From positions 64,001 to 128,000 of IMG/VR virus record IMGVR_UViG_3300023176_005537: a stretch of 64,000 nt of DNA; one strand, 5' to 3'. This document shows positions 1-64,000 of this stretch, one piece after another. The translations under genes were made by a program, and so were the position numbers. The stretch is from a virus. The notes beneath the pieces were generated by a model that did not search any database, had not been told where the DNA came from, and saw nothing but the letters and a program-made list of their open reading frames with translations. Positions within the stretch are counted from its first letter, which is position 1. Each line of letters starts with the position of its first letter.

Positions 1-189
1 TAGCTTTCCTCCTGCTGCTATGGTAGCTGATTCCAGCTTTATTGCTATAAGATCTTCTAATGTTATTTGATCTATCTTAGAAAGAAAATTATTATCTATT
101 TTTCCTTGACTTTTTAATTCATTTATGATAGAATAAGACTTATAAGGTCTTTTTGTTTTAAGTTTTTCAAATTCATCCCAATAATTCAT
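1..189 (-). CDS. Hypothetical phage protein, partial (runs off the window start)
   Basis: Open frame from ATG at 189: MNYWDEFEKLKTKRPYKSYSIINELKSQGKIDNNFLSKIDQITLEDLIAIKLESATIAAGGKL...; AAGGA RBS and a sigma70-like promoter upstream. Not in the ORF track because it is truncated. Confidence 0.75.
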   Translation of the reverse strand, partial: MNYWDEFEKLKTKRPYKSYSIINELKSQGKIDNNFLSKIDQITLEDLIAIKLESATIAAGGKL

Positions 190-223
190 ACTAATATTTC
201 CTTTTTCTTTTTAAGCTTTAAAC

Positions 224-252
224 AGTATAACATAAAGATCTTATTATTTCAA
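224..252 (-). promoter_or_regulatory. Sigma70-like promoter for the leftward gene
   Basis: - strand TTGAAA-N17-TATACT with TG extension, in an AT-rich intergenic gap. Confidence 0.6.
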
Positions 253-306
253 TAAAAAAATAAATTAAATTATTTTTCAAATTAGGTTAAAAAATATAAA
301 AATGTA

Positions 307-315
307 TGTTATAAT
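307..315 (+). promoter_or_regulatory. Extended -10 promoter for the glycan operon
   Basis: TGTTATAAT 66 nt upstream of ATG 382, divergent from the 224-252 promoter. Confidence 0.5.
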
Positions 316-381
316 CTTTTTTAAGAATTTTAAAGATATTCTTTTTAAGCTATAAATTAATATTTCAAATAAGGTTTTAAT

Positions 382-1662
382 ATGAAGAAAACAAAGATCT
401 TAACCATTTCTGATCATCCTTATTCTCCTTCTGGAGTAGGAACTCAAACAAAATATGTTATTGAAGCTCTTCTTAAGACTGGAAGATATGAGATCCGAGC
501 TTTAGCAGGTGCTATTAAGCACGAGAACTATACTCCTCAAAAAACAGAAGAGTGGGGAGACGATCTTATTATTTATCCTGTTGATGGATATGGAGATCAA
601 GATTCAATCAGGTCTATTATCAGAAATGAAAAACCAGATCTTCTTTGGTTTATGACAGATCCCAGATTTTATGGTTGGCTGTGGGAAATTGAAAACGAAA
701 TCAGACCACTTATGCCGATGGTTTACTACCACGTCTGGGACAACTACCCTTATCCAAAATACAACAAAAAGTATTATGATTCAAATGATGTTATTGCTAC
801 GATTTCAAAGGTCACAGACGACATTGTAAGAACTCTTTCTGATGTGGAGTGTCATTACATCCCCCATGCTGTAGACTCTACGGCTTTCAAAAAGCTTCCA
901 GAGGCAGAGATCAAAGAACACAGAAAGAAAATCTTCAAAGACAACCTTCTTGATAAAGAAGGAAATGAAAAGATGGTCTTTTTCTGGAATAACAGAAATG
1001 CAAGAAGAAAGCAATCTGGATACCTTCTTTGGTGTTTCAAAGAATTTTTGAATGAAGTGGGTCATGACAAAGCAATCTTGATGATGCACACTGAACCAAA
1101 AGACCCGCACGGTCAAGATCTTGAAGCGATTATTCACGAATTGGGTCTTGTCAATGGAGAGGTGATCTTTTCAACAACAAAGTTGGATATTCCAACTCTT
1201 GGAAAGGTATACAATGCCGTTGACTGCACCGTGAACATTTCAGATGCAGAAGGGTTTGGATTGGCTACTTTGGAATCTCTTTCTTGTGGGACACCAATCA
1301 TCGTGAATATGACTGGAGGACTTCAAGAGCAGGTAACAAATGGCACAGATTGGTTTGGAATGGGTTTGTTCCCTTGTTCAAAGTCTGTTATTGGCTCACA
1401 ACCAGTACCTTACATCTATGAAGACCGCCTAAATCAAGAAGATGTTGTTAATGCTTTGCGTGATATGTATGAGCTTTGGAAAAACAAAGATCCTGAATTT
1501 GAAGCAATGTCCCAAATGGGAATGGAGCATGTTCAAGAAAACTACAATTATGAAAAGTTTTGTGAAACGTGGGTTGATCTGATCGATAAAACAGTGGAAA
1601 AGCACGGTTCTTGGGAAAATAGAAAAAATCATAAAACTTGGGTTTTGAAAGAGGTTGTTTGA
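382..1662 (+). CDS. Glycosyltransferase, GT-B/GT4-like
   Basis: N-terminal ISDHP..SGVG, RNARRK, EGFGLATLESLSCGTPII and GGLQE motifs. Confidence 0.9.
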   Translation: MKKTKILTISDHPYSPSGVGTQTKYVIEALLKTGRYEIRALAGAIKHENYTPQKTEEWGDDLIIYPVDGYGDQDSIRSIIRNEKPDLLWFMTDPRFYGWLWEIENEIRPLMPMVYYHVWDNYPYPKYNKKYYDSNDVIATISKVTDDIVRTLSDVECHYIPHAVDSTAFKKLPEAEIKEHRKKIFKDNLLDKEGNEKMVFFWNNRNARRKQSGYLLWCFKEFLNEVGHDKAILMMHTEPKDPHGQDLEAIIHELGLVNGEVIFSTTKLDIPTLGKVYNAVDCTVNISDAEGFGLATLESLSCGTPIIVNMTGGLQEQVTNGTDWFGMGLFPCSKSVIGSQPVPYIYEDRLNQEDVVNALRDMYELWKNKDPEFEAMSQMGMEHVQENYNYEKFCETWVDLIDKTVEKHGSWENRKNHKTWVLKEVV

Positions 1663-1663
1663 A

Positions 1664-1846
1664 ATGACTAGCGGGAGTTATGAATTGTGGCAAGTTTCTT
1701 CCTTGGGTAATGAAGTGTTTCCTATCAAGTTGATTAAAAAAGGAACTTATAGCGAAGTTGTTGAAAAATGGAATGAATTTTCAAAAAATTCTAAAACTCC
1801 ATGCAATGTTTACTATAAAGGTCAAGTTTTAGTTATTAAAAAATAG
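1664..1846 (+). CDS. Small hypothetical protein
   Basis: Fills the gap between two GT genes; GAGG upstream; start could be 1655 (TTG) or 1664 (ATG). Confidence 0.5.
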   Translation: MTSGSYELWQVSSLGNEVFPIKLIKKGTYSEVVEKWNEFSKNSKTPCNVYYKGQVLVIKK

Positions 1847-1856
1847 AGGTTATTTA

Positions 1857-3128
1857 ATGAAAAAGAAGGTTTTGATTAAAGCTCCAATGTTGAGTCGCTC
1901 TGGATATGGAGAACACGCTCGTTTTGTTCTCCGTGCTTTGCGGAGTAGAGAAGAGCTTTTCGACATTTATATCTTGAATATTCGCTGGGGCGAAACCGGC
2001 TGGATCTGGGAAGACAATGAAGAAAGGCAGTTTATTGATGAAGCAATCAAAAAAACTGTTTTGACACTTGAAGGTGCTAAAAAAGCAGGGCAACAAGTTC
2101 ATTTTGATGTTTCGCTTCAAGTTACCATCCCGCAAGAATGGGAGAAGCTAGCTGCCGTTAACATTGGCTGTACAGCCGGAACAGAAACAACTAAAATGTC
2201 CCCGCAATGGGTTGAAAAAAGCAACCTGATGGACAAGATTCTGGTTGTTTCAGAACATACAAAATATGCTTTTGATAACACAGTTTATAAATTTCAGCAT
2301 CCACAAACTGGACAAGAGATCGTTTTTAGAAATGAAACTCCTGTGGAAGTGACGCATTATCCAGTTCGTAAAGTTGCTCCTTGTCCAGAGTTTTTGGAAC
2401 TTGATTTCAAGCATGATTTCAACTTTCTTTGCAATGCTCAATGGTCCCCAAGAAAGAACTTGGAAAACACTGTTCGTTGGTGGCTTGAAGAATTTCAGGA
2501 CAAACCTTATGGCCTAATTCTAAAAGGAAACTTTGCCAAGAACTGTGTGATGGATCGAGAAAAGTTTGAGCAAAGAATCAATCACATTCTTAAAGACTTT
2601 GAAGACCGAGAATGTTCTGTTTATTACCTACACGGAGACATGACAGAAGAGGAACTCTCAGCCCTTTATCAGCATCAAAAAGTTAAATGCTTTATCAATT
2701 TGGCTCATGGTGAAGGGTTCGGCCTTCCTGTTTTTGAAGCGGCTTACTATGGACTTCCAGTAATTGCCCCTGATTGGGGCGGCGTGGTTGATTTTCTTTA
2801 TGCCCCAGATGATAAGGGAAAGAAAAAAGCTCATTTCTTGAAGGTCGATTATGATCTCAAACCAGTCCAAGAAGAGGCTGTCTGGGAGCCAGTTTTGATT
2901 AGGGACTCTCTTTGGGCTTTCCCAAAAAGGTTTTCTTATGTTTCACGACTGCGAGATGTCGTGAAAATGTATGGCATTTATCACGCCAAAGCGAAGAGAT
3001 TAAGAAAGTGGCTTTTGAAAGAGTTTGAAGCAGATAGCAAATATCAAAAAGTTTTGGAAAGCGTGAAGGAGAAAGATTTTGATGTTGATTCGTGGCTAGC
3101 CTCTTTGGGAGAAGAGGTTTATGATTAA
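1857..3128 (+). CDS. Glycosyltransferase, GT-B/GT4-like
   Basis: SRSGYGEHAR, PRKN, GEGFGLPVFEAAYYGLPVIA motifs. Confidence 0.9.
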   Translation: MKKKVLIKAPMLSRSGYGEHARFVLRALRSREELFDIYILNIRWGETGWIWEDNEERQFIDEAIKKTVLTLEGAKKAGQQVHFDVSLQVTIPQEWEKLAAVNIGCTAGTETTKMSPQWVEKSNLMDKILVVSEHTKYAFDNTVYKFQHPQTGQEIVFRNETPVEVTHYPVRKVAPCPEFLELDFKHDFNFLCNAQWSPRKNLENTVRWWLEEFQDKPYGLILKGNFAKNCVMDREKFEQRINHILKDFEDRECSVYYLHGDMTEEELSALYQHQKVKCFINLAHGEGFGLPVFEAAYYGLPVIAPDWGGVVDFLYAPDDKGKKKAHFLKVDYDLKPVQEEAVWEPVLIRDSLWAFPKRFSYVSRLRDVVKMYGIYHAKAKRLRKWLLKEFEADSKYQKVLESVKEKDFDVDSWLASLGEEVYD

Positions 3129-3967
3129 TGTATATCTTTTTGTCCGACTTCTTTTTAGAGCAGGGTGTGATCGGCGGAGGTGAACTGAATGATTATGAGC
3201 TTTTAAAAATATTATCCAATAAAGGCTATAAAGTAAAGAAAAAGAACACTTCTGAAGTTGATTTGAGATTTTTAAAAGAAAATATTGGAAATAACTTTAT
3301 TATTTCCAATTTTATATTCTTAAAAGAAGAGTGTAAAAAGTTCATTCAATCAGGGTTAAATTATGCGATATACGAACACGATCACAAATACCTAATCAAT
3401 AGAGACCCCTCCAAGTGTGAAGATTATATATGCAAAAAACAAGAATTAATAAATATAGGTTTTTATCAAAATGCAAAAGCCATTTTATGTCAATCTTTGT
3501 TACACGCAGAAATTATTAACAAAAACTTAAAGAAAATAAATGCTATAAGTTTATCTGGCAATTTGTGGTCCGAAGAGGATCTGAAATTGATGAGAAAGCT
3601 TTCAGAAAACAAAAAAAGTAATTTTTATTCAATTATAAATTCCATCAATCCAATAAAAAACACAAATATTTGTATTAAATACTGCCGGCATAAGCAGATT
3701 CCATTTAAGCTGATATCAAAAATGCCTAGACAGCAGTTTTTAACTGAATTATCTAAAAATGAAGGGCTGGTCTTCTTTCCCGGAGTTGTTGAGACATTAA
3801 ATAGGGTTTGCGTGGAAGCTAAAGCAATGAACTGTAAAGTTGTAACAAACAAGAAAGTTGGAGCTACATCTGAAGAATGGTTTTCCTTGAAGGGAGAGCC
3901 CTTATTGGAAGAAATGTATAAAATGAGAGAAAGCATTCCAAAGTTGATTATTGAGGTGTTTGAATGA
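3128..3967 (+). CDS. Glycosyltransferase-like protein (GT-B)
   Basis: GGGELND N-terminus and an ETLNRVCVEAKAMNC (E-x7-E) motif; sits in the glycan cluster. Confidence 0.7.
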   Translation: MYIFLSDFFLEQGVIGGGELNDYELLKILSNKGYKVKKKNTSEVDLRFLKENIGNNFIISNFIFLKEECKKFIQSGLNYAIYEHDHKYLINRDPSKCEDYICKKQELINIGFYQNAKAILCQSLLHAEIINKNLKKINAISLSGNLWSEEDLKLMRKLSENKKSNFYSIINSINPIKNTNICIKYCRHKQIPFKLISKMPRQQFLTELSKNEGLVFFPGVVETLNRVCVEAKAMNCKVVTNKKVGATSEEWFSLKGEPLLEEMYKMRESIPKLIIEVFE

Positions 3968-4866
3968 GAAAAGTATATATTAAATCTCACGAAGAAAACG
4001 CTGGAAAATACATTTATCGCGGCTACTTCAAAGCTTGGGAGGCACTAGGTTATGAAGTTGTGAATTATAAAAACCTTTTAGATATTTCAAATGATGAAGG
4101 TTTTTATTTGATGGCAGTGGATGCAGAAATCAACTCCACAAACATTCACGTTGTTAAAAAAGCAATAAAGGCTTACGTATACGTCCAGCCAAACACATTT
4201 CCAATGAAGTGGGGAACGCATCCCAATTTTGTATCATTGTGCCCAGACGATACAATTAAAGAGCTTAATGTTTTGGACAATGTTGTTCTATGGCACTGGG
4301 CAGACAGTTTTGAATACCATACAAAATGGAAAGGGATTAAAAAGCTTCCATTGGCTTTTGACTCTATCTCATATCAGATTGAAGAAGACGATAAATACAA
4401 CTTTGATTGCTGTTTTATTGGCACTTGGGCAAACAACGGCTTCAATGAAAAAAGAAAGATTTTATTAGATTATCTAGGAGAGTTTAAAAATAGCAATCTT
4501 AAGTGTGGATTTTTTATCAATCGTAATATCTCTCACGAGAAAGAGAATCTGATCTTATCTAGTAGTAAGATTGCAATTAACATTCACGATGCATATCAAC
4601 AAATGCTGGGTTTGGATACAAACGAAAGAACATTTAAATCTCTTGGGTTAACTGGTATTTTAGTGTCAGACTCTGTAAGACAAGTTAATACAATCTTTCC
4701 CAATGTACAACTGGCAAAAGATCCCAAAGAAATGGTTCAGATTGTAGGCGATTTACTGCTGAAAGACAAAGAACAAATTAAAGAAATGAAAAATTATAAT
4801 AGAAATAATGTATTAAAAAACCACACTTATATTAAAAGAGTTGAGGAGATGTTGAGCTTTGGATAA
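3964..4866 (+). CDS. Glycosyltransferase (CgeB / Glyco_trans_1_2-like)
   Basis: FIGT, SKIAINIH, NERTF and C-terminal HTYIKRV motifs. Confidence 0.75.
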   Translation: MRKVYIKSHEENAGKYIYRGYFKAWEALGYEVVNYKNLLDISNDEGFYLMAVDAEINSTNIHVVKKAIKAYVYVQPNTFPMKWGTHPNFVSLCPDDTIKELNVLDNVVLWHWADSFEYHTKWKGIKKLPLAFDSISYQIEEDDKYNFDCCFIGTWANNGFNEKRKILLDYLGEFKNSNLKCGFFINRNISHEKENLILSSSKIAINIHDAYQQMLGLDTNERTFKSLGLTGILVSDSVRQVNTIFPNVQLAKDPKEMVQIVGDLLLKDKEQIKEMKNYNRNNVLKNHTYIKRVEEMLSFG

Positions 4867-5587
4867 CAAACCGAAAGTTACAATCGTAATACCTTGTTAT
4901 AATTCTGAAAAATGGATTGAACAGAGTGTTAGAACTGCTTTGGATCAAGATTACGACAACGTAGAAGTTATCTTTGTTGACAATGAAAGTACAGACAGTA
5001 GCGTTGATATTGTTAGCAAGATCCAAAGTGATAAGCTTATTATGTCTTCTGCTCCGAACATATACCCACATTGTTGGGATGAGGCTAGAGAAGAAGGTAT
5101 TAGAATGTCTACCGGTGAGTACATTTTGATTATGGGTTCTGATGACTTTTTGGAGAACAATTTTATTTCAAATTGTATGAGCATTGTAATGAAGGTGCCG
5201 GATAAAATAAGGGTGCTTCAAAGCCCAATTAGAGGCATCAAGGGGCAAGAAGAGGGAGATGTTGGGTTCGTATCTTATTTTTACAATAACAAAGAACAAC
5301 TTAAACAGGAGTTGGTGAAGAGATGCGTGGTCAACACCCCAACGGTTTTGTACAAGAAAGATGTTTTATTAGAGACAAAGACAAAACCAAGCCAATATGG
5401 AGGAGCCGCAGATTATGATTTTTATTGCCAGTTGGTTGATAAAGGAGAATTCATTTTCCCTGTGAGTTCTTGGCTTGGGTTCAATTATCGTTGGCACCCG
5501 GAACAGGCAACTTGGAAGATGAAAAAACAACAAACGAATTATGACAAGAAAATCCAGAGATTTTGGAGGGAAAAGTGGAGAATCTAA
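4859..5587 (+). CDS. Glycosyltransferase family 2 (GT-A)
   Basis: VTIVIPCYN, VDNESTDSS, GSDD, ADYDF motifs; TTG start with GAGGAG RBS. Confidence 0.9.
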   Translation: MDNKPKVTIVIPCYNSEKWIEQSVRTALDQDYDNVEVIFVDNESTDSSVDIVSKIQSDKLIMSSAPNIYPHCWDEAREEGIRMSTGEYILIMGSDDFLENNFISNCMSIVMKVPDKIRVLQSPIRGIKGQEEGDVGFVSYFYNNKEQLKQELVKRCVVNTPTVLYKKDVLLETKTKPSQYGGAADYDFYCQLVDKGEFIFPVSSWLGFNYRWHPEQATWKMKKQQTNYDKKIQRFWREKWRI

Positions 5588-6198
5588 AAAAAAGAATTCT
5601 AGAAATAGCATATAAAAACAATCTATCGCATTTGGGAAGTTACTTCTCAAGTGTTGGTATCATTGATGAAATCTATAAAGAAAAGAAAAAGACAGATATT
5701 TTTATTTTGTCATCCGGACACGCAGCTTTGGCTTTGTATGTTGTTCTGGAAAAATATCACGATCTAGATGCAGAAAAGTTGTTTAAAAAACACGGAGGCC
5801 ACCCACATCGATGTGAGAGTGATTTTATCTATTGCTCGACAGGAAGTTTGGGAATGGGGTTGACGGTGGCTGTAGGCAGAGCCTTGGCGAATAAAGACAT
5901 CCACATTCATTGTTTGGTAAGCGATGGAGAAGCATATGAAGGGTCTATTTGGGAGTCCTTGAGGTACATTGAAGAGAAGAACATCAAGAATATAACAGTA
6001 CACGTAAATGTTAATGGGTATGCTGGTTATAAATGCGTTGATTCTAGAAAATTAGTTGAAAGACTTAAAACTTTCCTTCCGGACATTCAGATTCACTATA
6101 CCGATGTTGGTGAATATCCATTTCTATCCGGATTGAACGCACATTATCACATTATGAGCGAAGAAGATTATCAATCCGCAAAGGAGAGGTTCGAATGA
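5575..6198 (+). CDS. Transketolase-like, N-terminal ThDP-binding subunit
   Basis: HLGS, LSSGHA, TGSLGMG, SDGE..EGSIWE..N motifs; GTG start after GGAGG. Confidence 0.9.
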   Translation: MENLKKRILEIAYKNNLSHLGSYFSSVGIIDEIYKEKKKTDIFILSSGHAALALYVVLEKYHDLDAEKLFKKHGGHPHRCESDFIYCSTGSLGMGLTVAVGRALANKDIHIHCLVSDGEAYEGSIWESLRYIEEKNIKNITVHVNVNGYAGYKCVDSRKLVERLKTFLPDIQIHYTDVGEYPFLSGLNAHYHIMSEEDYQSAKERFE

Positions 6199-6671
6199 GA
6201 AGATACTTTAGTGAACTGCTTCATAGAGAAATGGGGCAAAATAAAGATATTGTTCTGATCACGGGAGACCTTGGTTATGGATTGTGGGATCGGATCAAGA
6301 TTGATTACGAAGACCGTTTTCATAATGTCGGAGCAGCGGAACAATTTATGATGGGGATGGCTAGTGGAATGGCGATGGAAGGAAAAATTCCAGTTGTTTA
6401 TTCGATTACTCCATTTTTGCTGTATCGGCCATTCGAATTTATACGAAATTATGTAGATCATGAAAAAGTGCCTGTCAAGTTAGTGGGCGGAGGCCGAGGA
6501 AAGGATTATGGATACTTGGGATTTTCTCACTGGGCAGAGGACGATGTGAAAATTATGAAGTGCTTTAAGAATATAGAGACTAACCACCCAAAGAGTGAAA
6601 AAGAATTAGAAGAATCTTTTCGTGATATGCTGTACAACAAAGGCCCCTATTATTTGAACCTTAAAAGATGA
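6195..6671 (+). CDS. Transketolase-like, pyrimidine-binding subunit (no C-terminal domain)
   Basis: GDLG, NVGAAEQ.M.GMASGMA, G.SH..EDD, GPYYL motifs; only 158 aa. Confidence 0.85.
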   Translation: MRRYFSELLHREMGQNKDIVLITGDLGYGLWDRIKIDYEDRFHNVGAAEQFMMGMASGMAMEGKIPVVYSITPFLLYRPFEFIRNYVDHEKVPVKLVGGGRGKDYGYLGFSHWAEDDVKIMKCFKNIETNHPKSEKELEESFRDMLYNKGPYYLNLKR

Positions 6672-6684
6672 GTAGGAAAGTAAA

Positions 6685-7542
6685 ATGAATAATACCGTGC
6701 TTGTCACCGGTGCAAATGGTTTTATTGCAAAAAGCATCATTCCAGAATTGGAGAAAAAATATAAAGTTATTTCTACAAATAGAGCTACTTTGGATGTTTT
6801 AGATGAGACCGAGGTAGACAACTTTTTTCAAGCTAATAAAGTTGACTACGTGGTACATACGGCGGCTTCCGGCGGAAAAAGAATTCATAAAAACGAAGAA
6901 AGATATTTCTATGAAAATTTGAAAATGTATGAAAACTTGAAAAAACATAGAGATAAGTTCAAGTTGATGATTGTTTTTGGTTCCGGAGCGGAATATTGCA
7001 AAGAAGAAAACATTGAAAACGTAGATGAAGAAAAGTTTGATAATAAAGAACCTCTTAATCATTATGGAAGAGCAAAGCAAGAAATAACAAAAAGCGTTAT
7101 CAATATAAACGACAACATATACAATATTCGTATTTTTAATTGCTTTGGAGTGAACGAAGAACCTCAAAGAATGATTAAAAATTCTATCTTAAAATATATT
7201 GAAAAGTGTGGTATAATAGTACACAAGAACAAAGAGATGGATTTTTTCTATGTGAAGGATTTGTATAGAATTATAGATCGCTTGATGTCCGAAGGTGGTC
7301 ATAAATTTAAGCAATTTAATGCTTGTTATATGGAAAAACAAACTTTATTGGATGTGGCAAACAAGATCAACAACCTAGACAACCACGATGTAGATATTTC
7401 CTTGTTGGATGAGGAAATGGATAATAGCTATTCTGGAAACGGCGCAAGGCTAGGCTCTTTGGGATTAGAATTCATAGGTTTTGACGAAGCAATTAAAGAG
7501 TATTATCGGGAGATTAAAAAATATGCAAAAACAGCTTCTTAA
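6685..7542 (+). CDS. NAD-dependent epimerase/dehydratase (extended SDR), probable NDP-sugar reductase
   Basis: GANGFIA Rossmann motif, GSGAEY, YGRAK (YxxxK). Confidence 0.85.
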   Translation: MNNTVLVTGANGFIAKSIIPELEKKYKVISTNRATLDVLDETEVDNFFQANKVDYVVHTAASGGKRIHKNEERYFYENLKMYENLKKHRDKFKLMIVFGSGAEYCKEENIENVDEEKFDNKEPLNHYGRAKQEITKSVININDNIYNIRIFNCFGVNEEPQRMIKNSILKYIEKCGIIVHKNKEMDFFYVKDLYRIIDRLMSEGGHKFKQFNACYMEKQTLLDVANKINNLDNHDVDISLLDEEMDNSYSGNGARLGSLGLEFIGFDEAIKEYYREIKKYAKTAS

Positions 7543-8878
7543 TGAGATTTTAAACTTGGTTAGTGAGTATGTTAAACAAAAGAACAAAGAAGAAAATGAC
7601 TGGAAAGAGGGCGATTGGGTTAAATATTCAGGACCAGTTTTGGATGAACGCGAATACAAAGAAGCAATCAGAACTCTCTTGAGCGGTTGGCTCATTTATG
7701 GCGAGAATGCAAGAAAGTTTGAATTAGAATTTGCAAAAGAGCTTGGCAAGAAGTTTGGAGTTTTGACAAACTCTGGAAGTTCTGCTAACCTTCTGATGGT
7801 GTCCACACTAACATCGAAAGATAAAAGATTGGCAAAATACCATCTTCCTCGTGGTAGTAAGTTTATTACTCCTGTGGTGTGTTTCCCAACAACTCTCAAC
7901 CCCATCATTCAGAATGGATATGAGCCAGTTTTTGTTGATGTTACGCTCCCTGATTTGAATCTGGATTTGGATCAAGTGGAGAAAAAACTAGAAGAAGATC
8001 CTGAAATTAAAGGAATTATTTTTGCTCACGTCCTAGGCAATCCACCAGATATGGATAGACTGATGGCCCTTGTGGAAAAATATGAACTAGTGTTTTTGGA
8101 GGATGCTTGTGATGCTCTAGGTTCAACATACGATGGTAAGTTGCTGGGCTCTTTTGGTTTGATGTCGACTTGCTCTTTCTTTCCAGCCCACCATATGACG
8201 ATGGGAGAGGGTGGTTTTGTTGCGACTAACCAAAACCAACTTCGAAGGGGATTGGCTAGTTTTAGAGACTGGGGTAGGGCTTGCTATTGCAATGAAAAGT
8301 CTCCCGGAGATGTCACATGTGCAACTGCTTGCGGAGATCGATTTAAGAATTGGTTTCCAGATTTGCCAGAAGTTACATATGATCATCGTTATGTTTTTGA
8401 TGAGATTGGGTACAACATTAAGCCACTGGATCTTCAAGCCGCAATGGGGCTGGAGCAGTTGAAGAAATTGGAAAAGTTTCATCAAGACAGAAAAGATAAC
8501 TTTGAAAGATTGTATGAAATCTTCAAGCCATATGGAGAATATTTTCATCTACCAAAGGCAACAGAAAAAGCAGATCCTAGCTGGTTTGGATTTCTTTTGA
8601 CTGTCAAAGAAGGAGCGCCCTTTAGTCGACATCAATTCCAAACATATATGGAAAAGCAAAAAGTTCAAACTAGAGCTTACTTTACCGGCAATGTTATGTA
8701 TCACCCCGGATATCGACATTTGGCTAAAGAGTACGGAGAGCTTAAAAAAGTATTTCCAAATGCTCACTTGGCAACAACCAGCACTTTGTTTTTGGGAACT
8801 TATTCTGGCTTGACTGAAGAGAAAATGAATTATATTAAAGAAAAGGTAGATGCCTTTTTTAAAGAATTGGGAGCATAG
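7523..8878 (+). CDS. rfbH: CDP-4-keto-6-deoxyglucose 3-dehydrase (E1, RfbH/DdhC; DegT family)
   Basis: NSGSSANLL, FPTTLNPI, EDACDALG, SFFPAHHMTMGEGG (His in place of the catalytic Lys), WGRACYC Fe-S Cys cluster, YDHRY. Confidence 0.88.
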   Translation: MQKQLLNEILNLVSEYVKQKNKEENDWKEGDWVKYSGPVLDEREYKEAIRTLLSGWLIYGENARKFELEFAKELGKKFGVLTNSGSSANLLMVSTLTSKDKRLAKYHLPRGSKFITPVVCFPTTLNPIIQNGYEPVFVDVTLPDLNLDLDQVEKKLEEDPEIKGIIFAHVLGNPPDMDRLMALVEKYELVFLEDACDALGSTYDGKLLGSFGLMSTCSFFPAHHMTMGEGGFVATNQNQLRRGLASFRDWGRACYCNEKSPGDVTCATACGDRFKNWFPDLPEVTYDHRYVFDEIGYNIKPLDLQAAMGLEQLKKLEKFHQDRKDNFERLYEIFKPYGEYFHLPKATEKADPSWFGFLLTVKEGAPFSRHQFQTYMEKQKVQTRAYFTGNVMYHPGYRHLAKEYGELKKVFPNAHLATTSTLFLGTYSGLTEEKMNYIKEKVDAFFKELGA

Positions 8879-8880
8879 AT

Positions 8881-9831
8881 ATGAAAATAGTTTATATTAC
8901 TGGCTGCTTGGGGTTTATGGGCTCACATACCACTAGAAAGGTGCTTGAGATGGGCTGGGAAGTGTGTGGAGTGGATAAGTTGACCTATGCAGCCAATCCG
9001 GATTATCTGGAAGAATTCAATAAATATCCAAATTTTAAATTCATTAATTCAGATATCAAAGATTTGAAATCGCTTTATGATTGCGATTATGTTATCAACT
9101 TCGCAGCCGAGTCTCACGTTGGAAACAGTATTATTGATAGTGATGAGTTTATTACCAGTAACATTGTTGGTGTTAAAAACTTGCTAGAACTGGTTCGGAG
9201 GAAACCTCACAACTGTAATGATAGGCCGATTTTGTTTCATATTAGCACAGATGAGGTGTATGGAGACATTGAAGAAGGTGCGCACAATGAAGAGTCCATC
9301 TTGAACCCAAGTAACCCATATTCAGCATCAAAAGCGGCTGCTGATATGCTGATCACAGCGTGGGCTCGAACATATGGAATTAAGTATCTTATCTTGAGAC
9401 CGACAAACAACTACGGCCCCGGCCAATATCCAGAGAAATTAATTCCGATTTCTGTCAAGAATTTGATGCGAAAGAAAAAGATCAAACTACACAACGAAGG
9501 CACTCCAGTAAGGAACTGGCTACATGTAGAGGATACGGCAGAAGCTGTTATTAAGATTGTAGAATCAGGCGAAGTTAATCAAGTATACAACGTTGCCGGT
9601 GGCTTTGAGCAGGCAAATGTGGATACAGTAAGGAAAATTATCAAAGCTTTCTTTGGTTCGGAAGAGAATTGGAGAGAACATGTAGACTTTTCAGAAGTTA
9701 GAGAGGGTCAAGATGTTAGATATGCAATTGATGACACAAGATTGAAAGAACTAGGATGGAAACCCTTGAAGGAATTCGATGAAGAGATTGTCGAGATTGT
9801 AAAAGAAGTAAGGAACAACTGGAGATGGTAA
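8881..9831 (+). CDS. rfbB: dTDP-glucose 4,6-dehydratase
   Basis: GCLGFMG, DKLTYA, FAAESHV, ISTDEVYG, YSASKA, NNYGP.QYPEKLIP. Confidence 0.9.
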   Translation: MKIVYITGCLGFMGSHTTRKVLEMGWEVCGVDKLTYAANPDYLEEFNKYPNFKFINSDIKDLKSLYDCDYVINFAAESHVGNSIIDSDEFITSNIVGVKNLLELVRRKPHNCNDRPILFHISTDEVYGDIEEGAHNEESILNPSNPYSASKAAADMLITAWARTYGIKYLILRPTNNYGPGQYPEKLIPISVKNLMRKKKIKLHNEGTPVRNWLHVEDTAEAVIKIVESGEVNQVYNVAGGFEQANVDTVRKIIKAFFGSEENWREHVDFSEVREGQDVRYAIDDTRLKELGWKPLKEFDEEIVEIVKEVRNNWRW

Positions 9832-10676
9832 AGCAAGAGAAAAAAATTGCTTGTTTGATCTATTTTTTTGGCAAAAGGTACGAAAGAATAGGAAAATGCG
9901 CTGTTGATAGTTTTAAAAAATATCATCCGGATGTTGATTTGATTCATGTTAACAAAGAAAATGCTGAACAATATCGTTCAACAGAGAAACTTAAATTAGT
10001 TGGCCATGGCATATACAAATATATGCTAGCTGCTGAAATTATGATGAGATTTAAGTATGATAAAATCATCGTCCTAGGTGCAGATACCATAACTTGTTCT
10101 AGATTGACAGAATTTATTGATAACGATGAAGATGATATATTAGCCACGTTGGATTATCCATACAGGCTATATTCTAGACATCGTAATATGTTTTTATCAC
10201 CAGATTCTGAAACACATCTTAATGCAGATGTGGTTTGTTTCAATAATCCTTCTGCTATAGTCGATATTGTTAGAATTGCTAAATCATTCCCAGAGTATGT
10301 GGAGCAGGCTGGGTTGAATTATGTTGTATGGTCTGAAGATTATAACTATTCGTGTTCAATTGTTGATGGCCCATACAAGACTAGCGAGGTTGTATACAAT
10401 GCTCGCGCAAAAGGAAATATCGTAGCCAAGCCGAACACAAAACCTTGGGGAGAGCATACTAATAAATTCTATGTGAAAGATCAAAAGTTGTATACCGGCG
10501 ATAATAAGCAAATTAAAGTTTGGCATTATTGTGATGGCTTGGGAGTTCAAACTGATGCAGTATTTATGGGCACAATGAATCATTATATTAATGATTGGTT
10601 TAATAAAGAGACAAAAGAGTTCTTTGAAGAATGCTGTGATTGTGGAGACTTTTTCAAAAGAGAGTTTGCTTTTTAA
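9825..10676 (+). CDS. Putative GT-A glycosyltransferase
   Basis: SFKKYHPD, YDKIIVLGAD, LNAD and EQ..LN resemble GT8-like motifs; lies in the glycan operon. Confidence 0.55.
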   Translation: MVKQEKKIACLIYFFGKRYERIGKCAVDSFKKYHPDVDLIHVNKENAEQYRSTEKLKLVGHGIYKYMLAAEIMMRFKYDKIIVLGADTITCSRLTEFIDNDEDDILATLDYPYRLYSRHRNMFLSPDSETHLNADVVCFNNPSAIVDIVRIAKSFPEYVEQAGLNYVVWSEDYNYSCSIVDGPYKTSEVVYNARAKGNIVAKPNTKPWGEHTNKFYVKDQKLYTGDNKQIKVWHYCDGLGVQTDAVFMGTMNHYINDWFNKETKEFFEECCDCGDFFKREFAF

Positions 10677-10679
10677 TAT

Positions 10680-11582
10680 ATGAGAATTTTACTTACAACA
10701 AACAAAACATACAGAGGCTTTTTAGATGGTGGTTATTACCATTTCTTCTCGGCATTAGAGGAGTTAGGGCACGATGTTTATTTTTATGATACGGTCAAAC
10801 CAGATGAAGTAAGTTATTCTAAAGTTATAGAATCCTTTAAGCCAGATGTTATATGGTCTTGTTTGACGGGTGATGCCAACATCGCCCCATATGAACCAAC
10901 AAGAGAGATTAAAAGAGAAACAAAGAGAGGTAGAATCAAGACATTCAATTGGTTTTGCGATGATACTTGGAGATTTGAAACGTTTTCCAAAAAAGTGTGT
11001 AATTTTTTTACTTGCTGCTCCACTCCAGAGCCGCTTTATTTAGAGAAATATAAGCAAATAGGGTATGATAATATACTTTTAGGAAACTGGCATATAAATA
11101 ACAAATACATCAAAAGAGTAGACTTTGAACAGAAAGACATTGACATTTCTTTCATAGGCAATATGACCAAACAAAGAAAGAATTTTTTTGATAATGTTGA
11201 CATCGAGGTTAGCAACTTTTTTGGTTTAACAAACGAGCAACTTTTCAACACACACGGTAGAACAAAGATCGGAATTAATTTAAGCAGGAACGATAATGAT
11301 CCTTTGCGGAAAACGCAAATGAAACAAAGAATATTTGAAATAGCCGCTTCAGGTGGGCTAGTCGTGACTGAATATCATAAAGGAATCGAAGAGTTTTTTA
11401 CAATCGATAAAGAAATCATAACGTTTGAAACAGTCGATGAGTTCAATAAAAAAGTTATTTTTCTGTTAAAAAACCCCAAATTAACAGAAAAGATTGCAAA
11501 TAACGGATACAAAAGATTCTGCAAAGAGCACGAATCTAAAATTAGATTGTCAAAAATCTTAACAAAGATAGTGGAAATATAA
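10680..11582 (+). CDS. Glycosyltransferase (CgeB / Glyco_trans_1_2-like)
   Basis: WFCDD, ISFIG, KIGINLS, KQRIFEIAASGG, IA.NGY.R..KEH motifs. Confidence 0.8.
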   Translation: MRILLTTNKTYRGFLDGGYYHFFSALEELGHDVYFYDTVKPDEVSYSKVIESFKPDVIWSCLTGDANIAPYEPTREIKRETKRGRIKTFNWFCDDTWRFETFSKKVCNFFTCCSTPEPLYLEKYKQIGYDNILLGNWHINNKYIKRVDFEQKDIDISFIGNMTKQRKNFFDNVDIEVSNFFGLTNEQLFNTHGRTKIGINLSRNDNDPLRKTQMKQRIFEIAASGGLVVTEYHKGIEEFFTIDKEIITFETVDEFNKKVIFLLKNPKLTEKIANNGYKRFCKEHESKIRLSKILTKIVEI

Positions 11583-12488
11583 ATGGAAGTATTGGTAACT
11601 GGCGGTTCAGGATTTGTTGGAACCAGATTGCAAAAAAAGCAGAAAAATTGGACATATATTTCTTCTAAAGATTATGATTTGACGGTCAAAGATCATTGCC
11701 GGCAAATGCTTTTAGATATAAAACCTGATGTTGTTCTTCATTTGGCTGGTAAAGTTGGTGGAATAAAAGAAAATAATAAAAAACAAGCAGACTTTTATTA
11801 TACCAACACCATGATTAATACCAATATTTTAGAAGAATCGTATCGTGCAGGGGTGGGAAGGGTTCTGTCTTCTTTAAGCACATGTGCTTTCCCAGATAAG
11901 CTAGACAAATACCCATTTACAGAAGAAGATCTGTTAATAGGACCACCGGCTGTAACAAACTTTTCTTATGGATATGCAAAGAGGAGCTTGTTTGTGCAGT
12001 CATTATCATATTCACGCCAGTATGGTGTAAATTATAATTGTTTTTGCCCCTCAAATCTATATGGGCCTGATGATAATTTTGATTTAGAGAGTGGTCATTT
12101 TGTGCCGAATTTAATTCGAAAAGTTTTTGAATCAGGTATGAAAAAGAATATTGAACTGTGGGGGACCGGTAAGCCTTTGAGGCAACAATTGTATGTTGAC
12201 GATTTGGTTCAGCTTATTCCCGTTTTAATAAAAAAGCACAAAGGGGATTCCCCATTGATAGTGGCTCCTAATGAGAATTATTCGATCAGAGAGTTGGCTA
12301 ATCTTTTAATTGAGCAATTGGATAGAGATTTTAATATTGTGTTTAATAATGAATTGGATGGACAATTCAGAAAAGATGGAGATAACAAGCGTCTTCTAGG
12401 CGTAGTAGGTGATTATAACTTTACCACTTTTAAAGAAGGGGTTATGAAAACATATGAATGGTATGAAAAAAACTATGAAAAACAATAA
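11583..12488 (+). CDS. fcl: GDP-L-fucose synthase (GDP-4-keto-6-deoxymannose epimerase/reductase)
   Basis: [42 protein letters not shown]. Confidence 0.9.
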
Positions 12489-13458
12489 GACAGCTATTAT
12501 TACTGGCGCGACTGGTCAAGATGGCTCTTATCTTGTAGAGCTTCTTTTAGATAAGGGGTATTTTGTTGTTGGATGTAAGAGAAGAACATCCATTATCTGT
12601 ACAGAAAGATTGGATCACATTTATGATCATCCAAACTTTAAATTAGAATATTTTGATTTAAATGATGTTGGTAACATTTATCGCCTTTTGATGAAATATA
12701 AGCCGGATGAGTTCTATAATTTAGCAGCACAATCTCACGTTCGAGTTTCTTTTGATATTCCAGAACATACAGTCGATGGAGTGGCAATGGGAACTTTGAG
12801 AATTCTAGAGGCGATTAAGAATGTTCTCCCAACGTGCCGTTTCTATCAGGCTAGCTCTTCAGAAATGTTTGGGGACAATCCTGAAAATCCACAAAATGAA
12901 GAGACGGCTTTGATGCCTGCATCACCATATGCCTGTGCAAAGGTGTTTGCTCACAATTTGATTAGAAATTATAGAGAATCATATGGGCTCCATCTCTCTT
13001 CGGGGATTTTATTCAACCATGAATCTCCTAGAAGAGGCGAAACTTTTGTGACAAGAAAGATCACAATGGCAGCAGTAAGGATTAAATTGGGCTTGCAACA
13101 AAAGCTATATCTAGGAAATCTAGACGCAAAAAGAGATTGGGGTTTCGCAGGGGATTACGTTGAAGCAATGTGGATGATGCTACAACAAGAGCAGCCAGAT
13201 GACTATGTTGTTGCAACAGGTGAAACACACACTGTAAGGCAGTTTTTAGACGTTGTTTTTGAATATGCGGGTCTAGACACCAAAAAGTATGTAGAGGTTG
13301 ATGAGCGGCTTTTTAGACCCCACGAAGTGCCTCTGCTTTTGGGCGATGCTACCAAGGCAGAGAAGAAATTAGGATGGAAGCCAAAAGTTAGATTTAATGA
13401 ATTGGCAATTATGATGTATGAAGAAGATCTTAAAAAATTAAAAGGAGAAGTAAAATGA
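12475..13458 (+). CDS. gmd: GDP-mannose 4,6-dehydratase
   Basis: [59 protein letters not shown]. Confidence 0.95.
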
Positions 13459-13658
13459 AATTATCACCGCAAGCAATGGGAGCCTTGATGCTGGCTCTTC
13501 AAAATTCAATCTTGGAACAATCAGACATTGTTCCAGTTTTGCAAGATTTTGATTTCCAACTAGATCAAAATGAACTTTTGATCGTTAGTAATCCTCCAAA
13601 AGGTAAAACCTTGGAGGAATTTTCAAATGTTGGAAAAACGGAAGAATTGGATGCCTAA
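13455..13658 (+). CDS. Small hypothetical protein
   Basis: Overlaps the gmd stop; AAGGAG RBS. Confidence 0.7.
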
Positions 13659-13914
13659 GTACGATTATTGTTGCAAGATCTGTGGATTTGTTTTTGAGTA
13701 TCGTCATCAAATGAGCGAAACTCTTGAAAGACATCCGGACTGTAAACAAGAAGAATGTCAGGTAGAAAAAGTGCCTTCTTTTCATAGGCATTTTATCAAA
13801 ATTCAAGACAAAAAAGGTAGAAAACCGGGAGATTTAGTGAAAAAACACATTGAAGAGACAAAAGAAGAAATCAAACAGCAAAAATTAAATCTTCAAAAAG
13901 AATGGGAAAAATAA
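13651..13914 (+). CDS. FmdB-family zinc-ribbon protein
   Basis: [14 protein letters not shown] and H/C-x-x-C..C pattern. Confidence 0.75.
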   Translation: MPKYDYCCKICGFVFEYRHQMSETLERHPDCKQEECQVEKVPSFHRHFIKIQDKKGRKPGDLVKKHIEETKEEIKQQKLNLQKEWEK

Positions 13915-14292
13915 ATGTTAACTATTTATGCAACTTTGCTAACTCTCCTAGTTATAGGAGGAACATTTTATGTGGTTGCCCTTCTTCGAAAACTTTTCTT
14001 TTTTGCTGAGAACGTCGCTGAATTAAGAGAAGAGGTGTTGGAATTCTTAGAGCACCTTAAAGCTCTTTATTCAATGGAAATGTTCTATGGGGATGAAACT
14101 TTAAAGGCTCTAATAACGCATACAAAGCATTTAAAAGACAAGATAGAAAACTTTGAAGACTTTTATTCTCTCTTGTATGAAGAGGAAGAGTATGAAGAAG
14201 AAAAAGAACTGCTGCAAGAATTAGAGGAAAATATAAAGGATGAATATGCCCCAGCCGAACAAACAACAAAATCAACCAAAGAAGAGAGGTAG
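13915..14292 (+). CDS. Hypothetical membrane-anchored protein
   Basis: N-terminal hydrophobic helix, then coiled coil and an acidic tail. Confidence 0.7.
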   Translation: MLTIYATLLTLLVIGGTFYVVALLRKLFFFAENVAELREEVLEFLEHLKALYSMEMFYGDETLKALITHTKHLKDKIENFEDFYSLLYEEEEYEEEKELLQELEENIKDEYAPAEQTTKSTKEER

Positions 14293-14965
14293 AAAAAGAA
14301 AAAAAGAGAACATGTACTTTACCAAGTTTCACGAACAGCAAATCATAAAGTACAACAATACAGAAGATATCAACGTTCGAAGCCGCATTTACAAGCAAGA
14401 TATCAAGCCAGTTTTCTCTGAAATGGTTGATAAAATTGTTTATACCTACCGATTCACAACCCTCCCCAACATTGATTCTCTCCGAGAAGAGTGCAAAGTC
14501 TGGTTGGTCACTATTTTAGAAAAGTTCCAACCTGAAAAGGGCCACAAAGCTTTTTCTTACTTTTCTGTGATCACCAAAAACTGGTTCATTCACGAAACCA
14601 AGAAGCACAAGAAAAAACTTAAAAAACATATTGTCATTGAAGATATTTATGAAGTTAAAGACCAACTGATCGTTGAAAATCAATATCATAAAAAAAGAGA
14701 AACCTCTGAATTTATGCTCCTTTTAGAAAAAGAAATCCAAGAATGGAAAAAAATGGATCTAAAAGAGCAAGAAGAACAACTTGTCAAAGCTATTGAGATT
14801 ATTTTCCGAGACATTGATTCAATCCCAATTTTTAATAAGAAAGCTATTTATCTATACCTTCGAGAAATCACTGGAATGAACACAAAGCAGTTAACTTCCA
14901 GCTTAACCAAGATTAGAAGAAGGTATAAAGACTTTAAACAAAGGTGGGATAACGGAGAACTCTAA
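14240..14965 (+). CDS. Phage sigma factor, T4 gp55-like (late transcription)
   Basis: KFQPEKGHKAFSYFSVITKNWF resembles sigma region 2 of the gp55 family (KFDP.K..AF.YFT.I..N.F); C-terminal helical region; lies directly before the structural genes. Confidence 0.7.
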   Translation: MNMPQPNKQQNQPKKRGRKRKKENMYFTKFHEQQIIKYNNTEDINVRSRIYKQDIKPVFSEMVDKIVYTYRFTTLPNIDSLREECKVWLVTILEKFQPEKGHKAFSYFSVITKNWFIHETKKHKKKLKKHIVIEDIYEVKDQLIVENQYHKKRETSEFMLLLEKEIQEWKKMDLKEQEEQLVKAIEIIFRDIDSIPIFNKKAIYLYLREITGMNTKQLTSSLTKIRRRYKDFKQRWDNGEL

Positions 14966-14966
14966 A

Positions 14967-15242
14967 ATGGATTACGATCAAAAGCTAGAAGAAGTCCTTG
15001 ATAACGTTAAAACTGACAGAGCAGCAATTAATTCTGTTTTGATTGATGCAATGGTTTACTTGAAAAAGAACGAAGAAAATCATAGCCGAGCAGGTATGGT
15101 TGTTGCAAAGTATTTTGAAGCACTTCAAAGGTCTAACGAGCAGTTGATCAAAGTTTTGACACTCCAAGAAAAAAAGCTGCGTCATGAAAACGACGATCTT
15201 TCCTCCGAAGAGCTTTATGATATGTTGGAAAGCGAAAAATAA
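14967..15242 (+). CDS. Hypothetical helical protein
   Basis: 91-aa ORF immediately after the sigma gene, GGAG RBS. Confidence 0.65.
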   Translation: MDYDQKLEEVLDNVKTDRAAINSVLIDAMVYLKKNEENHSRAGMVVAKYFEALQRSNEQLIKVLTLQEKKLRHENDDLSSEELYDMLESEK

Positions 15243-15253
15243 GGGGGCTTGTT

Positions 15254-16726
15254 GTGGCTGATGATTTTTATGACAAAGGCTCTGAGTTTGACACTCTAGG
15301 TTTTAATGATCTTTACTATGATGACAATCAAGCATTTGTTGAGATGCGTAAGTTCATCAGAGAAGCTGTTTATAAACCAAAGGGCATAATTTCCTCAAAT
15401 AACAGATATTCTGCTATTGTGTTAGCTCCAGATATTAATGGGGACGGCGCAGAAGCAACCGAATATTATCACGTTTATGTTCACGATATCCACGCAAACA
15501 AAAGAAATCCTCTAGAAATCGAGGTAAACAAAGATCTTTCAAAAGATCAAATAGAGAAGATCACCGCTCTTTTGATTTCTTCTGAGTTTAATGATTCACA
15601 GAGTTATGTTTTCAACCCTTCCAAGACACCGCTTAACAAAGGCGATGTTGTTGAGATAAAGTACGATGCAGTTGTTGGAGGTGTCCCAAGTCAAGGTAGG
15701 GTTGTTTCTGTTGTTGGAACTGGTGTTCCTCCCGGAGCGCAAGGCGCTTTGTCTTTTAGTACAACGGTTGACGTTCGTGCATTGGCGCAAAAAACAAGAC
15801 AAAAAACAAGGCTCTCCTCGTTAAAAACTAGCAGTGATGACTGTGAAAAAAATTCCATTAGAAAAGGAGATCAGATTAACTCTTACATTTTTAATTACGA
15901 TGGAGAGATTAGACACTTTGATTATTCTTGCAAGCCTTGCAACCAGAAAATAAGAGAAGCTGCTATTTCTATGCGGAACAGGATCGCAAGGACAAAAAAT
16001 AAATCTCTTTGGAAAGACAAACAATTTGAGCAAAGAATTAGATCAATAATGGACTCTGGTTTTGGTGGTGGAAAGTTTTATCCTTATATGTTTGGCGGGG
16101 TTCAAAAGTACACAAACCCCGGAAGATATAAGCAACCTAACAATATTTCTGGAATTTTAAAAGCGACAGGAAAAGGTTTTACAAAAGACGGATATTTCAA
16201 CAACTATTCCAATTTAATGACAACTGATGGAACAGGTATTTTCAAAGATGGTACATTTGATTGCTCTGGAATTCCTGCTTGGCTTGCTTTTGAGTTGGGT
16301 TTTATTCTTGGGTTAAGGAGTTATGACGCAAAAAGAAGTCCAAAAACTTATGATAAAGTTGCTTGGGAATACGGAAGGGGTTCTCATTCTCAAACCCTAT
16401 ACGCACTAAATTTTGGCTTGGATATCACCATTGAGCAGTTCGCATACACCCCCGGCGCTTGTGTTTTTTATGTTAGAAATAGTAGTCGGGGAAAATATGG
16501 ACATGTTGCTGTGTCGGCTGGCAAAGGATTTAAAAAATCAGGAACTAAATACAAAATAGAAACATATGAAGCAATGTTCTTCCAATATAAAACAAAATTA
16601 GCAACAAGAACTTTTTACTCTTTGAACAAGAGAGGAACACGAGCAAAACACAGAAAAGACGTAGTGGTTTTTGGCATACCAATCACATTTGCTTTAGCAG
16701 ATCAGTTTGGATTTTGGGATAGATAA
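15254..16726 (+). CDS. Putative baseplate hub protein with a C-terminal NlpC/P60 peptidoglycan endopeptidase
   Basis: FDCSG...PGACVF...GHVAV catalytic Cys/His pattern; N-terminal beta-rich OB-like segment (GDVVEIKY); baseplate gene context. Confidence 0.6.
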   Translation: MADDFYDKGSEFDTLGFNDLYYDDNQAFVEMRKFIREAVYKPKGIISSNNRYSAIVLAPDINGDGAEATEYYHVYVHDIHANKRNPLEIEVNKDLSKDQIEKITALLISSEFNDSQSYVFNPSKTPLNKGDVVEIKYDAVVGGVPSQGRVVSVVGTGVPPGAQGALSFSTTVDVRALAQKTRQKTRLSSLKTSSDDCEKNSIRKGDQINSYIFNYDGEIRHFDYSCKPCNQKIREAAISMRNRIARTKNKSLWKDKQFEQRIRSIMDSGFGGGKFYPYMFGGVQKYTNPGRYKQPNNISGILKATGKGFTKDGYFNNYSNLMTTDGTGIFKDGTFDCSGIPAWLAFELGFILGLRSYDAKRSPKTYDKVAWEYGRGSHSQTLYALNFGLDITIEQFAYTPGACVFYVRNSSRGKYGHVAVSAGKGFKKSGTKYKIETYEAMFFQYKTKLATRTFYSLNKRGTRAKHRKDVVVFGIPITFALADQFGFWDR

Positions 16727-16728
16727 AA

Positions 16729-17724
16729 ATGACAATCAGCGCAAGTAAACCTTCACAAGGTGCAAAAAGATTAAATACAGATAAAGATGCTTTGAGTACG
16801 GATCAGTTAAAAGAGATGAATAATCTGAATCCAAGTTTGCGAAAAGCTAGAATGCTAGGTGTGGGCGGCTCTCAAATGCTTGTCCCAAAACCAGAGTATA
16901 TCAAGGCAGATGGGGATATTATACTAGACAGTAAGAACTCTAATGCCTCAATAGTGGTAGGGAAAGATAGACCCTCTGGGCTAACATCAGGGTATGGAGG
17001 CTTAGGACATCAAAAATCTTCTACAATTGACATTGTCGCAGGCAGGATATCTCAATTTGCTAAAACAACAATTAGACAAGGTGGTGGCCCCGAAAGAAGA
17101 GTGTTTGCAGACCCTAACTTTCGGTATGATGCTTCTAGGATTTATATATCAGAGAAGACAGATATTGATCAAAACTTTGGGATAGTAAAGACTGATAATT
17201 TTAACACAGCACCTAGCATTACAGGCCGTCCCGCTATCGGTATGAAAGCGGATTTGGTTCGAATTGTTGGCGACGAAGGAATCAAGCTAGTCACGGGTGT
17301 ATACAACAAAGGTGATAAAACACCGGCAGGCATTCAACTGATTGCTCAAAATGCAGACAAGGGAGTTTTAGAGGTGCAGCCGTTTGTTAAAGGCAAGAAC
17401 TTTCTCCAAAGTTATTATCAAATGTATAAGAATGTTCTAATATTAAATGGGCTTTTGCAAGAGTTTGTTAATTATCAAATTTCATTTAATAGGATAGTTT
17501 CAAATCATACCCACTTTTCAAGCGCTCCGGGTGCTCCAACTACGCCTCCCGGTGTTATGACGATTGAGGCTTTTGTTAACTTGTCGTTAAGGTTGAATAA
17601 ACAAATAGAAAATATAGGAACAAGGTTGGAACAGCAAGTTGATAACCTAACCAATTGGGAACAAATCTGGACAAATCCGAAAGAAGAGACATTCTTGCTT
17701 TCAAGGTTTAATGGGACAAACTAA
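16729..17724 (+). CDS. Putative baseplate central spike (gp5-C / gpV-like)
   Basis: Beta-rich repeats and a C-terminal NHTH (HxH) metal-binding apex motif; upstream of gp25 and gp6. Confidence 0.5.
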   Translation: MTISASKPSQGAKRLNTDKDALSTDQLKEMNNLNPSLRKARMLGVGGSQMLVPKPEYIKADGDIILDSKNSNASIVVGKDRPSGLTSGYGGLGHQKSSTIDIVAGRISQFAKTTIRQGGGPERRVFADPNFRYDASRIYISEKTDIDQNFGIVKTDNFNTAPSITGRPAIGMKADLVRIVGDEGIKLVTGVYNKGDKTPAGIQLIAQNADKGVLEVQPFVKGKNFLQSYYQMYKNVLILNGLLQEFVNYQISFNRIVSNHTHFSSAPGAPTTPPGVMTIEAFVNLSLRLNKQIENIGTRLEQQVDNLTNWEQIWTNPKEETFLLSRFNGTN

Positions 17725-20700
17725 TGGCAAATTACAGTTTTCAAGAATTTGATCGCTTGGCAATAGATAATATTGAAAAGATTTCTTCCTTCGTATATTA
17801 TTTGACAGACAGCAGTAAAGAGGCCGATTGGAGAAAAATATATAATACTATTGGCGATCCTGCTAATAACAAAGAATATGTTCGCTCTCTTTTTGAAAAG
17901 GAAGCTGATCTTTCGAAGTATATTTCGCTTTTGAAGTCTTTGAGTTCTTTCTCATACAATCTTACTGGCCCAGACAGATCAATTTTCAGAGAATATATTA
18001 AATATCTAGATAATTTTTTGTCTAAAAAAGTCCAAGAAAGACAAAAAAGAGAAAAAGAAAGAAAGATTAAAGATGCATATAATGAATTAGACGAGATTGA
18101 TGCTCAAACGAGAGGTGAAAAGAAAGCTATTAAAGAGCTTAAAAAGATCCAGAAAAAGCAAAATAACAAAATTTTAAAAACAGCAGAGATAGCAAGGCAA
18201 GAAAAAGATGAGATCAACAACTATATCAATACCTATATTGATCAATTTTATAAAGCATCTTTAAGATTTAAAAATAACAATCAAAAAGTTGGCAACTTCT
18301 TTACTTCAAATTATAAAAATTTGAAATCAGACTTCACAAGAGAAGTTATGTCCTCTTCTGGTTATAAACAAGTAAATGCTTTTTATGGTGATTATGTAAG
18401 AAAGTTCAATATTGATAATTTGGCAGGTGATGCCATCAGATGTTTGACAAAAAACATTGCTTTCAGTGAGATTAAAGAAGTTTTTGAACAAAAACAGAAA
18501 GAAATTAATGATTTTATAAAAAACACAGATCAACTTATAACTGAAAGCTTGAATATAGCAGATAAAGCCTTGGGCATCACAGAAGAGGGTTTTGATTTTG
18601 CTAGCAAATATATTGTCAATTATTCAAATTCTAAAAAAACTTTAAGAATGGCTCCAATTAGAACAATAAATGATGTTCGCGTCAATAGAAAAAGAAATCA
18701 ATTTTTAAATGCAATTGTTCCAATCATAGTGACAGCAGCAACTAAGACAATCGATGTTATTGTTAACAATGTCTGTGACGAAGATGAAGTTGGTACGTTC
18801 TCTTTTGATGATATCCCTGAACTCAAAGAAGAATTAAGAAGACAGTTCGGGCTAGATTCGGATACTTTGGATGATTTTATAGGTCTTTTGGCAGATCTTT
18901 CTTCATTTTTAACAAAGATTGAGATTTGCTCCCTGTTTGAAGGAGCGGCAGAAGAGCAAGTAGTAGAGTCTGTTATCTTTTATATTGAAGCATTTTATCC
19001 AAACATTGCTTTGTATTTAAACACAGAAGAAAAAGTTAAAAACCTTTTTGTATATTTAGGAAATATCTTACCAGAAAGAGAGGAGTTGTGTGCCGATGTG
19101 GCAGTTGCATCGCTTGGGGATGATCCTTGTCTGGACCCTGACAGTTACGCTGGAAAATTGCGACCTTGCGTTTTTCAAAGGGATAAAAACAAACTTAAAT
19201 CTCTTAGAAAAGATTACATAAAAAATAAAAAAGAGGGTTTAGCAAGGGCAATTGAGATTGCCTATTTCCCAAAAGAAATGAGAGCAAATCAGCAAGAAAT
19301 CCAAAAGCTTTTGGAAAGAGAAGAACAAAGAAGAAAAGAAAGAAACTTGCTTTCGATTGTGGATGGTTATGAAACCTACTATAGAGACGGAATAGATAGC
19401 TATAAAAAGTATTATAACTTTAATTTCAACTACAACGAAGATGCAGAGCCTTTTTTAAATTCAATATTTAGGCAGTTAACTGGTTCTGATGATGCTGCTC
19501 AAGAGGATATCAATAGGATAAAGAATTCTTTAATTAAGTCTTATGAAAAAGGCATTTCTAAGATAAGCAAGCAAATCAATCCGCAGTTGGAAAAGAACAT
19601 TCTTTTAAGCGAAGGTGAGATTGGCATCGGATTATCATCCGATGGGCAATATGAATACGCCGTGTTGAAGAAATATGGAAACTTTGCAGAAAGCTCTAGA
19701 GCATTATTATATTATGTTGATGTGTTTAAAGCGGTCGACAAAGGAGCAGATCCGAAAAGATATTTTTACAATCCGGATTTAAAAGTTCCATACTATGGAA
19801 AGGAGTATGCCTACTCTTACACTCCGTTTGAAAAAAAGAGAAGAAATAGGAGCCGGTTTACTGAAATTAGCAGCTTAATTGCAATCAATGATAAAAATAA
19901 ACCATACAGTCCAATTCCCTTCGGGTTTAAAAATGAAGTTATGCTAGAGCAGAAAAAAGATGATATCAAGGAAGGAAATTCATTTACAAATTACTTGTAC
20001 AACTCTCTTGGTATTGACTATGGTAAGGTAGGGAGAGATGATCCAAACTCTTTGAGAGATGAAAAATACAAAAGAGAATTGCACACGACATATAATCAGT
20101 TGGCAAAGATTTGTTACAACAGTGTTTATTCTAGAAAAGTTCCTGTTGCCGCATCAAACAATTCCTTTGATTCGTCGAAGATTTCGTCATATGATGTTAT
20201 TCCACCTTACTATCCGGCAGATGATGGAAGCTTCTGTGGGAGATTGTTTTCATCACCATCCGGCTCTTTGAAATATAAAGAGTTGGTGAACTTCAAAGAA
20301 GAAGCTAGAATTGTTGCTGGGGTTGACATTTTTGATTACTACAAACCAGCAGCAAATGAAATTATTGATGAAGAGTTGGAAAGAGAAAGGTATTTAGACC
20401 TTTTGTTGAAGTTCAAGCTTCAGGTGGCTAGTTTTGTTTTAAAGTCAATTCACGTCTTTTCCCAGTTTAATTTTGAAGAAGTTGATGTAGATGATATGAT
20501 GAAAGATTTCATTTACATTCAAATGTTCAGAAATTTAATCTTCAAAGATGCACTGGGATCGCAAAAAAGTTTTGATTATTTAAGATTGACACAACCTGAA
20601 AAGCAAGAGTTTCTAAAAAAGATAAGATATTTTGATTTTGCACCAGAGTTTGTCGACAAGATTGAAAAAGAAATTGATGATATAAAACAAAAAATATCCG

Positions 20701-23351
20701 GTCAAGCTTTTATCGATCAAGAAAAAGCTAGAAAACAATTAGGGGAAGCTATCACACAAAACAATTATCTGTACAAGATAGCGGAAAAAGAAGGGTACTT
20801 CGACAACCCGTTTGAAGAATTTAAAATCTCTGATAAATCAAAAGTTTTTAGATATCGAAATCCAGATCCGAGAGCAGTAGGTACTATCGCCATTATATCG
20901 CCTAGATATAACGGAACAATAGCAGACGCAAATTATAGCTTTCGGAAAAAATATCCCTCTCTCCGCGGAGAGACGCCTAATAGGCCGGCAATAATAAGAT
21001 TATTTGAGCTAATCAATCAAAGCTTTGAAAATGCTAAAAGCTCTTTATCTAATTTGAATTTAAAAGAAAGAGAACGGCAAAATCTTTTTCAGCAAGAGGA
21101 TTTTTTAAATGCTTTGGCTGAAAGGTTTAAGCAACTTGATGTTTCCAAGATTTCAATATCTGGAACAAACAATGGTGAAAAGCTAATTGTGAATGATGCG
21201 TATGACATCACAAAAGTTCTTTTGCACCATCACAATAAAGTTGAAAAGCTAACGCAAGAAACTAATTTCTGCATTGCTATAAGAAATCTTATAGCAGTAG
21301 AAATTTCAAGAATTTCCAAGCGACTTAAAGAGATTATATACCCGGAAGAGATTAAAGATCGCTCTGTGTTTTCAATTGATGAGAGATTTTTAGAAGAAAA
21401 GTTGAATTTCATTAAATTAGATTACAACAATCGGGAAAGCTACGAACTAATGCTTAAGCGGGGCTTGACAGAGTTTTTAAAAGAAGCGGTTTCTTATCAG
21501 TTTCCTTATTTTGAGAATTTAGATACTGCTGAAAAGTATGTTAAAGAGGAATTGAAAAGAAACATCGACAGTCAATTAGGAAGAAACTATTTTCTTGTCA
21601 CAACGATCAGTTATAGTCAAAAGACAGCAGGAAAGTTTAAAGTTTCTGTCCGGAAGGCTTTCCCGTTTGAAGAAACAACTTTTAACCAATCTGGCTTTAA
21701 AGATGTGGACGGGTTCAGATTTGTGGTACCGCTAGATATTAATAAAGACTCAGACAATCAACCATACAATGCACACGATTTAGAAGAAAATCTTTTAATT
21801 GAAGATGTTTTTGGAAAGAATTCTTATTTTAAACTTAAAAGAAAAACCTTTGATAAAGGTTCGAACAAAAAGTTCGAAGATGTGTTTTACACATTCTCTG
21901 AATATCCAAACAGCAGTGTTGGTGGTTTTTTTGAAAAGTGGAAAAACCTAGAAGGCACTGATGTTTCTTTCTTTGGCTCTTTCTTTAGGTCGCGGTCGTA
22001 CAAACAATCTTTTGAATTAGGGGAAAGCAACAATCCAACAACAAATTACGAATACCAGCCGCCTATTGTTTTAAAGGCAAATTATCCCAAAGATAAGAAA
22101 GAATCTGAGGAGCAATTGGAGCAATTCCTTGCCAAAAAAGCGGATAAATCTTTGGAATATGTTGCGAAATTAAATAATATTTCTAATTCTAGAAGTTTCA
22201 TAATTGAAAAGAAGCCGATTTATCAAAAAGAATATGATTCTGACATTCTCCAAAATGGAACTTTGAGAAGGAATTATGAAAAAAAGTATGGAAAAGTTCG
22301 AAACAATTTGAATATTGAAGATTACTTTCACTACTGTGTTAAAGAAGAATTTTTGAAAGACATAAAGAAAGACATATTCACGAATCAATATGGTTATGTG
22401 TTTGAAGAAGCGTTACCAATTAGGAAATACCTTTCACACATTGCTGTGAATTTAAACCTACACACAGATCATATCAACAATGTTATAAAAGATTTAAACT
22501 CCGATGTGTTTAGTCTGAACTATGTTGATCCCTTGCAAAGAGCAAATAACATTATTGATTTAAAAGTGGGCCAAATTAACTACCTAACAGACCGCGATAT
22601 ACAATATATCAAGTCAGTCAATTGGGATCAAGTCGGAGTAGAAGTGGGTAAACAATTGTTTGACTTTGCTCTTTTTACTTTGAAAAGTAAAATTAAATCA
22701 TTTATGAATGATGTTGAAATGAAAGAGCAACATGTCGCTTTTGGAGCAAAGACCGCTCGCGATCTTGGGTTGGTAGTGAGAAAATATTTTCAAGCAGCCA
22801 ATCAAATAGAATCGGGTGTTAGGAAAGTTGGTTCTCTTTTCGGAGCAGATATACCAGATAGAGTACCAACTCAACAACAATTAATCTCTAAAAATAAAGC
22901 ATTTAAATACCTGTTCAACCCGCCGGTAGCTCCTTTTGCGATTACAAACGCAGCTTTGGGACCACCTCCTTTGAATGTGGTTGATTTTGTTCTATATATT
23001 ATATTTGAATCGATTTTGATTGGCCTAGATCTAACACAGGAGCAGGTAGAGAAACTTAAAAACCAATTGTTCGACATCCCAGAAGGGCAGATTTCATTTT
23101 TGAAAGCGCCAGAAGAAAATTTCCAAAAAGCGTGTAAAGATCTTTTAGGAAAGTATTTATTAAAGAACCCAAGAGTGTCAGACGGGGTCACCAAAGGCGG
23201 TGAATATATAACACCTGATGGTAAAAACTATAGGGGTGAATACCACATACACAAAGATGGCACTGTGATGGTTGGAAAAGATCACAAAGAAGTCGAAGAA
23301 AACATTGTTCTGACAAAAGTTGTGAAAAGGGACGATATAGAAGATGCCTAA
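17724..23351 (+). CDS. Large hypothetical virion-associated protein (1875 aa)
   Basis: Uninterrupted ORF translationally coupled to its neighbours in the baseplate block; mostly helical. Confidence 0.6.
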   Translation: MANYSFQEFDRLAIDNIEKISSFVYYLTDSSKEADWRKIYNTIGDPANNKEYVRSLFEKEADLSKYISLLKSLSSFSYNLTGPDRSIFREYIKYLDNFLSKKVQERQKREKERKIKDAYNELDEIDAQTRGEKKAIKELKKIQKKQNNKILKTAEIARQEKDEINNYINTYIDQFYKASLRFKNNNQKVGNFFTSNYKNLKSDFTREVMSSSGYKQVNAFYGDYVRKFNIDNLAGDAIRCLTKNIAFSEIKEVFEQKQKEINDFIKNTDQLITESLNIADKALGITEEGFDFASKYIVNYSNSKKTLRMAPIRTINDVRVNRKRNQFLNAIVPIIVTAATKTIDVIVNNVCDEDEVGTFSFDDIPELKEELRRQFGLDSDTLDDFIGLLADLSSFLTKIEICSLFEGAAEEQVVESVIFYIEAFYPNIALYLNTEEKVKNLFVYLGNILPEREELCADVAVASLGDDPCLDPDSYAGKLRPCVFQRDKNKLKSLRKDYIKNKKEGLARAIEIAYFPKEMRANQQEIQKLLEREEQRRKERNLLSIVDGYETYYRDGIDSYKKYYNFNFNYNEDAEPFLNSIFRQLTGSDDAAQEDINRIKNSLIKSYEKGISKISKQINPQLEKNILLSEGEIGIGLSSDGQYEYAVLKKYGNFAESSRALLYYVDVFKAVDKGADPKRYFYNPDLKVPYYGKEYAYSYTPFEKKRRNRSRFTEISSLIAINDKNKPYSPIPFGFKNEVMLEQKKDDIKEGNSFTNYLYNSLGIDYGKVGRDDPNSLRDEKYKRELHTTYNQLAKICYNSVYSRKVPVAASNNSFDSSKISSYDVIPPYYPADDGSFCGRLFSSPSGSLKYKELVNFKEEARIVAGVDIFDYYKPAANEIIDEELERERYLDLLLKFKLQVASFVLKSIHVFSQFNFEEVDVDDMMKDFIYIQMFRNLIFKDALGSQKSFDYLRLTQPEKQEFLKKIRYFDFAPEFVDKIEKEIDDIKQKISGQAFIDQEKARKQLGEAITQNNYLYKIAEKEGYFDNPFEEFKISDKSKVFRYRNPDPRAVGTIAIISPRYNGTIADANYSFRKKYPSLRGETPNRPAIIRLFELINQSFENAKSSLSNLNLKERERQNLFQQEDFLNALAERFKQLDVSKISISGTNNGEKLIVNDAYDITKVLLHHHNKVEKLTQETNFCIAIRNLIAVEISRISKRLKEIIYPEEIKDRSVFSIDERFLEEKLNFIKLDYNNRESYELMLKRGLTEFLKEAVSYQFPYFENLDTAEKYVKEELKRNIDSQLGRNYFLVTTISYSQKTAGKFKVSVRKAFPFEETTFNQSGFKDVDGFRFVVPLDINKDSDNQPYNAHDLEENLLIEDVFGKNSYFKLKRKTFDKGSNKKFEDVFYTFSEYPNSSVGGFFEKWKNLEGTDVSFFGSFFRSRSYKQSFELGESNNPTTNYEYQPPIVLKANYPKDKKESEEQLEQFLAKKADKSLEYVAKLNNISNSRSFIIEKKPIYQKEYDSDILQNGTLRRNYEKKYGKVRNNLNIEDYFHYCVKEEFLKDIKKDIFTNQYGYVFEEALPIRKYLSHIAVNLNLHTDHINNVIKDLNSDVFSLNYVDPLQRANNIIDLKVGQINYLTDRDIQYIKSVNWDQVGVEVGKQLFDFALFTLKSKIKSFMNDVEMKEQHVAFGAKTARDLGLVVRKYFQAANQIESGVRKVGSLFGADIPDRVPTQQQLISKNKAFKYLFNPPVAPFAITNAALGPPPLNVVDFVLYIIFESILIGLDLTQEQVEKLKNQLFDIPEGQISFLKAPEENFQKACKDLLGKYLLKNPRVSDGVTKGGEYITPDGKNYRGEYHIHKDGTVMVGKDHKEVEENIVLTKVVKRDDIEDA

Positions 23352-23727
23352 ATACACTCCAAAACTACCTCTACTGCCTGATAAAACACAGCCGGGGTTT
23401 GAACACATTGAAGAAATCAGAGATTTAGCAAGGCAAAATCTAAAAATGGTTTTGCTAACAAATCCCGGAGAAAGAGTTATGATTCCAGAGTTTGGGGTTG
23501 GCTTATCTGGTATGTTGTTTGAGAACTTTTCTGACAAAGATATGCTCTTAGATTTTGAAGGAAGGATAATAGAACAAGTTAATAGCTATCTTCCTTATGT
23601 TGATTTGGAAGAAGTTAGTTTTGACTTGGTTGAAACAGATAGAAATAAGATTTTTGTTCAAGTTACATATTCCATTCCAGAGATTGATCTGGTGGATTCT
23701 GTCTCTATTGGATTAGCAGAAGAATAA
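23344..23727 (+). CDS. Baseplate wedge subunit, gp25/GPW family
   Basis: QNLKMVLLTNPGERVMIPEFG motif; 127 aa. Confidence 0.9.
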   Translation: MPKYTPKLPLLPDKTQPGFEHIEEIRDLARQNLKMVLLTNPGERVMIPEFGVGLSGMLFENFSDKDMLLDFEGRIIEQVNSYLPYVDLEEVSFDLVETDRNKIFVQVTYSIPEIDLVDSVSIGLAEE

Positions 23728-23738
23728 GGAAACAAAAA

Positions 23739-25553
23739 ATGGCTTTTAAAAATAAAAGACCACCAATTGACTACACAGCAAGAGATTTTCAATCAATTAG
23801 AGAAGCTTTAGTTGACCACGCAAGAAGATATTATCCAGATACTTTTCAGGATTTCGACACTTCTGGTTTCGGCTCTTTGATGATTGATACAGTTTCTTAT
23901 ATTGGTGACACTCTTTCTTTCTTTTTGGATTACCAAGCGAATGAAACGTTCTTGGAAACAGCTTTGGAAGAAGAAAGCATTCTTAAAATTGGAAAGCAAA
24001 TGGGTTATCGCTATTCTGCTTCTGGGGTCTCCACTGGGTTGGTTGAAATTTATGTTGAAATTCCAGCAAATACAGATGGAACTCCAAATACAAACTATCT
24101 TCCGATTGTCAAGAAAGGCTCCACCTTTGCGTCTGTCGATGGCGGTGTTTTTACTCTAACTGATGATGTTAACTTCAATGATACAAACGCAGATATTCTT
24201 CTTTCCAAGGTTGATGAGACAACTGGTGTTCCAACTTTTTATGTTCTAAGAAAAGCCGGCGAAGTCGTCTCGGGGACGGAACAGTCTGAGGCGGCTCTGA
24301 TTGAAGGCTTTGAGGCGTTCAATAAAATTGAAGTTGGGGAAAATGTTGAAGGTGAAATAATTGAAATCATCTCAGTTTTTGACACCGAGGGGAATGAGTA
24401 TTTTGAGGTTGATTCTCTTTCACAAGATATTATTTACAAAGCATTTTCAAATAAAGATACATCTACAAACAGCATGGTTCCAAACATTTTAAAGCCATTG
24501 GTTGTACCCAGAAGATTTACGGTTGAAAGAACATCCACTGGTCAGGTATTTTTACAATTTGGAGGCGGAAGTGAATCGGATACGTTGAATGATCAGATTT
24601 CTGATCCTTCTTCTGTTGCTCTTCAACAAAGAGGAAAGAATTACATTTCTTCAACTTATTTTGATCCAAATGTTTTGTCTTATCATGATAAGTTGGGAAT
24701 TGGACCATCAAACACCACACTGGATATTACTTACCTTGTGAACAACGAAGTTCTTTCAAACGCCTCTGTTGGAGCAGTAAATCAAGTTTTGTCTACCACT
24801 TTGGAGTTTAATGACGAAGAAACGTTGGACGAAACAAAAGTTTCAGATGTTCGCGGCGGGGTCGAGGTGGACAACGAAAAAGCAATCTCAGGTGACGTTT
24901 CAGCGCCTACAGCAGATGAATTAAGGCAGCGAGTTATTGGCTCCTTTTCAACTCAGAACAGAGCGGTAACAAGAGAAGATTATATCTATCTTTCTTATTT
25001 AATGCCGGCTTCTTTGGGTGCTGTGAAAAGAGCAAATGCAGTGAGAGACTCAGACTCTCAAAAAAGAAATTTAAACTTATACATCTTATCAGAAGATACA
25101 GAAGGCAATTTTTCAACAGCCTCTTCTGTTTTGAAAAACAATCTTCGCACTTGGTTGTCCAGATACAAAATGATCAATGACACTGTTGATGTTTTTGATG
25201 CGAAGATTATAAACTTGGGTATTAATTTTTCTGTATTGGCAGAGGAAGACACAAACAAATTTGATGTTTTACAGCTTTGCATCGACAAATTAACAGAAGA
25301 TTTAACCGAAAGAAAGTTCGATATTGGAGAAAATTTCAATATTATTGAAGTATACAAGAGCTTAAAAGAGTTGGAAGAAGTGGTAGACGTTTTAGATGTT
25401 GAAATTGTCTCAAAGTTTGGCTCTCCTTACACTGACTTATTCTTAAGCATTGATGAGGCTCTCACTTCTGACGGTAGGGTGGTGGTTTGTCCTGATAATG
25501 CTGTTTTTGAAATTAAATTCCCTGAATCTGATATTAAAGGAACTGTGAAGTAA
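23739..25553 (+). CDS. Baseplate wedge subunit, T4 gp6 / baseplate-J-like
   Basis: DYTARDFQSIR..L, ANETFLETA, QNRAVTREDY motifs. Confidence 0.88.
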   Translation: MAFKNKRPPIDYTARDFQSIREALVDHARRYYPDTFQDFDTSGFGSLMIDTVSYIGDTLSFFLDYQANETFLETALEEESILKIGKQMGYRYSASGVSTGLVEIYVEIPANTDGTPNTNYLPIVKKGSTFASVDGGVFTLTDDVNFNDTNADILLSKVDETTGVPTFYVLRKAGEVVSGTEQSEAALIEGFEAFNKIEVGENVEGEIIEIISVFDTEGNEYFEVDSLSQDIIYKAFSNKDTSTNSMVPNILKPLVVPRRFTVERTSTGQVFLQFGGGSESDTLNDQISDPSSVALQQRGKNYISSTYFDPNVLSYHDKLGIGPSNTTLDITYLVNNEVLSNASVGAVNQVLSTTLEFNDEETLDETKVSDVRGGVEVDNEKAISGDVSAPTADELRQRVIGSFSTQNRAVTREDYIYLSYLMPASLGAVKRANAVRDSDSQKRNLNLYILSEDTEGNFSTASSVLKNNLRTWLSRYKMINDTVDVFDAKIINLGINFSVLAEEDTNKFDVLQLCIDKLTEDLTERKFDIGENFNIIEVYKSLKELEEVVDVLDVEIVSKFGSPYTDLFLSIDEALTSDGRVVVCPDNAVFEIKFPESDIKGTVK

Positions 25554-27118
25554 TGGCCATTAAAAGATATTTAGCAGATGCCGACAATACAATTACAAAT
25601 GCTTTTGATTCAAGCTTGATTTTAGCTAATAGGGGCACTGTCTCTAACATGGGTAGAGCCGACATTCTTGAAGTTTTTTCAATTTATGATCAAATTTCAG
25701 GCTCAGATTTTGGAGAAAGTCAAGAATTATCAAGAGTTTTGGTTAACTTCCCTATCACAACTGTTTCGGCAGACAGAACAGCAGGAAAAATTCCAGCAGC
25801 CGGCTCTGTTTCTTTTTATCTTCGTATGTTTAACGCAGAGCACTCTGAAACTCTTCCAAGAGACTATAAAATGACCATTCAAGCGGTTTCTAGATCTTGG
25901 GAAGAGGGTGAAGGTTTGGATATGGATAACTATACAGACCAAACTTACAACAAATTGGAAGGTTCAAACTGGATTTCTGCTTCTCTGGGAACTGCTTGGA
26001 CTTCTGTTGGTGGCGATTATCACGCTTCGCCTTCTTACACTGCTTCTTTTGGCAGAAAAGGAACAGAAAACATTGAAGTTGACATTACAAGTTTAGTAGA
26101 ACAGTGGCTAGATGGGACAAAAACAAACTATGGAGTTGGGGTAAGATTAAGTTCTTCTTATGAAGCTTACTATTCCTCCTCAACTGGGCAGAACTCAAGT
26201 TCTTTTATACATAATACGGATGGCGCTCAAAGATCTTACTACACAAAAAAGTTTTTTGCAAGAGAGTCCGAATTCTTTTATAGAAGGCCAATCCTTGAAG
26301 CAAGGTGGGACTCCAGAATTGAAGATGATCGCAATTATTTCTTTTATTCGTCTTCGCTAGCACCTGCTGCTGACAACCTTAATACGATCTACCTCTACAA
26401 CTACGTTAGAGGGCGCTTGGCAAATATTCCATCTGTTGGCCAAGGAGCCATTCTTGTCAGTCTTTATTCAGGCTCTTCCAATGACACTGCCCCGTCTGGT
26501 TCAAAATTATTGCTTCCAGCGGGCGGAGGAGTGGTTTCTACGAATGATCTCAATGTAACTGGGGGCTGGGTATCAACTGGGATTTATAGTGCCTCATTCG
26601 CCGTTACAGCAGCCTCTACGCCTGTCGCCACTTTGTATGATGTTTGGCACTCTGGCGGGGTGGAGTTCAAAACAGGGTCAATTTCACCTCAAACCTTTGA
26701 TGCGCTTGGCTACAACGACAATAGAAAATACGTTATCAATGTTACCAATCTTAAAAAGTCATATGATACATCAGAAACTGGAAAATTTAGACTTTTTGTT
26801 CGTGAAAAAAACTGGAACCCAAATATTTATACTAGAGCGGTTGCCGCCCAATCAACTTTACCGATTGTTAGTGCCTCTTACAAAGTGATAAGAGTAGCAG
26901 ACAACTATGAGGTTATTGGTCACGGCACCGGCTCCACTACAAATCACACTCTTATGTCCTATGATTCAGAAGGCAACTACTTTGACTTGGACATGTCAAT
27001 GTTAGAACCCGGATATATGTACGGTTTAAAATTTGCCTTTTACAATGATGCTGTTGGTGATTACCAAGAGCAAAAAGGCATCTTCAAATTTAGAGTAGAA
27101 GAAGACAATAATGAGTAA
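25553..27118 (+). CDS. Ser-rich virion structural protein (DNRLRE-like beta-sandwich)
   Basis: SRVLVNF, SWEEG, EVDIT.LVEQWL.G..NYG...L and RP.LEARW motifs. Confidence 0.6.
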   Translation: MAIKRYLADADNTITNAFDSSLILANRGTVSNMGRADILEVFSIYDQISGSDFGESQELSRVLVNFPITTVSADRTAGKIPAAGSVSFYLRMFNAEHSETLPRDYKMTIQAVSRSWEEGEGLDMDNYTDQTYNKLEGSNWISASLGTAWTSVGGDYHASPSYTASFGRKGTENIEVDITSLVEQWLDGTKTNYGVGVRLSSSYEAYYSSSTGQNSSSFIHNTDGAQRSYYTKKFFARESEFFYRRPILEARWDSRIEDDRNYFFYSSSLAPAADNLNTIYLYNYVRGRLANIPSVGQGAILVSLYSGSSNDTAPSGSKLLLPAGGGVVSTNDLNVTGGWVSTGIYSASFAVTAASTPVATLYDVWHSGGVEFKTGSISPQTFDALGYNDNRKYVINVTNLKKSYDTSETGKFRLFVREKNWNPNIYTRAVAAQSTLPIVSASYKVIRVADNYEVIGHGTGSTTNHTLMSYDSEGNYFDLDMSMLEPGYMYGLKFAFYNDAVGDYQEQKGIFKFRVEEDNNE

Positions 27119-30100
27119 AAAAGACCTTTTCAAAAAACAAAATCCAAATAAGTTCATTTCGTCTGCCAATTATGACAAATTGAAAGAAGAAGTGGAATCC
27201 AAAGACTTCATCAAAGAAAAGATTAAAACTCAAAAATCTTTCACACCAAGAACGGACTTTTCAAAGCCAGAAAACTTTGCTAGGTATGGGTTGGCAGAAG
27301 AATATTATCGAACTTCTGTTGAATATATCTACAATTCTTATCCTTATGATGGTTCTCTGTACGAAAGAGAAGATTGGTACAACAGGGGAACTTATTTAGA
27401 TCAATACATTTTTGAAAATCTCTATCCTAGAACAAACGGATACGTTGTCTTGGGTGATGGCTGGGGTACGCAAGACGCTACTGTAGGTGATTATTCTTTA
27501 TCAACACAGTCAGAATACATTGGATTTACCGGCGGGCCGCATTTGGGCTTTGACCCTGACGGTGATCGAGCAAAATCCAAAGCAAACTTGTTTAAAGCGT
27601 CAAAAAACAGAGAAAACAACCTTAAATTAGACCTTGAAGATGGCGTAACTGTTGAATTTTGGTTGAAAAAAGGTGCTTTTAACAACGCTTTGACCAAAAA
27701 AGAAGTGCTTTTTGATCTTTGGAACAACAATTTGTCGTCCTCTGCGGACTATGGAAGGCTCACAATCGAGCTTTCAGCCTCCGCAGTACCGTCTGATCCC
27801 GTCTTTTTGGTCACTTGCCAGTCCGGAACAGTCGGATATTTCCAAGAAGAGATTGGAAATTTAACAACAGCGGCCATTGCAGACGACAATTGGCACCATT
27901 ACGCTGTTTCTTTTGCTTCTGCATCCAGCGGTGTCAGTACAAAGTTTTATAGAGATGGCCAGTACGTCGAAGAGAAGGTTTTAGGAACAGCATTTAGCGA
28001 TGCAACAGCCGCAAAGATGTCTGCTAACATTGGTGCTCTTGTCAATGCGCCTTCTGGTAATGTTTATCACGGCGAAGAGATGCTTGGCTACGGTAAAGTT
28101 CTTTCTTCTTCGTTTGACGAGTTCCGATATTGGAAAACAGAAAGAAATGCAAAGCAAATTTTCCAAAACTACAACAATCAAGTTGGTGGCGGGACAAACA
28201 CTGATGACGCAAACACGCTCCTAGGGGTCTATTTTAAGTTTAACGAGGGTGTGACAGGTACAGACACGGATAAGACCGTTTTGGACTATTCTGGGCGTGT
28301 TTCCAACGGTTCTTGGACAGGATATGAAGCAGGCGATCGCAACGTTGGCTCTGCAATCGTTTCAGCAAGCGCATCTTCGTACGAATACAAAGATCCAATC
28401 ATCTATTCTTTCCACCCTGATGTTTCGACTTTGAAGTCAAACTTGGAAAATAGCGGCTCGGTTCACGACAACCTAAACACATCAGCCCTTTTCTTCTCGC
28501 TTCCTTCTTGGATTATTGAAGAAGATGAGTCTTATGGTGGAGAGAACCTTCGTCATTTAACTCAAATAATGGGAAGCTATCTGGATACACTTTATCTTCA
28601 AATTGAAGAGTTGAAAGACATTAAGTCTGTTGAATATACTTCCGGCTCTGTCAAGCCTCTTCCGTTTGGGGACAGGCTTCTTTCTGACAAAGGTATGTTG
28701 GTTCCGGAACTGTTCGTTGATATGGATATTGTCGAACAGCTTTACAACAGAAACGAAAAAACAGATTATCAAACTGATCTAACAAAGATCAAAAACAAGA
28801 TCTACGAAAACCTTTACAATAACTTAACTCACATCTACAAGTCCAAAGGGACTTATGACTCTTTTAGAAATACCCTGAATAGTCTTGGCATCTCACAAAA
28901 GATTGTGGATATTAATCTCTACTCGAACAACGCACAGTACGAGATTTTAGACAATACAAAGTTGATTATGGACAACAAAAAGAAAATCAACTTTAAAGAT
29001 CCAGACAACAACTCGGCAACCATTCATCAGTTTAGTTCATCGGCAGAGCCAAGCAAATCATTTATTTCAGGCTCTGGGGTTGGTAAATATTACTACACCC
29101 CGATTACAATTGATTCTTGTTTGACGCTACCTTCTGATAAGATTGGAGCAAACTTTTATTATCAAGCGATAACAAATTCTTACTTGACTTGTTCTTTGTT
29201 TGGCTTTCACGATGTTGACGAAACACAGGCCGAGACAGATTTAACTTGGTTGGCAAGTGATCAAAATCAAGTTCAAGCACACGCTATTAGACCAACTTTG
29301 AAGACACCAGATGGTTATTTCTTGTTGACTGGTTCAGTTGGTGGTGCAAATATTGAATTAACCAGCAGCACTGTGAAAGATCTTTTCACAAATACAAACT
29401 GGAACGTGTCAGTTCGCTTTAAACATATCAATTACCCTCTGACACAAAGGGTGTCGGGCGCTTTTGATGTTGACGCAGATGCTTATCTCTTGGAGTTTTC
29501 CGGCTATAATGCTTCAACAAACTACATTGAAAATGAATTTAAAGTAACAGCATCAGTAAGCGAAGTACAAGGCCTTCTTTTTTCCGAAGCATCAAAAAGA
29601 CTTTATGTTGGAGCACACAGAGAGAACTTTACTGGCTCTGTTTATCAAAACGGATACTCTTTTGCGAAGATTTCAAATATCAATTTCTGGTATAACTACC
29701 TTTCTGATAATGACTTGAAATCTCATTTAAGAGATCTTCACAATTACGGGATAACGAACAGCGAAAGAGACGCTTATCTCTTGGATTCAAACTATCCAAC
29801 GAAAGTTAAGAACATTGATACTTTGATGTTGCGTTGGGATTTTGAGACCGTAACAGGTTCAGACTCCTCCGGAAACTTTACTGTAAATGATCTTGGAAAC
29901 TTCCAAGGAGATACAGAAAATCAGTATTACCACAGTGGAAAAGGCTTTGGTTTCGAAGCATCTTCTACAGATGTTGTTAAGAAAGAAAAGGTTGCAACCT
30001 ACAAGTTAGCACCTTATGATACAGTATCTTCCAATGAGATGATTTCCATCTTGTCGCAAGACGATGATGTGTTTTCTTTGGATAAAAGACCCATCAACTA

Positions 30101-33100
30101 TTACTTTGCAGCAGAAAAAAGCTTTTACAAAGCAGTTGATGATCGTATTTTGGAATACTTCTCGACCTTGAAAGACTTCAACAACTTGGTTGGTGAAACT
30201 GCAAACAGATATAGGCCAGAATATAAACAATTGAAGAAGTATAGGCAATATTTCTTCAACAAAGTCCAGAACGAATTGGACTTTGAAAGATTTTTAGATT
30301 ACTACAAGTGGGTTGATACCAGTATTGCAATGGTGATCGAGCAATTGATCCCTGCGACTGCCGAGTTTTCAAGCACAGTTTGGAATGTTATTGAAAGTCA
30401 CGTTTTGGAAAGAAACAAGTTCCAACATAAACTGCCTGTAATCAAGCCACAGACTGTTTATGAGACGACAATACAAGCTGCGCCAAACTCTTATCCTTTT
30501 TCAACAAAAGGCAACAAGGCGTTGAACTTGCAAAATGCTAATCCGCTGACTGCTAGTTCATTTTTGTCTGCATCTGTGGGGGCTCAATCAACGTTTTTCC
30601 TTTCGGGAACGGTGAAGAACATTGCGAGCATAAACACCAACAATGTAAACAGAAAACTTTATATCTCTGGCTCGGATCAATTGAATACAATTGGCGTTCC
30701 TAGAACCCTCCTGAAAGACCAAAAAGGAAGTGTCGCTTCTGATGGTTTCCATTCGGTAATGATCACAGAGATCAAAGGAAACGACGATTACTTCCTAGAT
30801 CCTTTTGCTTCCGTTGTTACAACAACGGACTCCATTCAAATCTCCGGAGTTGTTGATTATACTTTGCCAACAAGACTATCGCAGCCCCAGTTTATAAGAA
30901 CTAGATTTGCTGCTCCCGGCGGTTATGAAGTAACTTCCTTGGGTTATTTGGATTTTGAGACAAGTCAATACTCTGTCTATAACAATATGAACTATAGAAA
31001 CGCTATTGTTCGCAAAGCTTTGGATGAGATTTACAGTGCGCCAGATGATGATCCAACAATCTTGGCAAATCCCGAAGATGGTTCTTACTTTTTGGGTGTC
31101 TATCGCAACCCAAGAAAAGAATACGTCACATCAGCAGCCGGATTTGTAACGCAATCTTTCTTTGATAATGGATTTGTTCAATACCCCATCCCAGCGTCTG
31201 ATTTGCAGTATGATTGGATTGAAAAAAGCTACTCTTCTTCAAACTTGGAGTTTCTTTTGAACCAGACTGGTTCGGAAGAGATTACATTCAAGCCGGAAAC
31301 TTTCTTTTCTTGGGTTGCAAGTCCCGGTTCGGCAACAAACATTTATGGAGCAGAGGTTAATTCTAACACAAACACATCAACAGTGGTACTAGAAACGCCT
31401 TCTGCCAGTAACAACTATTTTAGTTCTATTGGAAAGTTTGGTTACAACACTTGGCTTCAGACTAGAAATGGTGATAGTTTAGTTGTACGGACACACAAAA
31501 AGAATAATACATTATCTGTTGATGATAGACTTCCGATTTTGCAGTTGGAAAACTCCAATGGTCAGAGAGTTGTTGAAAAAGGTTTGGTTGCCAATTCGTT
31601 CACAAATTATACCGAGCCCCTAGTGATCAAAAAGTACAAACCAATTCGTCACGTCTTTGTTTTGAACACAGAGGCAGAAGAATTTATTGAAGTTCAAAGT
31701 TCGTATGCCGGAAAGTTGGCTTCATTCTCTAACCGAGAATTGAATGCGAAGTTCAATTTAGACAATGTGAAAGTTGATACTGGATATGAAAAAGTAAAAC
31801 AACTTTATCTTAACAATGCAAAGATTGATGGAAACCCAATCAAAGGATGGACTTCTGTCGAATATTCAGAAAGAGTTTGGCCAAAAGAAAAGTTTGAAGG
31901 CGTGAGTTCTCACAGAGATAAGCCAAACTATGATTCAACCAGTGAGCAATTGCTAGACATTTTGGGAACTGCTAATACATTCTGGCAAAAAGAGGGTGAG
32001 CAAACCATAAGAAAACGTGGCGGTCGTTTGGATGCTGAAGTGCGAAAAGCACCAGTTTATACTAATGCTAAAAACTCAATGGGTCATAAATCAATTTATT
32101 CTGAAAATGTGTTTCCATTGTCAGATTATGCGGTTACACCGGAAGAAGATCGCTACTTCGATGGCGAAGAGTTCTATATAGCATCTGCAAACGCTGGAAC
32201 TTCAGGACTGGGCGGGTTACCGGCTACATTCACTGTTGGTGATAAAGTAACTTTTACCATTAATGAAACAGCATACGAATTAACAGCGTCAGCAACAGAT
32301 AATGATGGTTATAATAGTTGGTTTAGGCATACAGAGTATGGTCAAAGTTTACAATATTTGGCAAATACGATCAACCAACACCCGATCGTTTCGCAACACG
32401 TTCTTGCTGGGCATCTGATTATTAGCTCTTCTTCGCCGGCAGACTCTCATAAGTTGGGTCTTTATTTGACCACCCCCAATGGAGGCAACAATATCTCTGT
32501 CGAGGTTAGCTCCAGCGAGGAGGGTGCTTGGGTAGAGACGTCTGGCCCTAATGTTCGCACTGTCTATTCAAAAGAAGATGGAGAGTTAAACTCTTCTTTT
32601 TATGCTTTCTATACTCCTGTGAAGTATAAAGAAAATTATTTTTATCAAACAAAAGAATTTGGACACGCTGCTCCTTTGAACAACCGTGGCTTTAAAAACG
32701 AAGGTATTTTTGGCTCTGGGCGAGCAATGAAAAACGCACAATACCTTGTGGACTTTGGATTAGACGAGTTAGCAGTCGCGGGTATTACAATTACAGCGTC
32801 TGTTTCCTCTTCTTTGTTTGCCGATGGCATCTATAATCACTACTTGCCAACTGCATCTTTATCTTATGTTAATAAGGTTAAATCGCCGGTTGGAACGGGC
32901 TCGGTTTATCAGTTGAGGGAGATTACTCCCTACCACGGGCACACATACAGAGTGCCTGCTTTGAGTGAGAGAGAGCCTTTCTTTGCTTCTTTTGCAGAGT
33001 ATAATGAGAGTATTAAGTTTCTCACGGATGACTACGCTATTGTACCAGAATTCAACATTTCAGAGCATATGCCTTACTATGTTGATCAGAAAGGTGCAAA

Positions 33101-35567
33101 CTTTAGAGCAACAAACAAAAAGTTTTTGGATTTAAAAGGTGCAATCAACACCACTTCAAGTGCTGAAACTGAAACTTCCAATTACAGCGCAGATTTTTAT
33201 AAAGATTATGTTAATACTGAATTTTTGCAAGGTTTTAAAGTAGTTAAAGAAGATCACGATAAGATAGGAAAAACAGGCGAGGTAACCCTTACTTGTAAGG
33301 GCGTGAAAAAGTTTCTCCCAAAGCAAGGTTTTTATCCGATGAACCGTTCGGTTCAGCTTGGAACACTGTTTTCTCAATCAGTTGGGCCAAACTTAACCGC
33401 ATATACCAGCACAGAGCATGGCGCGGTTGAGACAAACCAAAACTCGGCAAAAGGGATATTCAAGACCAGCACCACAGATGGCGAGCTATACGGAACGTCA
33501 TTATATAATGAAGAGCAAATCAATGCCAATATGAGGCCGGCAATGCTTCAAGCCGCGCTGCAACCTTTCTTCGCCCCCGGCATTTTCTTTAATACTATCA
33601 AGTCCGGTATCGCTGTTGACTTTCTCTTGGAAAGCCAGCAAGGGTGGGCAACAGATTCATACACTAGCTTTATAAAAGGAAACTTTGACCATTTTCCATC
33701 TTCTTCAAACGTGATTACTGGAATGGGTGATCCAATTCGAGTTCCATTTGAAGCATTGACAGATTTGAACAAGTTTCCAACTAATTTGGACATTCCTTAT
33801 TTGTGCCCTAGTTTCGTCACTGGCACACTAGAGTTTGGAGGTCAATCTAGACCTTTTGTGACTTTTAAATGGGATGGGACAAAGGCTTCTAATCTTTATG
33901 AAAAGGCAATGAACAATTACTTGGCAGAGTCTGCCAACTTCTTTTTGAGAGAAAAAAGCTTTACTTCTTTTGTGTCCGATGTCGAAGAAAACTTTAAATT
34001 GTTTGAGACCGGTAAAACTTATTATATGGATATCGCTTTGCAACAAACTTCCAACCATGTCATGTTTAACGAGATTTGGGTTGAAAACGAAGGAACAGGC
34101 TCTAACCTTTTACAGACAATTTTTACAGATCCGGGAAGAAAAGGAAGAGCATTCGGTCCTCCTTTTGGTGTCGATCGCACCGATGGCGAATGGTATGCAG
34201 GTGGTAATGCTGGGTTGGACATTTCTGCTTCCTACATAGCTTCTGATCCATCTTATGCGCCTTATACTCCGCCTTATTTTTATGGGAAGAGTGTGGCTAG
34301 GGTTGCATTTACACCGACAGAAACTAGAAGATATACATTAGAAGAAGTTCAAAGAAGTTCTAGTATCACCTACTTTAACGAAGGGTTGGATGGAGATCCA
34401 ATTGAGGGAACTGCAACTTACAATGGTGCGGCTATTGATTATCAAATGCTTCTCTCTTCGAGTGTCAATTTACTGGGTAAAATAACACAGCCAGATATCA
34501 AGGTTGTGACAAGAGATTTACAGTCAGTTGTTCGGCAAAAAGAACTTTCTTCAACGTCCGATCTATCAATTGAGACGACAAATGTCTTAACGGACAACCT
34601 TTTAAATATTAACAACGTATTTCAACCACAAGCCGATGTATCAATTGAGCTTGGCGAACCTTTGAATACGAACAAGGCATCTTGGAGAATTTCTACTAAA
34701 TATGAATGCCCCGTTTTGAACTTCTACGAACAAGAAGCGGTTGCTTTCCACTCTCGTGGGATGTGGAGTGGCTTGGGTGAATTGCCAACCAACGAAAAAG
34801 AAGGTATCTTCCTTTCTGTTTTGCCAAGTTTTTCCGGTTCTTACTTTGCAGTAAACAATACCGGCTCTTTGGCGGATCAATTGGGTTTTAAACCAGAAAA
34901 GAAAAGAATTGGAGCAATCGCAGAAAAAACTGTTATCAAAGAAGCAATTGTTGCTATTCCTTTCTTGGAAAGAGAAAATATCTCACAAGAAGAAGCGGAT
35001 TTGACTGTTATTGAAAAGCAAAACTTCTTCTCTGTTGACCGTGATGTCTTGGAGCAGCAGATAAAAGACAATAAAGACACTACGCTAACAAGAATGTATA
35101 GAAGAATGCAAAACTATGTTATTCCGCCTAACTACAACTTTGTTAAGTATAGAGATATCAATCCTTTTGTTATGTATCTTTTTGAATTTGATGTTGAATT
35201 CGACCAACAAGACCTAGCCTATATGTGGCAAGGTGTTATGCCAGACGCTTCCTTGACTGGAAATGAAGAATTTGACGAAGTTACAATCAAGCATATGACT
35301 GGAAAAGATGAATTCTTCCATGGAAAAGAGATCCCATCAGATGTTCGTTGGTTGATCTTTAAAGTTAAACAAAAAGCAAGAAAAGATTATTTAGATGTAG
35401 TTAATTTGAGAGAGACAGCAATTGACGATTATGGTTACAACTGGCCATACGACTACTGCTCCATTGTTGAGATGGCAAAAGTGGAAGCAACTCTTAAAAT
35501 TGTGCCAAAAGATACAACAGAAGAAGCAGGTGTCAAACTTGGAAAGATTTTGGAAGGTGAAGAATAA
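27111..35567 (+). CDS. Giant baseplate/tail protein (2818 aa) with a LamG/ConA-like domain and a gp7/gpI-like segment
   Basis: TVEFWLK..DDNWHHYAVSF..FDEFRYW (LamG-like); IYKSKGT motif typical of baseplate wedge gp7/gpI-like proteins. Confidence 0.7.
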   Translation: MSKKDLFKKQNPNKFISSANYDKLKEEVESKDFIKEKIKTQKSFTPRTDFSKPENFARYGLAEEYYRTSVEYIYNSYPYDGSLYEREDWYNRGTYLDQYIFENLYPRTNGYVVLGDGWGTQDATVGDYSLSTQSEYIGFTGGPHLGFDPDGDRAKSKANLFKASKNRENNLKLDLEDGVTVEFWLKKGAFNNALTKKEVLFDLWNNNLSSSADYGRLTIELSASAVPSDPVFLVTCQSGTVGYFQEEIGNLTTAAIADDNWHHYAVSFASASSGVSTKFYRDGQYVEEKVLGTAFSDATAAKMSANIGALVNAPSGNVYHGEEMLGYGKVLSSSFDEFRYWKTERNAKQIFQNYNNQVGGGTNTDDANTLLGVYFKFNEGVTGTDTDKTVLDYSGRVSNGSWTGYEAGDRNVGSAIVSASASSYEYKDPIIYSFHPDVSTLKSNLENSGSVHDNLNTSALFFSLPSWIIEEDESYGGENLRHLTQIMGSYLDTLYLQIEELKDIKSVEYTSGSVKPLPFGDRLLSDKGMLVPELFVDMDIVEQLYNRNEKTDYQTDLTKIKNKIYENLYNNLTHIYKSKGTYDSFRNTLNSLGISQKIVDINLYSNNAQYEILDNTKLIMDNKKKINFKDPDNNSATIHQFSSSAEPSKSFISGSGVGKYYYTPITIDSCLTLPSDKIGANFYYQAITNSYLTCSLFGFHDVDETQAETDLTWLASDQNQVQAHAIRPTLKTPDGYFLLTGSVGGANIELTSSTVKDLFTNTNWNVSVRFKHINYPLTQRVSGAFDVDADAYLLEFSGYNASTNYIENEFKVTASVSEVQGLLFSEASKRLYVGAHRENFTGSVYQNGYSFAKISNINFWYNYLSDNDLKSHLRDLHNYGITNSERDAYLLDSNYPTKVKNIDTLMLRWDFETVTGSDSSGNFTVNDLGNFQGDTENQYYHSGKGFGFEASSTDVVKKEKVATYKLAPYDTVSSNEMISILSQDDDVFSLDKRPINYYFAAEKSFYKAVDDRILEYFSTLKDFNNLVGETANRYRPEYKQLKKYRQYFFNKVQNELDFERFLDYYKWVDTSIAMVIEQLIPATAEFSSTVWNVIESHVLERNKFQHKLPVIKPQTVYETTIQAAPNSYPFSTKGNKALNLQNANPLTASSFLSASVGAQSTFFLSGTVKNIASINTNNVNRKLYISGSDQLNTIGVPRTLLKDQKGSVASDGFHSVMITEIKGNDDYFLDPFASVVTTTDSIQISGVVDYTLPTRLSQPQFIRTRFAAPGGYEVTSLGYLDFETSQYSVYNNMNYRNAIVRKALDEIYSAPDDDPTILANPEDGSYFLGVYRNPRKEYVTSAAGFVTQSFFDNGFVQYPIPASDLQYDWIEKSYSSSNLEFLLNQTGSEEITFKPETFFSWVASPGSATNIYGAEVNSNTNTSTVVLETPSASNNYFSSIGKFGYNTWLQTRNGDSLVVRTHKKNNTLSVDDRLPILQLENSNGQRVVEKGLVANSFTNYTEPLVIKKYKPIRHVFVLNTEAEEFIEVQSSYAGKLASFSNRELNAKFNLDNVKVDTGYEKVKQLYLNNAKIDGNPIKGWTSVEYSERVWPKEKFEGVSSHRDKPNYDSTSEQLLDILGTANTFWQKEGEQTIRKRGGRLDAEVRKAPVYTNAKNSMGHKSIYSENVFPLSDYAVTPEEDRYFDGEEFYIASANAGTSGLGGLPATFTVGDKVTFTINETAYELTASATDNDGYNSWFRHTEYGQSLQYLANTINQHPIVSQHVLAGHLIISSSSPADSHKLGLYLTTPNGGNNISVEVSSSEEGAWVETSGPNVRTVYSKEDGELNSSFYAFYTPVKYKENYFYQTKEFGHAAPLNNRGFKNEGIFGSGRAMKNAQYLVDFGLDELAVAGITITASVSSSLFADGIYNHYLPTASLSYVNKVKSPVGTGSVYQLREITPYHGHTYRVPALSEREPFFASFAEYNESIKFLTDDYAIVPEFNISEHMPYYVDQKGANFRATNKKFLDLKGAINTTSSAETETSNYSADFYKDYVNTEFLQGFKVVKEDHDKIGKTGEVTLTCKGVKKFLPKQGFYPMNRSVQLGTLFSQSVGPNLTAYTSTEHGAVETNQNSAKGIFKTSTTDGELYGTSLYNEEQINANMRPAMLQAALQPFFAPGIFFNTIKSGIAVDFLLESQQGWATDSYTSFIKGNFDHFPSSSNVITGMGDPIRVPFEALTDLNKFPTNLDIPYLCPSFVTGTLEFGGQSRPFVTFKWDGTKASNLYEKAMNNYLAESANFFLREKSFTSFVSDVEENFKLFETGKTYYMDIALQQTSNHVMFNEIWVENEGTGSNLLQTIFTDPGRKGRAFGPPFGVDRTDGEWYAGGNAGLDISASYIASDPSYAPYTPPYFYGKSVARVAFTPTETRRYTLEEVQRSSSITYFNEGLDGDPIEGTATYNGAAIDYQMLLSSSVNLLGKITQPDIKVVTRDLQSVVRQKELSSTSDLSIETTNVLTDNLLNINNVFQPQADVSIELGEPLNTNKASWRISTKYECPVLNFYEQEAVAFHSRGMWSGLGELPTNEKEGIFLSVLPSFSGSYFAVNNTGSLADQLGFKPEKKRIGAIAEKTVIKEAIVAIPFLERENISQEEADLTVIEKQNFFSVDRDVLEQQIKDNKDTTLTRMYRRMQNYVIPPNYNFVKYRDINPFVMYLFEFDVEFDQQDLAYMWQGVMPDASLTGNEEFDEVTIKHMTGKDEFFHGKEIPSDVRWLIFKVKQKARKDYLDVVNLRETAIDDYGYNWPYDYCSIVEMAKVEATLKIVPKDTTEEAGVKLGKILEGEE

Positions 35568-36619
35568 TGGAATTTTTTGATAAAAAAGAAGAAGTTATGG
35601 AAATTCAATTAACTTCCTATGGTCGTCAATTACTTTCCAAAGGAATGATGAAACCAGCTTATTATGCTTTTTTTGATGATGGAATTATGTATGATGGTGC
35701 GAAAGGTGGCTTAACAGAAGTTCAAAACGATGTTCAATATCGTGTTAAAAACGAAACAATCTTTATGAAAGATGTTGACGATTATGAACAAGCAGATCGT
35801 TTTGCAAAAAATCCCATTCTTATTCCAGATGAATTTGAAAAAAACGTTTTGCCACTTATGGATTTCAACTCAACGTTTGAAAACCAACTTGGGGCATCTA
35901 GAAATACAAATAACAACGCCCCTGCTTGGGCTGTTTCTTGTTTTTCAGCAGAGATTACAGGATCTAACAATTTCCTAACAGCATCAGCAGAAAGCAGAGA
36001 CATTCCAATCCCGCAGATCAATATTGATCGAGAAAGCATTCAATATGAAGTTAGACCAAGTTCTGAAAACGTTGATCAATTTAATGAATTGGAGCCTTGC
36101 GAGAGAGAGGAAAGTGCTTTCTTTAATTCAGAGGTTGTTTTTGGAGATGGAACAACTTTGGAAATCAAAGAAGGCAAGATTTTATTGAAGGTGGAGGAGA
36201 AAAACACCCTCTCTTTGAAAGATAACTTTGAAATTGAAGTGTTTGAAGTTGTTGATTTGAAAGAAACTCCTGTATCTGCGACAAATACTGAATTTTTAGT
36301 ACCATTAAAGTTTCTCAAAGAAGAAAAACAAATTCAAAACAATCTTTTGGTTGAACCTGATACGGAAATTCTAGATTCATTAGACAAAGTTAACAATGGA
36401 TTTGTTTCTTATTATTTAGATATATCATATGATGCAGACGTTGATGAGGTTTTGGTTTGTAAAAACGAAGAAAAAGACGACACAACACTTTTCTTTAAAA
36501 ATCCAATCAACTGTGAGGAAGTAATTTCTCGACAAGGAGCAGAGTCTGTTTATGATAACAACCTAGGAGAAGGCGGAATTGATTTGTTTATTTCAACGTT
36601 GGACGAGGAGTGTGAATAA
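35567..36619 (+). CDS. Putative baseplate-associated structural protein
   Basis: N-terminus LTSYGRQLLSKG...YAFFDD.I.YD is paralogous to that of 42431-43357. Confidence 0.55.
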   Translation: MEFFDKKEEVMEIQLTSYGRQLLSKGMMKPAYYAFFDDGIMYDGAKGGLTEVQNDVQYRVKNETIFMKDVDDYEQADRFAKNPILIPDEFEKNVLPLMDFNSTFENQLGASRNTNNNAPAWAVSCFSAEITGSNNFLTASAESRDIPIPQINIDRESIQYEVRPSSENVDQFNELEPCEREESAFFNSEVVFGDGTTLEIKEGKILLKVEEKNTLSLKDNFEIEVFEVVDLKETPVSATNTEFLVPLKFLKEEKQIQNNLLVEPDTEILDSLDKVNNGFVSYYLDISYDADVDEVLVCKNEEKDDTTLFFKNPINCEEVISRQGAESVYDNNLGEGGIDLFISTLDEECE

Positions 36620-39042
36620 TGTCGATATTTGATGACTATATGGACGCAATACAGATTCCCTCAACAGACGGGGTCGGGCCAAGTAACGCTCCAACCCCAT
36701 CTGTTGGAACTCCAACTTTCTCACCCGGAGAAGATCCATCTATTACTCCATCTCCGGCAGAAAATGCAGGATTTATCCCCGCTGCGGAAGATGCTGACCC
36801 AGTTCCGATGCCAGTTTCAAGTGGTGGTGGGGACATACACCCTTTTTTGAAGACTATTCACGCTTCTTTTCCTATGCCAGAGATTATTGATCTTAAGTTG
36901 AATGACCGTGGCCCTCTTTTAAACAAAACTTTGTCAATCAAAGTTAAAGTTTCCGGAGATTTCTTATCAGATGAGTGGTTTTGGGAAGATTTTCTAGAAT
37001 ATTTCAAACTCAAAGCTTATTTGGTACCAAACACAGACAAATTAGAGAATGAAAGTATTACAAGGACTTCTCTTTTTGATGATTATGTCGGCTATACAGG
37101 TCAAATCGACTTTAAAAGAGAGAAGAAATCACTTTTAAGCATAACTGATCTTGAAAATAAGAGCAATAAATTAGAAAATAAGTATTTCTTCGAAGCACAG
37201 ATTGAAATCCCAGAGAGGCTCTTAACAGACCAATACGAGCATTATGTCGTAGTTCGCACTTTTTTCAGCCAGCCTGACTTTTCCAGAGATTTTTTGAACA
37301 ATACGAAAAATCAAGTATTAGATATGTTGAATAGTGAAAACAATGGACTATGGGATGCAATAAAGATTGAGAAAACATCTAGTTCCGAAGTTGTTTCTTA
37401 TAAAAGGATTAGAGCTTACTATATTAATGATGGCTCCCAAGAGTTTTGGAACGGTGCATTCTCTTTTTTCTCTCAAAATCAGAAATACTATGCAAGTGGT
37501 GATGTCAGTGATGATGTTAGAAACAATCTCTCACCCAGACAGCTTTTCTTTATGGATGTTTTGTTCTCAAAACAAGATCTCTCTGATGATCTGTTGAAGC
37601 CGGTTGTAAGTAATTTAAAAACAGTAGATAAAAAACTGGACATTGGTTTAAACAAGAAAATACAAACAATTCAAATCCCAACTCCAAATTCTGATATTTA
37701 TTTATCAAAGGAAAAGAGCGGAGATGTAAAGGTTTTGTTTTCTTTGGATCTGTTCGAGCTTATTAAACAACATTCAGAACTTCCAGAAAGCCTTTTAGAT
37801 TTTGTTCAAAAAGGGTTGACAGGGAATACAGTAAAAACATTTGAAATATATGACAGGGGAGCCGCAACAGTAGCTTCTGGTCGTCATCAATACTCGCTGG
37901 AAGTTAAAATTTCAGAAACATTCAGGCAGAATGTGGAAACTTTGATCAAAAGGTTGACAAATTCTCAAAGATTGTTGAATAATGCCTTTGAAGAGGCCAA
38001 AAAAGAAGAAAATTATGATGAAGTAACAAAAGAGTTTTCTAGAAGTTTCGCTGAAACTGGCGGAAATGGTATGCAAAATGACATTGATCAGGTTGCAAAT
38101 GAAGTTTATGATGCTTTAACTACCAACTTTTTAGCTGATTTTGCGATTGGCTCTCTTACTTTGAAGAGAAAAAGAGTAAAAGAAGAGATCTTCAAAAAAG
38201 AAGAAGACCAATTCACCGGTGAAGACGTTGTTTTAAGTTATACCACACCCATAACTCTTTTTACAGATGTTATTTCAGCCGGTGAAATACAAATGTTTTC
38301 TTTTGAAGAAGTTACTTATAGCCCAAGCCTTTCCTACACTAGGGAAGAGTTTATGCAAAGCTACAATCTGAATAACACAGACGTTGAGCAGTTTAAAAAT
38401 CTTCAAAAGAATATCGAAGACTTTGTCGTTTCTTTGCAGCAGTTGACAAATGCAAAAGATTTAGAAACTAAAAATGTGAAAAACCAATCAAATCAAAATA
38501 AAGCCAGACAAGTTAGGCTAGATCCAATTAAATTTGTATTTAAAAACATTTTTGTTCCTGCTAGCTACAATGAAGCGTTTGAATATAGCGAGGAAGTTCT
38601 TTTCTCTGGTGAACAAGAAACAATAGAGAAAGAAGAGGTGTTGACTTTCCCACAAGGTGTCGTATATAACTTTATTCCATCGGCAACCACCGGTGAACAG
38701 CCGGATAAAAAACTGAAACAGTTAGAAAGATTGGATGAAGGAGACAAAAAGTTTATTTTCTCTGATAATTTGGGAATGTCTTTTGAGAATGTTGCATTTA
38801 ATGATGCACTTTCTAAAGTTGGTGCAAAAGTTCCGACTGCAACAGTCAGATTGGAATACCTTTCAGGGTATCAAAAGAGCCCAAACAAAGAAAATATTAT
38901 GAGATCGCCCATCTTCCTAGAGTACAGCGAGCCTCTGGAAGAAGGAAAGACTTACTTATTTAGAGCAAAGCCGATCCAGAAAGATTCTCAATTTGCTATT
39001 TATAATGAATACTTCATTAGAGAAGAGAGGTCTAGAGAATAA
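36619..39042 (+). CDS. Hypothetical virion protein with a Pro-rich N-terminus
   Basis: 807-aa ORF, TAATG-coupled, GAGGAG RBS. Confidence 0.6.
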   Translation: MSIFDDYMDAIQIPSTDGVGPSNAPTPSVGTPTFSPGEDPSITPSPAENAGFIPAAEDADPVPMPVSSGGGDIHPFLKTIHASFPMPEIIDLKLNDRGPLLNKTLSIKVKVSGDFLSDEWFWEDFLEYFKLKAYLVPNTDKLENESITRTSLFDDYVGYTGQIDFKREKKSLLSITDLENKSNKLENKYFFEAQIEIPERLLTDQYEHYVVVRTFFSQPDFSRDFLNNTKNQVLDMLNSENNGLWDAIKIEKTSSSEVVSYKRIRAYYINDGSQEFWNGAFSFFSQNQKYYASGDVSDDVRNNLSPRQLFFMDVLFSKQDLSDDLLKPVVSNLKTVDKKLDIGLNKKIQTIQIPTPNSDIYLSKEKSGDVKVLFSLDLFELIKQHSELPESLLDFVQKGLTGNTVKTFEIYDRGAATVASGRHQYSLEVKISETFRQNVETLIKRLTNSQRLLNNAFEEAKKEENYDEVTKEFSRSFAETGGNGMQNDIDQVANEVYDALTTNFLADFAIGSLTLKRKRVKEEIFKKEEDQFTGEDVVLSYTTPITLFTDVISAGEIQMFSFEEVTYSPSLSYTREEFMQSYNLNNTDVEQFKNLQKNIEDFVVSLQQLTNAKDLETKNVKNQSNQNKARQVRLDPIKFVFKNIFVPASYNEAFEYSEEVLFSGEQETIEKEEVLTFPQGVVYNFIPSATTGEQPDKKLKQLERLDEGDKKFIFSDNLGMSFENVAFNDALSKVGAKVPTATVRLEYLSGYQKSPNKENIMRSPIFLEYSEPLEEGKTYLFRAKPIQKDSQFAIYNEYFIREERSRE

Positions 39043-39044
39043 AA

Positions 39045-42000
39045 ATGGCTGATACAAAAATTACTAATATTTGCCAAGAAGAGTCCGACTTTTTCTTGGA
39101 TTTGTCTCCAACCGGCCCGAGCACTTTCTTGCCATTTACACTGGTTGAATCACAGCCGAATATTATAAAAGGCAAGAACCTTCGTTCAAAGCATTTGAGA
39201 ATTATTTCCAAAGACATTTATTTTGGTTCTTTGGGTAGCAGTGTTGATATCTTTCGCTCTTCGGAATATGGATTTGGTGGATTTGACACCTCTAGAGATA
39301 ACGGTACACTCTCTTTAAGAAAGAGGACAGCACCCAGTCAGGTAGAGTTTTATACGCTTGAAATTAATAAAAATACTATATCATATGATGTTCCCTCGAC
39401 TGCGGAAGGTAAGGCTCTCCTAGACTTTGAAAAATACGTTAAAGGAAAAGAATTTGTTTATTTGAACTTTGTTTTAGATGTGCCTTTCTCTCAAGAGGAG
39501 GTGAGACAAAACCAAATCTCTTCTGGAAGACCAGACCATCAATCAGGGTTTGTTGACAATGATCCTAGGATTTCTACTTTTCAATCTGAATTTGTTTATA
39601 ACCTTTATTTGAGAGATTATGAAAAGCTGATCGAAAGAACAAATCAAGAAGAATGGATTATTCCAAATGCACATATGTTTTCTTTCTTGAAGGAAAGTTT
39701 GACAGATCAAGATGTTAAAAACTTTGATAAAGAATATTTGGAACTTATGTCGTATGGCGGGAATGAGGACGAACTGAAAGGTAGAATGACTGCCAAAAAC
39801 TTTAGCTTTCAAGAATATCAAAATGGTTATCTTCCGGCAAAAGAAAATTACTTTAAAAGTGCTCCACAAACTACAAAAAACAAAGCAAAAAACTATGTTG
39901 TAACCCAAGATGATGTTATTGAATATAATCAATTGGCAGAACAATATAGAGGTGGTGCAAACTTTGGTTTCTATTTGGAGTTTCCATATGAACCCCCAAC
40001 TCTTACTGGGAAAGAAGATGATCTGGATGACTTTAAAAACCTTTTCAAAAAAACAAACACTGATTTAAATTTGTATGACTTGGTGATCAAAACTGATAAA
40101 GATTTGCCGGCCAGAACTGCTTTTGGCATTCCTCCGGGGCAGTCTATCGATCAGGAAGTGTCCGATTTTATCAATAATGCAAACCCTTCAAGCTTCGAGT
40201 ATATTTCTCAACTTTCTTTTGTTGAGTTCGGAAATTTAGGGAAAGCAAAATTACCTTTAGATTTCTCCTTGGATAAAACGAAGTATAAAACTTGGGATTT
40301 GACAGAGTTTTTCTTAAAATATGGCAAGATAGTCAATAAAGTTCAAAACAATGCTGTATTATCCGATATCTTAAACATCTCTTCCAATGAAGATGTCACT
40401 GTTCTAGGTGAGTCAAGCGAAGCGATACAAAAATATCAAACAAATCCAACATACAGCTTTTTTCAAAAACTTATGACAGAGACGGCAAATATAGGTTTCA
40501 GTAATTTGGTCAATAAAAACAGCTTAACAGCAAAGCAGTGCTTTATTGACTCTAGCGAGACCCCTCACGAAATTTTGTTTTATAAGATCACTAAAAAAGA
40601 TCGAAATGGTAATCAACTTCAAACATTTATATTACCATCACCGGCAGAAGAAAGCAAAACAAGAAGAAAGTTGTTGAACTTTTTCGATGCACAAGTTAAG
40701 TATGATAAACAATACGAGTACGAGATCAATGCTTATCCTCTTGTATTAGCAAAGAAGTATTCTTATCTAGATAGTAATATAATTCAAACAACGGACGAAT
40801 TGAGATTTAGTATATTTTTTAAGTTTATGAGTTATTTTGTAATTGATTTTATTAAGACTATGAAATTTAAGATTGTAGTTGTAGGTAAAAAATTAAAATA
40901 TGATTTTAAAGTTATTTCACAAGTTATAAAAGATTACATCAATAACTTTCCCAAGAAATCAAAAATGGCGTTCCAAAATGCAAAATCCAAGATTATCTTT
41001 TTTGAAATTTTGGCAGATATTCAATTGGATTTTGACAATTTGTTAAAAAAGATAGAAAATTCTTTAGACTTCAGTAAGATTAACTCTGCTAGTAAGATTT
41101 CTGTAACAGAATTAAACACAATCAAGACAGTTGTTGCAAAACATTACTACAATCAGAGTATTTTTAGCTATAGAAAGACAGCAGCTATACCCAGAGACTC
41201 ACAAGTGGGCAAAAAACTGCTCTCTCTTTTGGGAAGTTTTAAATACGATAATAGCCTCGCGCAGCTATTTTTAGACAAGTTCACGCCCGGAGCAATAAAC
41301 CTGCAAGGTGTCAAGCTTAAAACGTCTGAAACGAAGCTTTTGGCGATATCAAAAGATTTTACAAAATTAGAAAAAGAATTATCTTTGTACAAAAATGCGA
41401 ACTTGAATCAAACTACCTTTGATGTTTTAGAGATTAAAGTAGAAGATTACATTGTTCTTATGGAGGTTCCATTATTCTCTATTGAAGGGAGGGTTTTGGA
41501 AAATCCCCCAATCTATCCGGAAGTCAATTTTTCTGGTGTGAAAGGAAAGAACAATCAAATCTTTATTAGTTTGAAAACGCAAACTACAAGAATGTATGAA
41601 AAGCCTATCCCTTTTAATGACATTGAAGAAGATTATTTTAATAATCTGATCAAAAGCAAGGGAACTGATCGGAACGGAAGGTTGCTTTTTAAAACAGACG
41701 ATGAAAATAGAAAGTTCCAAATATTTAGATTGGAAGAAAAGCCAAAGTCCTACAAAGACTTTGATCAAAAAATAAGAAGAGAGATCAATCTTCAAGGAAA
41801 GTATGCCGGAGCAACCTATAAAGACCGCTTGCTTCCAAATAAAAAGTATTATTACACTTTTAGATCGATGGATGTCCACGACAACCTTTCAAATCCATCG
41901 CCGGTTTATGAAGTTGTCGTCAATGATCAAGCTGGGTTTATATTCCCAGAGTTTAAAGTAGTTCAATTGGAAGACAAAGATTACTACCAGTACACACAAT

Positions 42001-42389
42001 CTTTCAGAAAATACTTGGAAATCAAACCAAGCTTCGAAAATACAATCATAGATACAGAAATAACTGACAACTTTAAATCAGCATATGGCTTGGGGCTTGG
42101 AGGTGTTGCGCCTTTGGGTTCTGGAGTGGATAATGCTTGGGGTAAAAAGTTTAAAGTTAGGATTACATCGAAATCAAGTGGTAAAAAGATCGATGTTAAT
42201 TTTGACTTTACAAAGAAATACGTTGGTGATATTGTGACAACCTCTGATGTTGCTGGATATGGAAAGTTGGATGAAGAAGACAGGAAAAACATGGTCACAC
42301 TACCAGAAAGTCAAAGACCACCAACACAAGAGTTAGGACAAACAACAATCCTAGAAGATAGTGACTTCTTTAAACGAAAAGAAGAATAA
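39045..42389 (+). CDS. Hypothetical virion protein with FnIII-like segments
   Basis: D..VKYDKQYEYEI and D.L.PNKKYYY.FRS.D...SNPS patterns. Confidence 0.55.
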   Translation: MADTKITNICQEESDFFLDLSPTGPSTFLPFTLVESQPNIIKGKNLRSKHLRIISKDIYFGSLGSSVDIFRSSEYGFGGFDTSRDNGTLSLRKRTAPSQVEFYTLEINKNTISYDVPSTAEGKALLDFEKYVKGKEFVYLNFVLDVPFSQEEVRQNQISSGRPDHQSGFVDNDPRISTFQSEFVYNLYLRDYEKLIERTNQEEWIIPNAHMFSFLKESLTDQDVKNFDKEYLELMSYGGNEDELKGRMTAKNFSFQEYQNGYLPAKENYFKSAPQTTKNKAKNYVVTQDDVIEYNQLAEQYRGGANFGFYLEFPYEPPTLTGKEDDLDDFKNLFKKTNTDLNLYDLVIKTDKDLPARTAFGIPPGQSIDQEVSDFINNANPSSFEYISQLSFVEFGNLGKAKLPLDFSLDKTKYKTWDLTEFFLKYGKIVNKVQNNAVLSDILNISSNEDVTVLGESSEAIQKYQTNPTYSFFQKLMTETANIGFSNLVNKNSLTAKQCFIDSSETPHEILFYKITKKDRNGNQLQTFILPSPAEESKTRRKLLNFFDAQVKYDKQYEYEINAYPLVLAKKYSYLDSNIIQTTDELRFSIFFKFMSYFVIDFIKTMKFKIVVVGKKLKYDFKVISQVIKDYINNFPKKSKMAFQNAKSKIIFFEILADIQLDFDNLLKKIENSLDFSKINSASKISVTELNTIKTVVAKHYYNQSIFSYRKTAAIPRDSQVGKKLLSLLGSFKYDNSLAQLFLDKFTPGAINLQGVKLKTSETKLLAISKDFTKLEKELSLYKNANLNQTTFDVLEIKVEDYIVLMEVPLFSIEGRVLENPPIYPEVNFSGVKGKNNQIFISLKTQTTRMYEKPIPFNDIEEDYFNNLIKSKGTDRNGRLLFKTDDENRKFQIFRLEEKPKSYKDFDQKIRREINLQGKYAGATYKDRLLPNKKYYYTFRSMDVHDNLSNPSPVYEVVVNDQAGFIFPEFKVVQLEDKDYYQYTQSFRKYLEIKPSFENTIIDTEITDNFKSAYGLGLGGVAPLGSGVDNAWGKKFKVRITSKSSGKKIDVNFDFTKKYVGDIVTTSDVAGYGKLDEEDRKNMVTLPESQRPPTQELGQTTILEDSDFFKRKEE

Positions 42390-42393
42390 AAGA

Positions 42394-42401
42394 CTATTTA
42401 T
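42394..42401 (+). promoter_or_regulatory. Candidate late promoter (CTATTTAT)
   Basis: Same 8-mer in three short intergenic gaps upstream of late-type genes (42394, 51249, 59969). Confidence 0.5.
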
Positions 42402-42430
42402 TTTAAGTTTTATAAATTAGGAGACTAAAA

Positions 42431-43357
42431 ATGGGTTTTATTGACAACAGTGGGGACATTATTTTAGATGCAGTCCTTACAGACCTAGGGAGAGACCTGC
42501 TTTCAAGAGCAGACGGAAGTTATAAGATTACGCATTTTGCTTTGGGCGATGACGAGATTGATTACAGTCTTTATGATGCTACTGCTAGCACTGGAACCGA
42601 GTCTACTTCTTTACGTCAGTTGCCTGTTTTTGAAGCATCTACTGAAAGTTCAATTGGCTTGAAGTACCGTTTGGTTTCAATGACAAACAACAATACTTTG
42701 TTTATGCCGATTGTGAAGCTGAACGAACTTCAAAGAAATACTCAAAAAGCATCTGGTGGGTATTTTGCTGTTTGCGTTGATAAGAATACAGAAGATTTGA
42801 TCTTCACCAACAACACCACTGTTCAGGGTGTTCTGGCCGGTGCAAACCCAACCGAACAAGACACTTTTGTTCTTTTGCATCAAGGTTTAGATACAGACCT
42901 TATCTCACCAAAGCAATCTTTGAGCCCAGAGTTTTTTGAAACTGGCTATGTTGCTGAACTGGACAATCGTTTTGGCTCCGTAGTTTCAGTTGGAACTACC
43001 GCTGTCAATGCTCCTCTGACTTTTATTGACGATGATAATGTTGCATTTTATGATATGTCTTTGGAGTCTGATGGTGGAGAAACAGTTTTCGTTCAGCCAA
43101 TCAGCAACGACACTGATTCGAAATTTATGACAATCTTGGGACCAAGGGGAACTTTCCTGCAATTCAAAATTAAAGCTTCCGAACTTCTCACTACTTCCAC
43201 TACAATCTTTACGGAACTTGGCGGAACAATGAGTTCAACAACTTTTGGAGCATCTGGGACAGACGATCTTTACTTTATTGATGCTATCATTCGAGTTCGA
43301 GCAAAAGTTACAGGATATCAATTGGATATTCCATTAAGATTTATCAAAGAAATTTAA
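42431..43357 (+). CDS. Putative baseplate / tail-collar structural protein
   Basis: DAVLTDLGR.LL...ITHFALGDD resembles the N-terminal half of the tail-collar fibre (DUF3751-like) fold. Confidence 0.55.
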   Translation: MGFIDNSGDIILDAVLTDLGRDLLSRADGSYKITHFALGDDEIDYSLYDATASTGTESTSLRQLPVFEASTESSIGLKYRLVSMTNNNTLFMPIVKLNELQRNTQKASGGYFAVCVDKNTEDLIFTNNTTVQGVLAGANPTEQDTFVLLHQGLDTDLISPKQSLSPEFFETGYVAELDNRFGSVVSVGTTAVNAPLTFIDDDNVAFYDMSLESDGGETVFVQPISNDTDSKFMTILGPRGTFLQFKIKASELLTTSTTIFTELGGTMSSTTFGASGTDDLYFIDAIIRVRAKVTGYQLDIPLRFIKEI

Positions 43358-43373
43358 TTCAAAGGGATAAAAA

Positions 43374-44504
43374 ATGGCTGGTACGACTAAAAAAATTACC
43401 AAAACTCAACCAATTACAACCAAATTAAGGGAATCTATCCCTATTACCGGTTCAATTGTGTCTGGGACATACGCAGAACCGAACGGTGCAGGAACAACCT
43501 CGAACATTAAAGAGTATACTCACGAGATGTTCCAATCTGTTTACGACTATCCTTATGCTTCCTCCTCGGCAAACCATCTTTTTGATTTGACCGCTGGGTA
43601 TAGTACGAATTCCGACTTGGATGGTGTCACTGGAGAGGTGTCTGGCTCCAAAAAGAACAACATTTACAACGAAATGGCACAAGTTCTTGTTGGTTTTGAC
43701 ATCAACAACAACATTCATCGCTTCGATAAAGATGGAGACCTTACTGGTGGTGCAAAGTTTGATGAAGTAATCACAATCAACGTTGCTCGTCTTTTGGCAA
43801 AAGATGGAATTCAGAAAGGAACGTTTGAGTTGGAGCTTGGCGTTTCTGGATCGGACGCTGGGTATGCTGCTCCGTTTACTCAAAGAATTAAGATTAAAGA
43901 CCTTAATGGGACTTCTTCTTACAAAGTAAACTCCCCCAAGGGAGAGTACGGTATTCTTTACGCAAACAACTCCACAGGTACTCCTTTGGATGGTGTTGGT
44001 ATTGATCCAACAGATAAAACTGCTCCTTGTGGTTTGATTTACTACCAAGCCGGCGTGGCAGTCCTTTCTGCTTCGATGTTTATGCCATCTGCCAATGGTG
44101 GGATTATGAGTGCGTCTACCAACAACTTGCTTTGGCTTTCTTCTTCGTCTAGACAAGAAGATATTCACGAGATTTTGACTTCAGGCTCGATTGAAGAAGT
44201 TGCAACTGGACTTCGCAGAAGAATGTACAATATGACATTCAACAACACTACGAACTTGGTTTCAACAATGTACTTCTGCGATATTGAGCCGGAAGATTTC
44301 AACTTCAGTGCCAACCCGACTTACCTGACGGGAAGCAAGATTAGAGTTAAAGGAAACGACCCACAATCTCCTCCCAAGGCTTATATCACCACTGTTGGCC
44401 TTTACAACGGAGCAGATCAGCTTCTTGCAGTTGCAAAACTTTCCAAACCAATTGAAAATAACCCCGCACAAGCCTTGAAAATCAAAGTGCGCCTTGACTA
44501 CTAA
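43374..44504 (+). CDS. Putative baseplate/tail structural protein
   Basis: C-terminal FNFSANPT...YITTVGLYN..QLLAVAKLSKP..KVRLDY. Confidence 0.6.
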   Translation: MAGTTKKITKTQPITTKLRESIPITGSIVSGTYAEPNGAGTTSNIKEYTHEMFQSVYDYPYASSSANHLFDLTAGYSTNSDLDGVTGEVSGSKKNNIYNEMAQVLVGFDINNNIHRFDKDGDLTGGAKFDEVITINVARLLAKDGIQKGTFELELGVSGSDAGYAAPFTQRIKIKDLNGTSSYKVNSPKGEYGILYANNSTGTPLDGVGIDPTDKTAPCGLIYYQAGVAVLSASMFMPSANGGIMSASTNNLLWLSSSSRQEDIHEILTSGSIEEVATGLRRRMYNMTFNNTTNLVSTMYFCDIEPEDFNFSANPTYLTGSKIRVKGNDPQSPPKAYITTVGLYNGADQLLAVAKLSKPIENNPAQALKIKVRLDY

Positions 44505-44523
44505 ATTATTAAGGAGGTAAAAA

Positions 44524-45714
44524 GTGTCTTTGTATAAATTTAACAAGGGCGACACCCTGCTTAATACTTTGGTAGCGAGACCTTCCTATAATTTTTTCAT
44601 TTATCAGAATGATCTCTACCTTAATGAACATGAGCCAATGTCTGGAGCTTACTCGTCTAGCGTTACAAATGTTCCACCGGGCTATGTCAACCTTTATGAA
44701 CTAAACGTCAACCGATCTTCTAGCAATTTAATCTATCCTTTTGTTTATCCTAGGTACGATCAAACATTTGCCTTGTCCAGTTTGCCGACTTCTTCTCAAG
44801 TTCAGCAGATCACAGGTTCTATTTCGGGGTCTTATCCACTTTCTTCGTCGATCAGTTTGTTTTATTTTGCTAGTACTGATGCAACTGTAAAGCACAAGCT
44901 GCTTTCTTTGAAGAATACGATCAATTATTATCGCCCTATGAGCCCACATTTCAACTATTCAGGTCAGATCCCTGCCGGCTCGACCTATAGAACAAGGAAT
45001 TTGGACGAAGAAAACATTAATTTGATCAATATTCCTGCAATTATCACTGGAAATAACATTAAAAAAGGCTCTGTTTCTTTGAAATATTATGTTTCCGGCA
45101 CAATGGTTGCGGAATTGACAGATTACAAGAACGAAAGAGGCGAATTGGTTCAAGTTTCCGGAGCAATTGCAGCAAATGATGGCAAAGTAGCAGGGTTGGT
45201 TCTTTATAATGAAGGATTTATCCTTCTTACGGGGGCTTGGGCTTTGGATACCAGCCACCAAGAAGATTACATTGGCGATGGAAATGACAATCCCAAGTGG
45301 ATTTACTATGGAAGTGCCTTATCAGAGACCTTTACAGGTATCTCAACGCCATCTTCCAGTTATACTTTTGACTTTCAAGCAACAGAAAAGATTCCAAACT
45401 TAACTATGTTAGCTCACGCTAATAGAGGGGAGTTGAATTATTCAAATAATCCAACTTTTATCTCTTCTAGTTCAACGTTGCCGACGATTACAACAGGTTC
45501 TCTTTATTATAAAGAAAACCCAGAAAGAGCAATCAAGAACATTGTGTCTTCTTCTTTCACACAAACCACCGGTTCGTTTGAAAAGATCACTTACATCACC
45601 AAAATTGGTATTTATGATGAATATAAGAACCTGATCGCAGTTGCTAACTTGGCAAACCCTGTTAGAAAAAGAGAAAAAGATTCATTCACATTTAAGTTAA
45701 AAATGGATTTATAA
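44524..45714 (+). CDS. Putative baseplate/tail structural protein, paralog of 43374-44504
   Basis: C-terminal NYSNNPT...YITKIGIYD..NLIAVANLANP..KLKMDL; GTG start after AAGGAGG. Confidence 0.6.
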   Translation: MSLYKFNKGDTLLNTLVARPSYNFFIYQNDLYLNEHEPMSGAYSSSVTNVPPGYVNLYELNVNRSSSNLIYPFVYPRYDQTFALSSLPTSSQVQQITGSISGSYPLSSSISLFYFASTDATVKHKLLSLKNTINYYRPMSPHFNYSGQIPAGSTYRTRNLDEENINLINIPAIITGNNIKKGSVSLKYYVSGTMVAELTDYKNERGELVQVSGAIAANDGKVAGLVLYNEGFILLTGAWALDTSHQEDYIGDGNDNPKWIYYGSALSETFTGISTPSSSYTFDFQATEKIPNLTMLAHANRGELNYSNNPTFISSSSTLPTITTGSLYYKENPERAIKNIVSSSFTQTTGSFEKITYITKIGIYDEYKNLIAVANLANPVRKREKDSFTFKLKMDL

Positions 45715-45716
45715 TG

Positions 45717-45725
45717 TGGTATAAT
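45717..45725 (+). promoter_or_regulatory. Extended -10 promoter for the RuvC-like gene
   Basis: TGGTATAAT, then GGAGG and ATG 45744. Confidence 0.55.
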
Positions 45726-45743
45726 GTATCTTTGGAGGTTTAA

Positions 45744-46262
45744 ATGATATTAGGTTTAGATGTTAGCACAAGCATAACTGGAATTTGTGTACTTGACAAA
45801 GAAGAAAATATAGTTTATAATTCTGCTGTGGATACTAGAAAATACAAAAATATGTACGAAAAAGCAGAAAAAGTAAAAGAAAAGCTTAAAGAATTAAAAA
45901 AAGAATATGATATTAATAGCATTTATATTGAAAAGTCTTTGCAATCTTTTAGATCAGGCTTCTCCTCTGCGAAAGTTCTTTCAACATTATCTGCTTTCAA
46001 CGGGATTGTATCTTGGTTCTGTTATGAGATCTATGGAATTTCACCAGAATACATTTCGGCTTCCTCCGCAAGAAAAGATTGCGGTATCAAAGTTCCAAAA
46101 GGCCAAAAGGCAAAGCCCTTTGTTTTAGGAGTTCTGGTGAAAGAAGGTCTAATAAATCCAGAATACACGAAAAAAGGAAATCCAAAACCTATTTATTACG
46201 ATATGTCAGATGCGATTGTCATTGCAAAATCAGGATTTTTAAAAAGGAGAGCAAATAAATGA
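45744..46262 (+). CDS. RuvC-like Holliday junction resolvase
   Basis: ILGLDVSTSITG, IYIEK, D..DAIVIA acidic catalytic pattern. Confidence 0.85.
   Translation: MILGLDVSTSITGICVLDKEENIVYNSAVDTRKYKNMYEKAEKVKEKLKELKKEYDINSIYIEKSLQSFRSGFSSAKVLSTLSAFNGIVSWFCYEIYGISPEYISASSARKDCGIKVPKGQKAKPFVLGVLVKEGLINPEYTKKGNPKPIYYDMSDAIVIAKSGFLKRRANK
45793..45821 (+). promoter_or_regulatory. Consensus sigma70 promoter inside the RuvC-like gene
   Basis: TTGACA-N17-TATAAT exact match. Confidence 0.55.
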
Positions 46263-46699
46263 AAATCACTAAAAAGCTTTTGATGAAGATCATCAAAGAA
46301 GAATTGGTTAGAGAAAGTATGAGCGATTGGCAGGCACACGACCGAAGAGAACGAGGTTTGCCCCCGCTAAAGGCCAATTACGACATTTCCAATAGTATCC
46401 CTCCTGATGGATATGTCCCGCCTCCCGAGCCCAAACTCGAAAACCCCCCTCCCCTTCCACCTGCGACAGAGCAAGATCTGGAAAAAGGAAGAATGGTCAG
46501 TTTTGACGGCCCCTATGAACAACAGATTCATTTCTTGAAAATGCATAATCAATGGTTAAGAAGAGTGTATATGAAGCCTCGCGTAAAGGGCTACGAGAGC
46601 CTAAGCCGGCTTGAGCAACTTAAAGTCCTAGCCAACGGTCCCAATCCCGGTGCGGTCCACGCAGACAAGGGAAGCTTGGAAGACTACCCTCTGGCATAA
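46259..46699 (+). CDS. Hypothetical protein with a KIIKEE leader and Pro-rich core
   Basis: MKITKKLLMKIIKEELVRE N-terminus; AGGAG RBS; CTATTTAT at 46189. Confidence 0.7.
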   Translation: MKITKKLLMKIIKEELVRESMSDWQAHDRRERGLPPLKANYDISNSIPPDGYVPPPEPKLENPPPLPPATEQDLEKGRMVSFDGPYEQQIHFLKMHNQWLRRVYMKPRVKGYESLSRLEQLKVLANGPNPGAVHADKGSLEDYPLA

Positions 46700-46712
46700 T
46701 AAAACAAATCAC

Positions 46713-46741
46713 TTGACAACACCCCCCATTCTTGATATAAT
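46713..46741 (+). promoter_or_regulatory. Consensus sigma70 promoter for the primase operon
   Basis: TTGACA-N17-TATAAT with TG extension, in the intergenic gap. Confidence 0.8.
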
Positions 46742-46770
46742 GTGTGTAACTTTTTCAAAGGAAACCACAC

Positions 46771-47694
46771 ATGAAAGAACTATCCATCCTTAAAAACACA
46801 TTAGATTATGCTTACTCCAAAGGGAGCGAGCATCTTTTCTATTGTCCTTTCTGCAAGCATCACAAACCAAAAATGTCTGTTAACATCTCTAAAAACGTAT
46901 TCAAGTGCTGGGTTTGTGACACAAGCGGTAAAAACGTCTATTACCTTCTAAAAAGATTTGGCTCATTTGATAATCAACAAGAATGGCTGAAGATCACAAA
47001 TCAGATCGATGTTCGCGATTTTGAACTGATCATAACAGGTTCGACAGTCCAAGAAAAGATCAAACAAAAGATCGATCTACCAAAAGAATACAAGCCTCTT
47101 TTTACAGGTTCAATTGACCTTTATTCTCAAAAGCCCCTGAATTATCTTAAATCAAGGGGTTTTTCGCAAGAAAAGATCCTAGAATGGAAGGTTGGATATT
47201 GCCCATCAGGAGAGTACAAAGGAAGAGTAATCATTCCTTCTTTTGATGATGAGGGAGATGTTAGTTATTTTATCTCTAGAACATACGAAAAAGATTGGAA
47301 AAAGTACAAAAACCCAAAAGCATCAAAAGATATTGTATTCAATGACCTTTTGATTGATTGGGAAAAACCAATCATCTTGGTTGAAGGTGTTTTTGATGCG
47401 ATCCATGAAAAGAATATGATCCCGATCTTGGGATCAACCCTCTCAGAAAGATCAGACCTTTTTCAAAAGATTGTTGAAAAAGCCAAGAAGGTTTTTATTG
47501 CTTTAGATCCAGATGCTTACAAAAAAGAGCTTGACATTATCTCAAGTTTGATCAAATATGGAGTAGACGTTTGGAAAATAGAAGTTCCAGAAGGGAAAGA
47601 TTTGAACGACATTTCAAAATATGAATATCAAAGACTAAAAATGACAGCAGTTGAAGTTAGATTTGATACTTTATTTTCAATGATTAACATATAG
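46771..47694 (+). CDS. DNA primase (Zn finger + TOPRIM)
   Basis: CPFC..H...CWVC, RVIIP, KYKNP, LVEGVFD, ALDPD, GKD motifs. Confidence 0.9.
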   Translation: MKELSILKNTLDYAYSKGSEHLFYCPFCKHHKPKMSVNISKNVFKCWVCDTSGKNVYYLLKRFGSFDNQQEWLKITNQIDVRDFELIITGSTVQEKIKQKIDLPKEYKPLFTGSIDLYSQKPLNYLKSRGFSQEKILEWKVGYCPSGEYKGRVIIPSFDDEGDVSYFISRTYEKDWKKYKNPKASKDIVFNDLLIDWEKPIILVEGVFDAIHEKNMIPILGSTLSERSDLFQKIVEKAKKVFIALDPDAYKKELDIISSLIKYGVDVWKIEVPEGKDLNDISKYEYQRLKMTAVEVRFDTLFSMINI

Positions 47695-47703
47695 GAGACA
47701 CAA

Positions 47704-48099
47704 ATGATTGAATTTTTGAAGCAACAAGGCGTTTATGAACTGGTTTGGTTTTTAGGTGGTATTCTAGCTTACATGACTCTGCAATTTGTTGTAGGTGTAA
47801 CACAAGCATTCAAGCTTATGAGGTCTGCAATGTATCTATCTCTTTCTTTTCTTTTGCAGGTTTATGTCGACACTAGACAAGAAATCCAAGAGCAAAAAGA
47901 AAGCTTCAAAAGAATGAATCCAGATTACACAGACTATGCTCTAGAAAAAGAGTTTGATAAAAGAGAGAAAGACGTTGATCTCTGGAGAGACAAGGCATTC
48001 AAAGAATTGCACGGATTATCTCCGGTAGTGTTTAATGCTGTAAGAAGTGAAATTAATGAAAAAATAGAAGAAGTTAAAAAGGGAGGTCTTAATGACTAA
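47704..48099 (+). CDS. Hypothetical membrane protein
   Basis: One or two N-terminal hydrophobic segments; AGGAG RBS. Confidence 0.65.
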   Translation: MIEFLKQQGVYELVWFLGGILAYMTLQFVVGVTQAFKLMRSAMYLSLSFLLQVYVDTRQEIQEQKESFKRMNPDYTDYALEKEFDKREKDVDLWRDKAFKELHGLSPVVFNAVRSEINEKIEEVKKGGLND

Positions 48100-51000
48100 G
48101 TTCGCTCACATCGCAGATACCCATATCAAAAACCTTAAATATCACTACGAGTATGATCTAGTTTTCAAGCAACTTTACAAAGAATTGAAAAAAGAAAAGC
48201 CAGATTATATCATTCATTGTGGTGATATTGCCCACACCAAGACCCAAATCTCACCAGAATTTGTTGAAATCTGCTCTGATTTCTTCAAGAACTTGGCAGA
48301 AATTGCACCAACTTATATTATCTTGGGGAACCACGACGGAAACCTACGCAATAAAAGCCGTCAGGATGCCATTTCTCCCATTGTAGATGCCCTAGGTATA
48401 GCTAACCTCCATTTGATCAAGAACGCGGCTAAAATAAGGCTTCCAGAGCCTTTTACGCTGAATGTGTTGAGCATCTTTGACGAAGACAATTGGGATCTAA
48501 CACAAGATCTCGATCGCATCAACATTGCTCTTTACCATGGAGCAGTCAAAGGGTCGAAAACCGACGTTGGGTATGTGATCGAACACGGTGATGTTGAGAT
48601 CAAAGATCTTAAAAAGTTTGATTATGGTTTTTTGGGAGACATTCACAAGACAAATCAGAAGATCGATCGCAAAGGGAAGATCAGATATGCTGGTTCGACT
48701 GTACAACAGAACTTTGGCGAGACAGATGACAAGGGTTTTTTGATTTGGGAGATTGAAGATAAGGACAAGTTTTCTGTTCGGCATATTCTTTTGGAAAACC
48801 CAAAACCTTTTGTTACAATTAAGCTAACAAAGAAAGGCAAAATTCCAAAATCCGCCAAGCCAAAGCCCGGCTCTAGGATCAGGTTGGTGTCTGAAAGCAA
48901 CATCACGCTCGATGTCCTTAAAAAAGCCATTGAAGACGCTAAAATTGACTTTAAAGCAGAGTCTGTCACTCACTTGAGCAAAGCAGAATTGGCTAAAAAG
49001 AGCGTTGAACTGAAAGACAACGAGATTGAGAACCTTCGAGATGTAGAAGTCCAGAAAAAACTGATGAAAGAGTATCTAGAAGAATTTGAAGTTGAAGATG
49101 ACATTATGGACAAGATTGTAGAACTTAATGCAAAGTACAATTCACTGGTTGAAGGTAATGATGATCAGTTTCGCAATTTAAACTGGAAAATGAAATCCAT
49201 GGAGTGGGAAAACCTTTTCAACTATGGGGGTGATAACTCGCTAGACTTTGAAAAAATGAAAGGAATCATCGGGATCTTTGGGAAAAACTACTCCGGAAAA
49301 TCCAGCATTATTGACTCTTTTCTCCTAGGAGCGTTTAACACCACTTCAAAGCCGGCAAAGAAGAATATTTCCTTTATTAATCAAAACAAGGAAGATGCTA
49401 GCATCGAGCTTAAATTTGACATTGGAGGAGAAGAGTACACTATTTCCAGAAGTATTGAAAAATACGTTAAAAAACTGAAAGGAAAGACAACAGACGAAGC
49501 AAAAGTGAATGTTGATTTCTCTTATTTTGACCCTGCTGCGAAGAAAGTTGTAGAATTGAACGGAAACACAAGAGCAGAGACAGATAGAAATATTCGCAAA
49601 TATATTGGTTCAATTGAAGATTTTCTGATCACATCAATGTCGGCACAGCATGGAGCATTGCAATTTGTGAACGAAGGCTCCACCAAGCGTAAGGAAATCT
49701 TGGCAAAATTCCTAGATTTGGTGTTTTTTGAAGAAAAATTCAAAGCAGCAAAAGAAGACTCCAGAGACCTTAAAGCTCTGATCAAAAAAGAAGAAGAAAG
49801 AAACTTTAAAGACGAGATTTTTGAACAAGAAAGCGCCTTAATCTATAATCAATTAGATTTGGATGAGAAGAAAGAATGCTGTGATCTTCTGAAAGAAGAG
49901 AAGAAAGAAATGGAAAAAGAACTTTCTCTTTTAGAGCACAAAATCAAGTCAGTTCCAGCAAAAATCATCAACGTTGAAAAGTGTAGAAAAGAGTTGAAAA
50001 ACTCAAATCAAATCTTGGAAACCTTGAAGTCAAGCCAAGCTGCGTTGGAAAGCCAGAAAGAAGAGAAAAGTGCTTATTTGAATAAAATCAAAGAGTTCCT
50101 TTCTACTTTTGATCCGGAAGAATATTACCAATCTTACGAGGTCGGTAAAGAAAAAGCCAAGCAAGTTAAATTGATCTTAAATGAGGTAAAACAAGAGGAA
50201 ATCAAGAAGAAGATGGAAGAGAAAAAGATCTCTCTTCTTGATCAAGTTCCTTGTGGAGATCAGTTCAAAACTTGCAAATTCATTAAAGACGCTTTTGTGG
50301 CAAAAACAACAGTTTCAGAGTTGGAATTGGCACTAAAAGGACTTCAGAAGGAAAAAGAAGAAGCACAGAACTATATTGACAGCGACGAATACAAGAAGGC
50401 AGAAGAGTATGTTCAAAACTACGAAAAATTAGTTGAGAAAAAGAACAAAGTTAACTCTGAATTGCTTAAGTTGAAGAACAAAGTGCTTCAGGGTCAAACT
50501 AAGGTTTCATCCACTGAAAGCATTATTTCTGAATTGAAGTCCGACATTAAAGAATACGAAGATAACAGAGAAGCAATTGAAAACTTGGAAGCCCTAGCAA
50601 AAGAAAAAAAGCAACTTAAAAAAGACCTTAAACAAAAAGAAAACGAATATAACACCTGTGAAGCAGAATATATTCACCTTCATACTGTTAAGGGACAAAT
50701 TGAGCAAAAGCTGGAAACTGTCAAAAAAGAGGCAGAAGAATATGAAGAAAATAAAAAGAAGTTCGCAGCATATCATTTGTTCATGACTTGCTATCATAAC
50801 TCTGGCATCTCATATGAGATTATCAAGAAAAGGCTCCCAAAGATCAACGAAGAGGTTCAAAAGATCCTGACAGGAATTGTTGATTTCGAAGTTTTCTTTG
50901 AAACAGAAGAAAAGAAATTGAATATTCTTATTCAACACCAAGGGCACGATCCTAGACCGCTAGAATTAGGCTCCGGAGCCGAAAAGTCCATTGCCGCCAT

Positions 51001-51241
51001 GGCTATAAGGCTGGCTCTATTGAATGTCTCTTCTCTTCCAAAGAGTGATATTTTCATTCTAGACGAGCCGGGAACAGCATTGGATGAAAGCAATCTGGAA
51101 GGCTTTACCAGAATACTTCAAATGATTAAAAACTACTTTAAAACTGTTTTGATCATAAGTCATATGGATTCTCTCAAGGACATTGTTGACTCGACAATTG
51201 ATATTGACAGAGTTGACGGATTTGCGAGAGTAAATCAGTAA
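48092..51241 (+). CDS. Fused SbcD/Mre11 nuclease and SbcC/Rad50 ATPase (T4 gp47-gp46-like)
   Basis: HIADTH, GDIAH, GNHD, GDIH metallophosphoesterase motifs; Walker A GKNYSGKSS; long coiled coil; GSGAE signature; FILDEP Walker B; IISH. Confidence 0.92.
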   Translation: MTKFAHIADTHIKNLKYHYEYDLVFKQLYKELKKEKPDYIIHCGDIAHTKTQISPEFVEICSDFFKNLAEIAPTYIILGNHDGNLRNKSRQDAISPIVDALGIANLHLIKNAAKIRLPEPFTLNVLSIFDEDNWDLTQDLDRINIALYHGAVKGSKTDVGYVIEHGDVEIKDLKKFDYGFLGDIHKTNQKIDRKGKIRYAGSTVQQNFGETDDKGFLIWEIEDKDKFSVRHILLENPKPFVTIKLTKKGKIPKSAKPKPGSRIRLVSESNITLDVLKKAIEDAKIDFKAESVTHLSKAELAKKSVELKDNEIENLRDVEVQKKLMKEYLEEFEVEDDIMDKIVELNAKYNSLVEGNDDQFRNLNWKMKSMEWENLFNYGGDNSLDFEKMKGIIGIFGKNYSGKSSIIDSFLLGAFNTTSKPAKKNISFINQNKEDASIELKFDIGGEEYTISRSIEKYVKKLKGKTTDEAKVNVDFSYFDPAAKKVVELNGNTRAETDRNIRKYIGSIEDFLITSMSAQHGALQFVNEGSTKRKEILAKFLDLVFFEEKFKAAKEDSRDLKALIKKEEERNFKDEIFEQESALIYNQLDLDEKKECCDLLKEEKKEMEKELSLLEHKIKSVPAKIINVEKCRKELKNSNQILETLKSSQAALESQKEEKSAYLNKIKEFLSTFDPEEYYQSYEVGKEKAKQVKLILNEVKQEEIKKKMEEKKISLLDQVPCGDQFKTCKFIKDAFVAKTTVSELELALKGLQKEKEEAQNYIDSDEYKKAEEYVQNYEKLVEKKNKVNSELLKLKNKVLQGQTKVSSTESIISELKSDIKEYEDNREAIENLEALAKEKKQLKKDLKQKENEYNTCEAEYIHLHTVKGQIEQKLETVKKEAEEYEENKKKFAAYHLFMTCYHNSGISYEIIKKRLPKINEEVQKILTGIVDFEVFFETEEKKLNILIQHQGHDPRPLELGSGAEKSIAAMAIRLALLNVSSLPKSDIFILDEPGTALDESNLEGFTRILQMIKNYFKTVLIISHMDSLKDIVDSTIDIDRVDGFARVNQ

Positions 51242-51248
51242 AAAGCAC

Positions 51249-51265
51249 CTATTTATATATAAATA
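51249..51265 (+). promoter_or_regulatory. Candidate late promoter (CTATTTAT followed by T4-type TATAAATA)
   Basis: CTATTTAT at 51249-51256 and TATAAATA at 51258-51265 in a 42-nt gap. Confidence 0.5.
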
Positions 51266-51283
51266 TGTAAAAGGTGTCCAATA

Positions 51284-51703
51284 ATGATCAAGATTAAGTT
51301 CCTCAAAAAACTCCCCGTTTCAGGAGGCAAATGCCCTCCTGCCACACAAGATCTGAAACTAAACACCAAAAATAGAAACGCTTCAATTAAGGCAGAACAC
51401 ATCCAATACGGCCCTTTAAACCTATCTGACGAGGCTTATTGGGAAAGAGCCGCAGAACATTGGAACACCACTCCTGCCGTGGCTAAAAAGTCCAAATGCG
51501 GCAATTGTGTTGCTTTTGATATTTCACCTAGAATGGATGATTGTATGCCCGGCCCTGTGTCCGATAAGGATGGCCGTTTGGGTTACTGCTGGATGCACCA
51601 CTTCAAATGCCACAGTGCGAGAACATGCTACACATGGGCAGCAGGTGGGCCAATCAAAGAAGACAAAGTTTCCCTTGAATGGCAAGAAAAGGGTGAAAAA
51701 TAA
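51284..51703 (+). CDS. Cys-rich hypothetical protein (possible metal / Fe-S binding)
   Basis: CGNC.AF...C...GYC..H.FKC...RTC..W. Confidence 0.7.
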   Translation: MIKIKFLKKLPVSGGKCPPATQDLKLNTKNRNASIKAEHIQYGPLNLSDEAYWERAAEHWNTTPAVAKKSKCGNCVAFDISPRMDDCMPGPVSDKDGRLGYCWMHHFKCHSARTCYTWAAGGPIKEDKVSLEWQEKGEK

Positions 51704-52974
51704 TGCCCTATAAGATCAGGAAAACAAAGTGCAAAAAATCAGATGGTTCTTCCGGAACTCACGTTGTTTATAAAAAAAGCGGTAAGCGTGTCGGATGCAC
51801 AGATGAGCCAGAAGATTACAAAAAAGCTCTTTATGCAGCAGAAGTTAATGAAGTTTTGATCTTGGAAGATACGCTGTATAAAAACGTAGAAGATGACGTG
51901 TTTCTACACTTTACCTTGCGAGATAGAGCTTATAAGATCAGAGAAATGGGAGAATTACTTCGACAGCCCGAAGGTATAGAGAAGTTTGGAACAGATACAA
52001 TTGACGCAGTTTCTTTGATTTGGGGAGATTTTGTCCCCAAAGTGCAGACCAATCACCTAGGCGGCGAAGACATTGTAGCAATCATTTTCAAGACTGATGT
52101 GCCTCCAAAATATGGCTATGTTGAAGAGGTGAAATGGGACGTTGAAAGACTTCCTATTTACGATGTTAGGATTGTGCCTTTCGAAGAAGCAGTTCAAATG
52201 TTGAGAAATGCGCCTGAATATGTCGATGAAATGGATTATGTTCTTTACAAGGAAAATAAACAAATGAATATTGAAGACCTAAGTGCGATCATTCGAGAGG
52301 AAGTTAAGCTTGCACTGGAAGAAGCCAAAAAGAAGAAAAAGAAGAAGAAAAAATCTAAAAAGAAGAAGGGCAAAGACGATCGCTGCACTCGTATTGCAAA
52401 AAGAAAGTATGATGTGTGGCCGTCAGCCTACGCTAGCGGCGCAGTTGTTCAGTGCCGCAGAGGAAAGATTTGGAAAGGTCTAACAGAAGAGAAGGAAATC
52501 ACCCCAGAAGACAAAGAGACAATTTCTGATATTGTAGCCAAATTGAGAGCAGCATCGGAGTCTCACGCTCAAATGGCAAAAGATTTGGAAGATGGTGCAG
52601 CAAAGCTTGAAAAAGGTTCAGAAGCCCATTCTAGCCAAGCAGACAAATTAGAAAAGATGATCCAAGAAAGAAAAAAGAAGAAAAAGAAGTCTAAAAAAAA
52701 AGTAAAAACTGACTTCTCCAAAGAAAAGGACAAAGGCCTTCACGGTTGGTTTGAAAGGCAAGGTGGTAAAGGAAAAAGTAAAGGCTGGGTTGATTGTAAT
52801 ACTTGCCGAACAGACAAGAAAACAGGAAAGAAAACTTGTAAATCTTGTGGTCGTCAAAAAGGCGAGAAAAGAGCAAAATACCCCTCTTGCCGTCCAACCC
52901 CTGCTGCTTGTGGGACTGCTGGCAAAGGAAAGTCTTGGGGTAAAAAGTCTGCTAAAAAAGGAAAAAAGAAATGA
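51703..52974 (+). CDS. Modular basic protein: possible ADP-ribosyltransferase-like domain, internal leader and Cys/Lys-rich modules
   Basis: Distinct modules separated by VNE/LEE/LTE/IQE and poly-Lys linkers; WPSAYASG and GWVDC..KYPSCRP motifs. Confidence 0.65.
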   Translation: MPYKIRKTKCKKSDGSSGTHVVYKKSGKRVGCTDEPEDYKKALYAAEVNEVLILEDTLYKNVEDDVFLHFTLRDRAYKIREMGELLRQPEGIEKFGTDTIDAVSLIWGDFVPKVQTNHLGGEDIVAIIFKTDVPPKYGYVEEVKWDVERLPIYDVRIVPFEEAVQMLRNAPEYVDEMDYVLYKENKQMNIEDLSAIIREEVKLALEEAKKKKKKKKKSKKKKGKDDRCTRIAKRKYDVWPSAYASGAVVQCRRGKIWKGLTEEKEITPEDKETISDIVAKLRAASESHAQMAKDLEDGAAKLEKGSEAHSSQADKLEKMIQERKKKKKKSKKKVKTDFSKEKDKGLHGWFERQGGKGKSKGWVDCNTCRTDKKTGKKTCKSCGRQKGEKRAKYPSCRPTPAACGTAGKGKSWGKKSAKKGKKK

Positions 52975-53816
52975 AAATAAAGATTTTGAAAGAGATGAAA
53001 GGGTGCGGTGGTGTTTATGAAAGATGCCCACATTCCGGGTGCTCCCATTGCAGGAGTGAACACGGTCGAGATTTTGATAAGCACGATCACGAAGGTTCAA
53101 TGGCAAGAACCAATCTTTGGAAAACCAAAAAGTATTGTGAAAAGTTATTAGATATGCTTAATGACAAAGATGATCTTCCAGAGTGGGTTGACGCAAAGAT
53201 CACAAAAGCAACAGACTATCTTTCCTCTGTTAAAAGATATATGGCTGGTGAGATTGCCAGAGATCAGGGAATGCTTGAAGAAAGGCTTTCCGAAGGAATG
53301 AAATATCATATGGATAACAATATTACGATTGATAAAAATATTTATCGCATCCACTCTGACAACTTCTTTTCTCTTTTCAAAGAAGCAAGAAATCTTTGGA
53401 AAAGAGGTTTGGTTAATTTAACAGAAGCTGAAAGATATTACATCTCTGAAACTGAAATTGGAGAGTTTGGCATCTTTGAGGGCAAAAGAGTTCCATTGGA
53501 CTTTCCAATGGTTGAGGAGTCTCTTTTGGAAGCAAAGTATAAAGGAAAGGATGTTAAACTTAACAAGCCACAAAGAGGTGGTTCCAAGAAGTTTTATGTT
53601 TACGTTAGAGATCCAAAAACTAAAAACATTCGCAAAGTTTCTTTTGGAGACAAAGGAATGTCTGTAAAGGTGGCAGATCCAGAGAGAAGAAAGTCTTTTG
53701 CAGCACGACATAAATGCAAGGAAAAAAAAGACAAAACAAAAGCAGGATACTGGGCTTGTCGTATTGGGCGCTACCCTCATCTAACTGGTTCAAAGAAAAG
53801 GTTTACTTGGTGGTAA
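52971..53816 (+). CDS. Modular hypothetical protein (three modules)
   Basis: DHEGSMAR..LPEWVDAKITKA module; LSEGMKYH..FKEAR module; LLEAKYKG..KKFYVYV..VSFGD..RRKSFAARHKC..AGYWAC module. Confidence 0.7.
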   Translation: MKIKILKEMKGCGGVYERCPHSGCSHCRSEHGRDFDKHDHEGSMARTNLWKTKKYCEKLLDMLNDKDDLPEWVDAKITKATDYLSSVKRYMAGEIARDQGMLEERLSEGMKYHMDNNITIDKNIYRIHSDNFFSLFKEARNLWKRGLVNLTEAERYYISETEIGEFGIFEGKRVPLDFPMVEESLLEAKYKGKDVKLNKPQRGGSKKFYVYVRDPKTKNIRKVSFGDKGMSVKVADPERRKSFAARHKCKEKKDKTKAGYWACRIGRYPHLTGSKKRFTWW

Positions 53817-53817
53817 T

Positions 53818-54096
53818 ATGGAATTTCCTTTCAAAGAAAAGAAGTTAGAAAACAATATCGTGATCAGAGAGTTCAAAGAAAATGTTGATTCCGAAGAGCT
53901 TATCTGGCATAGAGATAGAGAAAACAGAGAAGTTACAATCTTGCAATCTTCTGGATGGCAACTTCAAATGGACAATGAAATTCCAAAAACCCTTGAAGAG
54001 GGAAAAACTTATTATATTCCTGCTTTTGTTTACCACAGAGTGATCAAAGGCAGCGGCAATCTTATTGTTAAAATAAAAAAGGAAGAGATTAAATGA
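53818..54096 (+). CDS. Small cupin-like protein
   Basis: WHRD.E.R...GWQLQMD...YIP...YHRVIKG. Confidence 0.65.
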   Translation: MEFPFKEKKLENNIVIREFKENVDSEELIWHRDRENREVTILQSSGWQLQMDNEIPKTLEEGKTYYIPAFVYHRVIKGSGNLIVKIKKEEIK

Positions 54097-55910
54097 AGAT
54101 GAAATTAATCATGGAAAGTTTTCGAAAAACAATGAAAGAATTCAAAGAGAGAGAAGGCAAAACAATGTCTTATGATTCTTCTTTGGGTGGCTTTGTTGTT
54201 TCAAAAGAAGACTTGTCAAAAATCAACCAAGCAATCGAAAAGATCTACAAAGCATTTGAAGAAAGAACCGGAGGAACTGCTGAAAATATCCCTAGGATTG
54301 AAGCAGAAGATCTAGAGCCTGTTGCGGGAGCTTTGAACGAATCGGCGGAACAAGGTGGGGAGCCCACCGAAGAGGAAAAGGATTATATTGCTCTACGACA
54401 TTTTGGATACGATTCATGGAACGAATTGCCCGAAGAAGACAAAGATCTTGTGATGAGAAGGTTGGAGCTTTTCACTTCGGGCGGCGAAATGAAGCAAACC
54501 ATTGGAGCCGTTAGTGGCTTGAAAAAAGGTCTGGGACGTATGAGCCCAGAGGACTTTGAAAAAGGGGGATACGTCCTTCCCGTTTCCGCAGAAGTTCTGG
54601 AAGATTTTCAGGCTATGGTCAATGAATTGAAAGAAGGTGGTGAAGTCGATAGCCTTTTTGAAAAAGCTAGGGACTGGTATCATAAAATTAGAGATCTCCT
54701 CGATGAAGAAACTGGAAATGATCAAGACGCTACTTTGCTAGGTCTTCTTATTGCAACGTACAGCCCCAGAGCAAAGTTTGCTCTGAACTTGGCTGAAGCT
54801 GCTTTTATGTTCAAAGCAGTTGAAATGGATGCAAAGGACAACAAAGAGCTTTTGAGAGAATATATTAATATCTTTCCCGGTGGTAAAAAGAAAAAGCAGG
54901 GAGAATTTCGAGGGTTTACAAAGGCGCACAAAGTTCCAAACTTCACCCTGAACCTGATCGCCCCAGATTTGTCTGGTGGGCGAGATAAAGAAGGGAAAAT
55001 TAGCTATGATGAGCTTTATATGTGGAACTCCACAATTGACACTTGGATGATTGACGCTTTTTATCCAAATGTCAGAGGTGTTACAACGGCAAAAGAATGG
55101 GAAAAGATCAAAGGCAAGATGATGGGTAACGTTGTTACTTATCGGTATATGGCAGGGTTGGTCGCACAGGAAGCGAAAAAACTAGGCCTCTTACCTCATG
55201 AGCTTCAAGCTATTGTGTGGGTTGCTTCTCAAATCAGAAAGACTGGAGAGAAAGGTCTTGGTGTCACTACTGAGTTTGCAATCAATCAAATTAAACAATC
55301 CATTGTCAACCTAGAAAAGATTAAAGAACAATTCAACGAAGAGGAAAGGATTAATAAGAAGTTGGTCGGACCATACCTTAAAGAGTTGGATATGGACAAA
55401 GAATATACAGAACAGTTTGGAGATCAAAGCTGGCTTAAAGTTATTTTGGATAAGATTGAAACAGATGGTTTTGATGAGGCTGCTGATTATATCTTAGGAA
55501 TTAAAAAAGGAGACAAAACGGTTGTTCCCGGTGTGCGCTCTATCACAGCCTCTGGTAAGAAAGGGAAAGAACCAGATCGCTTTAATCCTGTTCGCCCAGA
55601 GTTTAAACCAAAGAAAGAGAAGAAAGAAAAGGAAGAAAAGAAGAAGAAGCCAAAGGACACAAGATATCAAGACGCAGAAAAATATGGAGAACTTAAAACA
55701 TTTTATGTTATGAATGAAGTCATTCAGATGCGAACCGGAAAGTTCAATAACCTTCACGACTCAATTCTTTTGTATTTGAGTGATGATTTCTCTAAAGAAA
55801 AGGCTGTTGATTATATTCTAGGCAGGTTCGACTCCGAAGCAAAAGCCTCCAAAGATTATTTCATCAAAGAAAGCAAAAGAAGATTTGTTGTAAGGATTTT
55901 GAAATCATGA
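54093..55910 (+). CDS. Hypothetical protein with a putative HhH-GPD DNA-glycosylase-like core
   Basis: RDWYH, IATYSPR, KVPNF, TIDTWM, LLPHELQAIVW motif series; MKLIMESFRK..KE leader-like start. Confidence 0.5.
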   Translation: MKMKLIMESFRKTMKEFKEREGKTMSYDSSLGGFVVSKEDLSKINQAIEKIYKAFEERTGGTAENIPRIEAEDLEPVAGALNESAEQGGEPTEEEKDYIALRHFGYDSWNELPEEDKDLVMRRLELFTSGGEMKQTIGAVSGLKKGLGRMSPEDFEKGGYVLPVSAEVLEDFQAMVNELKEGGEVDSLFEKARDWYHKIRDLLDEETGNDQDATLLGLLIATYSPRAKFALNLAEAAFMFKAVEMDAKDNKELLREYINIFPGGKKKKQGEFRGFTKAHKVPNFTLNLIAPDLSGGRDKEGKISYDELYMWNSTIDTWMIDAFYPNVRGVTTAKEWEKIKGKMMGNVVTYRYMAGLVAQEAKKLGLLPHELQAIVWVASQIRKTGEKGLGVTTEFAINQIKQSIVNLEKIKEQFNEEERINKKLVGPYLKELDMDKEYTEQFGDQSWLKVILDKIETDGFDEAADYILGIKKGDKTVVPGVRSITASGKKGKEPDRFNPVRPEFKPKKEKKEKEEKKKKPKDTRYQDAEKYGELKTFYVMNEVIQMRTGKFNNLHDSILLYLSDDFSKEKAVDYILGRFDSEAKASKDYFIKESKRRFVVRILKS

Positions 55911-56623
55911 AGATGGACGAAAAATATCCTCTCCTTCCACACGACGAAGAGATTTCAGATTGGCAATGGTGTATCAAAAAAGCAATCATTGATATTCACG
56001 CCAAAGCAATGCCTTATAAAAGAGGCACTTGGGGTGGTTCAACCGAAGACATTTATTATGACAAAAGAAGGATCTTGAGAAAAGGCGAAGGAACCTACTG
56101 TGTTGGATGCACTTCTGAAATCTTCTTCCGCGCTTGGAAAGAATTCACAGGGGATTACCTTGAAACACCAGAAGGCAACTTTACAGGCAAAGAAGCTTGG
56201 GAAGTTGCAAGAGCCTTTTTCTTTGCTTACAAAGACGAAGAGATTGACGGAATGCGAACAGACGAATTTGGAGCAATGGGTTGGTTTAAATGGTTAGCAA
56301 ACAGACCAGAACGCTTTGATTGGATTGAAACCTTCACAACACACAATCCTTATGAGATCCAATTTGGAGATTGGGTTTCAATGCAGTTTGCAGAAGATTA
56401 TTCATCCGGCCACGCTACAGTGGGGTTGGGATTGGACAAGTACAAAGGCAATGATGTTGTCAACGTTTATTCTTCAACTACTTATTATGATAAAACTTGG
56501 ATGAAAGAAAAGGGCGTTGAAAATCCCTACTCAACAGGGAACGGCTTTGATTATTACCGTTTAAACGTAACAAAGAGTGGATTTAAAAGAAAGTTCTTTG
56601 TTTCAAGATTAGTTCAAAAATAG
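55907..56623 (+). CDS. Putative Cys-His (papain/NlpC-like) amidase, candidate endolysin
   Basis: GTYCVG...GDWV...GHATV; directly upstream of the holin-like gene. Confidence 0.5.
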   Translation: MKMDEKYPLLPHDEEISDWQWCIKKAIIDIHAKAMPYKRGTWGGSTEDIYYDKRRILRKGEGTYCVGCTSEIFFRAWKEFTGDYLETPEGNFTGKEAWEVARAFFFAYKDEEIDGMRTDEFGAMGWFKWLANRPERFDWIETFTTHNPYEIQFGDWVSMQFAEDYSSGHATVGLGLDKYKGNDVVNVYSSTTYYDKTWMKEKGVENPYSTGNGFDYYRLNVTKSGFKRKFFVSRLVQK

Positions 56624-56632
56624 GAGTTTAAA

Positions 56633-56944
56633 ATGGCTAGAAGAACAGCTTTTGTTGATAAATATTTATCATCGTTTATTTCAAAAAAGTTATTGGTTTG
56701 GATTGTCGCAACAGTCGTGTTTTTGACAACTGGCAATCTTAAATCAGGAGATTGGCTTGTGATCTCTGCTATTTACATTGGTGGGCAATCTGTTATTGAC
56801 GCAGTGAAAGCAATGAAAGGCTCGACCAATGTTACAACGAAAGTTGAAACAGCAGTGAAGACAATCTTGTCCGACAAAGACAAGAAAGATGAGAAAGGGA
56901 AAGTTCCCCTTTCTGATACAACAGGCGATACGGTGACAAAATGA
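56633..56944 (+). CDS. Putative holin
   Basis: SKKLLVWIVATVVFL and WLVISAIYIGGQS.IDA transmembrane segments with a charged C-terminal tail. Confidence 0.6.
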   Translation: MARRTAFVDKYLSSFISKKLLVWIVATVVFLTTGNLKSGDWLVISAIYIGGQSVIDAVKAMKGSTNVTTKVETAVKTILSDKDKKDEKGKVPLSDTTGDTVTK

Positions 56945-57354
56945 GTGAGATTTGGGCAGAGGTTAAAAGAAAGTGGACAGAGTCCAAATATTTTATAGCA
57001 GTTGTTTTTGTTTTCTTGACAGTTGCTATTTTTCTTTTGACGACCAGCGATGGTCAAAAAAGATTGAGACAAATCATAAGGTCTTTGCAAAAAAGAAGAG
57101 AAGATGAATTGTACGAAATCCAAGAAAAACAAAATCAAAAAGAAAAAGAAAAGAAAGATTTAAAAAAGAAACATGAGAAGATTTTGGAAGAGATTGGAAA
57201 AGAATACAAGATTGGAAAAGAAAACGCCAAGAAAGAATACGACAAGAAGGTTAAAAAGATCTTGAAACAAACAAAGAAAGATCCTTCTCAGTTGTCCAAA
57301 AGATTGGCAGATGAATTTGGTCTTGACTACAAGGAAGATAATAATGAAAATTAA
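56941..57354 (+). CDS. Putative i-spanin-like protein
   Basis: Single N-terminal TM helix followed by a long Lys/Glu coiled coil; follows the holin-like gene. Confidence 0.5.
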   Translation: MSEIWAEVKRKWTESKYFIAVVFVFLTVAIFLLTTSDGQKRLRQIIRSLQKRREDELYEIQEKQNQKEKEKKDLKKKHEKILEEIGKEYKIGKENAKKEYDKKVKKILKQTKKDPSQLSKRLADEFGLDYKEDNNEN

Positions 57355-57880
57355 AAAAAAACAACTCTTAAAAATCATCAAAGAAGAGCTTTTAAAAGAA
57401 AACATACAAGAACTTTTTGCAACAATAAGACAGCTTATCAATGCCGGCCAATATGACAGGGCATATGCTCAAATCATGGTGCAAATTGATGAAGACGATC
57501 CAAAGCACAAAATGGCAATTGATTATCTTGTTAGGCACAGTGGAGATGATTCGTATGAAGATAAGCTAAATAGTTGGCCTGATAGCGATTTTAGAAAATT
57601 AATTGCATATGGCTTTCTGCAATACGATCATGATTTTGATGACTTTCTGTCGAACTATGTCCAAGGTATCTTCGAAAGTCCCGAAGATTATCTTAAATAT
57701 AGGTGGGAAGAGTACACTTGGGACATGATTGAGGAGCTTCCACTTCCCTCCGACATAGAACGTTATATCGATATCGAAATCAATTGGGCTATGTGGGCAA
57801 GAGACAGTGAGCTTAATGGCGAGTTTGCATCTTGGGAGCTTGATGGCGTTCCCGGAGTTTTGATTATATCCCCAGCATAA
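57344..57880 (+). CDS. KIIKEE-leader protein with an ArdA-like acidic antirestriction domain
   Basis: MKIKKKQLLKIIKEELLKE leader; C-terminal G.FES.EDY...EE...LPSDIERYID...WARD.ELNGEF resembles the ArdA C-terminal domain; very acidic. Confidence 0.6.
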   Translation: MKIKKKQLLKIIKEELLKENIQELFATIRQLINAGQYDRAYAQIMVQIDEDDPKHKMAIDYLVRHSGDDSYEDKLNSWPDSDFRKLIAYGFLQYDHDFDDFLSNYVQGIFESPEDYLKYRWEEYTWDMIEELPLPSDIERYIDIEINWAMWARDSELNGEFASWELDGVPGVLIISPA

Positions 57881-57893
57881 GACAGGAGTAGAA

Positions 57894-58334
57894 ATGATTA
57901 CCTTTAAACGCGTTTTAAGCACCATTCTAGCCACTTTCATCACAATTTCGCCCTGCTATGCCAATAAGTCCACAAGGCTTCAAAAAGGGGCAAAAGCGCC
58001 CTTTTCTGGAACGCTCTTGGATGATGAAGCGGTAGCAAAGATTTTGGCAAAACAAGATTACTTGAAAAAAAGCTTGAAGTTGGATTGTTCTTACCAAAGA
58101 CAAAAAGAAAAAGCAAAGCTTCAATTGAAGATTGATCAATGCAAAGTAGATTTCAAAATTGAGAAAGAATTGAGAAAAAACTTAAGAAAGATTGATCAAG
58201 AAGAGATTACAAGATTAAGAAAGATTGCAAAGCCGCAAAACAATTGGACACCTCTTTGGATCACAATTGGCTTTGTTGCAGGAGCAGGAACAACAATTTT
58301 AATTCTTTATGGAATACAAGGAATTCAAAAGTGA
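57894..58334 (+). CDS. Secreted / membrane-anchored coiled-coil protein, possible spanin partner
   Basis: Signal peptide (..ISPCYA), GAKAPFSGTLL, coiled coil, C-terminal TM helix. Confidence 0.5.
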   Translation: MITFKRVLSTILATFITISPCYANKSTRLQKGAKAPFSGTLLDDEAVAKILAKQDYLKKSLKLDCSYQRQKEKAKLQLKIDQCKVDFKIEKELRKNLRKIDQEEITRLRKIAKPQNNWTPLWITIGFVAGAGTTILILYGIQGIQK

Positions 58335-58786
58335 AGATCAAAAAAGAAACCATTTTCAAGATCATCAAAGAAGAGATTGAAAGAGAACTTTCAAAAGAAG
58401 AAAAGCACAAGATTGTTTCTTTTGATTTTGATGATACCTTGACCTTTGCTCCTTTTGATCCGGAAGAAGAACATTCTGTTTACAAAGGGCCTCATGAGGA
58501 AATGATGAAAAAGATTAGAGGCTATATCGAAGATCCAGAAGTTACCGTTTATATTGTAACAAGCAGAAAGCAGGGCGGCATGGGACAAGTTAAAGGTTTT
58601 GTCGAAAAATATAAATTAAAAGTTGACGGCATTTATTGCACAGACGGAGATTGGAAAGCCCCCACTTTGAAAGAATTGGGTGTAACTTTGCATCATGACG
58701 ATGACAGTCAAGAAAATGAAAGAGCAGAAGCAGTAGGAATCCAGACAGTTCCAAGTGATCCATATGGCGATTACGGCACATTTTAA
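58331..58786 (+). CDS. KIIKEE-leader HAD-superfamily phosphatase
   Basis: GTG start overlapping the upstream TGA; (M)KIKKETIFKIIKEE leader; FDFDDTL (DxD), VTSR, K, HDDD motifs. Confidence 0.75.
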   Translation: MKIKKETIFKIIKEEIERELSKEEKHKIVSFDFDDTLTFAPFDPEEEHSVYKGPHEEMMKKIRGYIEDPEVTVYIVTSRKQGGMGQVKGFVEKYKLKVDGIYCTDGDWKAPTLKELGVTLHHDDDSQENERAEAVGIQTVPSDPYGDYGTF

Positions 58787-58813
58787 AGCAACAGGCCAAT
58801 GGAGAAGTTATAG

Positions 58814-59608
58814 ATGAAAAGTCATAATAGCAATATAAAAATTAAAAAGAATCTTCTCTTCAAAATTCTGAAAGAAGAGATCAAAAAAGAATTTTTGAAA
58901 GAAGGTATTTTAAGGATTCAAGATTATATTTCAAATGAAAATTTGAAATTGATTGAAGATACGTTTCGCAACCTTTTAAATACATATTTAACTTCCGATA
59001 GAGAAGAAAGCCTTTATTGGAATGTTGAGAAATTTGAATTTATAAATGTTGCCGGAGAGGAGGAGGTTGTTGACTTGATGCTTTCCGTTGGTCGGCCACC
59101 AAGAGGAATGGAAGGGGCTGTTGCATATCTAGATGCTAGGCCCAGTATTGGCTATTACCACTTAGCAATGTGTGTGTTAAACAAGGAAGATTATGATATA
59201 GAGGACGGTATTGATACCATGATTAATCATGAATTAATTCACTTGATAGATTCAAAATATTTTAAACGAAAAGACAGGAAAAAAGCTTACTTAGCTAGGC
59301 GAGAAGAAATTTTAGCTTTTTCTAGTCAGATATATAAACAGGTTGTTGACTTTTTAAATTCGGAAGATGAGCAGGACAAAGATTATTTGAATATTTTGCT
59401 TAATCTTTATAAAGATGGTGCGATAAAACAATTACAATTATTTAAAGCTATATTAAAGACTAGTCAACAGCTTGGAGCGATAGGCAAAGATCCCAGATTT
59501 ATAAAATCTATAATGCATCAGCACACAATGAAAGATAAGCAACCTTATTTAAAACATCTTTACAAAAAATTGTGGCCATTGATTCAAAAGAAACTTCAGG
59601 AGGTTTAA
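58814..59608 (+). CDS. KILKEE-leader zincin-like metallopeptidase
   Basis: IKIKKNLLFKILKEE leader; HELIH (HExxH) with a downstream EE..AF third ligand. Confidence 0.6.
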   Translation: MKSHNSNIKIKKNLLFKILKEEIKKEFLKEGILRIQDYISNENLKLIEDTFRNLLNTYLTSDREESLYWNVEKFEFINVAGEEEVVDLMLSVGRPPRGMEGAVAYLDARPSIGYYHLAMCVLNKEDYDIEDGIDTMINHELIHLIDSKYFKRKDRKKAYLARREEILAFSSQIYKQVVDFLNSEDEQDKDYLNILLNLYKDGAIKQLQLFKAILKTSQQLGAIGKDPRFIKSIMHQHTMKDKQPYLKHLYKKLWPLIQKKLQEV

Positions 59609-59949
59609 TGAAAGATCAGAATTATGTTGTGAAAATGGAGAAAGCAATCTCCGAAAAGTGGGGTGCAGAGGCAATTCAAAACCCAAAAGCAGGATGGGAT
59701 CAAGAAAAAGAAAAAGAATATCTTGAACAGTTGAAAGAAAAAGAAAGAAAAAAGAGAGATTTAGAGAAAAAAGCAAAACAAAATCTTTCAAAAGTGGCAA
59801 GAGCGTGTCCTATTTGTGAACAAGACAAGATTAGTTCAAGGCACGATGTTTATTTCACAAAGTTTTCTTGTTGTTTTGATTGCTATGTGCAGTGGATTGA
59901 AGGTAGAGAGCAAAGATGGAAGGAAGGTTGGAGACCAGACAAAAAATAG
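59608..59949 (+). CDS. Zinc-finger hypothetical protein
   Basis: CPIC...CFDC; ATG 59608 after AGGAGG, overlapping the previous stop. Confidence 0.7.
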   Translation: MKDQNYVVKMEKAISEKWGAEAIQNPKAGWDQEKEKEYLEQLKEKERKKRDLEKKAKQNLSKVARACPICEQDKISSRHDVYFTKFSCCFDCYVQWIEGREQRWKEGWRPDKK

Positions 59950-59968
59950 TCTTTTAACCTTCTAATTA

Positions 59969-59976
59969 CTATTTAT
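59969..59976 (+). promoter_or_regulatory. Candidate late promoter (CTATTTAT) for the terminase-portal operon
   Basis: Motif in the intergenic gap 40 nt upstream of ATG 60009. Confidence 0.5.
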
Positions 59977-60008
59977 TACAAACAAATTGTTTTATTGGAG
60001 ATTTAAAT

Positions 60009-60521
60009 ATGTCAGAAATGTTAGCAGTAGTTAGAGGAATTTCCCAAGTATTGGCAAATACCTATCACGGCGCTTACGATCCTAGAACTGGTGAAAAAAT
60101 TAAAGTGGGTTTGAAACGAGATGAAGAAGTTCCCCATACGGAGCATCAACTTCTGGATGGCTTTAAAGTTCGTTTTCACGGAAACAAACTTGTTATCACT
60201 TATCAGGCCGATGTTGATCTGAAACATCTTCACAGGGTGGATTATGAGCGAGAAGTAGAAGAGATTTATGCTAATATCGTCAAATATCTTCAAACAGAAT
60301 ACAAAAAACACACTGGTCGCTCCCTTCGTTTGACCGAAGAAGGCGAATGTGACATTCTTATGCAGTCGGTTTCTAGAAAAAGAAACTTTGTTCAGTGTGT
60401 CAAGCATTACAAGATTAACAATATCAAGGGAGAGCCTAACCCCTACGATGATGGTGAAGATCTCGTAAGAGACGCAACCAAAAGATTTATCGCTATGGGT
60501 AAAAACAACACTCCGTTTTAA
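60009..60521 (+). CDS. Hypothetical protein upstream of the terminase
   Basis: 170-aa ORF with GGAG RBS. Confidence 0.7.
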   Translation: MSEMLAVVRGISQVLANTYHGAYDPRTGEKIKVGLKRDEEVPHTEHQLLDGFKVRFHGNKLVITYQADVDLKHLHRVDYEREVEEIYANIVKYLQTEYKKHTGRSLRLTEEGECDILMQSVSRKRNFVQCVKHYKINNIKGEPNPYDDGEDLVRDATKRFIAMGKNNTPF

Positions 60522-60529
60522 GGATTGAA

Positions 60530-62128
60530 ATGTCTAAAAATGCTGCAAGAATTCCAAAGAAACAAATTAAAGCGGAAATCCTCAAATCAGGTAGAGATCC
60601 GGTTTATTTTATCAATAACTATGTAAAAACTGTCCACCCAGTTCGTGGAGCAGTCCCTTTCAAGACTTACCCTTTCCAAACAGAACTTTTAAAAGAATTT
60701 CAAAACAATCGCTACAATATCATCCTTAAAGCAAGGCAGTTGGGTATCTCCACCTTGAGTGCGTCTTATATTCTTTGGATGATGTTGTTTTCTCAAAACA
60801 AAAACATTCTTGTTATTGCAACAAAGCTCCAAACAGCCGGGAACTTGGTTAGAAAAGTCAAACAAATGATGAACTCTCTCCCCAGTTGGATGAGGATTGC
60901 ATCAATCAAGATTGATAACCGAACTTCTTTTGAACTTTCAAACGGTTCGCAAATCAAAGCATCTGCCACTTCCGCTGATGCAGGTCGTTCGGAAGCTCTT
61001 TCTCTTTTGGTTATTGATGAAGCTGCTCATATTGAGAACATGGACGAGCTTTGGGCTGGTCTTTATCCCACAATTTCAACCGGTGGTCGTGTTATTGCAC
61101 TTTCTTCTCCAATGGGCGTTGGGAACTGGTTTCACAAGATGTGCGTTGGAGCAGAAAACAGCGAAAATGACTTCTTTTTGACCACTTTACCTTGGGATGT
61201 TCACCCTGAAAGGGACGATAACTGGTTTAAAAAAGAAACAAACAACCTCCCGCAAAGAAAGATTGCACAGGAATACCTTTGTTCATTCAACGCTTCCGGT
61301 GAAACTGTTGTTCACGCTGACGATCTTACTTTTTATGAGAAGAAAGTGGAGATCCCAAAGTACAAATCAGGGTTTGACAGAAACTATTGGATCTGGAAAG
61401 AAGCAGAAAAAGGCAAAAACTATCTTATTTCAGCAGACGTTGCTAGGGGTGACGGAAGAGACCATTCTGCTTTTCATGTTGTTGACGTTGAAGAGATGGA
61501 TATCGTAGCAGAATATTGTGGAAAACCTTCAATTGACCTTTTTGCCACTTTTCTGCAAGATGTTGCTAGGGAATATGGAAATCCTCTTTTGGTTGTGGAA
61601 AACAACAACATTGGATACGCAGTTTTAGAGAAGCTAATCGAAGCAGGGTATCCAAATCTTTACTTTTCCATCAAAGGTTCGGGTGAATACATTGATTCTT
61701 TTGCTGCCGAGACAAGAACTGGGTCTGTTCCCGGCTTTTCAACATCTCACAAGACCAGACCCCTGATCATTGCAAAGTTGGAAGAATTCATCAGAAATAA
61801 ACTACTTAATATCAAATCAAACCGCCTTATACAAGAGTTAAGAACGTTTGTTTGGAACAATGGCCGACCAGAAGCAATGAAAGGTTACAATGATGACCTT
61901 ACAATGTCTTTGGCGATTGCTTGCTGGGTTAGAGACACCGCCATTGTCCAAGGAAGAAGGAACGATGACTTTAAAAGAGCCTTGATTGGTGGAATTATGT
62001 CAACAAGATCTGGATTGGATGTTAGAGTTCCGGGTCAAAGAGATTACAATAGAAACGCAGATCTGCAAAGAAAAGCAAGACAAGCTGCGAAACAACAAGA
62101 ACAATTCAGTTGGGTATACAAAGGATAA
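60530..62128 (+). CDS. terL: Terminase large subunit (T4 gp17-like)
   Basis: YPFQ, LKARQLGIST Walker A, LLVIDEAAH Walker B, SADVARGDG.D.S nuclease, GYNDDL.MS. Confidence 0.95.
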   Translation: MSKNAARIPKKQIKAEILKSGRDPVYFINNYVKTVHPVRGAVPFKTYPFQTELLKEFQNNRYNIILKARQLGISTLSASYILWMMLFSQNKNILVIATKLQTAGNLVRKVKQMMNSLPSWMRIASIKIDNRTSFELSNGSQIKASATSADAGRSEALSLLVIDEAAHIENMDELWAGLYPTISTGGRVIALSSPMGVGNWFHKMCVGAENSENDFFLTTLPWDVHPERDDNWFKKETNNLPQRKIAQEYLCSFNASGETVVHADDLTFYEKKVEIPKYKSGFDRNYWIWKEAEKGKNYLISADVARGDGRDHSAFHVVDVEEMDIVAEYCGKPSIDLFATFLQDVAREYGNPLLVVENNNIGYAVLEKLIEAGYPNLYFSIKGSGEYIDSFAAETRTGSVPGFSTSHKTRPLIIAKLEEFIRNKLLNIKSNRLIQELRTFVWNNGRPEAMKGYNDDLTMSLAIACWVRDTAIVQGRRNDDFKRALIGGIMSTRSGLDVRVPGQRDYNRNADLQRKARQAAKQQEQFSWVYKG

Positions 62129-62131
62129 AAA

Positions 62132-64000
62132 ATGGCTGCTCCGAAAAATGATAAAAGCAACAGAAACCCTAATTCTGGTCTTTTCCAAAGGCTGACTAGG
62201 CTTTTCTCTGGTCCGATTGTTAACTATCGCTCTCAAACATACAGAAAAGAGCGAAGAAGACAGATGGACAAGTATAACTTCACGTCTGCTTCTGGTAAGC
62301 AATTCAAAAAATCTATTCATGATCCATTTGCCAATACAACCTATAATTATGTTGCGTCTCAAGGGCGAGCAGAAAGGTACGCAGACTTCGAGCAGATGGA
62401 GTATATGCCAGAGATCGCATCAGCAATTGACATTTATGCAGATGAAATGACAACCTCTACCTTCATCAACAATCTTTTGACAATTGACACCAGAAACCAA
62501 GAGATCAAGCACATTCTTGAAGAGCTTTACATGGACATCCTTAACGTTGAGTTCAACCTTTTTGGATGGTGTCGCTCAATGTGTAAGTTTGGAGATTTCT
62601 TTCTTTACTTGGATATTGAAGAAGGAAAAGGAATTACAAATGCCATTGGTCTTCCGACCCACGAGCTTGAAAGAATGGAAGGTTTGGACAAAACAAATCC
62701 AAACTATATCCAATATCAGTGGAACTCTGGTGGTCTAACTTTTGAGAACTGGCAAGTCGCTCATTTCCGTATCTTGGGGAATGACAAGTATTCTCCTTAT
62801 GGAACTTCTGTTCTAGAGCCGGCAAGAAGGATTTGGCGGCAATTAACTCTTATCGAGGACGCAATGATGGCTTATCGCATTGTTCGCTCTCCGGAAAGAA
62901 GGATTTTTAAGATTGAAGTTGGCAACATTCCTCCGCAGGAAGTGGAACAGTATGTCCAAAGGGTTATGACCCAGATGAAAAGAAATCAGGTTATCGATCC
63001 TGATACTGGCCGTGTTGATCTTCGCTACAACCCTCTTTCAGTTGAAGAAGATTACTTCCTTCCTGTTCGAAATGGAGTTGGCTCTGATATTTCTTCTTTG
63101 GCAGGTGGGCAGTTCACTGGTGATATTGATGATGTAAAGTATCTTCGTGCTAAATTATTTGCAGCACTCAAAGTTCCAGAGTCCTACCTTGCAGGTGGAG
63201 AAGCTGGCGGAGAAGTTGAAAAAGGTGCTCTAGCACAAAAGGACATTCGCTTTGCAAGAACTATCCAAAGGCTGCAAAGATCGGTGATTTCCGAATTGGA
63301 AAAGATTGGGATCATCCATCTTCACACTTTGGGTTACAAAAACAAAGATCTTGTTTCTTTCAAGCTGCGTTTGAGCAACCCGTCTAGAATTGCAGAGCTT
63401 CAGGAGTTGGAATACTGGCGAACCAAGTTTGATATTGCTGCGTCTGCAACTGAAACTTACTTCTCTCGTCGTTGGATTGGTGAGAACATCTTCAATCTTT
63501 CCGAAGCAGATCAGTTAAGAAACGAAAGAGAGCAATTCTACGATCGCGTGTTTATCGCAGAGTTGGAAAAAGTCGCAGAAGTTGCAGAGAACGAAAGAGG
63601 TGGAATTGGAGGTGGTGGAGACGACCTAGCCGGAGATGCTACCGGAACAGATGCTGGTGATTTAGCTGGCGATCTAGACTTAGGCGGTGATACCGGTGGG
63701 GACACGGATCTAGACTTAGGCGGTGATACCGGTGGGGACACTGGTAGTGGAGGGGAAGAGCCTATGCTGCTAGCCACTCCGGGTAAAAGAGATGATGAAG
63801 AGTACAAATATGAAAAAGATGGAATGACAACAACCTCCAAATCAAAAGGAAAATGGTATAAACCAGTTGGTCATGACAAAAGAAAATCATTAGCCCCAAA
63901 GAAGAAAAGCTACAAAGCAAAGTATTCAGATCGTTCCGCTAGCCGTTCCAAAGAAAATGTTTTCCCAGACTTTAATTCATTTTTAAGATCTTCTAAGGGA
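62132..64000 (+). CDS. Portal protein (T4 gp20-like), partial (runs off the window end)
   Basis: Open frame from ATG 62132 to the end: PEIASAIDIYADE, EDAMMAYRIVRSPERRIFKIEVGN, EEDYFLPVR, DIDDVKYL..KLFAALKVP. Confidence 0.95.
   Translation, partial: MAAPKNDKSNRNPNSGLFQRLTRLFSGPIVNYRSQTYRKERRRQMDKYNFTSASGKQFKKSIHDPFANTTYNYVASQGRAERYADFEQMEYMPEIASAIDIYADEMTTSTFINNLLTIDTRNQEIKHILEELYMDILNVEFNLFGWCRSMCKFGDFFLYLDIEEGKGITNAIGLPTHELERMEGLDKTNPNYIQYQWNSGGLTFENWQVAHFRILGNDKYSPYGTSVLEPARRIWRQLTLIEDAMMAYRIVRSPERRIFKIEVGNIPPQEVEQYVQRVMTQMKRNQVIDPDTGRVDLRYNPLSVEEDYFLPVRNGVGSDISSLAGGQFTGDIDDVKYLRAKLFAALKVPESYLAGGEAGGEVEKGALAQKDIRFARTIQRLQRSVISELEKIGIIHLHTLGYKNKDLVSFKLRLSNPSRIAELQELEYWRTKFDIAASATETYFSRRWIGENIFNLSEADQLRNEREQFYDRVFIAELEKVAEVAENERGGIGGGGDDLAGDATGTDAGDLAGDLDLGGDTGGDTDLDLGGDTGGDTGSGGEEPMLLATPGKRDDEEYKYEKDGMTTTSKSKGKWYKPVGHDKRKSLAPKKKSYKAKYSDRSASRSKENVFPDFNSFLRSSKG
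63671..63741 (+). repeat. 36-bp tandem duplication in the portal C-terminal linker
   Basis: gatctagacttaggcggtgataccggtggggacac twice, encoding DLDLGGDTGGDT x2. Confidence 0.9.

What the first reader, a model, noticed from the sequence alone, without database searches (positions are those of the whole stretch)
25553..45714. [ST]-[GAS]-S tripeptide enrichment in specific virion proteins: candidate O-glycosylation sequon
Seen (by-eye counts, approximate): SGS/TGS/SAS/TAS/SSS/TSS occur about 13 times in the 521-aa protein (25553), about 35 times in the 2818-aa protein, and about 10 times each in the 376-aa (43374) and 396-aa (44524) proteins. The neighbouring 1875-, 807- and 1114-aa proteins have only about 1-3 each. 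The motifs are dispersed rather than tandem and often follow a hydrophobic residue (ISGS, LTGS, VSAS). Inference: a dispersed Ser-ending tripeptide on exposed baseplate proteins, next to a 13-kb glycan locus with seven GTs, looks like the acceptor code of a phage-encoded virion glycosylation system. Known: some mycobacteriophages glycosylate their virions with their own GTs.
Basis: partly seen in the sequence, partly recalled or inferred. Interest (0 to 1): 0.82.

Follow-up and report, generated by a model that had tools for sequence, protein, structure and literature searches.

The report
Ser-ending tripeptide tag on phage tail proteins
The outer tail and baseplate proteins of this marine phage and its relatives carry the tripeptide Ser/Thr-(Gly/Ala/Ser)-Ser three to five times more often than chance; it is probably an attachment signal for the phage's own sugar-adding enzymes, but no chemistry shows this yet.

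Summary
The four proteins carry 13, 37, 11 and 12 [ST][GAS]S triplets. That is 73 in total against 16 expected from composition, and 22 expected after shuffling within 10-residue windows (z above 11). In a scan of all tripeptides, SSS, TGS, SAS and SGS are the four most enriched. The motif is sharply defined: variants that change any one of the three positions are not enriched. It is usually preceded by a hydrophobic residue, and its codons vary.

Genome-wide, only these four proteins reach p below 1e-4; the tail sheath and a neck protein are mildly enriched. The same enrichment recurs in the orthologues of Flavobacterium phage immuto, Microcystis phage Mel-JY01, 80 IMG/VR relatives and a complete 191-kb relative. 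It also recurs in unrelated folds and in orphan fibres. T4 and cyanophage S-RIM2 show none.

All these phages keep a virus-specific pair of GT4 glycosyltransferases. The glycan locus here is entirely soluble.

Best reading (about 0.45): a Ser-specific O-glycosylation acceptor motif on the tail exterior. A structural role is not excluded, and no modification has been shown. The scan has reported analogous but different motifs on other phage DNA.

The parts
382..1662 (+). GT4 glycosyltransferase no. 1, clade-conserved; candidate initiating protein O-glycosyltransferase
   Evidence: Matches Pfam Glyco_trans_1_4 and Glycos_transf_1. The best PDB match is the chlorovirus NY-2A glycosyltransferase B736L (3oy2, E 3.8e-7). 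Homologues in the phage collection occur essentially only in immuto, Mel-JY01, LR756508 and RM378. It is present in 16 of 20 long IMG/VR relatives, including 4 of 4 complete ones, at 51-66% identity. The nearest Atlas clusters are 87-100% viral.
1857..3128 (+). GT4 glycosyltransferase no. 2, a distant paralogue of no. 1; adjacent to it in window, immuto and G004 (RM378 by position only)
   Evidence: Matches Pfam Glycos_transf_1. It shares the E-x7-E segment with no. 1. Its homologue in G004 is 51% identical. A gene of similar size directly follows GT4 no. 1 in immuto (annotated as a glycosyltransferase) and in RM378 (annotated as hypothetical; homology not tested).
3964..5587 (+). Two further glycosyltransferases: Glyco_trans_1_2 at 3964-4866 and GT2 at 4859-5587
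   Evidence: Pfam matches.
5563..13458 (+). Soluble nucleotide-sugar pathway genes: split transketolase, epimerase/reductases, an RfbH-like 3-dehydrase (7481-8878), a 4,6-dehydratase, a third Glyco_trans_1_2 glycosyltransferase (10680-11582), a GDP-fucose-synthase-like protein and GDP-mannose 4,6-dehydratase
   Evidence: Pfam matches. In NCBIfam, RfbH scores 474 bits, above its cut-off of 423. None of the 14 ORFs has a segment that looks transmembrane.
23344..25553 (+). gp25-like and gp6-like inner baseplate wedge proteins. They are not enriched and serve as the synteny anchor.
   Evidence: Pfam GPW_gp25 and PHROG baseplate wedge families. The gp6-like protein has 2 motifs against 1.8 expected.
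25553..27118 (+). Family A (521 aa), an outer baseplate protein with 13 motifs against 3.2 expected
   Evidence: Counts. In the AF2 model, residues 1-253 form a jelly-roll resembling a chondroitin-sulfate-binding CBM (8wab_B, Z 16.9), and residues 390-521 are Ig-like. Across 120 homologues there are 1743 motifs against 412 expected, with eight sites conserved in at least 88% of sequences.
27111..35567 (+). Family B (2818 aa), a giant baseplate or fibre protein with 37 motifs against 9.0 expected
   Evidence: Counts. It has no internal repeats, and the motifs are spread over residues 200-2600. Orthologues are enriched in immuto, Mel-JY01, G004 and 61 IMG/VR loci, where O/E is 3.16.
43374..44504 (+). 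Family C paralogue 1 (376 aa), with 11 motifs against 1.5 expected
   Evidence: Counts. Across 120 homologues there are 928 motifs against 255 expected. Sites are conserved by alignment column while SAS, SSS, SGS, TGS and TAS interchange at them. The AF2 model has pLDDT 72 and no clear match to a known fold.
44524..45714 (+). Family C paralogue 2 (396 aa), with 12 motifs against 2.2 expected
   Evidence: Counts. It is paralogous to 43374-44504 and to the Mel-JY01 and immuto modules of about 350 aa.
17724..23351 (+). 1875-aa protein upstream of gp25. It is not enriched (3 vs 2.1) and serves as an internal control.
36619..42389 (+). 807-aa and 1114-aa proteins. They are not enriched (2 vs 1.7 and 1 vs 1.9), and their function is unknown.
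   Evidence: The G004 homologue of the 1114-aa protein has 0 motifs against 1.7 expected.

Best explanation
Hydrophobic-[Ser/Thr]-[Gly/Ala/Ser]-Ser is a protein-level tag that selection maintains on the exterior parts of the tail in this phage lineage. The tagged parts are the peripheral baseplate proteins A, B and C, the outer domains of the sheath, a neck protein and lineage-specific fibres. Its most likely role is as the acceptor motif for cytoplasmic O-glycosylation of a Ser. I propose that the two clade-conserved, virus-specific GT4 enzymes (382-1662 and 1857-3128) start this modification. The variable remainder of the soluble glycan locus would extend it with deoxy-sugars (GDP-mannose 4,6-dehydratase, an RfbH-like 3-dehydrase, a GDP-fucose-synthase-like reductase and further glycosyltransferases), before or during tail assembly.

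Shown here: the enrichment, its sharp definition, its restriction to outer tail proteins, its recurrence in unrelated folds and in distant relatives, its absence from two outgroup phages, the conservation of the GT4 pair, and the lack of export machinery.

Inferred only: that any sugar is attached, which Ser is the acceptor, which enzyme reads the motif, and what the coat does.
For: 1. Size and robustness. There are 73 motifs against 16-22 expected under global and local shuffles, with z of 11.6-14.3. The four member tripeptides are the top four of all tripeptides.

2. Definition like an enzyme's specificity. OH-small-S is enriched 4.5x. Changing position 1 to Asp/Asn gives 0.75x, and to Ala/Gly 0.72x. 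Changing position 2 to a polar residue gives 0.58x, and to a hydrophobic one 0.71x. Changing position 3 to Thr, Ala or Gly gives 1.57x, 1.42x and 1.02x. The same profile is seen in Mel-JY01 (3.4x) and immuto (3.0x). With hydrophobic residues on both sides the enrichment is 13x.

3. Not a DNA motif. All six Ser codons are used in the motif.

4. Target set. In this genome only the four proteins have p below 1e-4. The sheath has 9 vs 2.5 and the neck protein 6 vs 1.9. The other 160 ORFs have 82 vs 69. A complete 191-kb relative shows the same set, and its remaining 129 ORFs have 65 vs 83.5.

5. Independent of fold. The motif occurs in a CBM-like jelly-roll plus Ig-like domain (A), in a model with no clear match to a known fold (C), and in the non-conserved outer part of the sheath. 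That part has 31 vs 10.7 across three phages (p = 3e-7), mostly at different alignment columns, while the conserved core has 1 vs 1.7. It also occurs in an immuto orphan protein (17 vs 3.0) and a G004 fibre (34 vs 8.8).

6. Outgroups. Twenty-two T4 structural proteins have 24 vs 25.9. Cyanophage S-RIM2 gave no match to GT4 no. 1 in the phage collection. Its fibre shares the tetrapeptide repeat at 56-61% identity (56% by BLASTP; about 61% by tblastn). It has TG[N/D] where the G004 fibre has periodic TGS, and only 14 vs 9.1 motifs overall. Its sheath has 4 vs 2.3.

7. Enzymes. GT4 no. 1 is kept in every relative tested that is complete, at 52-63% identity in the four complete records, against 40-50% for gp6. 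RM378 keeps GT4 no. 1 followed by a gene of similar size, without the large locus. The locus has no transmembrane protein. The best solved relative of GT4 no. 1 is a chlorovirus glycosyltransferase.

8. Motifs that other notes of this scan reported for other phage clades are not enriched here, at 0.5-1.1x. This argues against a generic tail-protein bias.
Against: No chemical evidence of modification exists for any member of the clade.

Co-occurrence with the GT4 pair is one clade-level event. Four of 20 long relatives lack a match, but all four are incomplete records, so no natural loss-of-GT test was possible.

Several sites are invariant and embedded in hydrophobic, conserved stretches, as a structural element would be.

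In family C, motif serines are no better conserved than other serines (0.56 vs 0.66). Only family A shows the expected excess (0.83 vs 0.56, p = 0.004).

In the AF2 models the third Ser lies in coil in 17 of 24 cases, compared with 30 of 47 for other serines, so there is no distinction. I could not compute solvent exposure.

The major capsid protein (3 vs 1.8) and the 807- and 1114-aa proteins are not enriched.

Enrichment is weaker in RM378 and LR756508, although both have the GT4 homologue.

In fibres the motif is part of a regular repeat, which could be purely architectural.

The glycan locus could instead serve DNA or another cytoplasmic acceptor. The searches for hydroxymethylase and TET were negative, but the record is 86% complete and the TET control did not ring.
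Confidence: 0.45

Rival explanations
1. The motif is an intrinsic structural or assembly element. On this view the tripeptide is a favoured way for this lineage's tail proteins to end a beta-strand or make a tight loop or subunit contact. It would be inherited within families A, B and C and re-used in fibre repeats, with no enzyme reading it.
For: Many sites are conserved by alignment column over 50-98% identity and are flanked by conserved hydrophobic residues, for example Y-L-[ST]-[GAS]-S-K and A-V-x-[TS]-[AGS]-S-x-F. The interchanges S/T and G/A/S are ordinary conservative substitutions. In the models the motifs sit at strand ends, loops and helix starts. In fibres the motif recurs with the period of the repeat. 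Family C motif serines are not better conserved than other serines.
Against: The motif is enriched in unrelated folds and in non-conserved sheath domains, mostly at non-homologous positions. The classic turn or cap equivalents with Asp/Asn at position 1 are depleted (0.75x), and Thr at position 3 is barely enriched (1.57x), which is unusual for a beta-structure preference. Gly, Ala and Ser interchange at position 2, so a Gly-specific turn is excluded. T4 and S-RIM2 tail proteins show no enrichment, including a homologous repeat fibre.
Confidence: 0.28
2. The motif is read in trans, but not by the glycosyltransferases. It could mark sites for another Ser modification (phosphorylation, acylation, nucleotidylation) or be a recognition element for a tail-assembly chaperone. 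The glycan locus would then serve another cytoplasmic acceptor such as DNA.
For: The properties that point to a trans-acting reader are a sharp definition, independence of fold and restriction to one clade. Phage glycosyltransferase clusters are known to hypermodify DNA (10.1101/2023.12.21.572611; PMC13326640, listed).
Against: No thymidylate-synthase-like hydroxymethylase was found in the 157-kb record. The TET search was uninformative. I identified no conserved kinase or acyltransferase candidate, but I made no dedicated search. The GT4 pair is the only modifying-enzyme candidate that I showed to track the clade.
Confidence: 0.14
3. The enrichment is an artefact of composition or chance: Ser-, Thr- and Gly-rich fibrous proteins produce such triplets by themselves, and the reader picked the pattern after seeing it.
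For: The four proteins are richer in Ser, Thr, Gly and Ala than their neighbours. The motif was chosen by eye. This scan has flagged many different 'sequons' in tail proteins of other phages.
Against: The excess survives global and 10-aa local shuffles with z above 11. The four tripeptides come out on top of an unbiased scan. The reverse or permuted classes GSS, SSG, SGT and TSS are not enriched. The pattern replicates in independent genomes.
Confidence: 0.01

Closest known systems
Virion O-glycosylation of mycobacteriophages (Che8, Rita) by phage-encoded glycosyltransferases (Freeman et al. 2023, pmid 37329881, as cited and summarised in PMC11256854 and PMC12582341)
   Same: Both involve phage-encoded soluble glycosyltransferases. 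A glycan coat on virion proteins is made in the cytoplasm without export machinery, which is shown there and proposed here.
   Different: In that system the glycans are reported on major capsid proteins (PMC11256854). Here the capsid protein is not enriched and the candidates are tail-exterior proteins. The hosts are Actinobacteria there, against Bacteroidota or cyanobacteria for this clade. A dispersed, defined tripeptide motif is not part of that system as far as I know (my own knowledge; the paper itself is not held). Nothing here is shown chemically.
GtfA/GtfB O-GlcNAcylation of serine-rich-repeat adhesins (and SdgA/SdgB on Ser-Asp repeats) in Gram-positive bacteria
   Same: Both have a pair of adjacent GT4-type proteins acting in the cytoplasm. 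The acceptor serines are separated by a small residue (S-A-S, S-x-S). Variable glycosyltransferases extend the glycan (established knowledge).
   Different: Those substrates are long tandem repeats, whereas here the sites are dispersed in folded domains. No DUF1975-type domain was found in the phage enzymes. The similarity to SdgA is only the generic GT4 core (E 3.6e-4, 19 bits against a cut-off of 800).
Chlorovirus-encoded glycosylation of the capsid protein; putative glycosyltransferase B736L of PBCV NY-2A (PDB 3oy2)
   Same: Both have a virus-encoded GT4. B736L is the best solved-structure match of GT4 no. 1 (E 3.8e-7). In both, the virus carries its own glycan machinery, independent of host export pathways (PMC9614988).
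   Different: That virus infects a eukaryotic alga and uses N-linked glycans on atypical sites of the capsid protein. The sequence similarity is limited to the C-terminal GT-B half (residues 193-317).
Autotransporter heptosyltransferases (TibC/AAH) acting on TibA and AIDA-I
   Same: Both involve cytoplasmic O-glycosylation of many serines in beta-rich surface proteins.
   Different: The enzyme family differs (heptosyltransferase), and no such domain was found in the locus. The sugar and the substrates also differ.
General O-glycosylation of Bacteroidota, sequon D-[ST]-[AILVMT]
   Same: The likely host phylum of part of this clade is the same, and that system has a three-residue O-glycosylation sequon.
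   Different: That system is periplasmic and depends on a lipid carrier. Its sequon is not enriched in the four proteins (10 vs 14.0).

Membership tests
Phage-encoded virion glycosylation (Che8 type) | The phage genome encodes glycosyltransferases. | tested here: met
   Five Pfam glycosyltransferase domains lie within 382-11582.
Phage-encoded virion glycosylation (Che8 type) | Glycans are covalently attached to virion proteins, shown by mass spectrometry or staining. | not testable with these tools
   There are no proteomic or chemical data for this uncultured phage or its cultured relatives.
Phage-encoded virion glycosylation (Che8 type) | The major capsid protein is a target. | tested here: inconclusive
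   The capsid protein has 3 motifs against 1.8 expected. Absence of the motif does not prove absence of glycosylation.
GtfA/GtfB-type SRRP glycosylation | Two adjacent GT4-like proteins. | tested here: met
   The genes at 382-1662 and 1857-3128 both match GT4 families. A second gene directly follows GT4 no. 1 in immuto, RM378 and G004; homology to GT4 no. 2 was shown only for G004.
GtfA/GtfB-type SRRP glycosylation | A DUF1975-type N-terminal domain in the enzymes. | tested here: not met
   Pfam matched only the C-terminal GT1 and GT4 domains.
GtfA/GtfB-type SRRP glycosylation | The substrate is a long tandem Ser-rich repeat region. | tested here: not met
   The motifs are dispersed, and the 2818-aa protein has no internal repeats.
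Bacteroidota general O-glycosylation | The sequon D-[ST]-[AILVMT] on the targets. | tested here: not met
   10 observed against 14.0 expected in the four proteins.
Bacteroidota general O-glycosylation | Assembly on a lipid carrier with a flippase and an oligosaccharyltransferase. | tested here: not met
   None of the 14 locus ORFs has a segment that looks transmembrane.
N-glycosylation (N-x-S/T) | Enrichment of N-x-[ST]. | tested here: not met
   42 observed against 50.2 expected.
Phage DNA glycosyl-hypermodification | A pathway that makes hydroxymethyl-pyrimidine (thymidylate-synthase-like hydroxymethylase, or methyltransferase plus TET). | tested here: inconclusive
   PF00303 gave no match and its control rang. 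PF12851 gave no match, but its control rang nowhere. The record is 86% complete.
Autotransporter heptosyltransferase (TibC/AAH) system | A heptosyltransferase-family enzyme. | tested here: not met
   No such Pfam family appeared among the hits for the locus proteins.

The most novel reading that the evidence does not exclude
A very abundant lineage of marine and freshwater myoviruses (more than 5000 homologues of each target family in metagenomes) coats the outside of its tail with phage-made deoxy-sugar glycans. The coated parts are the sheath surface, the neck, the peripheral baseplate and the fibres. A virus-specific GT4 pair would read a defined, Ser-specific sequon, hydrophobic-[ST]-[GAS]-S. 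This would be the first sequence-defined O-glycosylation sequon for tailed-phage virions. Together with the different motifs noted in other clades, it would point to clade-specific 'glycan codes' on phage tails.
Probability: 0.4. Interest if true: 0.85.

Novelty: new variant of a known kind. Interest (0 to 1): 0.64.

Why it matters
If the motif is a glycosylation sequon, glycan attachment sites on phage tails could be predicted from sequence alone. Virion glycosylation would then extend from a few mycobacteriophages to a globally abundant aquatic phage lineage. It would also give a concrete function to the large glycosyltransferase islands common in big phages, which have no explanation so far. 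A sugar coat on the sheath, baseplate and fibres would bear on adsorption, particle stability, decoy avoidance and recognition by host or grazer lectins. The hypothesis can be tested directly, because two clade members are in culture: Flavobacterium phage immuto and Microcystis phage Mel-JY01. If the motif turns out to be structural, it is still a clade-specific, sharply defined sequence rule spanning unrelated folds, which would itself need an explanation.

Tried and rejected
- DNA-level motif: rejected, because the motif codons are as varied as the background.
- Local-composition artefact: rejected by 10- and 20-aa window shuffles.
- Internal repeats in the 2818-aa protein: none found.
- Generic Asx/ST-turn or Gly-turn explanation: rejected by the class tests and by G/A/S interchange at conserved sites.
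- Pfam and PHROG annotation of families A, B and C: no hits.
- Fold of family C: Foldseek found no match at E of 0.001 or better. The best VIA-wide hit is Z 5.8 to a phi812 baseplate chain, too weak to name.
- T4-type late promoter TATAAATA as a test of co-expression: 5 matches against 3.1 expected, which is uninformative. By eye, the intergenic regions did not settle when the locus is expressed.
- A natural relative lacking the GT4 pair: none found. The four long contigs without a match are incomplete.
- Depletion of the motif in gp6 of 80 IMG/VR relatives (47 vs 129): I do not rely on it. Those sequences are closely related to each other, and the three distant gp6 proteins show no depletion.
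- Literature: searches found no report of a sequon or of tail glycosylation for this clade. Freeman et al. 2023 is not held.
- Not run: complex prediction for the GT4 pair was judged not decisive. A third homologue search, the profile search and read mapping were left unused.

Full report
**Context.** The window is part of a 156,945-bp IMG/VR virus record (window = bases 64001-128000). An earlier follow-up described it as an uncultured marine or salt-marsh phage. All genes discussed lie on the + strand.
- Bases 382-13458 hold a glycan locus:
  - two GT4 enzymes;
  - two Glyco_trans_1_2 proteins and one GT2;
  - a split transketolase and several epimerase/reductases;
  - an RfbH-like 3-dehydrase that scores above its NCBIfam cut-off;
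  - a 4,6-dehydratase, a GDP-fucose-synthase-like protein and GDP-mannose 4,6-dehydratase.
- None of its 14 ORFs has a segment that looks transmembrane.
- Downstream come a gp25-like and a gp6-like baseplate wedge protein. Then follow the proteins of the finding, and after them a resolvase, a primase, an SbcCD fusion, the terminase and the portal.
- The closest cultured relatives are distant, at about 29% identity in gp6. They are Flavobacterium phage immuto, Microcystis phage Mel-JY01, the 484-kb uncultured phage LR756508 and, more remotely, Rhodothermus phage RM378.

**The observation.**
- Exact counts of [ST][GAS]S are 13, 37, 11 and 12 in the 521-, 2818-, 376- and 396-aa proteins. The 1875-, 807- and 1114-aa neighbours have 3, 2 and 1.
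- Pooled, there are 73 motifs against 15.9 expected from whole-protein shuffles, 19.7 from 20-aa windows and 22.0 from 10-aa windows (z = 14.3, 12.4, 11.6).
- An unbiased scan of all tripeptides ranks SSS, TGS, SAS and SGS first to fourth. Nothing else comes close, and these tripeptides are not enriched in the other 16.6 thousand residues of the window.
- The signal is directional: TGS occurs 14 times and SGT 4 times, GSS once and SSG twice.
- The codons within the motif are as varied as the background, so this is a protein-level signal.
- The preceding residue is hydrophobic in 62% of cases against a background of 33% (p = 5e-7) and almost never charged. The following residue is hydrophobic in 49%.
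- The extended pattern hydrophobic-[ST]-[GAS]-S-hydrophobic occurs 23 times against 1.7 expected.

**How sharply the motif is defined.** The table gives observed/expected ratios for class variants in the four proteins.

| Variant | Observed/expected |
|---|---|
| [ST]-[GAS]-S (the motif) | 4.5x |
| Asp/Asn at position 1 | 0.75x |
| Ala/Gly at position 1 | 0.72x |
| Polar residue at position 2 | 0.58x |
| Hydrophobic residue at position 2 | 0.71x |
| Thr at position 3 | 1.57x |
| Ala at position 3 | 1.42x |
| Gly at position 3 | 1.02x |
| T-S-S | 1.3x |

The same profile is found independently in the orthologous proteins of Mel-JY01 (3.4x) and immuto (3.0x). The Bacteroidota sequon D-[ST]-[AILVMT] (0.72x) and N-x-[ST] (0.84x) are not enriched.

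**Which proteins carry it.**
- Across the whole 157-kb genome only the four proteins reach p below 1e-4.
- The tail sheath (9 vs 2.5) and a neck/adaptor-like protein (6 vs 1.9) are mildly enriched. The major capsid protein is not (3 vs 1.8).
- The other 160 ORFs have 82 motifs against 69 expected.
- BLAST groups the four proteins into three families:
  - A is the 521-aa protein directly after gp6.
  - B is the giant protein.
  - C is a paralogous module of about 350 aa, present twice here and several times in Mel-JY01 and immuto.
- Families A and C each have more than 5000 metagenomic homologues, many from marine samples.

**Comparative evidence.**
- The orthologues are enriched in immuto (A 7 vs 1.4; B 10 vs 4.5; C 5 vs 1.7 and 7 vs 2.2).
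- They are also enriched in Mel-JY01 (A 6 vs 1.3; B 18 vs 5.6; C-type proteins 9 vs 2.6, 9 vs 2.2, 11 vs 1.9 and 8 vs 1.9).
- In 80 IMG/VR loci found with a gp6 alignment, A has O/E 3.71 (797 vs 215) and B 3.16 (1671 vs 529). The 262 other ORFs have 1.02.
- Across 120 homologues each, family A has 1743 motifs against 412 expected and family C 928 against 255.
- Many sites are fixed by alignment column while the tripeptide changes within the class. At one family C site the counts are SAS 30, SSS 27, SGS 24, TGS 18 and TAS 11, and the third Ser is invariant in 120 of 120 sequences.
- A complete 191-kb relative (G004) shows the same target set genome-wide, including the sheath (13 vs 4.9), the neck protein (5 vs 1.5) and a 1381-aa fibre (34 vs 8.8). 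Its remaining 129 ORFs have 65 vs 83.5.
- Enrichment is weaker in RM378 (two proteins at 8 vs 1.75 and 6 vs 1.2) and in LR756508 (orthologues together 12 vs 4.5).

**Is it a property of a fold?** The evidence says no.
- Family A is modelled as a jelly-roll resembling a chondroitin-sulfate-binding CBM (8wab_B: Z 16.9, rmsd 3.0 over 170 residues) and an alginate-binding CBM (7vbo_A: Z 13.5). It also has an Ig-like C-terminal domain.
- Family C has no clear match to a known fold.
- In the sheaths of three phages, 31 motifs against 10.7 expected lie in the variable N-terminal and middle part (p = 3e-7), mostly at different alignment columns. The conserved C-terminal 300 residues have 1 against 1.7. 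By analogy with T4 gp18 (my own knowledge), the variable part forms the outer surface of the sheath.
- An immuto orphan protein with no relatives outside immuto carries 17 motifs against 3.0 expected.

**Outgroups.**
- Twenty-two T4 structural proteins have 24 motifs against 25.9 expected.
- The G004 fibre is built of tetrapeptide (N/D)-(V/L)-T-G repeats. These are related to gp5-type beta-helix spikes and to a 1912-aa structural protein of cyanophage S-RIM2 (about 61% identity by tblastn, 56% by BLASTP).
- S-RIM2 gave no match to GT4 no. 1 in the phage-collection search. Its fibre reads T-G-(N/D) where the G004 fibre periodically reads T-G-S, and it has only 14 motifs against 9.1 expected.
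- The S-RIM2 sheath (4 vs 2.3) and its 2403-aa protein (11 vs 8.6) are at baseline.
- The motifs that other follow-ups of this scan reported in other phage clades (S-[GA]-x-T, [ST]-G-x-[ST], S-G-[VIL], D-x-S) are not enriched here, at 0.5-1.1x.

**The enzymes.**
- Significant homologues of GT4 no. 1 in the phage collection occur in the same phages that share gp6 and family C, apart from three weak partial matches.
- It is present in 16 of 20 long IMG/VR relatives, including all four complete ones, at 51-66% identity. Gp6 in these relatives is 40-50% identical.
- Its nearest Atlas clusters are 87-100% viral. Its best solved relative is the chlorovirus glycosyltransferase B736L.
- A second gene of similar size directly follows it in immuto (annotated as a glycosyltransferase), in RM378 (hypothetical; not compared here) and in G004 (51% identical to GT4 no. 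2). The rest of the glycan locus differs between phages, and RM378 lacks it.
- The locus has no membrane protein, so a lipid-linked, exported glycan is unlikely. This is an inference.
- No thymidylate-synthase-like hydroxymethylase was found. The TET search was uninformative.

**What remains against the sequon reading.**
- Nothing shows that a sugar is attached.
- The link to the GT4 pair is one clade-level co-occurrence.
- Several sites are invariant and lie in hydrophobic, conserved stretches.
- Motif serines are better conserved than other serines in family A (0.83 vs 0.56, p = 0.004) but not in family C (0.56 vs 0.66).
- In the two AF2 models (pLDDT 72 and 68), 17 of 24 motif serines lie in coil, 4 in strands and 3 at helix starts. 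This is no different from other serines. I could not compute exposure.
- The capsid protein and the 807- and 1114-aa proteins lack the motif.
- In fibres the motif follows the repeat period.

**Verdict.** The most likely explanation (about 0.45) is an acceptor motif for Ser O-glycosylation of the tail exterior by the phage's soluble glycosyltransferase system, with the conserved GT4 pair as the candidate readers. The rivals are a purely structural or assembly role (about 0.28), another trans-acting reader (about 0.14) and artefact (about 0.01). The remainder is unassigned. Phage-encoded virion glycosylation is known from mycobacteriophages (PMC11256854, PMC12582341). A dispersed, defined sequon on the tail proteins of aquatic myoviruses would be a new variant of that kind. 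This scan has reported analogous but different motifs on other phage DNA. I treated those notes as leads only.

Noticed in passing
window 7481-8878, 8881-9831, 11583-13458: The locus combines an RfbH-like 3-dehydrase (above its NCBIfam cut-off) with GDP-mannose 4,6-dehydratase, a second 4,6-dehydratase and a GDP-fucose-synthase-like reductase. This looks like a phage-encoded pathway to a 3,6-dideoxy- or 6-deoxy-hexose. The exact sugar was not resolved.
   Followed up: partly
window 5563-6198 and 6195-6671: A split transketolase-like pair (thiamine-diphosphate-binding and pyrimidine-binding halves as separate overlapping ORFs) lies inside the glycan locus. It may serve to make a branched or chain-extended sugar.
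   Followed up: no
window 25553-27118 (residues 1-253): The N-terminal domain of the baseplate protein after gp6 is modelled as a jelly-roll. It closely resembles a chondroitin-sulfate-binding CBM (8wab_B, Z 16.9) and an alginate-binding CBM (7vbo_A, Z 13.5). This makes it a candidate host-polysaccharide-binding receptor protein.
   Followed up: partly
window 48092-51241: SbcD-like nuclease and SbcC-like ATPase are fused in one 1049-aa protein (PHROG 100 matches residues 1-364 and PHROG 77 residues 180-1048). Mel-JY01 has an ORF of similar size at the same place.
   Followed up: no
window 26000-34000 and 42000-46000: The four motif-rich genes have higher GC (0.38-0.41 against 0.32-0.36) and near-zero GC skew compared with their neighbours. 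This probably follows from their Ser, Thr, Ala and Gly codons, but I did not test it.
   Followed up: no
loci L015-L094 (gp6 homologues): The gp6 homologues of 80 IMG/VR relatives have only 47 motifs against 129 expected (O/E 0.36). This could mean the motif is avoided in an inner baseplate protein. However, the sequences are closely related to each other, and the three distant gp6 proteins show no depletion.
   Followed up: partly
G004:C1:72123-76268 (L098), and own genome 138271-138744: A relative carries a 1381-aa fibre between the neck and sheath genes. Its N-terminal module of about 160 aa is duplicated and is homologous to a small gene at the same place in this genome. Its shaft consists of (N/D)(V/L)TG tetrapeptide repeats related to gp5-type beta-helices and to cyanophage fibre proteins.
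   Followed up: partly
window 46700-46770: A near-consensus sigma-70-type promoter (TTGACA, 17-bp spacer, TATAAT) lies directly upstream of the primase gene. The glycan locus has only a TATAAT-like box upstream.
   Followed up: no

Follow-up and report, generated by a model that had tools for sequence, protein, structure and literature searches.

The window, a 64,000-nt stretch of viral DNA (IMGVR_UViG_3300023176_005537:64001-128000) from the genome (156,945 bp) of an uncultured T4-type phage, contains four unrelated genes headed by one short peptide, the leader MKI[TK]KxxLxKI[IL]KEE. A strict regex search of all six frames gave exactly four matches, all on the + strand and at gene starts: 46259, 57344, 58331 (a GTG start) and 58835, which is residue 8 of the ORF starting at 58814. 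A leader HMM found the same four genes, and the original observation that four unrelated ORFs carry near-identical N-termini was borne out by both methods. These genes, the related features of the window and the head module further along the genome are as follows.

46189..46196, + strand: promoter-like word CTATTTAT, 70 nt upstream of leader gene H
46259..46699, + strand: leader protein H, 146 aa (regex and HMM match, 31.7 bits)
51249..51256, + strand: promoter-like word CTATTTAT, overlapping a TATAAATA
52264..52323, + strand: degenerate internal leader (MNIEDLSAIIREEV..), below the HMM threshold
57344..57880, + strand: leader protein I, 178 aa (regex and HMM match)
58331..58786, + strand: leader protein J, 151 aa, GTG start (regex and HMM match)
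58814..59608, + strand: leader protein K, 264 aa (regex and HMM match)
59969..59976, + strand: promoter-like word CTATTTAT, 40 nt upstream of the gene preceding the large terminase gene
60530..62128, + strand: large terminase, T4 gp17 type (PHROG 2, E 1e-51)
62132..64000, + strand: portal protein, T4 gp20 type, running off the window (PHROG 213, E 3e-71)
Genome 129930-130355: S77 (gp21-type) prohead protease (Pfam PF03420, E 2.7e-31)
Genome 129834-136857, outside the window: S77 protease, leader-like post-protease protein, scaffold-like gene and major capsid gene (PHROG 138)

Leader protein H carries the leader as residues 1-16 (46259-46306), followed by a Pro-rich cargo part; no Pfam or PHROG family matched the protein. 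The database holds the exact protein, plus a 90% relative that retains the leader. As originally noted for one insertion site of tagged genes, its gene is flanked by a RuvC-like gene and a primase gene; the label 'lysis cassette', given to another such site, proved to be weakly based. In leader protein I, the leader (57344-57391) precedes a very acidic cargo (pI 4.15) that had been called ArdA-like. This label survives as a structural lead, from an ESM Atlas alignment to an ArdA cluster (TM 0.50, from a model of pLDDT 0.59), but Pfam ArdA (PF07275) was unmatched at E 0.01 or better and no PDB sequence matched. Shorter viral 'anti-restriction' clusters in the ESM Atlas align only from residue 23-30. 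Judged by the predicted structure, the cargo is possibly ArdA-like.

The database homologues of leader protein J (leader, 58331-58378), P0010 and P0016, begin at the same start codon. Its proposed HAD identity is in keeping with a DFDDT motif in the cargo and a PHROG 1238 match (E 2.3e-7), but the family matches are weak, and that to Pfam 5-nucleotidase (E 7.6e-4, 18.8 bits) lies under the 28.2-bit cut-off. Leader protein K has a 7-residue extension before its leader (residues 8-23, 58835-58882). H139, E140, H143 and E165 (HExxH...E) are invariant in 7 homologues, which upholds the HExxH part of the earlier 'HExxH zincin' assignment. The zincin part was weakly based: the AF2 model (pTM 0.75) gave no significant fold match, the best rows (thimet oligopeptidase, ArdC, CapP and PprI) being at noise level. 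This model places the leader in a helix of its own (residues 3-30, pLDDT 52-68), with a confident domain after it.

Further copies had been proposed. The 'shorter relatives' at 51284, 52971 and 54093 had no HMM score and are, in this AT-rich genome, ordinary Lys/Ile-rich starts. The fifth, internal copy at 52264 is absent from the HMM list, but it lies where the parts of a Lys-rich 423-aa fusion protein (51703-52974) meet. P0097, a database homologue of the downstream module, has a canonical leader directly before the same RCxRIAK..WPSAYASG (DDRCTRIAK..WPSAYASG) module, so the copy at 52264 is a degenerate leader left at a fusion junction.

Over the whole genome the same strict regex found three extra leader genes, and the leader HMM four weaker ones beyond the regex set. 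These seven form one cluster (genome 45294-50839), 12-19 kb upstream of the window, and bring the total to 11 leader genes in this ~157-kb genome. HMM E-values were 1e-6 to 1e-11 (against 3,387 six-frame segments), and the same genome-wide search gave no comparable match on the minus strand. By BLASTP the cargo parts are mutually unrelated, with the exception of two pentapeptide-repeat proteins.

A scan of IMG/VR found the leader in at least 118 stretches, from which at least 300 distinct leader proteins were collected; these fall into 241 cargo clusters with a median length of 107 aa. Among 102 leader proteins from a database, the motif starts at residue 1 in almost every case. The consensus, M-K-I-T-K-x-Q-L-K-x-I-I-K-E-E-[LI], spans 15-16 residues. 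The invariant positions (1-5, 8, 11, 12, 14 and 15) each carry 3-4.3 bits of information, compared to less than 1 bit from position 17 onwards, and this also applies to the 138 copies that were not pattern seeds. Across hundreds of copies, 10 residues are 86-100% conserved, with conservation near-complete to residue 15 and then collapsing. The conserved residues are encoded by mixed synonymous codons, and this, together with the collapse past the leader, shows that the leader is under peptide-level selection. The leader is also a portable module throughout the clade, as the homologues of the HExxH family include proteins with it at residue 1, proteins with it after a 7-residue extension and proteins lacking it.

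Domain searches of 150 leader proteins left about 140 without a known domain; the cargo types recognised were pentapeptide repeats (up to 617 aa), LRR, GNAT and a sigma-70 region 2 protein. The original prediction had named an equal frequency of the motif on replication enzymes as what would speak against it. DNA-replication enzyme domains were found in none of the 150, which gave one weak 5'-nucleotidase match, and a head-module protein carries the motif (see below). The cargo is mostly acidic (median pI 4.86), with 75% below pI 6 compared to 42% genome-wide. As far as sampled, the leader is confined to phages with a T4-type head module. No cultured phage with a canonical leader was found, Mel-JY01, S-RSM4, S-SRM01, HTVC008M and LR756508 all lacking it; the nearest approach in culture is Flavobacterium phage immuto (proteins immuto136C_190 and _186), in which a leader variant occurs. 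Our literature search found no paper describing the motif.

What connects the leader to the head? The head module of this genome is of gp20/gp22/gp23 type and includes a gp21-type (Peptidase_S77) prohead protease; the genome's large terminase is 46% identical to those of Microcystis phage Mel-JY01 and phage immuto. Of 32 leader-bearing records, 25 had Pfam S77, among them 6/6 of those at least 90% complete. However, every T4-type phage has S77, whether it carries the leader or not, and the co-occurrence thus reflects clade membership and not a functional link. As for gene position, 5 of 17 head modules have a canonical leader gene immediately next to the protease gene, and one more module has one next to the large terminase gene; leader genes also lie in 4/12 S77 neighbourhoods (5.5 kb) compared to 1/15 ClpP neighbourhoods. 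In addition, the conserved protein encoded after the protease begins M-x-K-S-E-L-K-x-I-I-K. Its profile aligned to that of the leader with an hhalign probability of 82% (E 1e-5), its single canonical-leader member having been taken out beforehand. As judged by these profiles, the leader is common to a head-module protein. AF2 predicts a confident N-terminal helix for this protein, then helices and disorder, and it would be scaffold-like and mostly helical.

The promoter-like word CTATTTAT gives a second link to the structural genes. All 18 copies in the whole genome are on the + strand (none on the - strand), and 14 of these lie 20-75 nt ahead of a start codon. It lies upstream of scaffold/capsid, adaptor, sheath and terminase-module genes as well as five leader genes, with a one-base variant upstream of a sixth. 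The copy at 51249 heads a + strand gene string (51284-59949) that includes leader genes I, J and K, with no other copy between 51256 and 59969, and the copy at 59969 opens the packaging and head module. In relatives the word is 6-fold enriched upstream of leader genes and is also found ahead of scaffold and sheath genes. We infer that leader genes are co-regulated with the structural genes and expressed late, the late timing of CTATTTAT following solely from the genes downstream of the word.

The leader resembles the capsid-targeting sequence (CTS) of phage T4 internal proteins, and the work of Mullaney and Black in 1996 is said to have covered this CTS and its removal by gp21. The T4 CTS reads MKTYQEFIAE in the ipII and ipIII sequences. 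It is cut off IPI, IPII, IPIII and Alt by the gp21 prohead protease (PMC3012670, PMC9026906); targeting depends on residues 4 and 7, and processing on residues 8 and 10 (PMC9026906). L8, I11, I12 and E14, the best-conserved residues of the leader's second half, have a spacing identical to these. In a sequence-level test [LI]-x-E ended at leader residue 14 in 11/11 copies of this genome, and it does so in 97% of the at least 300 relatives, compared to a background of 1.1% per position. The similarity is one of pattern (a Met-Lys start and hydrophobic-x-x-hydrophobic-I-x-E), the peptide being too short for a statistical test, and homology is not demonstrable. Helices rich in Lys, Glu and Ile commonly contain the tripeptide I/L-x-E.

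The two systems are alike in that a short N-terminal peptide with a Met-Lys start, an I-x-E end and matching hydrophobic spacing heads otherwise unrelated proteins, in phages with a gp21-type protease and a gp22/gp23-type head, and the cargo varies between related phages. That diverse T4 internal proteins have only a CTS in common is already in reviews (PMC3012670). They differ in length (16 residues for the leader, 10 for the T4 CTS) and in scale, with at least 11 leader genes to a genome and hundreds of cargo families across the clade, compared to 3-4 in T4. Moreover, the leader motif, unlike the T4 CTS, is common to a conserved post-protease head protein, and the leader system is known from sequence alone. 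Finally, leader cargo is mostly acidic whereas the T4 internal proteins are basic (PMC9026906), and many leader proteins could thus be expendable components of the prohead core.

On balance, we lean towards reading the leader as a CTS-like prohead-loading tag that would be clipped after I-x-E. The leader would copy the N-terminus of the conserved, mostly helical head-assembly protein encoded right after the prohead protease gene, and, in the fashion of the T4 CTS, would dock its protein to the scaffolding core while the T4-type prohead assembles. Unrelated genes that gained the leader and were transcribed alongside the structural genes would have their products co-assembled into the prohead. 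There, cleavage by the gp21-type serine protease would fall after Glu14 (I12-x-E14), and a possible second site lies near residues 18-22 in about half of the leader proteins. [quoted passage not shown] Docking to the core, late timing and cleavage are steps that we infer from the patterns described above. Of the 'portable address tag' originally proposed, portability stood, as did a link to the head module, and presence in virions, cleavage and delivery with the DNA are predictions.

Two other roles for the peptide can be weighed against prohead loading. The leader might be a docking or degradation signal for another hub; it might, for example, be recognised at the N-terminus by a Clp-type unfoldase/protease, or form a helix for binding to host machinery (RNA polymerase, for instance), and so mark host-takeover proteins for timed removal or recruitment. 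N-terminal Met-basic-hydrophobic signals are, reportedly from Flynn et al. in 2003, one class of ClpX recognition signals. The genome encodes ClpP (genome 21419-22099; Pfam PF00574, E 1.5e-32), adjoining a 427-aa gene and a Cpn60-type chaperonin gene; ClpP is also present in 12/16 leader-bearing records and 6/6 complete ones, and the small, acidic cargo with pentapeptide repeats, LRR, GNAT and sigma-70 region 2 is effector-like. However, Mel-JY01 has ClpP without the leader, immuto has the leader variant without ClpP, and leader genes cluster beside S77 (4/12 loci) and not ClpP (1/15). As a Clp or docking signal would also leave unexplained the motif on a conserved head-module protein and the presence of the structural genes' word CTATTTAT ahead of leader genes, we regard it as distinctly improbable. 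It is very improbable that the peptide has little function beyond translation initiation, as the passenger of a mobile cassette of promoter, ribosome-binding site and first codons, or as a recombination handle for gene swapping. Synonymous sites vary freely while 10 residues are 86-100% conserved, the amphipathic-helix pattern of conservation reaches residue 16, well past the range of known start-codon context effects, the leader tolerates an N-terminal extension of 7 residues, and leader genes I, J and K keep the peptide despite unrelated upstream DNA. A mobile cassette would nevertheless fit several features: three cluster genes with ~45 nt of upstream DNA in common besides the leader, up to 12 leader genes in tandem within ~13 kb, frequent in-frame fusions of neighbours that keep the translated ribosome-binding site, C-terminal leader remnants in this genome, and leader codons 2, 4 and 14 that are A-rich above background.

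Prohead loading need not imply injection, and the cargo as injected effectors is the weakest step of the original interpretation. Most cargo could instead be disposable core or scaffold filler, like T4 gp67, gp68 and gp22, degraded and expelled before DNA entry, with no injected arsenal. Its strong acidity recalls gp67, whose sequence ends in a long Asp/Glu run, many leader genes occupy the gp67/gp68 position adjoining the protease gene, and the cargo has a median of only 107 aa, with ~140 of 150 proteins lacking a known domain. Folded, enzyme-like or binding domains (HExxH, HAD-like, GNAT, LRR and pentapeptide repeats to 617 aa) would be wasteful as filler, though, and 241 unrelated clusters suggest the diversifying selection of conflict genes and not a structural role; we consider mere filler unlikely. 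The broadest form of the prohead-loading reading is itself tentative and open to doubt. It holds that an uncultured ocean and brackish-water T4-type clade (genomes of ~150-290 kb) may use a single, universal and readily recognised 16-residue 'load me' code, mimicking the N-terminus of a conserved prohead-core protein, by which small, mostly acidic and fast-evolving proteins in their hundreds are packed for injection, including DNA mimics, pentapeptide/LRR binders, an acetyltransferase and a sigma-like factor.

Related arrangements are known elsewhere. Polyvalent proteins, reportedly treated by Iyer et al. in 2017, and packaged anti-restriction proteins such as DarA/DarB of phage P1 embody the same idea of counter-defence proteins travelling in the capsid with the DNA. 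Those proteins are large, multidomain and without a short common leader, whereas here small single proteins are each tagged. The giant phages phiKZ, 201phi2-1 and SPN3US have ejection or inner-body proteins with long N-terminal propeptides (PMC5694885). Like the proposed leader, these propeptides are on head-internal proteins and are cut by a gp21-related protease after x-E, and paralogues may have identical first residues; they differ in being 80-130 residues long, with an A/S/G-x-E motif and no single portable consensus on unrelated cargo. Encapsulin cargo-loading peptides and P22/HK97 scaffold-derived tags are likewise short terminal helices (N- or C-terminal) that dock diverse cargo inside an HK97-fold shell or scaffold. 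Encapsulin tags, however, bind the shell protein itself and stay uncleaved, and no DNA is packaged and nothing reaches another cell.

If the leader does load capsids, its occurrence would reveal, from sequence alone, which proteins are delivered along with the DNA of abundant uncultured marine phages, and a leader search would read the injected, first-minute proteome of such phages straight from metagenomes. A large number of unexplored proteins, probably of host takeover and counter-defence, would become accessible, and the T4 CTS principle, known from a few E. coli phages, would then apply to a large environmental clade. Such loading would also suggest that the tag originated by copying of a core-protein N-terminus, and the 16-residue tag could be tried as a means of bringing foreign proteins into non-model phage heads.

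The leader, a peptide of 15–16 residues (M-K-I-T-K-x-Q-L-K-x-I-I-K-E-E-[LI]), occurs at four sites in the window. A strict regular expression run over all six frames returned these four matches only, all on the coding strand and at gene starts, in agreement with the four copies originally claimed.

Leader copies in the window (strict regular expression)
46259, + strand: leader of protein H
57344, + strand: leader of protein I
58331, + strand: leader of protein J, with a GTG start
58835, + strand: leader of protein K, at residue 8 of the ORF from 58814

The GTG start at 58331 is also used by database homologues. Genome-wide, the regular expression and a leader HMM found seven further copies (genome 45294, 47290, 48087, 48761, 49275, 49592 and 50839), all in a single cluster upstream of the window, and three proteins of the cluster have leader-like remnants at their C-termini. 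With HMM E-values of 1e-6 to 1e-11 (3,387 six-frame segments searched), a chance likeness of Lys/Ile-rich N-termini was ruled out for the 11 copies. The cargo, that is, the protein part behind the leader, showed no relatedness by BLASTP within this genome, two pentapeptide-repeat proteins excepted. The "shorter relatives" proposed at 51284, 52971 and 54093 had zero leader-HMM score and are ordinary AT-rich gene starts, for which we accept chance similarity. The proposed internal fifth copy at 52264 was also below the HMM threshold, but its position matches that of the canonical leader in a database homologue (P0097), where the leader stands ahead of the same RCxRIAK..WPSAYASG module; the 52264 copy is thus a leader that has decayed at the joint of two fused genes. 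Some leaders contain GATC sites, up to three each, which arise from the codon pairs for Lys-Ile (AAG ATC) and Glu-Ile (GAG ATC); these leaders are at genome 45294-45345 and at window 46259 and 58331.

The leader is widespread. Searching 5.8 billion proteins with a profile gave 102 leader proteins (71-1,325 aa), almost every one with the motif at residue 1, and at least 118 IMG/VR stretches, on contigs of 30-293 kb, match the exact degenerate DNA pattern, often with 2-4 copies within a few kb. Rescanning the loci listed gave 349 leader HMM matches, of which 302 have an ATG start without a long upstream frame and most of the remainder a GTG start. With 11 genes here and 300 distinct proteins among the matches listed (median length 107 aa, 241 cargo clusters), the observation behind the original prediction is real and much larger than was first seen. 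The canonical leader was not found in the cultured phages Mel-JY01, LR756508, S-RSM4, S-SRM01, HTVC008M or immuto (vB_FspM_immuto, grown on Flavobacterium sp. LMO8, which has a variant only), one leader protein had a single weak tblastn match among 50,697 phage records, and no description of the motif was found in the literature searched (motif strings; capsid targeting in marine T4-like phages; the Far-T4 paper).

At positions 1-5, 8, 11, 12, 14 and 15 the leader has an information content of 3-4.3 bits, which falls to 1.5-1.75 bits at position 16 and to below 1 bit from position 17 on. The same profile was seen in 138 copies that were not pattern seeds (L8 94%, I11 86%, I12 94%, E14 97%), these being still HMM-selected and thus somewhat ascertained at positions 1-5. 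Conserved residues are encoded by mixed synonymous codons (Ile3 by ATC in 53%, ATT in 25% and ATA in 13%; Leu8 by four codons), and selection therefore acts on the leader peptide. A purely RNA-level or translation-start role was ruled out as the main explanation, since synonymous codons vary where residues are fixed. The tag is also portable. In the HExxH family, to which protein K belongs, one homologue has a canonical leader at its start and two (42% identity) have none; the protein in the window has a 7-residue extension, with ATA replacing the old ATG. The "internal" leaders of P0014, P0022, P0029, P0037 and other database proteins keep their Met and have a translated ribosome-binding site ahead (..EGK/MKITK..), which indicates that neighbouring leader genes are often fused in frame, an arrangement that would be tolerable for a protease-cut tag.

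The phage is represented by a single IMG/VR contig of 156,945 bp (the window being its bases 64001-128000). In the window, nearly all genes are on the + strand and the G+C content is about 36-40%. Its head genes are as follows.

Head genes of the phage
Window 60530-62128, + strand: large terminase, T4 gp17-type, 46% identity to Microcystis phage Mel-JY01 and Flavobacterium phage immuto
Window 62132 onward, + strand: portal, gp20-type, at the right end of the window
Just beyond the window: scaffold-like gene (genome 133984-135033), gp23-type major capsid gene, adaptor and tail sheath
Genome 129930-130355, beyond the window: prohead protease, Peptidase_S77 (T4 gp21-type; Pfam PF03420, E 2.7e-31)
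Genome 130435-130830: post-protease protein, a conserved head-module protein

Together the terminase, portal, S77, scaffold-like, capsid, adaptor and sheath genes show that the phage has a T4-type head-assembly module, which makes the comparison with T4 drawn in the original prediction legitimate. Apparently the same protein is encoded at both contig ends (genome 479-1561 and 155892-156945, ~1 kb each; first 40 residues identical), so the record is probably a complete genome, terminally redundant or circularly permuted, although IMG/VR gives it as linear with a completeness of 86%. A block with 47-55% G+C, against 34-40% for the genome, lies outside the window at genome 30000-45000 and stops right at the start of the leader-gene cluster; it may have been acquired as an island, or the assembly may be chimeric.

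In T4, ipII and ipIII both begin MKTYQEFIAE, the capsid targeting sequence (CTS) that the gp21 prohead protease removes. The first ten residues are enough for packaging, residues 4 and 7 serving targeting and residues 8 and 10 processing by gp21; Alt is clipped at both ends, and the CTS has been suggested to be an evolutionary device for packing varied proteins (PMC9026906). T-even internal proteins are diverse defence proteins with only the CTS in common (PMC3012670). L8, I11, I12 and E14, the best-conserved residues in the second half of the leader, have the same spacing as Y4, F7, I8 and E10 of the T4 CTS. Past Glu14, conservation lasts for one or two residues, the pattern expected of a cleavage site under constraint on its P side only. 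In 97% of copies an [LI]-x-E has its Glu at position 14; a second maximum (39%) falls at positions 21-22, and the background beyond residue 40 is 1.1% per position. The model of the HExxH protein has the leader in a helix of its own, predicted with lower confidence and followed by a confidently modelled domain. The best explanation of the leader, and on balance a probable one, is that it acts as a CTS-like tag for loading proteins into the prohead and is clipped off by the gp21-type protease. As such, it would be a new variant among T4-type systems.

Three observations link the leader to the head. S77 was present in 16 of 19 and then in 9 of 13 leader-bearing records, including each of the six with a completeness of 90% or more; those without it are 3-24% complete, with one exception (G027, 85%). 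Leaderless T4-type phages have S77 too, so this co-occurrence places the leader in T4-type phages and shows nothing beyond that. Among the contigs inspected, canonical leader genes directly adjoin the protease gene in 5 of 17 head modules, the position occupied by genes 67 and 68 in T4, and in a sixth contig a leader gene adjoins the large terminase gene. The most telling link is the N-terminal motif shared with the post-protease protein, which has about 130-150 aa and is encoded shortly after the protease gene in every head module read (17 contigs). It begins M-x-K-[ST]-[EQ]-L-K-x-[IL]-[IL]-K, or M-A-K-[IV]-[SK]-R-x-x-L-K-x-L-[IV]-K-E-C-L in phages of 240-290 kb, and its profile matched that of the leader with an hhalign probability of 82% (E 1e-5, 26 columns) after the sole member with a canonical leader had been removed. 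Its AlphaFold model (pTM 0.25) has a confident N-terminal helix at residues 5-25 (pLDDT 84-87), two further helices and a disordered tail, as would be expected for a scaffold or core component. The protein matched no Pfam or PHROG family and no cultured phage by tblastn, and had no detectable similarity to T4 gp68. The S77 protease itself ends in a short amphipathic tail (genome 130390-130433, ..KINSLLDDILKG; ..KDIINETLDDILGDNI in a relative, from comparison with L131 and L136), which may be its own prohead-targeting tail, as proposed for T4 gp21.

A promoter-like word, CTATTTAT, has 18 copies on the + strand and none on the − strand (~4.7 expected per strand). Of the 18, 14 are 20-75 nt ahead of a start codon, a range of positions that makes up 6% of the genome; the spacing to the start codons of structural and leader genes is mostly 35-50 nt.

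Copies of CTATTTAT in the window
13922, 14844, 38996, 42394, 46189, 51249 and 59969, + strand

Copies stand ahead of the scaffold/capsid pair, of the adaptor and sheath genes, of the gene preceding terminase and of two large genes in the tail region. The word also precedes the leader genes at genome 45294, 47290, 48761, 49592 and 110259 (window 46259), and a variant differing by one base lies ahead of that at genome 50839; the other three leader genes of the window lie in a + strand gene string that runs from the copy at 51249 to just before the terminase module. In relatives, it stands 34-40 nt ahead of the scaffold gene and also ahead of a sheath gene, and is enriched 6-fold upstream of leader genes. 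From the genes that it precedes, we infer that CTATTTAT is part of the structural-gene (late) promoter of this clade. It differs from the T4 late promoter TATAAATA, which was not found upstream of leader genes except for one copy at window 51258. By a simple scan, sigma-70-type promoters in the upstream leader cluster were not above expectation (33 versus 22.6 +/- 5.4 in shuffled sequence).

A role for the leader as an N-terminal degron or docking signal had to be considered, because the genome encodes a true ClpP (PF00574, E 1.5e-32), beside a 427-aa gene and a Cpn60-type chaperonin, and most leader-bearing relatives (12 of 16 records) have ClpP as well, some of them two copies. This reading is weakened by Mel-JY01, which has ClpP without the leader, by immuto, which has a leader variant (MKKSQLRQIIKEAL on immuto136C_190) without ClpP, and by the 5.5-kb neighbourhoods, where leader genes occur in 4 of 12 around S77 versus 1 of 15 around ClpP. 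The ClpP of this phage has an 85-residue N-terminal extension and lies outside the window in a proteostasis-like module behind a CTATTTAT word (genome 20763-24972, L148:763-4969; 182-aa gene, ClpP, 427-aa gene and Cpn60/GroEL-type chaperonin). Spread of the leader on a mobile cassette of promoter, ribosome-binding site and leader explains the data in part: it accounts for the tandem arrays, the in-frame fusions with a translated ribosome-binding site and the C-terminal remnants, but not for the conservation of the peptide on genes whose upstream DNA is unrelated.

If the leader is a prohead-loading tag, many of the proteins bearing it may be core fillers rather than injected effectors, since their cargo is acidic (median pI 4.86; 75% below pI 6 versus 42% of all genes) and resembles the disposable T4 core protein gp67, which has a long Asp/Glu run at its end. 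T4 internal proteins, in contrast, are described as basic (PMC9026906). About 140 of 150 leader proteins had no Pfam family. Matches in the others were to pentapeptide repeats (3), LRR (2), GNAT acetyltransferase (1), sigma-70 region 2 (1) and FliG_C (1), with one weak match to 5'-nucleotidase, and the scan of the 150 gave no DNA-replication enzyme domain. Within the window, protein H is Pro-rich, J is HAD-like, and I is strongly acidic, its structure comparison giving a weak lead to ArdA and its homologue search 6 proteins only. In protein K the HExxH...E is invariant, and Foldseek and VIA fold searches with its model gave nothing above noise.

Two very Lys-rich proteins are encoded at window 51703-53816, in the late-looking gene string just before terminase. 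The first combines an RCxRIAKxKYDVWPSAYASG module with a GWVDCN..CGRQ..KYP.CRP tail. P0097 has both pieces, and tblastn found parts of it in Flavobacterium, Synechococcus, Pelagibacter and Roseobacter phages and in Nitrosopumilaceae viruses. As candidates for basic internal head proteins bound to DNA, these Lys-rich proteins rank above the acidic leader cargo.
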